Translations under genes and position numbers: made by a program
From: a virus
Lineage: Duplodnaviria > Heunggongvirae > Uroviricota > Caudoviricetes
Virus record (IMG/VR): IMGVR_UViG_3300042401_001499
Strand: one strand, 5' to 3'
DNA: 29,993 nt
Shown here: positions 1-29,993 of the stretch, piece by piece
Layout: each line of letters begins with the position of its first letter
Position numbering within the stretch: position 1 is the stretch's first letter
The notes under the pieces: model-generated
Told to the model about the DNA's origin: nothing
The model's input: only the letters and a program-made list of their open reading frames with translations
Databases searched by the model: none

Positions 1-1845
1 GAAGGATATTCTACAGAAGCACAAGGATATCATTCACATGCAGAAGGATACTATACACAGGCAATAGGACCTTTTTCACATGCTGAAGGACAGAATACAA
101 AAACCGCAGGAGACTATCAACACGTTCAAGGTAAATACAATATAACATCATCGATATCAGCAGCCTTCATTCTTGGAAATGGAACATCAGATATTTCTAG
201 ATCAAATCTTATTTTTGCAGCAGGAAATACAGTTCAAATAACAGGTTCACTAACTGTAACAAATGGTATAACAGGTTCATTCAAAGGAGATGGTTCTCAA
301 ATAACCGGTGTAACAGCTGAATGGGATGGTTCTCATAATGGTAATGCTTCAATAACAGGTTCTCTAATAACTTCAGGAACCCTACTAGTAGGAGGTACAA
401 TAGTACCCGGTACACCAACATTTGGATCTACTCCCGATGTAGTAGTAGGTGAATCAACAGGAGGAGTTTTAGATATTAGAAATACAACCACTACAGGAAT
501 AGCACCAGGAGACACTTTAGGTATTATACAGTTTTCTGCGAAAAGCGATACAACAGTTGGGTACGCTTCTTCTCAAATTAGAGCAACAGTATCACAGTCT
601 CCAGGTGTGGGGTGGGCAGGAGGAGGTATTTTATCATTTTGGACCGGACAAGCCAGTCTTGGAGCATCTCCAGTAGAACGTATGCGTATCAACCAATCAG
701 GTAACGTAGGTATAGGTACAACAGACCCAGGTTCATACAAACTAAATGTAAATGGTAATACTACAATAATAGGTAGTTTCTCAAACGGAAATGCAGTAAA
801 TGCATCTGGGTCATACTCTCATGCAGAAGGATCTGGTACCATCGCATCAGGATCTTTCTCACATGCAGAAGGGACAGGATCTATAGCAACAGGAGAGTAT
901 TCACATGCTGAAGGATACTTCACTAACGCAGCATTCTACGGATCACATGCTGAAGGAGCAGTTACAAGAACTACAAACTACTATGCACATGCTGAAGGAC
1001 TTAATACATTAGCATCAGGTAATTCATCACATGCAGAAGGTAATAGCACAACCGCATCAGGAGATTATTCACATGCAGAAGGAGGAGGATCAGAAGCATT
1101 AGGACTTTGGTCACATGCTGAAGGAGCCTATGGAAAAACGGTAGGACCTTATTCACATGCTGAAGGAGAAAGAACAGTAGCATTCGGAACAAGTTCACAT
1201 GCAGAAGGTATACATACATCAGCATCAGGGAACTATTCACATGCTGAAGGGACAGGATCTATAGCATCAGGAGAGTATTCACATGCTGAAGGGTATAAAA
1301 CACATGCAGCATTCTACGGATCACATACTGAAGGAGTAGATACAAGAACTACAAACTACTATGCACATGCTGAAGGATTTAATACTTTAGCATCAGGAGG
1401 ATCTGCACATGCAGAAGGGCACAGTGTTACAGCATCAGGAGACTTTGCACATGCAGAAGGGATTACCACCAAAGCAATAGGACCTTTTTCACATGCTGAA
1501 GGACATTCTACTATATCATCGGGAACAGGTTCACATGCTGAGGGCTATTATACAGTAGCATCAGGCTCATACCAGCACGTACAGGGCCAGTTTAATATAT
1601 CGTCATCAGTACAATCTGCCTTTATTCACGGAAACGGAACATCAGATAGTTCTAGATCAAATCTAATATATGCAGCAGGAAATACAGTTGAAATAACAGG
1701 TTCTCTAATGCTAAATGATATACTAGTACTTGCACCAAGAACAACAACACCAACACCTTCAGCAGGAATGGTAATAGTATCAGGTTCAGGAGTAGATCAG
1801 CACATATACTGTTACTTAAACAGTACTTGGAAACAATTAGACTAA
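1..1845 (+). CDS. Tail fibre / receptor-binding protein with 14-aa HAEG (YadA-head/Hep_Hag-like) repeats; 5'-partial
   Basis: Frame 1 is open from base 1 (EGYSTEAQGYHSHAEG...) to TAA at 1843-1845, so the track start at GTG 607 is internal. It has two blocks of xxHAEGxxTxAxGx repeats, a fibre-type ERMRINQSGNVGIGTTDP..KLNVNG segment and a C-terminal IYCYLNSTWKQL cap. Confidence 0.8.
   Translation, partial: EGYSTEAQGYHSHAEGYYTQAIGPFSHAEGQNTKTAGDYQHVQGKYNITSSISAAFILGNGTSDISRSNLIFAAGNTVQITGSLTVTNGITGSFKGDGSQITGVTAEWDGSHNGNASITGSLITSGTLLVGGTIVPGTPTFGSTPDVVVGESTGGVLDIRNTTTTGIAPGDTLGIIQFSAKSDTTVGYASSQIRATVSQSPGVGWAGGGILSFWTGQASLGASPVERMRINQSGNVGIGTTDPGSYKLNVNGNTTIIGSFSNGNAVNASGSYSHAEGSGTIASGSFSHAEGTGSIATGEYSHAEGYFTNAAFYGSHAEGAVTRTTNYYAHAEGLNTLASGNSSHAEGNSTTASGDYSHAEGGGSEALGLWSHAEGAYGKTVGPYSHAEGERTVAFGTSSHAEGIHTSASGNYSHAEGTGSIASGEYSHAEGYKTHAAFYGSHTEGVDTRTTNYYAHAEGFNTLASGGSAHAEGHSVTASGDFAHAEGITTKAIGPFSHAEGHSTISSGTGSHAEGYYTVASGSYQHVQGQFNISSSVQSAFIHGNGTSDSSRSNLIYAAGNTVEITGSLMLNDILVLAPRTTTPTPSAGMVIVSGSGVDQHIYCYLNSTWKQLD
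814..1587 (+). repeat. Coding tandem repeat, 18 units of 42 nt (14 aa) plus a YQHVQG cap unit
   Basis: His codons recur every 42 nt from 820 to 1576 with no break in register; core sequence (t)cacatgc[at]gaagg. Confidence 0.95.
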
Positions 1846-1858
1846 AACAAAATAAAAA

Positions 1859-2308
1859 ATGTGGTTATATCAAAATAAAGAAATAAAAGAACTTACAGAT
1901 ATGCCCGAAGGAAGCTTTGGGTTTATCTATGAAGTAACACATCTTCCAAGTGGTAGAAAATATCTAGGAAGAAAACAATTAATTTCTGTTACAAAAAAAG
2001 TATTAGGAAAAAAAGAATTAGCTTTAATTACCGATAAAAGAGCTTCTAAAAAGAAGACTGTAATAAAGGAAACGGATTGGAAAACCTATCACGGTTCTCA
2101 TCCAGAAATTAAACAGTTAATAAAAGAAAAGAAACAGTCGGAATTCACAAGAGAAATTCTTATCTTTGTACCGACTAAGAAACAGCTGACCTACTATGAG
2201 GATAAGTATCTTTATATGAAAGGGGTCATAGAGCCAGGTTCTATTTATTTTAACGATAACATATCAGGACGCTTTTTTAAGAAAGATTTTTATGATAAAA
2301 CTACTTAA
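1859..2308 (+). CDS. GIY-YIG-like (Seg-type) putative endonuclease
   Basis: GFIYEVTHLPSGRKYLGRK fits the GIY-x(10-11)-YIG pattern; later WKTYHGS and FTREIL..L.YYE helix. Confidence 0.65.
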   Translation: MWLYQNKEIKELTDMPEGSFGFIYEVTHLPSGRKYLGRKQLISVTKKVLGKKELALITDKRASKKKTVIKETDWKTYHGSHPEIKQLIKEKKQSEFTREILIFVPTKKQLTYYEDKYLYMKGVIEPGSIYFNDNISGRFFKKDFYDKTT

Positions 2309-3230
2309 CCTATTAGTTGATACAACACCAGGCTTAAATTACCATTTAAAGCATGGATTACCCTTATCTGAGAATATCTACCGTTATTCTTCCAATGCCT
2401 TTATACAATTGTTTACTGAAGCAAGAACACTTCACAGAGACGGTTATTTAGACTTATGTGAAGAGGATAGATTACTTCTAGAAGAGACAAATATAGGTGA
2501 ATATGGAGAGTATGAAGGACAAAAAGTACCTTTAGACTTACCAATGGTAGAAGAAGGAGAAGAGATTGCTTGTAAGAAATGTGACCACCACTGGGAGGTA
2601 ACACCTGAAGATACTCATTCAGCATTATGCCACAATTGCGGATATGATAATGAAAAAGGAGTATATGATATGAAGGCTCTTGAGAATTGGAAAAAACTTA
2701 CAGAGCAGCTTAACCCAGCACTTCCTAGAGCAGGAGAATACGGAGGAAATATTAAAAGGAATATGACTGTTATTGACAAAGACAATAATAAGCTAAGAGT
2801 AATAGATATTACAGATAATAAAGTAGTACTAAAACCAGCTTCTTATTCAGGACAGACATTAGTATTTCCGGACAACTATGATCAGTTTGCTAGAATATTT
2901 GACTTTTGGGATTATTTTAATCTTGAAAAGATAGTAGAAGCAGAATACCACGGGAAAGATGTACAATTAGGAAAACCTAAAAGAGGAGGTTCTAAGAAGT
3001 TTGTAGTATATGTTAAAGATCCGAAAACTAAAAAAGTTAAAAAAGTACAGTTCGGAGGAACAACAGGATTAAATGTAAAGATAGATGAACCAGGTGCAAG
3101 AAGTTCTTTTGCCGCTCGTCATCAATGTGATAAGAAAAAAGATAGAACAAAACCGGGGTACTGGGCTTGTAATATCGGAAGGTATTGGAAATCATTAGGA
3201 GGTAGTAGAAACTTTAGCGGATACTGGTAA
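2292..3230 (+). CDS. Mosaic hypothetical protein (N-terminal module, Zn ribbon, basic C-terminal AEYHG...ARHQC...YWAC module); probable virion protein
   Basis: 312-aa ORF overlapping the upstream gene; CKKC...CHNC motif; the C-terminal module resembles, from recall, a small domain common in T4-like environmental phages. Confidence 0.7.
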   Translation: MIKLLNLLVDTTPGLNYHLKHGLPLSENIYRYSSNAFIQLFTEARTLHRDGYLDLCEEDRLLLEETNIGEYGEYEGQKVPLDLPMVEEGEEIACKKCDHHWEVTPEDTHSALCHNCGYDNEKGVYDMKALENWKKLTEQLNPALPRAGEYGGNIKRNMTVIDKDNNKLRVIDITDNKVVLKPASYSGQTLVFPDNYDQFARIFDFWDYFNLEKIVEAEYHGKDVQLGKPKRGGSKKFVVYVKDPKTKKVKKVQFGGTTGLNVKIDEPGARSSFAARHQCDKKKDRTKPGYWACNIGRYWKSLGGSRNFSGYW

Positions 3231-3231
3231 A

Positions 3232-3492
3232 ATGGATAGACCTTACTATGAGTTAAAGACATTTGACTTCATCTATAGAAAGTTTACACAGGATGTAGAG
3301 GAAGAGGAATTAGTTTGGCATAGAGATAGAAACGATAGACAAGTGGAAGTAGTAGGTACTACAGATTGGCAATTCCAATTTGAAGATTCAATACCGCAAC
3401 AGCTTCAGGATACAGTCTTTATTCCAAAAGACACTTACCATAGATTAATAAAAGGAACAGGAAATTTAGACATCAGAATATTAGAATTATAA
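3232..3492 (+). CDS. Small cupin-fold protein
   Basis: WHRDRNDRQVEVV...FIPKDTYHRLIKG matches two-motif cupin spacing with His ligands. Confidence 0.6.
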   Translation: MDRPYYELKTFDFIYRKFTQDVEEEELVWHRDRNDRQVEVVGTTDWQFQFEDSIPQQLQDTVFIPKDTYHRLIKGTGNLDIRILEL

Positions 3493-3581
3493 TGGACGGA
3501 GGACCAATAGGCTATTACCTAATAACGCTAATATTTATATTTAGTATAATACTATTTTCAATAGAACTTAAGAAAAAATAA
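3492..3581 (+). CDS. 29-aa single-pass membrane peptide (not in ORF track)
   Basis: TAATG-coupled to the upstream gene; MDGGPIGYYLITLIFIFSIILFSIELKKK; fills the gap up to the next ATG at 3585. Confidence 0.6.
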   Translation: MDGGPIGYYLITLIFIFSIILFSIELKKK

Positions 3582-3584
3582 ATA

Positions 3585-3980
3585 ATGAAAAGATCAGAAT
3601 TAAGAGAAATAGTCCTTGAAGCAATGAAAGGATATTCTCCACAGGTAGGACAAACTAAGGGAGGAACTACAGATGACTTCAGAAACATTCTTACAGCAAT
3701 AGCAAAAGGACGTCCTGAAGGAGATCCAGTAAGAGGTAATGCAATCTTAGACAAAGCAAACCCAGATAACGTAGCTAGAATTTCTAGAGGTGAAAAACCT
3801 GTTTACGAAGGAGAAGGTGAAGAAAAGACTTATAGAGTAGAGTACTACACAATGGATAGACGTGGTGATGATATAGATTGGGACGAAACAGTACAAGCTA
3901 CTTCAGAAGAAGATGCTATAGCTAAAGTTAAAGCTAATGCCCCTAGACTTGCCAGAGCATTCTCTGCTAAATTAAAATAA
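3585..3980 (+). CDS. Hypothetical protein with MKRSELREIVLE leader; possible internal head protein
   Basis: 131-aa ORF, coupled to the next gene; leader is nearly shared with ORF 21230. Confidence 0.75.
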   Translation: MKRSELREIVLEAMKGYSPQVGQTKGGTTDDFRNILTAIAKGRPEGDPVRGNAILDKANPDNVARISRGEKPVYEGEGEEKTYRVEYYTMDRRGDDIDWDETVQATSEEDAIAKVKANAPRLARAFSAKLK

Positions 3981-4417
3981 TGAAACTGTTTTCCTTATTA
4001 AAAGAGATCTTAGATCCAACTCAAGAATACCAAGAACTTGTAAATGATATCATTGACCAAGGAGGAGAGTATTTAGGAGAAGGTGATTACGGAGTAGTCT
4101 TTATGGTAGGAGATAAAGTAAAAAAAGTTACTACTGATTCAGAGGAACTAGAAGATGCACAGCAAATAAAAGGACAAAGAACCAAATATTTTGTATACAT
4201 TTACGATGTAGAGGTTAGAAATCCAAAACTAGGAATCATTACAATGGAAGATCTACAGCCTTTTACAGGAAATGAAAAGGATGTTCCAATTGACGATATA
4301 ATGGAAGAAGCAGACCTACTAGGAATATATCCAGACTTAGAGGGACCAGGTGGTTCAATTAAAATGGATAACCTAATGCAAGATAAAAGAGGTAGAATTA
4401 AAGTAATAGACGTATAA
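3980..4417 (+). CDS. Minimal protein-kinase-like fold protein
   Basis: Gly loop LGEGDYGVVF, beta3 Lys (VKKVT), hinge IITMEDL, catalytic-loop-like YPDL...DNLM; ends at KVIDV (DFG-equivalent Asp). Confidence 0.65.
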   Translation: MKLFSLLKEILDPTQEYQELVNDIIDQGGEYLGEGDYGVVFMVGDKVKKVTTDSEELEDAQQIKGQRTKYFVYIYDVEVRNPKLGIITMEDLQPFTGNEKDVPIDDIMEEADLLGIYPDLEGPGGSIKMDNLMQDKRGRIKVIDV

Positions 4418-4542
4418 TGGCAAAAGTATCACACAGCTCTCCTCAAAAGACAAGGACCAATAAGAGCAGAAAATCAGTATTAAAAACATTTAACTTAATA
4501 AAGCAAAATGAATTAATACTTAAAAAATTACAGAATGGATAA
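4417..4542 (+). CDS. 41-aa basic peptide (not in ORF track)
   Basis: TAATG-coupled start; MAKVSHSSPQKTRTNKSRKSVLKTFNLIKQNELILKKLQNG; stop overlaps the next start by 8 nt. Confidence 0.6.
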   Translation: MAKVSHSSPQKTRTNKSRKSVLKTFNLIKQNELILKKLQNG

Positions 4543-5119
4543 TTTTGATTTAAAGAAATTCTTAGTAGAGAATAAACTAACTGCAAACTCTAGGTTAGAA
4601 GAAGTAGATAGCGAAGAAGCAGCTTTTGATGCTGAATTTGCACAAGCAGCTAATGCTATTGCAGCAGCAATTGGAACAGAGCTAAAAAGTAAAGATCCAA
4701 AACAGTTAGATGAAGCAATAGTAACTGCTACAGTAGCTGCTATATTAACCGCAAACACAGTAGTAGGTTTTATATCAAAATACTCAGCAAAACTATTTAA
4801 ACTTCTAAACTATAAAAAAGGAGAAGATATTGCAGAAAAGATACACCACTGGGCTCACGATAATGAAAAGAACTTTCAAGCACCTATTAGAAGAGTTTTA
4901 AGCTTCTTTGTAAAAGATCCAAAAACACTAGACCTGTTAACAAAGAGTGTATATGCAATTGTAGTAGGAAGTATGGCAGCCGGGTACGGTGTAGCAGCAG
5001 TTGATAAGCTATCACATGCAGAATGGTTCCAAGGAGCATTATCATCCCTTAAGACAGTAGCAAAATCAGAGGAAGCAATAGTAAACGCATATCCTGCTCT
5101 CAGAAGTTTACTAGTATAG
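4535..5119 (+). CDS. Helical Ala-rich protein with MDNFDLKKFLVENKL leader and two hydrophobic segments
   Basis: 194-aa ORF; hydrophobic stretches AIVTATVAAILTANTVVGFI and VYAIVVGSMAAGYGVAAV. Confidence 0.75.
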   Translation: MDNFDLKKFLVENKLTANSRLEEVDSEEAAFDAEFAQAANAIAAAIGTELKSKDPKQLDEAIVTATVAAILTANTVVGFISKYSAKLFKLLNYKKGEDIAEKIHHWAHDNEKNFQAPIRRVLSFFVKDPKTLDLLTKSVYAIVVGSMAAGYGVAAVDKLSHAEWFQGALSSLKTVAKSEEAIVNAYPALRSLLV

Positions 5120-5141
5120 GGAATACTAAAATAATAAAAGA

Positions 5142-5167
5142 AAGGCTTGTTTATTCAAGTCTTTTTT
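5142..5167 (+). terminator. Probable intrinsic terminator overlapping a promoter -33 element
   Basis: Stem AAGGCTTG/CAAGTCTT (one G-U pair), 6-nt loop, followed by a short T tract. Confidence 0.55.
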
Positions 5168-5177
5168 CGTATCTTAA
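5147..5177 (+). promoter_or_regulatory. Bacteroidota-type housekeeping promoter candidate (TTG-N20-TATCTTAA)
   Basis: TTG at 5147-5149 and TATCTTAA at 5170-5177 with a 20-nt spacer; resembles the TTTG-N19-21-TAnnTTTG consensus. Confidence 0.5.
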
Positions 5178-5201
5178 GATGTCAATCAGTTATGTACAGG
5201 T

Positions 5202-6122
5202 ATGAGTAGTAGTATATTATTAGGTTTTATAGAGAATGTCTTAGGTAAATCTCACAAGAGAGCACGGGAGAACTATGCTTTTACCTGCCCTAAATGCAAT
5301 CATCATAAGCCAAAACTAGAGGTAAACCTTCATACCAATGAAAAAGGTGAGAATCCTTTCGAATGTTGGGTATGTGGCTTTAAAGGACGTACAATCAAGT
5401 CTTTACTCAAACAGCTACAGATACCGGCCGAACAAGCATACGAAATACTTAAATACGTAAGAAAAGGTGATGAAATAGGTTATGCCCCTGCTTCTGTAGT
5501 AGAATTACCTAAAGAGTTTCAAGCTCTTTATACAGCATCGACCACTTCTATTATAGCAAATAAAGTAAGAAGGTACCTGTATAAAAGAGGTTTTACCGAC
5601 AGAGACTTCCTAAAATACAATATTGGCTACTGTACTTCAGGAGAATACACAGGAAGAGTGATTGTACCATCATATAATGAGAATAACCAGTTAAACTTCT
5701 TTGTAGCAAGAACATTTGAAGATGCTTACCATAAATACAGAAATCCAGAGTGCTCTAAGGATATAATAGGGTTTGAGAACTTAATCAATTGGGCACAGCC
5801 CATTATACTTGTAGAAGGGGTATTTGATGCAATAGCAGTAAAAAGAAACGCAGTACCAATACTTGGTAAGTCTTTGTCAAAATCTTTGATAAAAAAGATA
5901 GTATCAAGTCAGGTAGAAGACATATACGTAGCCCTAGACAGGGATGCATTTAAAAAGGCACTTTCATACACAGAACAGTTTCTGAATATGGGAAAGAAGG
6001 TATATCTAGTAGATATGCAAGATAAGGATCCAAGCGAGATGGGCTTTGCAAGCTTCACTCGTTATGTACAACAGGCAGAGGAAATGGACTTCGGAAAGTT
6101 ACTCCGCTACAAACTATCATAA
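5202..6122 (+). CDS. DnaG-type DNA primase (Zn finger + TOPRIM)
   Basis: CPKC...FECWVC Zn-binding domain, GRVIVP, ILVEGVFDAI TOPRIM motif, ALDRDA, DKDPSEM. Confidence 0.9.
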   Translation: MSSSILLGFIENVLGKSHKRARENYAFTCPKCNHHKPKLEVNLHTNEKGENPFECWVCGFKGRTIKSLLKQLQIPAEQAYEILKYVRKGDEIGYAPASVVELPKEFQALYTASTTSIIANKVRRYLYKRGFTDRDFLKYNIGYCTSGEYTGRVIVPSYNENNQLNFFVARTFEDAYHKYRNPECSKDIIGFENLINWAQPIILVEGVFDAIAVKRNAVPILGKSLSKSLIKKIVSSQVEDIYVALDRDAFKKALSYTEQFLNMGKKVYLVDMQDKDPSEMGFASFTRYVQQAEEMDFGKLLRYKLS

Positions 6123-6123
6123 T

Positions 6124-6906
6124 ATGATACAAAAAGGACAGAATGTTTTGTCAGAACATGCTAAGAAGAGGTTAGATTTTAAACCTGAACTTAAACAGAT
6201 TAACTTCTTAGACAGAAGGGTTTATCAAAGATCAGAAGGAGTATACTACCCTTCAGTTACATCAATTTTACAATACATGCCAAAGAATAAGTTCTTTGAA
6301 TCTTGGTTGAAAGATGTAGGTCACAACTCAGACATTATAATGAGAAGAGCCGGAGATGAAGGTACCCAAACTCACAATGCAATCGAAGAGTTATTAGAAG
6401 GTAAAGAAATCCAATGGATGGATGATTACGGTAATGCCCGATACAATGAACTAGTATGGAGTATGATTATGAAGTTCAAAGAGTTTTGGGAAGTAGCAAA
6501 GCCTGTACTAATCTTCACAGAAGAATTTACTTACTCAGATACTCACAAGTATGCCGGAACAGCTGATATAGTTGTATCGATGAACGGAGAGAATTGGCTT
6601 ATTGACTTCAAAACATCAAATCACCTACATAAATCATATGACTTACAATTGGCAGCTTATGCTAAATCAATTGAAGAAGTAAAAGGTATTAAGATTGATA
6701 GAACAGCTATTCTTTGGTTGAAAGCATCAACAAGAGGAGCTGATAAAGCCGGTAAAAAGATACAGGGTAAAGGATGGGAATTAAAAGTAATAGATGATAT
6801 AGAAAAGAACTTTGAATTATTCAAATTGATCTATAAACTATACGAGATAGAGCATCCAACAACAGAGCCTAAGTTTACCTCATATCCAACCACTATCAAA
6901 CTTTAG
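6124..6906 (+). CDS. PD-(D/E)XK exonuclease (Cas4/RecB/lambda-exo-like superfamily)
   Basis: YPSVTSIL, GTQTHNAIE, YAGTADIV, LIDFKTS, LQLAAY. ATG 6124, just after the primase stop, is preferred over the track start at 6046. Confidence 0.85.
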   Translation: MIQKGQNVLSEHAKKRLDFKPELKQINFLDRRVYQRSEGVYYPSVTSILQYMPKNKFFESWLKDVGHNSDIIMRRAGDEGTQTHNAIEELLEGKEIQWMDDYGNARYNELVWSMIMKFKEFWEVAKPVLIFTEEFTYSDTHKYAGTADIVVSMNGENWLIDFKTSNHLHKSYDLQLAAYAKSIEEVKGIKIDRTAILWLKASTRGADKAGKKIQGKGWELKVIDDIEKNFELFKLIYKLYEIEHPTTEPKFTSYPTTIKL

Positions 6907-6909
6907 TAC

Positions 6910-6916
6910 TATTTAT
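6910..6916 (+). promoter_or_regulatory. TATTTAT box (putative late promoter)
   Basis: Same motif as found upstream of the head genes. Confidence 0.4.
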
Positions 6917-6928
6917 TTAATATAATAG

Positions 6929-6959
6929 TTGCATAATAGAAATATTGTGCGTATCTTTA
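6929..6959 (+). promoter_or_regulatory. Bacteroidota-type promoter candidate (TTG-N20-TATCTTTA)
   Basis: TTG at 6929-6931 and TATCTTTA at 6952-6959, 20-nt spacer, 17 nt before ATG 6977. Confidence 0.55.
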
Positions 6960-6976
6960 GGTAAATAAAAAGTAAC

Positions 6977-7885
6977 ATGGGAGGAAACGTATTCGATAGT
7001 ACAGCACCAATAAAAAAAGAGCATATTAAACCAACTCTATTAGAGTTCTTTAAGCAGTTCAAAACAATATTTCCAAAAGCAGAACCATTCTTTAGAGAGA
7101 TGAAAACTCTAGGATCTGTAGGGAAAAAAGATTATTCAGGGGATATTGACCTAGCACTTGCCGGGTCATCCTTTGATGATATAAATGATTGGGGTCTGGA
7201 TGAGAAACACGTTCAAGCTTTATTTGAAGGATTTAAGAAAAGAGCTAGAACCTCTTCTGATGATCAGTTGATGAAAAGAGCTGTAATTGTAGCAGTAGCA
7301 CAGAAAGTGTTAGAGGCTGATACAGAGATTATAGCAGATGTAAAAGGATCAGGAGCAGGAGCTTTATTTCTTTTATTCCCTCAGTATGATGAGAATAACG
7401 AAGTAGTAGGTCAAAACGTTCAAATAGATGTAAATGTAGGAGATGTAGATTGGCTTTCATTTGCTTATCACTCAGCCACTTACTCAGGAAACGTAAAAGG
7501 TCTTCATAGAACACAGTTACTTGTATCTTTATTCTCTCACAAAGGGTATACATTCTCTCACAACTATGGAGTAAAGAGTAAAGAAACACAAGAGATAGTA
7601 GCCAATACACCTCAACAAGCAATCGACCTACTAAACCAGTTATATGGTTTAAATTTAGATCGAGATACAATAGGAGACTATTTTAAGTTGATAGAAACAC
7701 TAGAAGCAGGCTTATCTGAACAAGATTTGCATGCTGTTTATGATACTTATCTTAAGATATTAGATTCAACAAGAGCAGATATACCGGAAGATTTACAGTC
7801 ATATTGGATAGAAAATCAAGAAAGATTAGGACTAAAAGGTAAATTCTTACCAGATAATTCAAACTTAATACAATACAGAGCATAA
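6977..7885 (+). CDS. Pol-beta-superfamily nucleotidyltransferase (paralog 1)
   Basis: LGSVGKKDYSGDIDL = GS-x8-DxD (G46,S47,D56,D58); third acidic residue candidate in NVQIDV. Confidence 0.8.
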   Translation: MGGNVFDSTAPIKKEHIKPTLLEFFKQFKTIFPKAEPFFREMKTLGSVGKKDYSGDIDLALAGSSFDDINDWGLDEKHVQALFEGFKKRARTSSDDQLMKRAVIVAVAQKVLEADTEIIADVKGSGAGALFLLFPQYDENNEVVGQNVQIDVNVGDVDWLSFAYHSATYSGNVKGLHRTQLLVSLFSHKGYTFSHNYGVKSKETQEIVANTPQQAIDLLNQLYGLNLDRDTIGDYFKLIETLEAGLSEQDLHAVYDTYLKILDSTRADIPEDLQSYWIENQERLGLKGKFLPDNSNLIQYRA

Positions 7886-9972
7886 TGAGTGGAGTAGCAG
7901 GAGGAAATAGAATAGAAAGAGGAGATGTACATAATACATTCAATAAATACGTAGAAGAAGTTCTAAGTAAAATACCAGGCTTTAAGAAAGCTTCTCTATC
8001 AGGATCTGTTAAGGCAGGTTCTAAAGCTGACTTTGGAGACTTAGATATCATTGTATGGTTTGAAGGAGACGATAAGAGAGAAGTAAAACAAAGACTTATC
8101 GATGCAGCTTTAGCTCTACCGCAAGACGTAATTGTACCTTTTAAATCAGAAAAGTACACAGGAAGGAGATATTATAACTCAGGAGAACTAATCTCAGTAC
8201 TCTATCCAATTGTAGGAAAAGAAAATGAGTTTATTCAAGTGGATAACATCATTTCTCTTACAGAAGAAGAGCATGCTTTTAAAGGATCATTCTTAGACCT
8301 ACCGGCTGAAAAGCAAGGACTACTAATAGGACTAGCAAAAGTAATTCTATTGGAAGAAAATCCTGAAGAAGTATTTAGAAGAATGGGTATTTCAAATATA
8401 CCTAAACTTGAAAAAGGAGAAGAATACGAATTCAATTTATCATCAGTAAAACTGTCCTTAAGAAAAGTAAAACTAGAAGGCTTTAGAGAGATAGCGAGAG
8501 AAGAAGTTTGGTCAACAACAAGTTGGGGAACCATTAAAATTTTATTTAAGAATTTTAGCATTGACGGGTCTTTTGAAGACCTATTAGATGATATTGCAAG
8601 AAGACTTACAAATGCTAGATCTAAAAATAGAATAGCAGGGATATTCAAATCAATGGTAACTGTTAAATCAGGAGAAGTAGGAACAGCTAAAGGAAAAGGT
8701 AAAGAAGATGCACTTGAAAAAGTAGCACAAACACTTGCTGAAGCTTTAGATGACGGATCAGAAGTAGTAGCTTTATATGCAGGAGGATTTAAACCACCGC
8801 ACCTTGCTCACTTTGAGAATGCTAAGTTTTTATCCACTCAAGCAGATAAGATTGTAATCTTTATTGGACCTAAAATTAGAGAAGGAGTAAAAATTACAGC
8901 AGAACAATCAAAAGCAATTTGGGAGATCTATGCAAAATACATAAATGTACCAGTAGAGATTCAGATCAGTAGAGTAACACCTGTATTAGACATATACGAA
9001 TGGATTGATGCAAATCAAGACAAAGTAACAAGAATTATTACAGGAGCTATGGCTGATGAAATGGGTAAATTCTCAGGAATAGAAAAAGGTAAAGTAAAAG
9101 GTAACTATAAAAACGTAGAAGTAAAAGAACTTCCTATAATTGTAGACAAAGAAGACAGTAAATTCTCAGCAACTGATATTAGAAAGTCAGAAGAGTTCTT
9201 ATTATCAGGTAAATGGATTCCAAAAGTAATATCTAAAGAAGATAAACAAGCAATCGTAGATATTGTAGCACCACAAAAAGAGGATTCAATCGAAGATAAA
9301 ATGCTAACTGCTGTTGATAATGTATTTGAAAGCTTTTTTCCAAAAGAAACTAAGAAAAAAGTAGTAAAAGAAGGATCATCAGGAACACCAATAGCTGCAT
9401 CAGGAGCTATTCCGTCTAAAGATAGAGCAGACTTACTAGACCTATTCAATCAACTAAGACAAACAGTAGATTCAGATAAATTTACAGTAGTATTTAATCA
9501 GGATAGAATTGACATTTACGTTAAGACATACTCAGATGTAAGCTTTGATCAAACCCCTTATCAAAAACACCTACCGGAGTCAGTAGAGCAAGAAAAATTT
9601 AACTACACTCCATACATAGCATCTATTTTAGAGTATATGCTTGATGAAGGTATGAATATACAACCACTACCAGAGGTAAAAGTAAGGTACGATGAAGATC
9701 AAGCCAATAACTTCTTCGGTAGAACAGCTTATTACAATCCAAATAATAAGGAAGTAATTCTATATGTACTTGGAAGACATCCTAAAGATGTTTGTAGATC
9801 CTTTACACATGAAATGATACATCATATTCAGAATATTGAAGGAAGACTTGAAGGATTAGCAGCTACTACCAATACAAATGAAGACTCAAACCTACAGGAA
9901 ATAGAAAAAGAAGCTTACCTAAGAGGTAATATAACCTTCAGAAACTGGGAAGACGGAGTAAAAAGTAAATAA
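7885..9972 (+). CDS. Fusion: Pol-beta nucleotidyltransferase + HIGH-type cytidyltransferase-like domain + zincin metallopeptidase-like domain
   Basis: SGSVKAGSKADFGDLD (G40,S41,D52,D54) and FIQVDN; YAGGFKPPHLAH (8776-8811) with SATDIRK (9166-9186); FTHEMIHHIQ (9808-9822) followed by EKEAY. Confidence 0.8.
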   Translation: MSGVAGGNRIERGDVHNTFNKYVEEVLSKIPGFKKASLSGSVKAGSKADFGDLDIIVWFEGDDKREVKQRLIDAALALPQDVIVPFKSEKYTGRRYYNSGELISVLYPIVGKENEFIQVDNIISLTEEEHAFKGSFLDLPAEKQGLLIGLAKVILLEENPEEVFRRMGISNIPKLEKGEEYEFNLSSVKLSLRKVKLEGFREIAREEVWSTTSWGTIKILFKNFSIDGSFEDLLDDIARRLTNARSKNRIAGIFKSMVTVKSGEVGTAKGKGKEDALEKVAQTLAEALDDGSEVVALYAGGFKPPHLAHFENAKFLSTQADKIVIFIGPKIREGVKITAEQSKAIWEIYAKYINVPVEIQISRVTPVLDIYEWIDANQDKVTRIITGAMADEMGKFSGIEKGKVKGNYKNVEVKELPIIVDKEDSKFSATDIRKSEEFLLSGKWIPKVISKEDKQAIVDIVAPQKEDSIEDKMLTAVDNVFESFFPKETKKKVVKEGSSGTPIAASGAIPSKDRADLLDLFNQLRQTVDSDKFTVVFNQDRIDIYVKTYSDVSFDQTPYQKHLPESVEQEKFNYTPYIASILEYMLDEGMNIQPLPEVKVRYDEDQANNFFGRTAYYNPNNKEVILYVLGRHPKDVCRSFTHEMIHHIQNIEGRLEGLAATTNTNEDSNLQEIEKEAYLRGNITFRNWEDGVKSK

Positions 9973-9986
9973 AAATAAAAAAGGTT

Positions 9987-10361
9987 ATGAAAAAAACAAA
10001 GGTTACAAAGAAGCAGATCGTTGAGTATGTAGAGAAGTACATAGTTGAAGTAGAGAACCACTATGGTTTGTCAAAACATCAGCAAACCTCTCCACACATA
10101 TATCTAAGCAAAGATATTATAGACGACATAAAAGGAGAGTATTGTTACTTATTCAATGAGATAACAATATACTACAATAACATAGGAAGCTTAGAGGAAC
10201 TAATACGAACGGTTATTCACGAATATCAACACTACCTACAGTCACCATCTTGGATGACCAGGTATTATAGAATGGGATACGATTATTCAAATCATCCATA
10301 CGAAGTAGCAGCATATAACGAAGAAGAAAATTGGGAGACAATATGGAAACAAGCATCGTAA
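9987..10361 (+). CDS. Small zincin-like (HExxH) metallopeptidase
   Basis: TVIHEYQHYLQ (10218-10232) followed by NHPYEVAAY, a third-ligand Glu helix. Confidence 0.7.
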   Translation: MKKTKVTKKQIVEYVEKYIVEVENHYGLSKHQQTSPHIYLSKDIIDDIKGEYCYLFNEITIYYNNIGSLEELIRTVIHEYQHYLQSPSWMTRYYRMGYDYSNHPYEVAAYNEEENWETIWKQAS

Positions 10362-10927
10362 CATTACTGGGAGCTGAAAAGCTACCATATCAGATATACT
10401 GTGATATGGACGGAGTATTAACAGACTTTGAAAAGAGATTTATAACTCTTTTAAGAAAAGAAGGGCCAAAATACTACTCAAAAGCAACAATTGCACAAGT
10501 AACAAGACCTAAGCACTTCGAAAAGATAGAGGGACAGGAAGAATTCTGGAAATTTATTGATCAGCATATAGGATTAGAGTTCTGGTCTGAAATGCCTTGG
10601 ATGCCAAATGGAAAAGCATTATGGGACTTTATTCAACCCTATGGTCCAAAGCTTTTAACATCTCCTTCAAGAGATAATACTTCAAGACTTGGAAAAAGAC
10701 TGTGGGTAAAAGAGAATCTAGTACCTGCTCCTGAAGTAATTTTTAGATTTGGAGATGCTAAGTCGGATTTTGCAAATGAAAACTCTATATTAATAGATGA
10801 TAAACCTTCTAACCTAGCTGCATTTGCCGCTAAAGGGGGAATATCAATAGAATGTAAAGATGGAGATATTTCATCGGTTATAAATGAATTAAAAGAACTT
10901 GGTTATGGCAAAGGAGAGCTTACTTAA
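10343..10927 (+). CDS. HAD-superfamily 5'(3')-deoxyribonucleotidase-like phosphatase
   Basis: IYCDMDGVL (motif I), LLTSP (II), GKRLW (III), ILIDDKPSN (IV). ATG 10343 preferred over TTG 10331. Confidence 0.85.
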   Translation: METSIVTLLGAEKLPYQIYCDMDGVLTDFEKRFITLLRKEGPKYYSKATIAQVTRPKHFEKIEGQEEFWKFIDQHIGLEFWSEMPWMPNGKALWDFIQPYGPKLLTSPSRDNTSRLGKRLWVKENLVPAPEVIFRFGDAKSDFANENSILIDDKPSNLAAFAAKGGISIECKDGDISSVINELKELGYGKGELT

Positions 10928-11486
10928 AAAAGAATTTACCTCAAAAGATGTTAACAGGGCTAGAAACCTAGTCAATAAAGACTTCTCAGCAAAGACAGTT
11001 GACGGTGTAGGATATGCCAAAGCACATGTAGCATATACAGAGGGAGATATTTGGGAAGAGAGTGGAAGAACTTGGACTATTAGGAATGGACTAAGACAAA
11101 ACATCACCAAACTCGATGCAGCTAAGAAAGCAATGCAAGTACCCCTAGCATGTCCAAAATGTAAAGGATCAATGCAACACCATCTAGCACAGAAAATGTA
11201 TAAGATACATAAAATGTGTTTTGATTGCGTGATTGACTACGAAGCAGAACTAAGAAAAGCAGGTCTTTATGAATCGTATGAAAAGAATATGATGCAGGGG
11301 AGTATGAAAGCTTTTGCTAGAGATGTAGAGCAATGGGTCTTTGATAGTTTAGAATCAACAAACACTTTTGTAACTGAACAAGGAGATGTAGAGGATTGGA
11401 ATAGTGATGATTCTAGATTTAAAGAACAAACCAACAAGAATCTTCAGGAGTACCTAAAACACATCAGAAGCCATATAGATTCGTAA
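10905..11486 (+). CDS. Zn-finger hypothetical protein
   Basis: CPKC...CFDC motif; ATG 10905 preferred over TTG 10899. Confidence 0.7.
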   Translation: MAKESLLKKEFTSKDVNRARNLVNKDFSAKTVDGVGYAKAHVAYTEGDIWEESGRTWTIRNGLRQNITKLDAAKKAMQVPLACPKCKGSMQHHLAQKMYKIHKMCFDCVIDYEAELRKAGLYESYEKNMMQGSMKAFARDVEQWVFDSLESTNTFVTEQGDVEDWNSDDSRFKEQTNKNLQEYLKHIRSHIDS

Positions 11487-11500
11487 TAAGTTTTTCTTAC

Positions 11501-11507
11501 TATTTAT
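11501..11507 (+). promoter_or_regulatory. TATTTAT box (putative late promoter)
   Basis: Intergenic, 34 nt upstream of ATG 11535. Confidence 0.45.
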
Positions 11508-11534
11508 TTTTAAACAGTAAATAGTGTTCGACTT

Positions 11535-11675
11535 ATGGCAAAAGTAAAATCAGCTCCATCAACAACTAAGGTAGATAAACCTAAAGTAGCAAGACCGGGA
11601 GTACATGCAAAATGCAAGACTTCAAAACTTAAATCTTCTAAGAACTATAAGAAGCTTTATAACGGACAAGGATAG
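11535..11675 (+). CDS. 46-aa highly basic peptide ending YNGQG (not in ORF track)
   Basis: MAKVKSAPSTTKVDKPKVARPGVHAKCKTSKLKSSKNYKKLYNGQG; stop TAG 11673-11675, next ATG at 11677. Confidence 0.75.
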   Translation: MAKVKSAPSTTKVDKPKVARPGVHAKCKTSKLKSSKNYKKLYNGQG

Positions 11676-11676
11676 T

Positions 11677-11937
11677 ATGAAACTACTAAAAGTACTTCAC
11701 GAGAATTACGGAGGACCAGGTGAACTAGTCTTACCAGAATCACATCAAGCTGGAATGAGAGTTACCAAAGGAGGTTCCATGTGCGCAAATTGCGAATACT
11801 GGACTGAAGAAGGGAACCTATGTACAAGTAAATACTGGAAGAAGTGGTCTGAGGTAGAGGAAATACCCTATCCTGCAGATGAATACTGCTGTAACTGGTG
11901 GGAACCAATGCCTGAAGAAGATAATGCAGAAGTCTAA
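11677..11937 (+). CDS. Small Cys-rich protein (HiPIP-like Cys spacing) with MKLLKVLHE leader
   Basis: CANCEYW...C...YCCNWW. The track start at 11605 overlaps the 11535 ORF, so ATG 11677 is preferred. Confidence 0.65.
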   Translation: MKLLKVLHENYGGPGELVLPESHQAGMRVTKGGSMCANCEYWTEEGNLCTSKYWKKWSEVEEIPYPADEYCCNWWEPMPEEDNAEV

Positions 11938-12352
11938 ACTTATACAACTAGTTAGAGAAGCATTAGATGCCTCTACAACTGCTCCTAATAACATCCCAGG
12001 AGGACTAGCTCAGTATGCTACAGTAGGAGATTTAGCTAAAATGCATAAACTACCTCTCGATGAGATTATAAAGCAGATAATAAAAGGGGTAAAAGTAGAA
12101 TCAGAACATACAACAGATTTGGATATTGCTATGGAAATAGCATTTGACCATGTTTACGAGAATCCTACATATTACGATGATTTAAAAAAAATAGAAGAAG
12201 GAGTACACGATCCTGTTCAACCAGGTATCTTAAAAGATAGGTTAGGTAAACTGTCCTGTACAAAAGTAAGAACAGCACATTCAGCATTAGAAGATAAGGG
12301 TACTCATTACGGAAAAGCATTACAAAGATACCTAAATTATCATTGCAAATAG
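11924..12352 (+). CDS. DUF5661-like protein plus small C-terminal module
   Basis: KGVKVESEHTTDLDIAMEIAFDHVYENPTYY resembles the DUF5661 signature (from recall); ATG 11924 (MQKSKLIQLVRE) preferred. Confidence 0.6.
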   Translation: MQKSKLIQLVREALDASTTAPNNIPGGLAQYATVGDLAKMHKLPLDEIIKQIIKGVKVESEHTTDLDIAMEIAFDHVYENPTYYDDLKKIEEGVHDPVQPGILKDRLGKLSCTKVRTAHSALEDKGTHYGKALQRYLNYHCK

Positions 12353-12387
12353 TAGATTAATAGAAAATAAATTCATATCTTTAGAAG

Positions 12388-14844
12388 ATGGCAAAATATA
12401 CAAAAACAGAACTTTCAAAAAAACTTTTACAAGTAGAATCAGCAATTGATACTCTAAGAAAAACTAAAGGTTCAAAATCTGAGCAAGGAGTAATTCAAGA
12501 GCAAATCAAACGATTGAAAGAGGTAAAAAACAATCTTTCAACCTTATTAAAAGAGACTACGGTTCCTGCTACACTTTCCTATAAAGGAAACGTACCTGAC
12601 AAAGTACTTAAAGTAGATCCATCAGATGAAGAAACTATTCAAAACATAAAGACAGATCCAAACATAGATCATGCAACAGTTGGGGTTAAGAGAATAAAAG
12701 AAGAAGTAAGAAAATATACTACAGAAGAATCAGCAGCAGTTGGTAAAACAGTTGCTAAATCTCTTTTAAAAGTTCTTAGAGCACAAGGAGATGAAGTTGT
12801 AAAAATAAAACTAACAGGACTAAGACCAGATAAGTTTAACATTCATGTTGAATATGGAAATGATAAAGGAGTAGACACTTTTAAATTCAACCTAAACCCA
12901 GAAGGAACAGCCATTATCTTAAACCTAGGAAACGAATCAATGGAACTAGTAGACTTTGTGATTACACAGGGTAATACTGTCTCTCTACCGGCTCCTGACC
13001 TAGAAGATAAACTAAGTGATGCAATGAAAAAGTACGTTGGAGAACCAGTAGATAACGAATTCGGTCAAGCAGAACAGCCTATCTACGAAGATGATCACTT
13101 ACAGTCAGATGATGAATCTTCAATGGCACAAGCACAATTAAAATCCATTCAATCCAATGCAAGTAAGTTAATGGATATAATAGGAGACGATGAGCAATTA
13201 GATGCATGGGTTCAATCTAAACTAACCAAAGCAGAAGATTACCTAGATGCAGCAGCAGGATATCTACACTCAGAAGAAGACCAAGCACCTGTTACATTAG
13301 CAGTAACATTAGATGAAATCTCATTTAAGATAAACGGTTTAGGTAACTATACAAGTATTAAAGGAGATAACGAAACAATTACAGGAAGAGACCAAGGAGG
13401 AACAGTTAGAACTTTTACAAGAAAGAGAATAGAACAAGATAACCCGGGAATCTTTGATAAACAGCCAAGAGAAAGAAAGCCAAGAGAGATAAAACCTCAA
13501 GGAGTTCGTCCTTATTCAGAAGCACAGTATAGAAAGATCTTACAAGGAGCAATTGATGATGCAGGTAGTACAGAATTTGCTTACGATATAGCAGACTCTA
13601 TGATATACGATCCACAAATACTTGCTAGGCTTAAAAAAGACTACCCAGGAGACTCAGCTAGAGAGTTAAAACAAAGACTTCAATGGGATTTAGAAGCTTG
13701 TGATTCACCAGAAGATGATTACGATGATGACTATGAAAGTGAAGTAGCAGAAGCAGTACTAAATGAAAAGAAAGCTACATATTGCGGAAGATGTGGACAT
13801 ACCCATGTTAAGGGTACACCTTGTCCAAGACCTTTTAAAGAAGGTGTAGTAGCAGAAAAACTAGGGCCTAAATCTAAACCGGAAACATACATAAAAGACT
13901 TCAAAAAATCAGATGCTCCTCAATTTAAAGGAAAATCAGCAGAGAAGAAAAGGCAAATGGCCATAGCAGCTTATATGTCAAACAAAAATGAAGCATTAGA
14001 TGCAGTAGGAAAAGAGGATGACGATATTAACAATGACGGAAAAGTCGATAAAACAGATAAGTACCTAAAACACAGAAGAGATGTTGTTTCTAAAAAACTG
14101 TCAGAAGGAGCAATAAAAGATTTATTTAAAGACCCAATGCAGGCTGCAGATGCTAGAGGATGGATTAGAAACCCTAAACTATCAGATACTGAAAAAAGAG
14201 ATAAAATTAAATCTGTAATGAAAGATCCTTCTAAGTTTAATGACTTAATGGATGCTTTTACAGATGAATTAGGAAACGTAAAAAATGCAATCTCTAAAAA
14301 AGAACTAAAAGAAATAATGCTAGAAGCATACGTTGAAATTCTTCAAGAGGAAGAAGGAGCAGTTCTTAAAACATCTACAGAAGAAATACTAGGAAAATTT
14401 CCTACAGTTAAAAAAGCATTAGTATCTTTATTCACACAAGAATATCCAGAATTTGTAACAGATGTAAGATGGGTAGTACCAAAACCTTCCACATTCGCAG
14501 TTGATCTTAAAAATGGTCAATCATTCAATATTAAATGGATGGGTAAAGGATTTGAAGCACAAATTGAAGGTAAAAAATACTATTTAGATAAATTAGCAGA
14601 ATACCAACAAGCGTTAGATAAGATAAACGATCTTCTTAAAAACGGACCGATTACAACTGGTGAAGAACCAGGTGGAGAAGAGTTTGGAGCACCAGCAGCA
14701 GAACCAGCAGCCGGAGGCGGAGGTGGTGGAGACTTTCCAGGTGGAGAAGCCGGAGGCGGTGAAGAACCAGCACCTGAAGGTGGAGAAGAAGGCGGAGAAG
14801 CAGCAGCAGCAGAATTTGAAGAAGAAACACCAGAAGCACTTTAA
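12388..14844 (+). CDS. Large acidic mosaic protein, probable internal head/core polyprotein
   Basis: 818 aa of short unrelated modules ([51 protein letters not shown]) with a Gly/Glu/Pro low-complexity tail. Confidence 0.7.
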
Positions 14845-14856
14845 TAAAAATAAGTT

Positions 14857-15906
14857 ATGAGCGTAATAGATAAAGTAGTTAACGAATGGGCATTCCGATG
14901 TAAGAAAGGATACCCAGATATGAATAATCCTGATGATATGAAAATATTAAAAGAGATTTATTCTGAATACGGGGTAGTATTAGAGGAAGAAAAGCCTAAG
15001 GAGGAGGTTGATAATCAAGCTTTGTTATCACAAATAGCAACACTACTACAGGCTGAAAAAGGAAATAGTAAGCTTCTAACAAGAATCTATAGAACATTAA
15101 CTTCAAACCCTTCTATTGATGCACTTAAGCAAAAATTAGAGGATGCAGGTATTGGGAAAAACACTTTTGATAATAGAAATTTATTTAATGAAATAATAAC
15201 AATTTTACAAAAAGGAGAAAAGAGCGATATAGGAAGTTTAGTAAAATACTTAGAGCAATCTAAGATACCAAAAGAGGGTAATATCTATACACAAGTACCT
15301 GAACTCCCTACTCAAAAACTGCAAGCAATAGGTAACCTAACAGGTGCTAAAGGAACTACAGCTATGGGAAAAGGAGAGATACTATTCCCATTAATATTCT
15401 CAGATATTAAACTTAGAATCAGTGATGCAGGAGATTTTACTAGAAATGGTAAAACCGTAGAACTGAAAGCCATTGGAGTCGGGAAAGAGGGCAAACAATC
15501 GGGTGGAGGAAGGTTTGGAGTTGCAAGAGCGTTTGAAAATTACGAACCCCTTAATACGAATGTAGCAAAAGGTTTTAGCCAAGCTATGAAAAACGATTAC
15601 CTTTCCTTCTCAGAAGAGGAAAAAGATAAACCACTTTCTAATATTAATAAGTACATACAGAAGATATATCCAGGATCCTCTCAAGTTGTAGATAAAAGTA
15701 ATATACAATCACTTAATATTCTTTTACAAAAAGCAGCCATAGAGAGTTACGTCTCTATAAAAAAAATAGATGAATTTCTACTTTTTAACCCCATTACCGG
15801 AGATTTCAAACTAATAACACCAGCAAAAGCATTAGTAGACCTTGCAGGCACCCCGGAAGTAGGTCTTACTACCGCTACAGTACCGCAATTAATATCTTTT
15901 AACTAA
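14857..15906 (+). CDS. Hypothetical protein with PD-(D/E)XK-like motifs
   Basis: GKGEIL...AGDF...VELKA (15367-15468) fits motifs I, II and III; N-terminal MSVIDKVVNEW module. Confidence 0.55.
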   Translation: MSVIDKVVNEWAFRCKKGYPDMNNPDDMKILKEIYSEYGVVLEEEKPKEEVDNQALLSQIATLLQAEKGNSKLLTRIYRTLTSNPSIDALKQKLEDAGIGKNTFDNRNLFNEIITILQKGEKSDIGSLVKYLEQSKIPKEGNIYTQVPELPTQKLQAIGNLTGAKGTTAMGKGEILFPLIFSDIKLRISDAGDFTRNGKTVELKAIGVGKEGKQSGGGRFGVARAFENYEPLNTNVAKGFSQAMKNDYLSFSEEEKDKPLSNINKYIQKIYPGSSQVVDKSNIQSLNILLQKAAIESYVSIKKIDEFLLFNPITGDFKLITPAKALVDLAGTPEVGLTTATVPQLISFN

Positions 15907-15915
15907 ATAACAAAC

Positions 15916-15923
15916 TATTTATA
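15916..15923 (+). promoter_or_regulatory. TATTTATA box (putative late promoter)
   Basis: First T lies 25 nt upstream of ATG 15941. Confidence 0.6.
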
Positions 15924-15940
15924 AACAAAAATAAAACACA

Positions 15941-16807
15941 ATGGCAGATAATTTTAATTTAAGAACATTCTTAACAGAGAATAAACTTACAAAGAATACA
16001 CAAATTCTTAAAGAAGGAAGTGATTACGGATTTGATGAAGTAATGGATGCAATAGCAGACGACTTTACACCAGGTACCCCTGAATTTCAACAAATGGAAG
16101 ATGCAGTACAAGATGCATTCCACAACGGACAAGTAGACACTTCAGAATTTAGTCACGATCCATCAGCTCCAGGTAGAGAGATGAGAGCAATTGCTAATCA
16201 AATTGGATTAGGTGACGAACAAGCTAATGACATCGAACAAGCACAACACGATATTGAAAGACAATTTGAAGAAGGAGTAAACGAAAGTACTTTAACTGAT
16301 AAAGAAAGACGTCTAGTAGAGATGGTTCAAGATGCTTTAGGAGAAGAAAATGTAGACTATACAATGGGACGTCAAGACGATCCAAACCAACTTCCAAATC
16401 CCGCTCCAGAATTAAACATTCCAGAAGGAGAAGAAAGCATTGAAGAAGCAAAACCTCTTCCAAAATACAATTCAATTGAAGAATTGATGAAAGAGATTGA
16501 GAACGGAACTAACGAAGCAGCTCATAAATACAAAATGGATGAGATGAAAAGAGTTTACGAAGCACTAGAGGCTAAGGTAGGATCTTTAGAAGAAGGAGAG
16601 CATGCTGAACACATCGATCAAAAAGCTGTTAAACAAATGCGTAAAGATATTGCAGCATTAAGAAAAGCAGAAGAAAAACTAAGAAAAGAATTCGACAAAA
16701 AATTCACAGGTAAAGAGAAAAAAGAAACTCCTAAAAAAGATAAAGAAGTAGTAGCTTTACAAGAGGGATTTGACTTAAGAAAATTCTTAGCAGAAAACAG
16801 AAAATAG
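15941..16807 (+). CDS. Acidic/coiled-coil protein with the same F.L..FL.EN motif at both termini; probable head core protein
   Basis: Starts MADNFNLRTFLTENKL and ends GFDLRKFLAENRK. Confidence 0.75.
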   Translation: MADNFNLRTFLTENKLTKNTQILKEGSDYGFDEVMDAIADDFTPGTPEFQQMEDAVQDAFHNGQVDTSEFSHDPSAPGREMRAIANQIGLGDEQANDIEQAQHDIERQFEEGVNESTLTDKERRLVEMVQDALGEENVDYTMGRQDDPNQLPNPAPELNIPEGEESIEEAKPLPKYNSIEELMKEIENGTNEAAHKYKMDEMKRVYEALEAKVGSLEEGEHAEHIDQKAVKQMRKDIAALRKAEEKLRKEFDKKFTGKEKKETPKKDKEVVALQEGFDLRKFLAENRK

Positions 16808-16827
16808 TATCATTGAATAAGTAAACA

Positions 16828-16853
16828 AGCCCACTCAAAAGGTGGGTTTTTTT
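16828..16853 (+). terminator. Intrinsic terminator
   Basis: AGCCCAC(T)-CAAAA-(G)GTGGGTT stem-loop followed by a T tract. Confidence 0.8.
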
Positions 16854-16862
16854 ATATCCACA

Positions 16863-16870
16863 TATTTATA
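16863..16870 (+). promoter_or_regulatory. TATTTATA box (putative late promoter)
   Basis: 25 nt upstream of the terminase ATG at 16888. Confidence 0.6.
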
Positions 16871-16887
16871 ATATATAAGTATATAAT

Positions 16888-18462
16888 ATGTCACAACAAG
16901 ATATCAAACAAATAGTTGCACAAGAGTATATAAAGTGTGCAAAAGACCCGGCTTACTTCATGAAGAAGTATTGCTACATACAGCATCCAACTCGAGGTAG
17001 AATTTTATTTAACCTTTATCCATTCCAAGAAGGAGTATTACATTTATTCAGAGATGAAAAGATGTTGATAACTCTAAAATCAAGACAGTTAGGAATCTCT
17101 ACATTAGCCTCAGCCTACGCTTTATGGTTAATGATCTTCCATAAAGATAAAAACGTATTAGCATTAGCAATTACTCAAGCAACAGCTAGAAACCTTGTAA
17201 CTAAGACGATTTTCATGTATGAGAATCTACCAAAATGGTTACAATTACCTTTTACAGAGAAGAATAAATTATCATTAAGACTTAAAAACGGTTCTAAAAT
17301 AACAGCTAAATCATCTAATGCAGATGCTGCCCGTTCAGAAGCGGTATCTCTATTATTAATAGATGAGGCAGCTTTTATTGATAATATCGAAGAAACATTT
17401 ACTGCAGCACAACAAACACTTGCAACAGGGGGTCAATGTATGGCTCTTTCTACTCCAAATGGTGTAGGAAACTGGTTTCATAAAACATGGGAAAAAGCAG
17501 AAGCAGGAGAGAATGGATTTGTACCTGTTAAACTAAAATGGGATGTGCATCCTGAAAGAGCACAAGACTGGAGAGATGAACAATCAAGACAATTGGGGGA
17601 GAAACATGCCGCTCAAGAGTGTGATTGTGACTTCCTATCATCTGGAGATTCGGTAATAGAGGTTGAAAACATGGCTTTCTACGAAGAGACATATGTAAAA
17701 GATCCAATGGAGAGAAGAGGAGTAGATGGAAATCTATGGATATGGGAATCACCTGACTATAGTAAATCCTACATGGTTGTTGCCGATGTCGCTAGAGGGG
17801 ACTCTACCGATTACTCTGGCTTCCACGTCTTTGATATTGAAAGCTGTACACAAGTAGCAGAATACAAAGGTAAGATTTCCCCAAAAGAATACGGAAACGT
17901 ATTGGTAGGAATAGCAACAGAGTACTGCGATGCACTTCTAGTAATAGAGAATGCCAATATTGGATGGTCAACAATCGAACAAGTAATATCCAGGGAATAT
18001 AAAAACCTATACTATTCATCTAGATCAGATACTGAAACAGTTGAATCTTATATGGCTAAATACGAAAGAGATAAGCTAGTACCAGGATTTACAATGTCTC
18101 TTAAAACAAGACCTTTAGTAATAGCTAAAATGACTGAATACGTAAGGGAGAGATCAGTAATACTACAATCTAAACGATTGTTAGGAGAGATGAGGGTATT
18201 CATATGGAGAAACGGTAAGGCACAGGCACAATCAGGTTACAATGACGATTTAGTTATGGCTTTTGCTACAGCTTTATATGTTAGAGATACAGCCATTCGT
18301 ATGAGACAACAAGGAATGGATCTTTCAAGGGCTACAATGAACTCTTTTGTAAGTCTTAATCAAAGAAATACAGGTGTTTATAACGTTGCTCCTATGCAGA
18401 ATAATCCTTACCTTATGGAAACGCCTGGTGGCCAAGAGGACTTAACCTGGCTATTAGGATAA
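16888..18462 (+). CDS. terL: Terminase large subunit (T4 gp17-like)
   Basis: LKSRQLGIST Walker A, LLLIDEAAFI Walker B, STPNG motif III, nuclease-domain VADVARG and NDDLVMA. Confidence 0.95.
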   Translation: MSQQDIKQIVAQEYIKCAKDPAYFMKKYCYIQHPTRGRILFNLYPFQEGVLHLFRDEKMLITLKSRQLGISTLASAYALWLMIFHKDKNVLALAITQATARNLVTKTIFMYENLPKWLQLPFTEKNKLSLRLKNGSKITAKSSNADAARSEAVSLLLIDEAAFIDNIEETFTAAQQTLATGGQCMALSTPNGVGNWFHKTWEKAEAGENGFVPVKLKWDVHPERAQDWRDEQSRQLGEKHAAQECDCDFLSSGDSVIEVENMAFYEETYVKDPMERRGVDGNLWIWESPDYSKSYMVVADVARGDSTDYSGFHVFDIESCTQVAEYKGKISPKEYGNVLVGIATEYCDALLVIENANIGWSTIEQVISREYKNLYYSSRSDTETVESYMAKYERDKLVPGFTMSLKTRPLVIAKMTEYVRERSVILQSKRLLGEMRVFIWRNGKAQAQSGYNDDLVMAFATALYVRDTAIRMRQQGMDLSRATMNSFVSLNQRNTGVYNVAPMQNNPYLMETPGGQEDLTWLLG

Positions 18463-18467
18463 GTTAC

Positions 18468-18479
18468 TATTTATAAATA
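18468..18479 (+). promoter_or_regulatory. Palindromic TATTTATAAATA box (putative late promoter)
   Basis: TATTTATA 25 nt upstream of the portal ATG; it overlaps TATAAATA, the T4 late consensus. Confidence 0.6.
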
Positions 18480-18492
18480 AAACATTTCAGAA

Positions 18493-20349
18493 ATGGCAGA
18501 AAGAAATTTATTTACCTCACTCCAGAGGTTATTCTCAACTGATATATTAGTTAGAAACGTAGGAGGGGATGAGTTAAAGATTGCTGATGTTAATCACATT
18601 CAATCAACAGGGAAATATCAGACCAATTCACTATTGGATAGATTCTCTCGACTGTATATATACAATAACAAAAACATATTCAATCCAAACCTTAACTATC
18701 AAACACTTAGGGTACAGCTTTATTCAGATTATGAAGCAATGGATACAGATGCAATTATAGCCTCTACGTTAGATGTACTAGCAGATGAGTCTACACTTAA
18801 AAATCAAGTAGGAGAAGTTCTTTCTATTAAATCTACAGACGAAAACATACAAAGAGTCCTTTATAACTTATATTACGATGTATTAAACATCGAATTTAAC
18901 CTATGGTCATGGGTTAGGAATATGTGCAAGTACGGGGACTTCTTTTTAAAACTAGAGATCTCAGAGAAATTTGGAGTTTACAATGTACTTCCTTATACAG
19001 TTTACCATATGGTTAGACATGAAGGGATGGATAAAGAAGATCCAACTAAAGTAACATTCTCAATTGATCCAGACGGATTAGCTTCTTCAGCAGATCCAAA
19101 TTACATTCCAAACAATAGTAAACAAACCATTACATTAGACAACTACGAAGTAGCTCACTTTAGATTAATATCAGATACAAACTACCTTCCTTATGGTAGA
19201 TCTTATATCGAACCAGCTAGAAAAATCTACAAACAATTAACTTTAATGGAGGATGCAATGTTGATTCATAGAATCATGAGAGCTCCTGAGAAGAGAATGT
19301 TCTACATCAACGTAGGATCTATTCCACCAAACGAAGTTGAGCAGTTTATGCAAAAGACTATTAGCAGTATTAAGAAAACTCCTTATGTAGATCCACAAAC
19401 AGGTCAATACAACTTGAAATTCAACATGCAAAACATGATGGAGGATTTCTATCTTCCAGTTCGTGGTGGTGATACTTCAACAAAAATTGAGACAACCAAA
19501 GGATTAGAGTATGATGGTACAAATGATATTGAGTACTTAAGAGATAAAATGTTTGCAGCACTTAAAGTGCCAAAAGCATATTTTGGATACGAAAAAGACC
19601 TTACAGGTAAAGCAACTCTTGCAGCAGAAGATATTCGTTTTGCTAGAACAGTAGAAAGACTTCAAAGAATTGTAGAAAGTGAATTAACTAAAATTGGCTT
19701 AGTGCATTTATACTCTCAAGGATTCGATAAAGAGTCTTTAGTAAACTTTGAAATCAAATTAACTACACCTTCTATCATTTATGAACAAGAAAAAGTAGCA
19801 CTTTGGAAAGAAAAAGTTGACTTAGCAACTCAAATGCAATCAACAAAACTATTCTCATCAGATTATATCTACGATATGCTATTTGACATCTCAGAAGATA
19901 AATACAACGAAATGAGAGAACTTATTAGAGAGGATGCTAAAAGAGACTTTAGAATATCTCAAATAGAAAACGAAGGAAACGATCCAGTATCAACAGGACT
20001 ATCTTTTGGAACACCCCACGACCTAGCTTCAATCTACGGAAGAGAACAAGGTGAATTACCAGCAGGATATGACGAAACTGCACCAGTAGGAAGACCTAGA
20101 GAGAAGATGTCAATCATAGGTACCAATGCAGATCCGGTAGGTGGAAGAGACAGACTAGGAGTTCATGGAATGAAAGGCGGTTTTCCAAGTGATAATGAAA
20201 ACGTAAGAGAAGGTATAAACAATACCATGTCAGTTTTTCTAAGAAATAAAAACCTCTTCCCTACTAAGAAACAAAATATCTTTGAGGAAGAAGCAGAAAT
20301 CGAATCAGATCTTCTAAATGAAGCTAACATTAAGGATTTAGATAACTAG
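18493..20349 (+). CDS. gp20: Portal protein (T4 gp20-like)
   Basis: LMEDAMLIHRIMRAPEKRMFYINVG, EDFYLPVRGG, DIEYLRDKMFAALKVPK, EDIRFARTV; located directly after terL. Confidence 0.95.
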   Translation: MAERNLFTSLQRLFSTDILVRNVGGDELKIADVNHIQSTGKYQTNSLLDRFSRLYIYNNKNIFNPNLNYQTLRVQLYSDYEAMDTDAIIASTLDVLADESTLKNQVGEVLSIKSTDENIQRVLYNLYYDVLNIEFNLWSWVRNMCKYGDFFLKLEISEKFGVYNVLPYTVYHMVRHEGMDKEDPTKVTFSIDPDGLASSADPNYIPNNSKQTITLDNYEVAHFRLISDTNYLPYGRSYIEPARKIYKQLTLMEDAMLIHRIMRAPEKRMFYINVGSIPPNEVEQFMQKTISSIKKTPYVDPQTGQYNLKFNMQNMMEDFYLPVRGGDTSTKIETTKGLEYDGTNDIEYLRDKMFAALKVPKAYFGYEKDLTGKATLAAEDIRFARTVERLQRIVESELTKIGLVHLYSQGFDKESLVNFEIKLTTPSIIYEQEKVALWKEKVDLATQMQSTKLFSSDYIYDMLFDISEDKYNEMRELIREDAKRDFRISQIENEGNDPVSTGLSFGTPHDLASIYGREQGELPAGYDETAPVGRPREKMSIIGTNADPVGGRDRLGVHGMKGGFPSDNENVREGINNTMSVFLRNKNLFPTKKQNIFEEEAEIESDLLNEANIKDLDN

Positions 20350-20353
20350 ACAC

Positions 20354-20361
20354 TATTTATA
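20354..20361 (+). promoter_or_regulatory. TATTTATA box (putative late promoter)
   Basis: 25 nt upstream of ATG 20379. Confidence 0.6.
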
Positions 20362-20378
20362 ACAAAGACATACCTAAG

Positions 20379-21233
20379 ATGCGTATTAAACACAGTAAGT
20401 ATAAAAACACGGGCCTGATATTTGAACTATTAGTAAAGCAAATAGCAGCGGATACCTTATCTAAAAGGGATTCCCCGGCTTTAACGGTACTAAGAAAATT
20501 CTATACAGGAAACACAACACTAGTAAGAGAGTTTAAATTATACGATTTTGTATTAAAGAATAAAGGCGTAGGTCCTAAAAAAGCAGAATCAATACTTAGT
20601 ACTATAGTAGAGATATCTAGAAAGTTAGATACAAATTCACTTAGTAAGCAAAAATACGAGCTTATAAAAGAACTTAAAAGTCATTATGATTTAGAAGAAT
20701 TCTTTTCTATTAAAGTAGAAGCTTACAAACCACTAGCAGCTCTTTACTGTTTAATGGAAGCACAAAATGCAGCAGGCCTAGTAGACTTAGATGTATTTGT
20801 TGATAATAAAACTACAATACTTGAGCACTTAACTCAAAGTAAAACAGCAGAAGGACAAGTAAAAAATGCTTTGATTGAAGAATATTCTAAATATGATAAA
20901 GACTTAAGACTTTTAACATATAAAATATTACTAGAAAAATTCAATCATCAGTATAAAGATTTACTTCCAGAACAAAAAAACATTTTAAAGGAATTTATAG
21001 TATCAGTTAATTCATCAGCTAGATTAAGAAATGTAGTCAATGAAGAGATGACTAAATTACAGGTAGAAATCTCTAACTTAAAAAAGAATATTACTGATAA
21101 AGTAGTTAAAATTAAATTAGAAGAGATTCAAAAAGTAATTATTCCAATAAAAAACACACAAAAAGTAGATGACAATCATTTAGTTTCATTAATGCAATAC
21201 TATGAATTAGTAAATGAATTAAGAAGTCTATGA
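20379..21233 (+). CDS. Helical hypothetical protein between portal and protease (possible prohead core component)
   Basis: 284-aa ORF starting MRIKHSKYKNTGLIFELL; function inferred from position only. Confidence 0.7.
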   Translation: MRIKHSKYKNTGLIFELLVKQIAADTLSKRDSPALTVLRKFYTGNTTLVREFKLYDFVLKNKGVGPKKAESILSTIVEISRKLDTNSLSKQKYELIKELKSHYDLEEFFSIKVEAYKPLAALYCLMEAQNAAGLVDLDVFVDNKTTILEHLTQSKTAEGQVKNALIEEYSKYDKDLRLLTYKILLEKFNHQYKDLLPEQKNILKEFIVSVNSSARLRNVVNEEMTKLQVEISNLKKNITDKVVKIKLEEIQKVIIPIKNTQKVDDNHLVSLMQYYELVNELRSL

Positions 21234-21577
21234 AAAGATCAGAAATAATTAAAGCAGTTCAGGAAGTCTTAGAAGAAATGAGCACAACTGGAGGAGTAGG
21301 AGGATATTCTACACCATTTGCTTTTTCTAAAAAAGGAGCTGGAGCTAATGCAGCCACTAAAGCTTCTCAAAAGCTAGGATTTAAAGCAGCACCAAGACCA
21401 AAACATCCTTCACATACTAAAATGTTTGATTACTTAGATGAGATGCAGGTAAGTTCACCTAATGTCTTTGTATCAGAAGCAGAAATGGAAAACAGTGATG
21501 CAGTAAAGAAGACAAAAGAAATGGGTTACAAGCTAGTAAAGAAAACCAACACCGCATCAGATAAAAAGAATAAATAA
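21230..21577 (+). CDS. Hypothetical protein with MKRSEIIKAVQEVLEE leader
   Basis: 115 aa, ATGA-coupled; EMSTTGGVGGYSTPFAF module follows the leader. Confidence 0.75.
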   Translation: MKRSEIIKAVQEVLEEMSTTGGVGGYSTPFAFSKKGAGANAATKASQKLGFKAAPRPKHPSHTKMFDYLDEMQVSSPNVFVSEAEMENSDAVKKTKEMGYKLVKKTNTASDKKNK

Positions 21578-21578
21578 C

Positions 21579-22517
21579 ATGAGAACATTACAAGAAAAAT
21601 ATAACGGAATTCAAGAAGGAAAATTTTCTAAAGAACATTTCTTAGCTGATGCTAGAATGGAACTTCCAAACCTAGTAACTCGTTTTAACGGATACGAGGA
21701 TGCTGTTCAAATTCTTAAGAACAGAGGAATGATTCAAGAAGTTAAAATTGAGGAAGCTAGACTTACTAAGAATAACCTAACAGACTACAGATACAAACCG
21801 ACCAACGATATGGACAAATATCCATACGAACAAATCCTAAGAGGAATAAGAGTTGAATTGGAAGTATTAGGGGTTCAAGGAACACCAACAGCAGAAGAAT
21901 ATGCAAAAGCATTAGCAAAAGTAGCTAAAAACTTAGCAAAAGATTCAATTTTCTATACAAATCAAGTAGCAGGTGTTAATCCAAAAGTGGACTTACATGA
22001 TAAAATGATTCCTGTAACAGCAAAAAATACAGTTGACACTTTCAACGGTATGAAAAAAGCAGAGTTAAAAGAAGGATTTAAAAGACTAATCAAAAAAGTA
22101 TTATCTGAATCAATGGGTGATATGTTTGGAGATGAAGAAAGAGCTGAAAGATCTGCCAACTACGGACAACCAGGAGAAAACGAATACGAATTCTACTCAG
22201 ATCCAGAGAACTATAACGAAGAAGAAGAGTTTGAATTACAAGGAGACGAAGAAGCAGACGATATTCCACATCCAAGAGGATATGAAGAAGCTAGCGATGA
22301 AGAAGACTTAGATGAATCTAAAATGGGAGACCTTTATATTACAGCTCAAGAATCAGATTCACTAAAAGACTTTTTAATAAAAGTAAAACAAGAATATCCA
22401 GAAACAAACCTAAGAAAAGACATCGAAGAACTTCAACATATTTGGAATAATAGAGGAGGAGATTCAGAAGATGAATTATCAGAAGGAAAAAAATCGTTAT
22501 CTGAATTATTAAAATAA
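21579..22517 (+). CDS. Hypothetical protein with acidic C-terminal half; probable prohead core protein
   Basis: 312 aa, immediately upstream of the protease, with many (I/L)xE sites. Confidence 0.7.
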   Translation: MRTLQEKYNGIQEGKFSKEHFLADARMELPNLVTRFNGYEDAVQILKNRGMIQEVKIEEARLTKNNLTDYRYKPTNDMDKYPYEQILRGIRVELEVLGVQGTPTAEEYAKALAKVAKNLAKDSIFYTNQVAGVNPKVDLHDKMIPVTAKNTVDTFNGMKKAELKEGFKRLIKKVLSESMGDMFGDEERAERSANYGQPGENEYEFYSDPENYNEEEEFELQGDEEADDIPHPRGYEEASDEEDLDESKMGDLYITAQESDSLKDFLIKVKQEYPETNLRKDIEELQHIWNNRGGDSEDELSEGKKSLSELLK

Positions 22518-22522
22518 GTAAG

Positions 22523-23101
22523 ATGAACAATTTATTAGTAAATGTAACTCCTTTTAAAGGATTGCTTACCGAATCAAAGGCTAGACCCGGAGTATACGAA
22601 GTGGTGGGTATCATGCAAAGAGCAGGAGCAAAGAATCAAAACGGAAGAATCTATAAAAGAGAAATTCTTGAAGAAGAAGTTCGAAATTATGTAGAGAATT
22701 TTGTTAAGATAGGAAATGCATACGGAGAATTAGATCATCCAGAATCAGCAATTGTATCTCTTAAAAATGCTTCACACGTAGTAAAAGAACTATGGTGGGA
22801 GGGAGATGACTTGATGGGTAAAGTAGAATTACTAAATACACCTTCAGGAAATATTGTAAAAGAGATATTAAAAGGAGGACATACAATGGGAATCTCTTCT
22901 AGAGGAACAGGATCAGTAACTCAAACAAACGAAGGAACTTTAATGGTTCAACCAGACTTTGAATTAGTATGTTGGGATTTTGTTTCTAATCCTTCTACAC
23001 AAGGAGCTTTTATGAATCCAATTTCTTTAAACGAAGGAAAACAAGCAGTAGGAAAATATGATAGATTAGATTCTATTATTAACAATATATTAAGAGCATA
23101 A
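22523..23101 (+). CDS. gp21: Prohead core protease (T4 gp21-like)
   Basis: NQNGRIY, GELDHP (catalytic His), GISSRGTGS (catalytic Ser), WDFVSNPST. Confidence 0.95.
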   Translation: MNNLLVNVTPFKGLLTESKARPGVYEVVGIMQRAGAKNQNGRIYKREILEEEVRNYVENFVKIGNAYGELDHPESAIVSLKNASHVVKELWWEGDDLMGKVELLNTPSGNIVKEILKGGHTMGISSRGTGSVTQTNEGTLMVQPDFELVCWDFVSNPSTQGAFMNPISLNEGKQAVGKYDRLDSIINNILRA

Positions 23102-23424
23102 TGGAAAATAATTTTGACATGCACCAATGGCGTGCAAATTTTTTAAAAAAAGTATTAAAAGAAGAGATAACAAAAGACAGCCCATCATTTAGAAAGCTAG
23201 TACTGAAATTGGAAGAGATAAGTGAAGAAAGTGGAAATGATTGGGAAGCTTTAAAGGCATACTTAAAAGGTAGATACGCATTTTTTGAAACATACACTAC
23301 TGGTAATAACCCAGCTGCTTACGTAGTTAATTTCTTTTCAATTACCAAAGGAAAGGATGAATACGTTGAGAAAAATCCATCAGATTATGTACAAATAGGT
23401 GACTGGTATATTAGACCATGGTAA
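23101..23424 (+). CDS. Hypothetical protein with MENNFDM...VLKEE leader
   Basis: 107-aa ORF, TAATG-coupled to the protease gene. Confidence 0.7.
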   Translation: MENNFDMHQWRANFLKKVLKEEITKDSPSFRKLVLKLEEISEESGNDWEALKAYLKGRYAFFETYTTGNNPAAYVVNFFSITKGKDEYVEKNPSDYVQIGDWYIRPW

Positions 23425-23437
23425 CCTAAACAAACAC

Positions 23438-23464
23438 AGCCCACCCCATAAAGGTGGGTTTTTT
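23438..23464 (+). terminator. Intrinsic terminator
   Basis: AGCCCACC/GGTGGGTT stem, 7-nt loop, T tract. Confidence 0.8.
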
Positions 23465-23484
23465 ATGTTTTGTAAAACAGTATA

Positions 23485-23491
23485 TATTTAT
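23485..23491 (+). promoter_or_regulatory. TATTTAT box (putative late promoter for scaffold-capsid unit)
   Basis: Follows the terminator; 104 nt upstream of ATG 23589. Confidence 0.5.
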
Positions 23492-23588
23492 TTAAGAATA
23501 TATCACGATCCTTATGTGATATCTACTTAAAAGTAAAACACTATTACGCTACTACTTAATAAGCGTACGACAAACAAACACAAACAAA

Positions 23589-24845
23589 ATGTCAAACAAA
23601 GATTTATTAAAGCAAGCTATTGCTGAAGCGAAAACTATTCGTGAAGCTGCAATTGCAAATGCTAAAGAAGCTTTAGAAGAAACATTGACTCCACACTTAA
23701 AAGAAATGCTTGCTCAGAAATTGCAAGAAATGGAAGATAAAGAAGATGAGACAGTGGATGAAACTATTAACAACGCCGAAGCAGAAAGCTATTCTGAAAA
23801 TCCATCAAAACATGGTAATTTAGAAGAAGCAGAAGAAGAGGAAGAGGAAGCTGAAGAAGAAGAAACTCCTGAAGAAGGAGAAGAAGGTGAAGAAGAAGAG
23901 GAATTAGAAATCGAAGACATGTCAGTTGAAGATTTAAAAGACCTAATCAGAGACATCGTTGCACAAGAAGCAGGTCAAGAAGAAGAAGCAGACTTAGAAG
24001 CCGGAGAAGAAGGTCCAGAAGGACAAGAAGATATGGTGAGTATGGATGGTGATTCAGAAGAGATTGATATCAACGAACTATTAGCAGAACTAGAAGGAAT
24101 GGACGAACAAGAATTAGATGAAAAAGGTGGAGGGTATATGAAAGAGCCTTCTGACTCTGCAGCAGCAGGATTAGAAAACTTAATCTCTATGGTTAAATCT
24201 ATCAAGTCACCAGAATCTATCGCTAAAATCAAAGCTTTCCTTAAAGCACTTCCAGCAGCAGCAGGATCAGCCTTAAGATCAGAAGGATTAGACGAACAAG
24301 ACTTAGACGAAAAAGGTGGAGGATACATGAGAGAGCCTTCTGACTCTGCATCAGCAGGATTAGAAAACTTAATCTCAATGATCAAATCACTTAAATCACC
24401 TGAGACAATTGCAAAAGTAAAAGAATTCCTAAAAGGTCTTCCAGCAGGAGCATCAGCAGCAATGCGCTCTGAAGAAGTTGAGCAAGATCTACAAGAAGCA
24501 TTACAAGCAGTTAAAATTTTAAGAAATCAACTTCAAGAAGTTAATCTTTTAAATGCAAAATTACTTTATGTAAATAAAGTATTCAAATCAACTAACCTAT
24601 CTGAAGGTCAAAAAGTAAATGTTATCGCAGCATTTGACAAAGCCGAAACAGTTAGAGAAGTAAAATTAGTTTTCGAAACAGTTTCTAAAAACGTAGTTGC
24701 TAAACCAGCTGCACTTAAAGAGCACAGATCTTTTGCTTCTAAAGCAACAGGTAATGCAACAACAACTGCACCAAAAGAAATTATATCAGAAGTATCTGAG
24801 CAAGTTCAAAGATGGCAGAAGTTAGCAGGAATTATTAAATCATAA
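23589..24845 (+). CDS. gp22: Prohead scaffold protein (T4 gp22-like)
   Basis: Lies between protease and MCP; helical N-terminus (LLKQAIAEAK..REAAIANAKEALEE), very acidic middle, C-terminal EVNLLNAKLLY...RWQKLAGII. Confidence 0.8.
   Translation: MSNKDLLKQAIAEAKTIREAAIANAKEALEETLTPHLKEMLAQKLQEMEDKEDETVDETINNAEAESYSENPSKHGNLEEAEEEEEEAEEEETPEEGEEGEEEEELEIEDMSVEDLKDLIRDIVAQEAGQEEEADLEAGEEGPEGQEDMVSMDGDSEEIDINELLAELEGMDEQELDEKGGGYMKEPSDSAAAGLENLISMVKSIKSPESIAKIKAFLKALPAAAGSALRSEGLDEQDLDEKGGGYMREPSDSASAGLENLISMIKSLKSPETIAKVKEFLKGLPAGASAAMRSEEVEQDLQEALQAVKILRNQLQEVNLLNAKLLYVNKVFKSTNLSEGQKVNVIAAFDKAETVREVKLVFETVSKNVVAKPAALKEHRSFASKATGNATTTAPKEIISEVSEQVQRWQKLAGIIKS
24102..24479 (+). repeat. Tandem duplication of 189 nt (63 aa) inside the scaffold gene
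   Basis: DEQELDEKGGGYMKEPSDSAAAGLENLISM... begins at 24102 and DEQDLDEKGGGYMREPSDSASAGLENLISM... at 24291. Confidence 0.95.
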
Positions 24846-24869
24846 AAATAAAAAAACAAAAACAACCAA

Positions 24870-26456
24870 ATGGAATTAAATCAATTATTCGAAGGTTCAA
24901 ACAATTACAAGTCTTTACAAGCTGATGCAGCTCGTTTGTCTGGTAAATGGGCCAAATCAGGTTTGTTAGAAGGTATTTCTAACGAAATCGAAAGAAACAA
25001 CATGGCTATGATTCTTGAGAATCAAGCAAAACAAATCGTATCTGAAGCTAATACTACAGGTAACGGTGCAATTGGTACTGCTACAGGTGGTGCTGAACAA
25101 TGGGCAGGTGTTGCTTTACCATTAGTACGTAAAGTATTCGCTCAAATCGCAGCTAAAGATTTTGTATCTGTACAACCAATGAACTTACCTTCAGGTCTTG
25201 TATTTTACTTAGACTTTAAATACGGTACAACAGCTAACGGAAGAACTTCAGGAGATAATCTTTACGGTAATGTATCTACAGCTAATGACAAAATGTCAGT
25301 AGACGAAGACGTAGCAGGCGGTTTATACGGTGCAGGTCAATTCGGTTACTCAATTAACCCTAAAGATTTCGCTATTGCAACTCAAGCTACAGGATCAGCT
25401 GGATCAGCTTCTATTGCTTACCAAGACGGAATTAACCCATCTGCATACTTTACAGCAGCAGTAAACATGGCAACTTCAGCTTCTTTTGACCATAAAGGTG
25501 TAAGAGCTTTCAGATTGTATTCAGGTTCAACAGATATTACAACTAACCCAGAACTTACAACAGTATCAGGAGACGTAGTAACATTCGTAGTAGCAAAAAC
25601 AGCAACAGCTGCAGGTTCTATTACAGGTAAAGTTGTTTTCCACTTACAACCAACTGATAACACAAGAGGTGATTTTGAAGACGGAGCTACTAGCCCAGCT
25701 AACGGAACAATCTCTATCCCAGAAATCAACGTATCATTAGCTTCTGAATCTATTGTTGCTAAAACAAGAAAATTAAAAGCACAATGGACCCCAGAGTTTG
25801 CACAAGATTTGAATGCTTATCACTCAATCGATGCTGAAGCAGAATTAACTTCATTATTATCAGAATATATCTCTATGGAGATTGACTTAGAATTAATGGA
25901 TATGTTGATCCAAGATGCAGCTACAACTGAAAGATGGTCAGCAGTAAACAACAAACAATGGAATGGTACAACTTGGGCTACAACAGGTAACTTCTACAAC
26001 ACTCAAGGTCAATGGTTCGGAACTTTAGGTACTAAAGTACAAAAAGTATCTAACAAAATTCACCAAAAAACTTTAAGAGGTGGAGCTAACTTCTTAGTAT
26101 GTTCTCCAACTGTAGCTACAATCTTGGAATCAATTCCTGGATATGCAGCAGATACAAACGGTGACAAAATGGACTTCGCAATGGGCGTTCAGAAAGTAGG
26201 TAACTTGAATTCTCGTTTCAAAGTTTACAAAAACCCTTACATGACTGAAAACGTAATCTTGTTAGGTTACAGAGGATCTCAATTCTTGGAAACTGGTGCA
26301 GTTTATGCTCCATATATTCCATTAATCATGACTCCATTAGTATACGATCCAGTTACCTTCACTCCAAGAAAAGGTATCATGACTCGTTACGCTAAGAAAA
26401 TGATCAGACCAGAATTCTACGGTAAAATCTTCGTTAGCGATATCGCTACTGTATAA
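24870..26456 (+). CDS. gp23: Major capsid protein (T4 gp23-like)
   Basis: VSVQPMNLPSGLVFYL, AKTRKLKAQWTPEFAQDL, DAEAELTSLLSEYI, YAPYIPL, TPRKGIMTRY; likely propeptide site IVSE|A; strong codon bias. Confidence 0.97.
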   Translation: MELNQLFEGSNNYKSLQADAARLSGKWAKSGLLEGISNEIERNNMAMILENQAKQIVSEANTTGNGAIGTATGGAEQWAGVALPLVRKVFAQIAAKDFVSVQPMNLPSGLVFYLDFKYGTTANGRTSGDNLYGNVSTANDKMSVDEDVAGGLYGAGQFGYSINPKDFAIATQATGSAGSASIAYQDGINPSAYFTAAVNMATSASFDHKGVRAFRLYSGSTDITTNPELTTVSGDVVTFVVAKTATAAGSITGKVVFHLQPTDNTRGDFEDGATSPANGTISIPEINVSLASESIVAKTRKLKAQWTPEFAQDLNAYHSIDAEAELTSLLSEYISMEIDLELMDMLIQDAATTERWSAVNNKQWNGTTWATTGNFYNTQGQWFGTLGTKVQKVSNKIHQKTLRGGANFLVCSPTVATILESIPGYAADTNGDKMDFAMGVQKVGNLNSRFKVYKNPYMTENVILLGYRGSQFLETGAVYAPYIPLIMTPLVYDPVTFTPRKGIMTRYAKKMIRPEFYGKIFVSDIATV

Positions 26457-26478
26457 TTTACTACAGAATAAATAAATT

Positions 26479-26507
26479 AAAGAGAGCTAAAAGCTCTCTT
26501 TTTTTTT
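26479..26507 (+). terminator. Intrinsic terminator after MCP
   Basis: AAAGAGAGC-TAAAA-GCTCTCTTT followed by further Ts. Confidence 0.9.
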
Positions 26508-26523
26508 ATAAGATAGTTTCGTA

Positions 26524-26531
26524 TATTTATA
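26524..26531 (+). promoter_or_regulatory. TATTTATA box (putative late promoter)
   Basis: In cgTATATTTATA context, 20 nt upstream of ATG 26544. Confidence 0.55.
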
Positions 26532-26543
26532 TAAAAAGCATAT

Positions 26544-27419
26544 ATGAATACAGGAGAGTTATCTTGGCAGCAGTTTAGAACTTTAGATTCAATGAGAAAT
26601 CTAAACGAAAACCAGCAAATGACACACTACTATAAGTATTTAGTAGAACTAAACGAGTGGATGAGTCATCAAAATAAAGGAGATTTAACCACGCAAATAA
26701 TTACCTGTGCGGATGGTATGGACATAGTATTCTTAGTAGACTATACAGCAAGTATGTTTACTGCAATTAATGCAATTAAAGCAGCAATTACATCTATTGT
26801 TGCAGCAATTGTAGTAGAGTCAGGAAATAACTATAGACTAGGGTTAGTATTATTTGATGAATATAAAGCACCTTTTTATCCAGAAACAGCCTACTACGAA
26901 GGAACAGCAACTTACCTCGGATTACCTGTAGGACAAAAATACACAAACGTATATGACACCGTAGGAACTCTTGAAGATAGAAAGCAGTACATAACTGCAA
27001 TGGAAGTATTTTCTCAAAATAACGAAAGTACCTTCACAACTCAACTCAACCTACTAAACACAGATGACTTTCCCCTAGGGTACGGAGCAGACATACCAGA
27101 ACCCTCAGATATGGGTATTGATAGAATAGTAAACTATAACTTAGCAGGAACCTTTAGAGATAATGTATCAAAGCTTATAATACTCATAACAGATGAACCT
27201 TCTTCTGGTGACGATGATATAAATAATGCAACAGATACGGCATTTGCACAAACATTAATAGCAGACTGTAATGCTAAAGGGATTAAAGTACTGCTTATGA
27301 AATCAACATCAGATTCATATGCTCCTCTAGAAACATTAGCATTAGGAACAGGAGGTTTAGTGACTGATTCATTTACTCCATCAGCAATCATAGCTAGTAT
27401 AGAAAATATCTGTACATAG
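26544..27419 (+). CDS. von Willebrand factor A (vWA) domain protein with short N-terminal helical module
   Basis: DIVFLVDYTASM (MIDAS D-x-T-x-S), RLGLVLF, GYGADIPE, LIILITDEP, LETLALGTGG. Confidence 0.85.
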   Translation: MNTGELSWQQFRTLDSMRNLNENQQMTHYYKYLVELNEWMSHQNKGDLTTQIITCADGMDIVFLVDYTASMFTAINAIKAAITSIVAAIVVESGNNYRLGLVLFDEYKAPFYPETAYYEGTATYLGLPVGQKYTNVYDTVGTLEDRKQYITAMEVFSQNNESTFTTQLNLLNTDDFPLGYGADIPEPSDMGIDRIVNYNLAGTFRDNVSKLIILITDEPSSGDDDINNATDTAFAQTLIADCNAKGIKVLLMKSTSDSYAPLETLALGTGGLVTDSFTPSAIIASIENICT

Positions 27420-27444
27420 TAATAAATTAAAATAAAGAACAAAG

Positions 27445-27469
27445 AGCCTAGGACACCCTAGGCTTTTTT
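27445..27469 (+). terminator. Intrinsic terminator
   Basis: AGCCTAGG-ACAC-CCTAGGCT + TTTTT. Confidence 0.9.
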
Positions 27470-27473
27470 CGTA

Positions 27474-27480
27474 TATTTAT
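27474..27480 (+). promoter_or_regulatory. TATTTAT box
   Basis: cgTATATTTAT immediately after the terminator, 31 nt upstream of ATG 27505. Confidence 0.5.
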
Positions 27481-27504
27481 TGTAAACAAATACAGTTTAT
27501 ATCT

Positions 27505-28191
27505 ATGGCTTCAAATCATCACACCGACGAGGTTTATACTCAAAAGAGAAAACCAAAACAGCCCATCAAATTTAACTTAGTTCTCAACGAAGAACAAAAA
27601 CTAGCAAAAGCAATTATTTTAGAAAATCCTGTAACCGTTTTAAAAGGAATGGCAGGATCAGGAAAAACACTTGTAGCGGTACAAGCAGCTTTAGATTTAC
27701 TTTTTAATAAAGAAGTAGAGAAGATTATTATAACAAGGCCAACAGTAGCTAAAGAAGATATAGGATTTTTACCAGGCGATTTAAAAGAAAAAATGGATCC
27801 TTGGTTAGCACCAATTTATCATAACTTATACGCTTTATACAGTAAAGATAAAGTAGATAAAGAACTAGCAAATGGAAATATTGAAATTGTACCTTTTGCA
27901 TTTATGAGAGGAAGAACATTTTTAAAATCTTTTGTAATAGTGGATGAGGCACAGAATGTTACCCATGATCAAATGGAAACAGTAATTGGGAGACTGGGTA
28001 AAGAGTCTAAGATGGTAATATGTGGAGATTTAGCACAAATTGACCTAAAAGTAAAGAAAGAAACCGGCTTCTCATTCTTAACTAGAATTGAAGAGCATGT
28101 AAAAGGCTTTGCAGTATTCTCACTACTCCAGAATCATAGACATCCAATTGTAACACCTATCTTAAAAATCTATCAAGACTTTAGGGATTAG
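27505..28191 (+). CDS. phoH: PhoH-family ATPase
   Basis: GMAGSGKTL, RPTV..EDIGFLPGDLKEK, FMRGRTF, IVDEAQN, RLGKESKMVICGD..QID. Confidence 0.95.
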   Translation: MASNHHTDEVYTQKRKPKQPIKFNLVLNEEQKLAKAIILENPVTVLKGMAGSGKTLVAVQAALDLLFNKEVEKIIITRPTVAKEDIGFLPGDLKEKMDPWLAPIYHNLYALYSKDKVDKELANGNIEIVPFAFMRGRTFLKSFVIVDEAQNVTHDQMETVIGRLGKESKMVICGDLAQIDLKVKKETGFSFLTRIEEHVKGFAVFSLLQNHRHPIVTPILKIYQDFRD

Positions 28192-28201
28192 TATAAATTG
28201 C

Positions 28202-28208
28202 TATTTAT
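28202..28208 (+). promoter_or_regulatory. TATTTAT box
   Basis: 22 nt upstream of ATG 28224. Confidence 0.5.
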
Positions 28209-28223
28209 TAATAAAGTATATCA

Positions 28224-29381
28224 ATGGCAAATATTTCTATATGGAATGGTAGTTCTACATTTGCACCAGGACAAACACCTTTTCACTTTTACGATGCAGA
28301 TCCAGAATTTACAGCTTCAGCTGATAAGGTAGCATCCTATTGTGCTATCCGCTTGGGGTATCCACTAATGGATGTAGAACTAAACTCAGGATCTTTCTAT
28401 GCTTGCTTTGAAGAAGCAGTTACCACTTATGGAAACGAAGTATACCAAGCACTTGCAGTACAGAACTATATGTCTCTAGAAGGAGGATCAACAGCAACAA
28501 CTTTAAACAACGCAGTAATCTCTCCAAATCTTCAAAACGTTATTAGAATTTCTAACAACTATGGAACAGAAGCAGGAGTAGGAGGAGATGTGACTCTACA
28601 TAAAGGAGAACTATCAGTATCAGCAAATGTACAGGAATATGACTTGAAAGCATGGGCTAGTGGATCAGGAATAACAGGAAGTATTGAAGTAAGAAAGGTT
28701 TACTATGAAGCACCTCCTGCAATTATGAGATACTTTGACCCTTATGCAGGTACAGGAACAGGTATTCAATCTCTTATGGATGCATTTGATTTTGGATCAT
28801 ACTCGCCAGGGGTAAACTTCTTATTAATGCCAATCTCTTATGACTTATTAAAAGTACAGGCAATTGAATTTAATGACCAGGTAAGAAAATCAGCATACTC
28901 TTTTGAGATACATAATAATAACTTAAGGTTATTTCCAACACCTAAAACAGCCGGTTCAATTTGGTTTGAATACTATAAAGTAAACGAAAAGCAGTCTTTA
29001 AATGATGCAGCTTCAACAGCAGGAGGATTAGGGGCATCTATTTCAAACATATCAAATGTACCCTATACAAACCCTAGCTACGCAGGTATTAATGCAATAG
29101 GTAGACAATGGATTTTTAAATATGCATTAGCTCTTTCAAAAGAACTTTTAGCATACGTTAGAGGAAAGTATACAACAGTACCAGTACCGGGCTCAGAAGC
29201 TACTCTAAATCAAGCAGATTTATTAGCAGATGCAAGGTCGGAAAAAGAAGCATTAATTGGTAACTTAAGAGATATATTAGAAAAAACATCAAAGGTAAGT
29301 CAACTGGAAAGAAAAGCTCAAGAGGCTGGATTTTTACAAGATACATTAAAAATGGTACCAATGGTAATATTTGTAGGATAA
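28224..29381 (+). CDS. gp13: Neck / head-completion protein (T4 gp13-like)
   Basis: YCAIRLGYPLMDVEL...ACFEEAV N-terminal signature and WIFKYALALSKELL...RGKY..VPVPG C-terminal signature; position after the head module. Confidence 0.75.
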   Translation: MANISIWNGSSTFAPGQTPFHFYDADPEFTASADKVASYCAIRLGYPLMDVELNSGSFYACFEEAVTTYGNEVYQALAVQNYMSLEGGSTATTLNNAVISPNLQNVIRISNNYGTEAGVGGDVTLHKGELSVSANVQEYDLKAWASGSGITGSIEVRKVYYEAPPAIMRYFDPYAGTGTGIQSLMDAFDFGSYSPGVNFLLMPISYDLLKVQAIEFNDQVRKSAYSFEIHNNNLRLFPTPKTAGSIWFEYYKVNEKQSLNDAASTAGGLGASISNISNVPYTNPSYAGINAIGRQWIFKYALALSKELLAYVRGKYTTVPVPGSEATLNQADLLADARSEKEALIGNLRDILEKTSKVSQLERKAQEAGFLQDTLKMVPMVIFVG

Positions 29382-29686
29382 TGAAGATAAAAAATTTAAT
29401 AAACGAAGTAACCTTTTCAATGTACCAAGGACTTGTAAGAGTTGGGCACAAAGAAGAAATAACTGCCTCAGAGGTAGCTGACTTTGTTAGGGCTATGCCG
29501 GGTGTTACAAGAGTAACTGCAATTGATTCTAACGAGGATACAAATGTAGTGGTACTTAAAGTAAAAATATTAACAGCTAAACCAGGTCCAGTAGTCTTTG
29601 AAAAATTAAAAAAAGATACTTTTAAATTAGTACCAAATATTAAGAAGGTAGAATTGTCTTTAAAATCAATTGAAAAAATAGAGTAA
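29381..29686 (+). CDS. Small hypothetical protein with MKIKNLINE leader
   Basis: 101 aa, TAATG-coupled at both ends; alpha/beta pattern (EVADFVRAMPGVTRV). Confidence 0.7.
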   Translation: MKIKNLINEVTFSMYQGLVRVGHKEEITASEVADFVRAMPGVTRVTAIDSNEDTNVVVLKVKILTAKPGPVVFEKLKKDTFKLVPNIKKVELSLKSIEKIE

Positions 29687-29993
29687 TGATATTTGGAAGC
29701 CAAAATGACTTTAAACTACTTATAGGGATAAATAGAGAATTACTTTCTGATGTAATAGAACAGGAAGTTCTCTATCATAAAATGTCTTTGGAACAAACTC
29801 AAACAAATATTTACGGAGAAGCTCAAGAAAAAGTATACTGGTCAGCAGTAAAATTTAACTGCCTTATCGATAGAGGAGATCAACAAACAACAGTTGATGA
29901 TTTCGGTCCAGATTCAATAAGAGCTGTAAGTTTTAAATTTTTAAGACAAGATCTTAAAGATGCAAATACCTTTCCTGAAGTAGGAGATATAGT
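29686..29993 (+). CDS. gp14: Neck protein (T4 gp14-like), 3'-partial (not in ORF track)
   Basis: ATG 29686 coupled to the upstream stop; MIFGSQNDFKLLIGINRELLSDVIEQEVLYHKM...TNIYGEAQEKVYW..VKFNCLIDR...FPEVGDI, open to the window end; follows the gp13-like gene. Confidence 0.6.
   Translation, partial: MIFGSQNDFKLLIGINRELLSDVIEQEVLYHKMSLEQTQTNIYGEAQEKVYWSAVKFNCLIDRGDQQTTVDDFGPDSIRAVSFKFLRQDLKDANTFPEVGDI

Follow-up and report, generated by a model that had tools for sequence, protein, structure and literature searches.

Results

Unrelated proteins carry interchangeable N-terminal leaders

We find that an Immutovirus-like Flavobacterium myophage attaches short, modular N-terminal leaders of several families to proteins whose remaining sequences are unrelated, that these leaders replace one another on the same protein bodies in related phages, and that their genes are linked to the head module. 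Our best reading, which is probably correct, is that the leaders target these proteins to the capsid and would then be removed by the head protease. The DNA analysed (the window, 29,993 nucleotides) is the late region of this phage and contains a T4-type head module with portal, gp21-type serine protease, gp22-type scaffold and gp23-type capsid protein. Its main features, with two promoter-like motifs, are these:

22523..23101, + strand: prohead protease, T4 gp21 / Peptidase S77 family (phrog_207 at 7.8e-52)
23589..24845, + strand: scaffold, gp22 analogue, between the protease and MCP genes
24777..24842, + strand: scaffold C-terminal tail (EIISEVSEQVQRWQKLAGIIKS), the sequence copied by leader C in related phages
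24870..26456, + strand: MCP, gp23 family (phrog_138 at 1.9e-72)
3531..3539, + strand: promoter-like motif ATATTTATA, upstream of the leader-gene block 3585-5119
15915..15923, + strand: promoter-like motif CTATTTATA, upstream of leader-A gene 15941

As a first-pass annotation had stated, a gp21 homologue is encoded: the protease is 35% identical to T4 gp21 (E 3e-31) and keeps its His and Ser motifs (ELxHP and SSRG). The scaffold N-terminus (..AIAE/A) is similar to that of T4 gp22 (..LIAE/A), and both ends of the scaffold family are conserved (74 distinct sequences). MAFFT aligned T4 gp23 FLTE/AEIGG with QIVSE/ANTTG of the MCP, where E59 never varies across 35 homologs and V57 is kept in at least 90%; maturation cleavage is thus predicted after V57-S58-E59 (codon 25044-25046). 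We rejected the MCP N-terminus, MELNQLFE, as the maturation site, because the gp23 alignment leads to V57-S58-E59. The promoter-like motif MTATTTATW matches at 12 positions, every one on the + strand and a short distance before a gene start (11 intergenic, one within the end of the preceding gene). It occurs ahead of the terminase, portal and scaffold genes as well as the leader-gene blocks, and this common motif counts in favor of capsid loading.

Specific leader families, not a generic pattern

The first-pass annotation had listed twelve N-termini ending in hydrophobic-x-Glu as leaders. All twelve are present in the sequence where it placed them, and they represent more than one phenomenon. 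As a leader criterion, the pattern is at chance level: [LIVMF]-x-E occurs in the first 16 residues of 36-37% of all ORFs, in this contig and in the complete relative immuto alike, and in 27% of internal 16-residue windows, so it is nearly information-free. Specific families, on the other hand, are real and far above chance. Family A (MxNFDLKKFLVENKLTxNSxxLxE, ~23-25 residues, in which two sites are candidates for cutting) includes the listed ORFs 4535, 15941 and, in degenerate form, 23101; family B (MK[KR]S[EQ]LxxIIxE, ~12-16 residues) includes 3585, 21230 and 11924; and the D-type (MKLxxLLxE / MIKLxDLLxE, ~9-10 residues), a pattern defined post hoc, includes 3980. About a quarter of the list (14857, 21579 and the MCP) is unshared, and 11677 and 29381 are weak. 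The proposal that at least two leader families sit on unrelated proteins therefore stands, with A, B and D-type here and a fourth, C, in relatives; the window itself has no C-led ORF.

The annotation had rested its case on two near-identical pairs. These do mark two real families, A and B, but near-identity applies to one pair only: 4535 and 15941 match at blastp E 2.6e-4 with unrelated bodies, whereas 3585 and 21230 are identical at just 7/12 positions, both matching the leader-B profile at ~1e-7. When the N-termini of 225 immuto ORFs were compared all against all, family A pairs scored 55-81 against a best of 34-38 in shuffled and internal controls, and family B pairs, at 37-44, were borderline. 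The strict family A pattern has only four matches in six-frame translations of 160 kb, each at ORF residue 3-4, and the leader-B profile matches N-termini only, at 1e-6 to 1e-8.

These numbers bear on the annotation's own caveat, that the likeness arose by chance in a Leu/Lys/Glu-rich proteome. The frequency of the generic pattern, the three N-termini that are not shared leaders and the post hoc D pattern would all fit chance. The family A scores, the N-terminal position of 141 of 148 leader-A matches and of every leader-B profile match, and the abundance of leader A described below do not; for families A and B, chance is already refuted. For the weak D-like N-termini of ORFs 11677, 29381 and 2292 it remains applicable; as a general explanation we regard it as extremely improbable.

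Leader A is widespread and conserved as a peptide

The window contains these leader-A features:

4535..4603, + strand: leader A (MDNFDLKKFLVENKLTANSRLEE) of ORF 4535-5119 (leader-A profile E 2.9e-15)
4604..5119, + strand: body of ORF 4535, a conserved helical protein with two hydrophobic TM-like segments and an invariant WAHxNE motif
15941..16015, + strand: leader A (MADNFNLRTFLTENKLTKNTQILKE) of ORF 15941-16807 (leader-A profile E 2.4e-18)
16757..16804, + strand: second leader-A copy, truncated and in-frame, at the C-terminus of ORF 15941 (LQE/GFDLRKFLAENRK, then stop; domain E 4.8e-5)
23101..23166, + strand: degenerate leader A (MENNFDMHQWRANFLKKVLKEE) of ORF 23101-23424 (ortholog L082 with canonical A)

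The leader of ORF 4535 terminates in L-E-E, an [LIVM]-x-E site, and its body is a candidate prohead-core or ejection protein. ORF 15941, directly upstream of the terminase gene, encodes an acidic coiled-coil protein whose body forms the largest cargo cluster (30 members). Its second copy is the leftover of a fused downstream leader-A gene resembling imm194; full-length fused versions occur in four related loci (L021, L072, L079 and L095) and in many database proteins, with L-x-E directly before the copy. This copy, like the internal B leader of ORF 12388 described below, was absent from the original list. ORF 23101 lies between the protease and scaffold genes, and its L082 ortholog has a canonical A leader on the same body (...KEEITKD).

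The DNA pattern of leader A was found at no fewer than 116 viral loci. A Met lies 2-4 residues upstream in 141 of 148 in-frame matches, and the bodies of the 114 distinct A-led proteins form 50 clusters unrelated to one another. Across 1.84 billion 50%-identity clusters, the profile matches 1,636 (library-wide E <=1e-3); among 50,697 isolate records, leader A occurs only in immuto phages. All five large leader-A genomes encode Peptidase_S77. The claim that leaders end in a T4-type site held well for this family, [LIVM]-x-E standing at a fixed position in 91 of 103 distinct A leaders against a background of 0.0245 per residue, after which conservation collapses. The large enzyme cargo that had been envisaged did not appear: A- and B-tagged ORFs of the window have no enzyme match in Pfam or PHROG, and one of 51 leader-A cargo representatives has a Pfam match, an HD domain. 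We found no published description of these leaders.

Might the common 5' ends instead be DNA or mRNA elements, such as recombination cassettes or translation-initiation regions, with no peptide function? Tandem arrays of leader genes (<=4 per locus) suggest shuffling via conserved 5' ends, and A-rich sequence precedes the start codons. Conservation is codon-periodic, however: residues that the search pattern did not specify (T, N, S and the final L-x-E) are conserved, third codon positions are variable and carry less information, and Leu codons alternate. Moreover, ~25 codons are conserved, intact in-frame copies lie far from any start codon, and different families swap on one body. We consider this explanation very unlikely.

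Leader B and D-type N-termini

The leader-B and D-type features of the window are as follows:

3585..3620, + strand: leader B (MKRSELREIVLE) of ORF 3585-3980 (leader-B profile E 1.6e-7)
21230..21277, + strand: leader B (MKRSEIIKAVQEVLEE) of ORF 21230-21577 (leader-B profile E 4.4e-7)
11924..11959, + strand: leader B (MQKSKLIQLVRE) of ORF 11924-12352 (profile E 0.005)
14290..14325, + strand: internal in-frame leader B within ORF 12388-14844 (B-led stand-alone homologs)
3980..4006, + strand: D-type leader (MKLFSLLKE) of ORF 3980-4417 (orthologs begin MISLYNILKEVI)
11677..11703, + strand: weak D-like N-terminus (MKLLKVLHE) of Cys-rich ORF 11677-11937, matching the post hoc D pattern
29381..29407, + strand: weak D-like N-terminus (MKIKNLINE) of ORF 29381-29686, downstream of the head-tail adaptor gene
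2292..2321, + strand: weak D-like N-terminus (MIKLLNLLVD) of ORF 2292-3230, absent from the original list

ORF 21230 encodes a small basic head-module protein in the position of T4 gp67/gp68, and relatives likewise keep a B-led gene between o20379 and o21579. Orthologs of ORF 11924, whose body matches Pfam DUF5661 at 2.6e-11, begin MKKSQL[RK]xIIKEALDAS. Six other phages have stand-alone B-led genes whose products, from residue 1 onward, align with residues 635-818 of ORF 12388 (E 1e-44 to 1e-64). Counted in loci that had not been chosen for these leaders, family B comprises 62 members on 15 body clusters and D-type tags occur on 23 body clusters; the tag of ORF 3980 is also found on a different body in L116. 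The sole homolog of ORF 11677 has a different N-terminus, and the N-terminus of ORF 29381 is conserved jointly with its body in 15 homologs, so that modularity cannot be shown. Two listed candidates were rejected: ORF 14857 has a conserved ~40-residue N-terminal domain rather than a short leader, and the N-terminus of ORF 21579 is conserved along with its protein.

Leader exchange points to the prohead

The conserved membrane-type body of ORF 4535 carries leader A in the window, L011, L024, L087 and L102; B in immuto gp175, L091, L122 and L123; C in L227; and D in L115, L162, L172 and L215. In L102, A is placed before a D remnant, and A and C switch on two further bodies. Genes of this type lie between the protease and scaffold genes in L115, L172 and L123, as does a related L162 gene. 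Leader C, which ends in I-T-E, is the C-terminal tail of the scaffold plus T-E. Of 119 matches to [MW]QKLAGII, 93 stand at the C-terminal end of scaffold-like ORFs and 21 close to the N-terminus of other ORFs; within immuto, leader C matches the scaffold tail at E 7.5e-4. Complete immuto has 14 leader ORFs, and 11 of them belong to a set of 27 ORFs located inside the head module or immediately before it (P = 2.6e-9). Together, the exchange of leaders on one body family, synteny with the head module and the copied scaffold tail point to the prohead.

The leaders could be genuine modular helices with another purpose, candidates being oligomerisation, docking to the tail, the membrane or the phage-encoded GroEL/ES of the lineage, or timed degradation, with clustering near head genes reflecting a hyperplastic late region. 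D-type N-termini do occur on a 5'-nucleotidase in related phages, as well as on other bodies; because a nucleotidase would be unexpected capsid cargo, the D-type may have a broader role as an N-terminal helix. There are also leader genes that lie outside the structural region. The copied scaffold tail, the interchange of all four families on the same bodies, the tagged genes between protease and scaffold and a conserved block that stops exactly at a protease-type site all argue the other way, and we judge such another purpose unlikely.

According to the capsid-loading model, an amphipathic leader would co-assemble with the scaffold core or shell interior during prohead formation, and the protease would cut behind the [LIV]-x-Glu that terminates it, and also at L-x-E sites beside internal copies in fused, polyprotein-like genes; the mature protein would be kept in the head and exit with the DNA. 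The [LIVM]-x-E ends of A and C, the V-S-E site of the MCP and the gp21 homologue count for cleavage, and the intact in-frame internal copies preceded by L-x-E count for the model as a whole. Against it, [LIV]-x-E is a common motif in a proteome this rich in Leu, Lys and Glu, some immuto leader genes are distant from the head module (gp3, which adjoins the DNA polymerase gene, and gp42), and the leaders have no significant sequence similarity to the T4 capsid-targeting sequence (CTS), the best non-family match of the A profile being WLAENKL of T4 gp22 (E 0.78). Shared ancestry and tandem duplication could account for part of the clustering in the head region and of the co-occurrence with the S77 protease.

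Discussion

The CTS of T4 internal proteins was reportedly the subject of work by Mullaney and Black in 1996. It is carried by IPI, IPII, IPIII and the Alt propeptide and is taken off by the prohead protease gp21 (reviews PMC9026906, PMC3012670, PMC12373910). This protease cuts after L/I-x-E, the 10-residue CTS loads the IPs, and these co-purify with gp22 (PMC9026906). Like the CTS, the leaders described here are short, modular N-terminal peptides on otherwise unrelated, fast-evolving small proteins; they terminate in L/I-x-Glu, and their genes lie within or beside the head module of a genome with a gp21 homologue and a gp22-type scaffold. Unlike the CTS (MKTYQEFIAE), to which they have no detectable sequence homology, they form at least four interchangeable families rather than one, and leader A is 23-25 residues long with two candidate cut sites. 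Tagged proteins number ~8-11 ORFs in the window and 14 in immuto, compared with 3-4 in T4. The worldwide count of 1,636 clusters for leader A by itself, the internal in-frame copies and the literal scaffold-tail copy also set them apart. The role of the CTS is established, whereas that of these leaders is predicted from sequence.

In the giant phages phiKZ, 201phi2-1 and SPN3US, N-terminal propeptides of inner-body and ejection proteins are cut at S/A-x-E by gp21-like proteases (PMC5694885, PMC9026906). Many head-internal proteins are processed after Glu there, as predicted here; paralogs have conserved N-termini and diverged bodies; and the mature part of an ejection protein contains a transmembrane segment, comparable to the TM-like segments of the ORF 4535 family. 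The propeptides of giant phages, however, mostly exceed 100 residues and do not form a promiscuous short tag, the motif differs ([LIV]-x-E here), and their processing is backed by mass spectrometry.

In phage P22, the C-terminal coat-binding domain of the scaffold is used for loading cargo into capsids, and encapsulins use cargo-loading peptides; in both, unrelated cargo is guided by a short peptide at one terminus, which attaches to the inner face of an HK97-fold shell. The scaffold's own terminal tail is similarly reused as leader C. P22 loading is engineered and encapsulins are non-viral, whereas the tag here is natural, N-terminal and apparently protease-removable. This phage most likely loads many unrelated small proteins into its capsid, as T4 does with its three internal proteins.

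Results

The head module in the window is of the T4 type, and its head region is 86% identical in DNA sequence to that of Flavobacterium phage vB_FspM_immuto (immuto), a 160-kb myovirus of the genus Immutovirus. All genes of the window lie on the + strand; ORFs are named here by their start coordinates, and loci of other phages by L-numbers.

Head module of the window
16888-18462, +, large terminase
18493-20349, +, gp20-type portal
starts at 20379, 21230 and 21579, +, three ORFs without assigned function
22523-23101, +, gp21-type prohead protease (phrog_207, 7.8e-52; 35% identity to T4 gp21)
23101-23424, +, small ORF
23589-24845, +, acidic scaffold
24870-26456, +, gp23-type major capsid protein (MCP)

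Upstream of the module lie primase, exonuclease, nucleotidyltransferase-like and 5'-nucleotidase ORFs and numerous ORFs without assigned function. At least six related phages share a small basic ORF of 46 residues (11535-11675; ..KVARPGVHAKCKTSKLKSSK..), and the ORF downstream of the capsid gene (26544-27419) has a weak match to a von Willebrand factor A domain (PF00092, 3.1e-7).

The first-pass annotation had proposed that short N-terminal leaders target proteins to the capsid and are removed by a gp21 homologue. Such a homologue is indeed encoded: the protease belongs to the gp21 family (Peptidase S77) and keeps the catalytic His and Ser, ELDHP and ISSRG aligning with ELNHP and VSSRG of T4 gp21. 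Its own N-terminus (22523-22582) contains an L-T-E site (MNNLLVNVTPFKGLLTE/S; a slash marks a predicted cut), comparable to LIE-9 in T4 gp21 and compatible with self-processing. The scaffold, encoded between protease and MCP, is acidic and helical, and its N-terminus (MSNKDLLKQAIAEAK, compared with MLKEQLIAEAQK in T4) has an IAE/A site as in gp22. Because the scaffold matches no Pfam or PHROG family, its homology to gp22-type scaffolds rests on gene position and this N-terminal motif.

The sequence MTATTTATW occurs at 12 sites between 2241 and 28209 (for example at 16862, 18467, 20353 and 23484), compared with 5.4 expected on both strands together in shuffled sequence. All are on the + strand just upstream of a gene start, eleven being intergenic and one lying within the end of the preceding gene; the genes preceded include those for terminase, portal, scaffold and ORFs 3585 and 15941. 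The T4 late promoter is TATAAATA, and the motif, which is reminiscent of it, is probably the late-type promoter core of this phage.

The leaders had originally been recognized by a hydrophobic-x-E ending in twelve N-termini. By the yardstick that the annotation itself had set, the frequency of the motif, this loose signal is uninformative: [LIVMF]-x-E falls within the first 16 residues of 36-37% of all ORFs, in both the contig and immuto, as against 27% of internal windows. Defined families emerge nonetheless among the twelve. ORFs 4535 and 15941 carry leader A (about 23-25 residues), ORFs 3585, 21230 and 11924 leader B (about 12-16) and ORF 3980 a D-type leader (about 9-10). ORF 23101 has a degenerate A, its ortholog in L082 having the canonical form on the same ..KEEITKD body (the protein remainder after the leader), and ORFs 11677 and 29381 are D-like, though weakly so. 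The other three drop out. ORF 14857 begins with a conserved domain of about 40 residues rather than a short leader; the N-terminus of ORF 21579 is kept along with its own protein and is not shared, L-Q-E being conserved and FLAE not; and MELNQLFE of the MCP is not the maturation site, which alignment with T4 gp23 places at V57-S58-E59/A60, with E59 invariant among 35 homologs. The 14857-15906 family has 35 members, in which the N-terminal domain (MSVIDKVVNEWAFRCKKGYPDMNNPDDMKILKEIY) is highly conserved and the C-terminal parts are too divergent for BLAST to link; it may be a modular protein of a different kind.

When the N-termini of the 225 immuto ORFs were compared all against all, with shuffled and internal controls, the families found support: pairs within family A score 55-81 and a further pair, family C, 75, against a control maximum of 34-38, with family B at 37-44. 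A strict family A pattern has four matches in the six frames of 160 kb, every one at ORF residue 3-4. In the window's contig it matches the starts of ORFs 4535 and 15941 and the extreme C-terminus of the latter. The leader is the sole blastp link between these two ORFs contig-wide, their bodies being unrelated.

Leader A is widespread. When IMG/VR was searched with a degenerate DNA pattern encoding F[DN]L[KR]xFLxEN[KR]L, at least 116 loci matched. Among the matches listed, a Met stands 2-4 residues upstream in 141 of 148 in-frame cases, tandem arrays comprise up to four tagged genes, and clustering of the 114 distinct A-led proteins by body gives 50 unrelated groups. T16, N18, S19 and the final L-x-E are conserved although they lie outside the search pattern, the third position of codons is less informative than the first two, and Leu codons alternate, all of which implies selection at the peptide level. 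A 32-position profile of leader A hit 1,636 cluster representatives at E<=1e-3 (50%-identity clusters of 1.84 billion proteins). In 50,697 isolate phage records, neither leader A nor ORF 21230 had a match outside immuto phages.

We also took the N-terminal 28 residues of 1,227 ORFs in the leader A loci and clustered them without supervision, keeping only pairs with unrelated bodies. Family A was recovered again, together with 62 members of family B (MK[KR]S[EQ]Lxx[IL][IV]xE), which spans at least 15 body clusters in loci chosen without regard to B. Small MIKLxDLLxE and MISLxxILKE groups correspond to D; the same clustering also returned tail-fibre N-termini, signal peptides and the ORF 14857 N-domain. 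D-type tags occur on at least 23 body clusters and at 3 of 61 N-termini against 0.01-0.1 expected, for a pattern written post hoc. They are also found on a nucleotidase, an unexpected cargo. Thus, for A, B and D alike, one short N-terminal peptide is borne by otherwise unrelated proteins.

The annotation had spoken of enzyme cargo, but Pfam and PHROG scans of the tagged ORFs and 51 cargo representatives lend this no support, yielding DUF5661 and one HD domain only (a Pfam match in 1 of the 51 leader-A representatives), and the labels "kinase-like" and "nuclease-like" were likewise unconfirmed. ORF 3980-4417, without a match in Pfam or PHROG, has a glycine loop and a Lys motif like those of protein kinases (LGEGDYGVVF..VKKV) within just 145 residues. 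For the DUF5661 domain of the B-led ORF 11924-12352, there are further matches in T4-like cyanophages, in Caulobacter phage Cr30 and in a Vibrio phage VPs20 protein annotated DUF2213.

The strongest new evidence, from sequence comparison, is that the leaders are interchangeable. ORF 4535 has a helical body containing two hydrophobic segments and an invariant WAHxNE. In front of this body stands leader A in the window and in four further phages, leader B in immuto gp175 and three more, leader C in L227 and leader D in L115, L162, L172 and L215. In L102 the ortholog (760-1344, - strand) begins with a complete leader A, after which comes a D leader that lacks its Met (..SRVLAE/TEILKE/SDENQL..). 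Two further bodies switch between A and C. Because the leaders replace one another on the same bodies, the four form one functional class. Within the body family (4604-5119 in the window), H108, N110 and E111 of WAHxNE and K137 are invariant and lie between two hydrophobic helices, and several related lineages keep the gene as a constant part of the head module. AlphaFold2 gave all-helical but poor models of ORF 4535 (mean pLDDT 57 alone, 52 with a 15-row alignment).

Several observations connect the leaders with the prohead. The string [MW]QKLAGII, found at 119 places in IMG/VR, stands in 93 of them at the extreme C-terminus of scaffold-like ORFs (300-490 residues) that share the N-terminus M(A/S)NKDL(F/L)KQAIAEAK with the window scaffold, and in 21 close to the N-terminal end of another ORF, as MKKQILSEEFRRMQKLAGIITE. 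This is leader C. Without pattern selection, the best non-paralog match of immuto leader C was scaffold residues 392-412 of 413 (E 7.5e-4). The window has the scaffold tail (24777-24842) and no C-led ORF. In the 50,697 isolate records, the scaffold C-terminal domain occurs, beyond immuto phages, in Microcystis phage Mel-JY01 and one unannotated megaphage record. Gene order agrees: a 4535-type gene sits between protease and scaffold genes in L115, L162, L172 and L123, a B-led gene takes the gp67/68 position in L115 and L162, and an A-led gene adjoins the protease gene in L115. Of the 14 leader ORFs of immuto, 11 fall within a set of 27 ORFs that either immediately precede the head module or belong to it (hypergeometric P = 2.6e-9), and Peptidase_S77 is encoded in all five large leader-A genomes tested. 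Complex prediction of MCP and scaffold with leader A residues 1-40, run with custom alignments and without controls, scored 0.00 and counts neither for nor against an interaction.

The leader ends match the protease-type motif, predicting cleavage there. Among the matches listed, [LIVM]-x-E is present in 91 of 103 distinct A leaders with its Glu 19-20 residues past the first Phe, against a background rate of 0.0245 per residue, and beyond this Glu no residue exceeds 25%. Leader B ends in I/V-x-E and leader C in I-T-E; the homologous MCP site is V-S-E.

Leaders also occur inside proteins. ORF 12388-14844 (818 residues) is a fusion whose C-terminal 184 residues form a separate B-led gene in other phages; residues 635-818 align from residue 1 of the stand-alone genes, with E down to 1e-64. 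Its N-terminal part is likewise a separate gene elsewhere, ending in a Cys/His-rich motif (..CCHKCGHVHVKGTAHP..). The C-terminus of ORF 15941, LQE/GFDLRKFLAENRK and stop, is a truncated form of fusions found intact elsewhere. Two leader copies were present in 48 of the best 150 database matches, the internal copy typically preceded by ..ALQE/G or ..ELKE/G, which fits the cutting of polyprotein-like cargo. Shared sequence at gene starts might instead act as a translation-start element; the internal, in-frame copies speak against this.

Discussion

The underlying principle is already known from the T4 capsid targeting sequence (CTS). T4 gp21 cleaves after L/I-x-E, and in IPIII the N-terminal 10 residues are enough for delivery to the gp22 core (PMC9026906). 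Each of the three T4 internal proteins is injected and inhibits type IV restriction enzymes, and they are recognisable solely through their shared leader (PMC12373910); giant-phage propeptides provide a second precedent (PMC5694885). The window lineage has corresponding elements: a gp21-family protease, one peptide on unrelated proteins and an L/I-x-E-type end. Profiles of A and B gave no significant match to T4 head proteins, a set without the T4 internal protein sequences, and homology to the CTS was not detected. Nor could we trace either leader to a mimicked scaffold sequence: the best non-family match of the A profile, ..EWLAENKLAV.. of T4 gp22, has an E of 0.78 and is a lead only, and leader B resembles the scaffold N-terminus by eye, but its profile does not detect the scaffold. 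A full-text literature search for the strings FLVENKL and QKLAGII found no paper.

Taken together, the data suggest a joint reading that we consider possible, if somewhat short of probable. T4-like phages of aquatic Bacteroidota would use a limited set of prohead-address peptides that can stand in for one another, and at least one of these would have arisen as a copy of the scaffold protein's own C-terminal tail. These peptides would bring small effectors into the capsid from a repertoire that is very large and turns over fast, with more than 1,600 clusters for leader A alone, and the gene fusions whose internal leaders are flanked by L-x-E would encode polyprotein cargo, cut apart within the prohead. 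Both the immuto phages and the Flavobacterium that they infect are cultured, which makes the idea directly testable. If it is true, the leader would serve to find, in phages not yet cultured, injected proteins that act in anti-defence and host takeover. Should the leaders act as in T4, hundreds or thousands of candidate injected proteins of abundant, mostly uncultured aquatic phages could be picked out by a simple sequence criterion, and the leaders would be new natural tags for capsid loading; and capsid addressing would be modular and evolvable, with four interchangeable tags, one of them a scaffold copy.

Follow-up and report, generated by a model that had tools for sequence, protein, structure and literature searches.

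The block at positions 6977-10927 of a viral genome fragment (IMGVR_UViG_3300042401_001499; 29,993 nucleotides in full, hereafter the window) forms a single co-transcribed cassette in an Immutovirus-like marine Flavobacterium myophage, in which four coupled ORFs encode six domains. Predicted models show two diverged nucleotidyltransferase paralogues, members of a phage-only family with the palm and thumb fold of family X DNA polymerases; these are accompanied by a putative NMNAT/PPAT-class adenylyltransferase, two zincin-like modules and a predicted deoxyribonucleotidase. We tentatively read the cassette as a kit that repairs nucleic-acid ends and gaps and is linked to NAD+ supply, with possible processing at conserved LxE sites and packaging into the head, and regard this account as possible though short of probable. 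As the initial annotation stated, the combination matches no described system.

Organization of the cassette

All genes of the cassette lie on the + strand, with the four ORFs of the initial annotation borne out. NTase-1 (6977-7885, 302 aa) is followed by a 695-aa fusion protein (7885-9972) that consists of NTase-2 (7885-8742, aa 1-286), a HIGH-type adenylyltransferase domain (8755-9282, aa 291-466), a linker (9283-9570, aa 467-562) and zincin domain 1 (9571-9972, aa 563-695). The third ORF encodes zincin-like protein 2 (9987-10361, 124 aa) and the fourth a HAD protein, called at 10331-10927, for which the ATG at 10343 is a more likely start than the TTG at 10331 (preferred ORF 10343-10927). 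The NTase-1 stop codon overlaps the fusion start codon in a TAATG at 7883-7887, as the initial annotation noted; the fusion/zincin 2/HAD junctions consist of a 14 nt gap or an overlap, and no terminator-like site was found on the + strand within the block.

The cassette is positioned between tail-fibre genes and head genes. Directly upstream are a DnaG-type primase (5202-6122, +; PHROG 47 DNA primase, E 8e-40) and a PD-(D/E)XK exonuclease (probably 6124-6906, +; PHROG 298 exonuclease, E 3e-42). Downstream, a 193-aa Cys-rich protein (10905-11486, +) overlaps the end of the HAD gene, and a linked gene encodes a DUF5661 protein (11879-12352, +; Pfam DUF5661, E 3e-11).

Two Pol X-like nucleotidyltransferases

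The catalytic motifs reported in the initial annotation can be read in both NTase translations: a conserved N-terminal MGGN, GS..DID and VQID in NTase-1, and GGN, GS..DLD and IQVD in NTase-2. Catalytic residues are conserved across relatives, with G46, S47, S54, D56, D58, Q149, D151 and G175 invariant or nearly invariant in the NTase-1 family and G40, K47, G51, D52, D54, Q118 and D120 in NTase-2. The paralogy of the two proteins goes undetected by BLAST (E 0.48) and emerges only at the profile level (NTase-1 family versus NTase-2, hhalign probability 94.7%, E 6e-8, 154 columns), so that by profile comparison they are distant paralogues.

The proposed Pol-beta fold is recovered for both proteins over palm and thumb. 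The AF2 model of NTase-1 (pLDDT 96.5) predicts palm and thumb at aa 1-235 and an extra C-terminal helical domain at aa 236-302. Its top solved match is ASFV Pol X (Z 9.4, 165/176 aa aligned), followed by Pol beta, Pol lambda, TdT and Tth PolX (Z 8.3-9.2); a Foldseek search finds Pol beta (E 2e-6), and the AFDB and BFVD matches include Pol X proteins from giant viruses. The NTase-2 model similarly matches Pol beta (Z 11.7), TdT (11.6), Pol lambda (11.4) and ASFV Pol X (Z 10.5, 164/176 aa), with Foldseek matches to Pol lambda/beta at E 1e-6. The resemblance to Pol X is structural only: no sequence search produced a Pol X link above threshold, NTase-1 had no match in Pfam and PHROG searches, and the sole sequence-level PDB matches of NTase-2 are DrrA and minimal NTases, which are not significant (E 0.04-0.07).

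Both NTases are as small as ASFV Pol X (pO174L, 174 aa; PDB 5hr9), share its restriction to palm and thumb without 8-kDa or fingers domains, and keep the GS / DxD / D metal site intact, in the GS-x8-10-DxD plus third Asp arrangement of family X polymerases (Pol beta, lambda, mu and TdT and bacterial PolX). They differ from these polymerases in lacking significant sequence similarity, in carrying the C-terminal helical domain and the conserved N-terminal GGN, and in forming a tandem or fused pair that is repeatedly joined to an NMNAT-like domain. The present proteins are moreover from tailed phages, and their polymerase activity is only predicted.

Among the families originally suggested for fold comparison, the CCA-adding, CD-NTase and MNT/MenT enzymes all score below Pol X. 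The alignments to RNA TUTases and to poly(A) polymerases extend over only ~100-110 palm residues, with TUTases reaching Z <=7.2 across ~100 aa of NTase-1, and the CCA-adding enzyme reaches Z 4.1 for NTase-1. MNT-type toxins appear among the structural matches of NTase-1 only, where MenT reaches just Z 5.3 over 91 aa. The earlier protein-AMPylation candidate gains no added support. We consider it very improbable that the cassette makes or subverts nucleotide immune signals, through a CD-NTase- or OAS-like oligonucleotide synthase paired with a signal-degrading nucleotidase. Three nucleotide-transfer sites and a phosphatase would fit nucleotide chemistry, and lower-ranked matches include CdnG, CdnC and OAS1 for NTase-1 (Z 4.3-5.1) and CdnE and CdnB for NTase-2 (Z 8.4-8.9, ~108 aa), but these cover the shared palm core only and rank under every Pol X entry. 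The neighbourhood contains DNA-replication genes and no CBASS, Thoeris or effector-like partner. The CBASS/Thoeris candidate of the initial annotation likewise gains no support.

The HIGH-type domain and NAD chemistry

The HIGH-type domain, with the motifs GGFKPPHLAH (HLAH being an HxGH variant) and SATDIR, is an NMNAT/PPAT-class adenylyltransferase as judged from its predicted model, in agreement with its original call as a HIGH-type nucleotidyltransferase. The top structural match is the NadM NMNAT 2qjt (VIA-align Z 13.2), followed by M. jannaschii NMNAT (Z 12.4, 20% identity), PPAT (Z 12.2) and NadR (Z 11.7). No more than 1 Z unit separates NMNAT from PPAT, so that NMN is only a candidate substrate; this counts against the repair-kit reading. 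Residues G300, K303, P304, P305, H306, H309, A429 and R433 are invariant or nearly so in relatives. By sequence, the domain scores far under family cut-offs (Pfam CTP_transf_like 14.8 bits versus 21; the best NCBIfam model, NMNAT, E 8e-4), though in one relative with a HIGH-NT1 fusion (P0126) the domain matches NadM-type NMNAT at E 2.7e-7 and PPAT at 0.021. The NAD-related candidate of the initial annotation is strengthened because the domain is NMNAT-class.

An NMNAT-class domain also raises the possibility that the cassette serves counter-defence. Here the HIGH domain and a P-loop kinase found in relatives would form a split NadR (NR to NMN to NAD+) that rebuilds NAD+ destroyed by host NADase defences, in the manner of NARP3, a phage NadR-like NMNAT and NR kinase encoded with a PnuC transporter (PMC13464706); the nucleotidase and the Pol X-like proteins would play an accessory part or act on related nucleotides. 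We consider this unlikely. The best matches of the domain to NadM, archaeal NMNAT and NadR, which share its Rossmann HIGH fold and HxxH plus SxTxxR motifs, are in its favour. So are the kinase (Zeta/AAA_33) of relatives, translationally coupled and directly upstream of HIGH in a NadR-like pairing, a Nampt-family gene in one relative (G011), and leaders on the kinase and HAD proteins that would suit early-delivered enzymes. The kinase, however, matches Zeta/AAA_33 rather than NR-kinase families and has no copy in the window or in immuto genomes, and Nampt is absent from 4/5 near-complete genomes. Unlike in NadR and NARP3, the HIGH domain has no evident Nudix, RNK or PnuC partner in the window and shares its polypeptide with Pol X-like and zincin domains; Pol X-like domains are its commonest fusion partners, and NAD+ counter-defence would leave two conserved Pol X-like active sites and an invariant zincin without a role.

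Zincins, linker and nucleotidase

Zincin 1 is, by its predicted model, a small Wss1/SprT-like metallopeptidase fold, although its match to Wss1 (5xbn), a protease that acts on DNA-protein crosslinks, is borderline (Z 8.6 over 101 aligned aa). The domain contains the motif HEMIHHIQNxEGR, of which HEMIH is identical to the Spartan motif. No other segment of the cassette is as conserved, with 34 invariant columns in 27 sequences that include H642 (H83 in alignment A4), E643, H646, H647, Q649, E652 and R654. Judging from spacing, E652 occupies the place of the third His of Wss1, and the DNA-binding and SHP/VIM/SIM modules of Wss1/SprT/Spartan proteases are missing. In the Atlas it lies among small viral zincins of M78, SprT and DUF3920 types, and its relatives give sub-threshold Pfam DUF6782 matches.

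Zincin-like protein 2 (HEYQHYLQS) appears from sequence comparison to be a second, swappable zincin-like module. The initial annotation described two HExxH domains; both motifs are present, but the second resembles the first at the motif level only (a strand-HExxHxxQ motif; hhalign probability 24%). It has weak matches to PHROG families of unknown function and to Pfam DUF3920. In most relatives and in immuto 2-6A this variable slot is instead taken by another domain, of HEIEH type, which is joined to the upstream protein and forms the C terminus of a 907-aa fusion in immuto 2-6A.

The linker is predicted to hold a small helix/hairpin element between two disordered stretches (pLDDT <50 at 466-508 and 549-568 of the fusion model). 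A motif [VIL]-x-E / G-S-S-G-T-P-I, here VVKE|GSSG at about aa 495-505, is kept in ~22/33 aligned relatives, some just 33-40% identical, and VKE|GSSG and TL(A/S)E|A sites are conserved inside otherwise variable linkers.

The last cassette gene encodes, on sequence grounds, an NT5C-type HAD 5'(3')-deoxyribonucleotidase, in line with the HAD nucleotidase of the initial annotation: it exceeds the Pfam NT5C cut-off (25.9 versus 24.8 bits) and matches PHROG 2643 '5'-3' deoxyribonucleotidase' (E 2e-21). A short N-terminal extension, METSIVTLLGAE, precedes its DMDGV core, and relatives have the leader MGNLTDLLLEE. A dNMP nucleotidase has no obvious repair role, which counts against the repair-kit reading.

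A role for zincin 1 and the nucleotidase can also be sought in modified DNA. A parallel comes from dU- and hmU-DNA phages, whose nucleotidases are known to keep out a canonical base. In the cultured relative immuto 2-6A, dG is undetectable and entirely replaced by the 7-deazaguanine fdPreQ1 via DpdA3 (10.1101/2023.04.13.536721). The cassette might accordingly handle side products of this replacement of dG by a preQ1 derivative, with the Wss1-like protease clearing DpdA that is covalently trapped on DNA, the Pol X-like enzymes refilling abasic or gapped sites and NT5C draining dGMP. The crosslink-protease title of 5xbn fits this account, as do a DpdA homologue in 6/6 cassette records >=90% complete (QueC in 4/6) and a FolE2 gene adjoining HIGH-NT1 in an unrelated contig. 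We nonetheless find it improbable: DpdA co-occurrence is not independent evidence because the compared genomes are kin, in 2/6 records the DpdA-like match is only weak (29% identity) and QueC is missing, the immuto cassette is 70 kb away from the Que/DpdA cluster, and the Wss1 match is borderline.

Synteny and domain fusions among relatives

A neighbourhood survey of 76 viral loci and a census of 98 cluster representatives show that the genes co-occur across related phages; co-occurrence and catalytic-residue conservation, whose absence would have refuted the initial annotation, both hold. The HIGH-zincin-nucleotidase core is syntenic after the primase and exonuclease, which are directly upstream in every locus that extends that far, and the Cys-rich protein, which has no family match in Pfam and PHROG searches, directly follows HAD in nearly all 76 loci. 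NT1-NT2 fusions occur in at least 12 of the 98 representatives, never in reversed order, and another 12 fusions link HIGH to NT1, with HIGH preceding or following it. Four loci (L066, L067, L075 and L077) join HAD to HIGH-zincin, and a 1549-aa megafusion (P0144) with both zincin types has the order NT1-HIGH-DUF5661-IMM_ZN2-LINKZN. Since relatives fuse the parts in many orders, the parts probably work together.

Some relatives have a leader-tagged P-loop kinase in place of the Pol X pair, and the kinase leader (MIKLTDLILEA) is nearly identical to that of the unrelated HAD enzyme. In an unrelated T4-like contig, HIGH-NT1 and NT2-X adjoin gp32, a 5'-3' exonuclease and a Rad50-like ATPase. The jumbo phage Atu_ph07 encodes an NT1 orthologue (E 1e-31) whose overlapping neighbour gene carries a KxDG motif and gives a full-length RNA_ligase match below threshold.

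Such variable multi-domain architectures around a constant zincin hub recall polyvalent proteins, in which many enzymatic domains are shuffled within one or a few polypeptides that are encoded near virion genes and predicted to enter the cell along with the DNA (Iyer et al. 2017, PMC5512222). On this model the NTases would be injected effectors that nucleotidylate host proteins or tRNA ends, as MNT, MenT or DrrA do, and the zincin would free domains after delivery. The non-significant DrrA and minimal NTase matches of NTase-2 lean this way, and BFVD matches to NT1 include a 1096-aa ParB/Sulfiredoxin protein of an uncultured Caudovirales phage; the Atu_ph07 orthologue lies within a leader-tagged protein array, adjoining GNAT and a weak LPD3 match. 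Against this, the polyvalent Pol-beta NTases described come from Firmicute elements and are minimal MNT-like domains of four strands, whereas those here have a full Pol X-type thumb, and NTase-1 matches MenT poorly. The Pol X-like, NMNAT-like and NT5C set is not described among polyvalent domains, where NMNAT has 0 occurrences (PMC5512222), and the Pfam MPTase-PolyVal model is unmatched here. We therefore view an effector role as doubtful.

A candidate end/gap repair kit with NAD+ supply

All cassette activities are predicted, and action on DNA ends and NAD is the most likely. In the end/gap repair reading, the Pol X-like pair would add nucleotides to the 3'-OH ends found at gaps or breaks in phage DNA, and the HIGH domain would convert NMN and ATP to NAD+, sustaining the host NAD+-dependent ligase. 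The nucleotidase would trim phosphorylated nucleotides or ends, the P-loop kinase of relatives would perform a complementary step, and the zincin would cleave the polyprotein or remove protein stuck to DNA. The upstream primase and exonuclease, and the neighbours of HIGH-NT1, NT2-X and NT1 in the T4-like contig and in Atu_ph07, favour this reading. A prohead protease would process the pieces and the head would carry them for the start of infection, as suggested by conserved [L/V]-x-E sites at domain borders and by the T4-like leaders that the kinase and the nucleotidase carry in relatives; the position of the cassette between tail-fibre and head genes agrees with this. A leader was not found on NT1, NT2 or most HIGH proteins, and the simple leader pattern is not specific because it also matches the primase and exonuclease.

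NAD+ supply for a host ligase would matter because immuto and 2/4 other near-complete relatives are without a recognisable ligase (no match to PF01653, PF01068 or PF09414 in immuto 2-6A, G007 and G010). The cassette does not track ligase loss, however, because two near-complete carriers keep a ligase-family gene. Also weighing against the repair-kit reading, the NTase Z scores of 9-12 are just 2-3 units over those of RNA nucleotidyltransferases, and the absent 8-kDa and fingers domains are Pol beta's gapped-DNA binders.

Precedent for joining Pol X with NAD chemistry comes from PgV PolX, which is described as fused to an NAD-ligase-like domain (PMC5537341). On that description, the partner there is an NAD-using ligase domain, whereas here it is a predicted NAD-forming HIGH adenylyltransferase, and the present cassette is without a lyase domain and has an added zincin and nucleotidase. 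Both nonetheless combine a viral Pol X-like core with an NAD-related nucleotidyl-transfer domain in one polypeptide, and in both cases the virus encodes repair genes of its own.

A conserved cassette with a variable slot

The cassette at 6977-10927 (+ strand) contains the four ORFs first read from the sequence: a 302-aa nucleotidyltransferase (NT1), a 695-aa fusion in which a second nucleotidyltransferase (NT2, residues 1-286) precedes a HIGH-type adenylyltransferase, a linker and a zincin, a 124-aa HExxH protein and a HAD protein. The TAATG stop-start overlap reported between NT1 and the fusion is present, and the other junctions consist of a 14 nt gap or overlap. ATG 10343 is the more likely start of the HAD protein. 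Inside the cassette the + strand shows no terminator-like site, and sigma-70-like promoters and terminators occur at chance level in the window, whose source record is a 55-kb fragment.

Scanning IMG/VR, we identified 76 distinct loci in which profile searches of ORFs recover one block order: primase, exonuclease, a variable slot, a HIGH-zincin unit, a second zincin, an NT5C nucleotidase and a 193-aa Cys-rich protein. The HIGH-zincin unit is constant across all 76. Loci resembling that of immuto 2-6A, a cultured Flavobacterium phage, fill the variable slot with NT1 and NT2 fused to HIGH. A more distant group instead encodes a ~309-aa P-loop kinase (Zeta_toxin/AAA_33, E down to 1e-18) that starts MIKLTDLILEA and is translationally coupled to HIGH (L040:5060-5989, L047:5063-5995, L066:3821-4624 and 14 other loci). 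This kinase has no match in the window record or in four near-complete relatives with the nucleotidyltransferase pair (immuto 2-6A, L028, L015 and L074).

Neither loss of co-occurrence nor loss of catalytic residues is seen, since the genes form one syntenic block across the 76 loci, are fused to one another in the census described below and keep invariant active-site residues in the NT1 and NT2 alignments. The tandem operon recognized in the initial annotation thus stands, and its interpretation is narrowed: the Pol-beta fold becomes mini Pol X-like and the HIGH domain NMNAT/PPAT-like. The cassette is real and conserved, and it assembles known kinds of protein (mini Pol X, NMNAT, zincin and NT5C) in an undescribed combination.

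A SegE-type GIY-YIG homing endonuclease gene lies upstream of the primase in the window (1859-2308) and at the equivalent place in two distant relatives (L083:5130-5546 and L086:5773-6216). Kinase-type loci L036-L065 carry an extra ORF of ~200-320 aa in the gap between exonuclease and kinase (e.g. L040:4675-5298); it partly overlaps the kinase gene, and its product combines a lipoprotein-like signal peptide with a low-complexity stretch in which N, R, S, Y and W abound. A late-box 8-mer, TATTTATA, was considered as an enriched element of the window and rejected, as its count of 8 matches (span 3532-27225, 4.9 expected) is reached in 15 of 100 shuffles. It has no match between 3539 and 15916 and therefore does not stand directly before the cassette.

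NT1 and NT2 resemble mini Pol X enzymes

Pfam and PHROGs assign no family to the NT1 or NT2 domain of the window, and PDB sequence searches with either domain or its profile returned no significant match. Three relatives just pass the 25-bit Pfam cut-off for DNA_pol_B_palm/thumb (P0134, 25.7; P0202, 27.5; L045, 25.0). The proposed paralogy of the two domains is borne out by profile-profile comparison (94.7% probability over 154 columns), with an alignment that takes in the GGN start, GS..DxD motif, Q-x-D strand and first thumb helix; BLAST detects only the GS..DxD stretch (E 0.48). An exhaustive HMMER search places NT1 homologues in 269 clusters at 50% identity, and a tblastn search of 50,697 phage records returned only three immuto isolates. 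Both domains have the family X palm, with a GS motif, DxD and a third catalytic Asp. Invariant positions are G46, S47, S54, D56, D58, Q149, D151 and G175 among 55 NT1 sequences, in which the N-terminal GG is nearly so, and G40, D52, D54 and D120 among 19 NT2 sequences.

An AlphaFold2 model of NT1 built from the 55-sequence alignment (pLDDT 96.5) has family X DNA polymerases as its top eight solved matches, led by African swine fever virus (ASFV) Pol X (structural-alignment Z 9.4, 165 of 176 residues) and followed by Pol beta, Pol lambda, TdT, Thermus PolX and Leishmania Pol beta (Z 8.3-9.2). Foldseek searches of the PDB, AFDB clusters and BFVD agree and include giant-virus entries named 'DNA polymerase family X'. 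The fusion was modelled from a 38-row alignment drawn from related viral loci (pLDDT 82.6). Residues 1-234 of this model match Pol beta at Z 11.7, TdT at 11.6, Pol lambda at 11.4, Pol mu at 10.9 and ASFV Pol X at 10.5, the last over 164 of its 176 aa. A thumb subdomain follows the palm in both models, with alignments spanning Pol beta 142-338 and 164-165 of the 176 ASFV Pol X residues, and each protein carries an extra C-terminal helical domain. The 8-kDa lyase and fingers (HhH) domains are absent, the models beginning at the equivalent of Pol beta 142-144. As ASFV Pol X also lacks them, a Pol beta-type enzyme is excluded and a mini Pol X is not.

By the fold matches and the profile comparison, NT1 and NT2 are real, diverged paralogues in a mini Pol X-like family. 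The likeness seen in the models is structural only: both proteins share with ASFV Pol X the absence of the 8-kDa and fingers domains, but no sequence search connects them to Pol X. Mini Pol X-like enzymes are known from ASFV and giant viruses, and we found no description of them in tailed phages in the literature searched. The phage family comprises about 270 clusters at 50% identity, is nearly always paired and recurs in fusions with an enzyme of the NAD-synthesis type. When NT1 and the NT2 domain were co-folded, the score was 0.02 against a mark of 0.32, a result uninformative for or against pairing.

Our first-ranked reading of the cassette, held tentatively and with less than even confidence, is a kit for nucleic-acid end or gap repair coupled to NAD+ supply, in which the Pol X-like pair would add nucleotides at 3' ends. 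Other nucleotidyltransferase families match less well. RNA uridylyl- and adenylyl-transferases reach at most Z 7.2 with NT1, and RNA nucleotidyltransferases align with NT1 and NT2 over only about 100-110 residues (~100 for NT1). MenT/MenT1 (Z 5.3), CD-NTases and OAS (Z 4.3-5.1) and a CCA-adding enzyme (Z 4.1) follow for NT1. NT2 matches CdnE and CdnB at Z 8.4-8.9, over the palm only, and all of these CCA-adding, MenT and CD-NTase entries rank below those of Pol X. Nucleotide-signal chemistry, the function that CD-NTase matches would bring to mind, is a very improbable alternative.

The HIGH domain, zincins and nucleotidase

The HIGH domain (fusion residues 292-466) is closest to the NadM-type NMNAT 2qjt (Z 13.2) and M. 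jannaschii NMNAT (Z 12.4, 20% identity), with further matches to PPAT (Z 12.2), NadR (Z 11.7) and NadD enzymes, so that PPAT is level with the NMNATs in structural score. Its Rossmann fold carries H306-L-A-H309, in which Ala replaces the Gly of HxGH, and S-A429-T-D-I-R433, motifs kept in 32-35 of 35 sequences. Family profiles score far below their cut-offs for the domain of the window (NCBIfam NMNAT, 19 bits against a cut-off of 127; PPAT, 18 bits; Pfam CTP_transf_like, 14.8 against 21). The more canonical HIGH domain of a HIGH-NT1 fusion (P0126) matches NadM-type NMNAT at E 2.7e-7 versus 0.021 for PPAT.

Under the repair reading, HIGH would convert NMN back to NAD+ and so supply the NAD+-dependent ligase of the host. 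Pol X and NAD chemistry have been joined before, in a giant-virus Pol X fused to an NAD-ligase-like domain (PMC5537341). The same NMNAT likeness bears on NAD+-reconstitution counter-defence resembling NARP3 (PMC13464706), a reading that we consider unlikely yet the strongest competitor. NARP3/NadR-like salvage combines an NMNAT with an NR kinase and PnuC, whereas NMNAT-kinase pairing occurs only in the kinase-type relatives and not in the window; four of the five near-complete genomes lack Nampt. If HIGH makes NAD+, the cassette would represent a new architecture in the contest over NAD+ that phages wage with bacterial defences.

Conservation within the cassette is highest in zincin 1 (fusion residues 563-695), with 34 invariant columns in 27 sequences that are otherwise 50-79% identical. 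Invariant stretches include HEMIHHIQNxEGR and EIEKEAY..GN..FRNW; the HExxH motif is invariant, and E652 (+10) is proposed as third metal ligand by spacing only. The domain has no Pfam or PHROGs family, and a profile search of the PDB gave no match at all. Its structural match to the DNA-protein-crosslink protease Wss1 is borderline (Z 8.6, 101 aa), and DUF6782 matches in relatives are sub-threshold. In the repair reading, the zincin would either process the polyprotein or clear protein-DNA adducts.

Close kin differ in what occupies the second zincin slot: the window has a free-standing 124-aa HEYQH protein at 9987-10361, which has only one strand and an HExxHxxQ motif in common with zincin 1. 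In immuto 2-6A, as in most relatives, the slot holds a different HEIEH domain fused to the upstream protein; the immuto domain (L001:11000-11634) is unrelated to the HEYQH protein, measures ~210 aa and gives a 907-aa product.

The HAD gene matches Pfam NT5C at 25.9 bits (cut-off 24.8) and PHROG 2643, '5'-3' deoxyribonucleotidase', at E 2e-21, and its translation contains the nucleophile motif DMDGV and LIDDKP. Such a nucleotidase would trim a phosphate in the repair kit, with the kinase of the relatives supplying a complementary step.

Domain fusions within the family

A census of 98 NT1-family representatives, each at least 250 aa long, revealed 13 architectures with up to five recognized domains in 1549 aa. 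NT1 and NT2 are fused in at least 12 of the 98, never in reversed order; HIGH is fused before or after NT1 in 12, and a zincin is fused in four. The 1549-aa protein unites NT1, HIGH, DUF5661 and both zincin types. Among the 76 loci, four carry NT5C fused to HIGH-zincin. Two distant NT1 homologues lie on contigs too short for gene context. The folds, conserved active sites and fusions together show that the parts of the cassette work together.

Polyvalent proteins (PMC5512222; Iyer et al., 2017) combine at least two unrelated effector domains per polypeptide in variable order around a peptidase hub, a description that the cassette family matches. The corresponding reading, in which the domains would be effectors that modify the host, seems to us quite unlikely.

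DUF5661 is also encoded separately in the window, at 11879-12352. The linker between HIGH and zincin shows insertions of ~190 aa or more, or lies in proteins of 1079-1496 aa, at L032:6001-8625, L022:980-4219 and L045:3296-7786, the last of which carries a Zn-ribbon domain (DUF1451).

Candidate processing sites and possible virion packaging

Two unrelated enzymes of the relatives have near-identical N-termini, the kinase with MIKLTDLILEA and NT5C with MGNLTDLLLEE (e.g. L009:8726-9325). This leader looks like a portable N-terminal tag, similar to the capsid-targeting leader of T4, which carries an L-x-E cleavage site. It is missing from NT1, NT2 and most HIGH proteins. A general N-terminal pattern, [LIVMF]{2}x0-2E, was rejected as a leader test since it is unspecific, also matching primase and exonuclease; the evidence is therefore restricted to the near-identical kinase and HAD leaders.

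Similar sites appear inside the fusion. The NT2/HIGH border reads TL(A/S)E followed by A, and the disordered linker before the zincin reads [VIL]-x-E followed by GSSGTPI in about 22 of 33 sequences, some of them only 33-40% identical. These sequence patterns support, without proving, the idea that the fusion is a polyprotein cleaved at sites of the prohead-protease type. The immuto cassette has the tail-fibre genes on one side and the terminase, portal, protease and capsid genes on the other. This place among virion genes, the common leaders and the LxE sites hint that the proteins may be packaged in the virion and delivered with the DNA.

In immuto, a long distance separates the cassette from the main replication cluster and from the Que/DpdA cluster. 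Immuto 2-6A DNA contains no detected dG, which is replaced by 7-(formylamino)methyl-7-deazaguanine through a phage preQ1 pathway and DpdA3 (10.1101/2023.04.13.536721). A DpdA homologue occurs in all six near-complete cassette-bearing records and QueC in four of them; these genomes are kin, and the co-occurrence thus provides context, not independent evidence. Housekeeping for a deazaguanine genome is, in our estimation, as doubtful as host modification by polyvalent-type effectors.

If the pair acts on DNA ends, the favoured repair reading would describe a phage-borne kit that may travel in the capsid, in phages without normal guanine and often without a ligase. On either this or the NAD+ defence reading, the cassette is predicted to supply several small, well-folded nucleotide enzymes with clear assays.

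Ligases and polymerases of cassette-bearing phages

No match to the NAD-ligase, ATP-ligase or RNA-ligase families occurs in immuto 2-6A or in two further complete relatives. Records G002, G007 and G010 (the sources of L009, L046 and L071) are 160-190 kb long and encode their own polymerases, helicase, primase, SSB and RecA. They lack a Pfam match to NAD-ligase, ATP-ligase or RNA-ligase, whereas the relatives G005 and G011 do have one. The idea that the cassette substitutes for an absent ligase is weakened by these two of five near-complete relatives, in which cassette and ligase-family gene occur together.

A further possibility is that the recurrent NMNAT-like and Pol X-like fusion forms a two-part nick-sealing machine without a classical ligase. 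HIGH would use ATP to adenylate the 5'-phosphate of a DNA or RNA end, giving AppN by the chemistry that converts NMN to NAD+. At the Pol X-like site, the 3'-OH would then attack the activated phosphate, with AMP leaving in place of pyrophosphate, and kinase and nucleotidase would serve as end-healing enzymes. We regard this as a long shot, the least probable of the readings offered here, and retain end or gap repair with NAD+ supply as the first choice.

Immuto-type phages also encode two family A polymerases, one of which is the 'divPolA1' of 10.1101/2024.04.26.591309, a study in which Pol X is unmentioned.

NT1 relatives in T4-like and jumbo phages

On a T4-like contig outside the group, HIGH-NT1 and NT2-X proteins adjoin gp32, a 5'-3' exonuclease, a Rad50-like ATPase and FolE2. 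The jumbo Agrobacterium phage Atu_ph07 encodes a clear NT1 orthologue (start MGGRAF, E 1e-31). The gene overlapping it has a KLDG (KxDG) motif and a full-length, sub-threshold match to RNA_ligase (PF09414; 18.7 versus 27 bits), and its product has no homologue in immuto-type genomes.

The stretch L092:1319-11944 of Atu_ph07 (record positions 43318-53943) holds a tandem array of ORFs of ~250-360 aa and, after it, one leaderless ORF, the NT1 orthologue, the RNA-ligase-like gene and a gene whose product weakly matches LPD3. Nine ORFs of the array have a common MRWEQLTE/MKWEQLTE-type leader, one of them MRLFQLLETAEE. Several of these contain a YRGM/YRGI motif, possibly ART-like, and a 362-aa member has a weak GNAT match.
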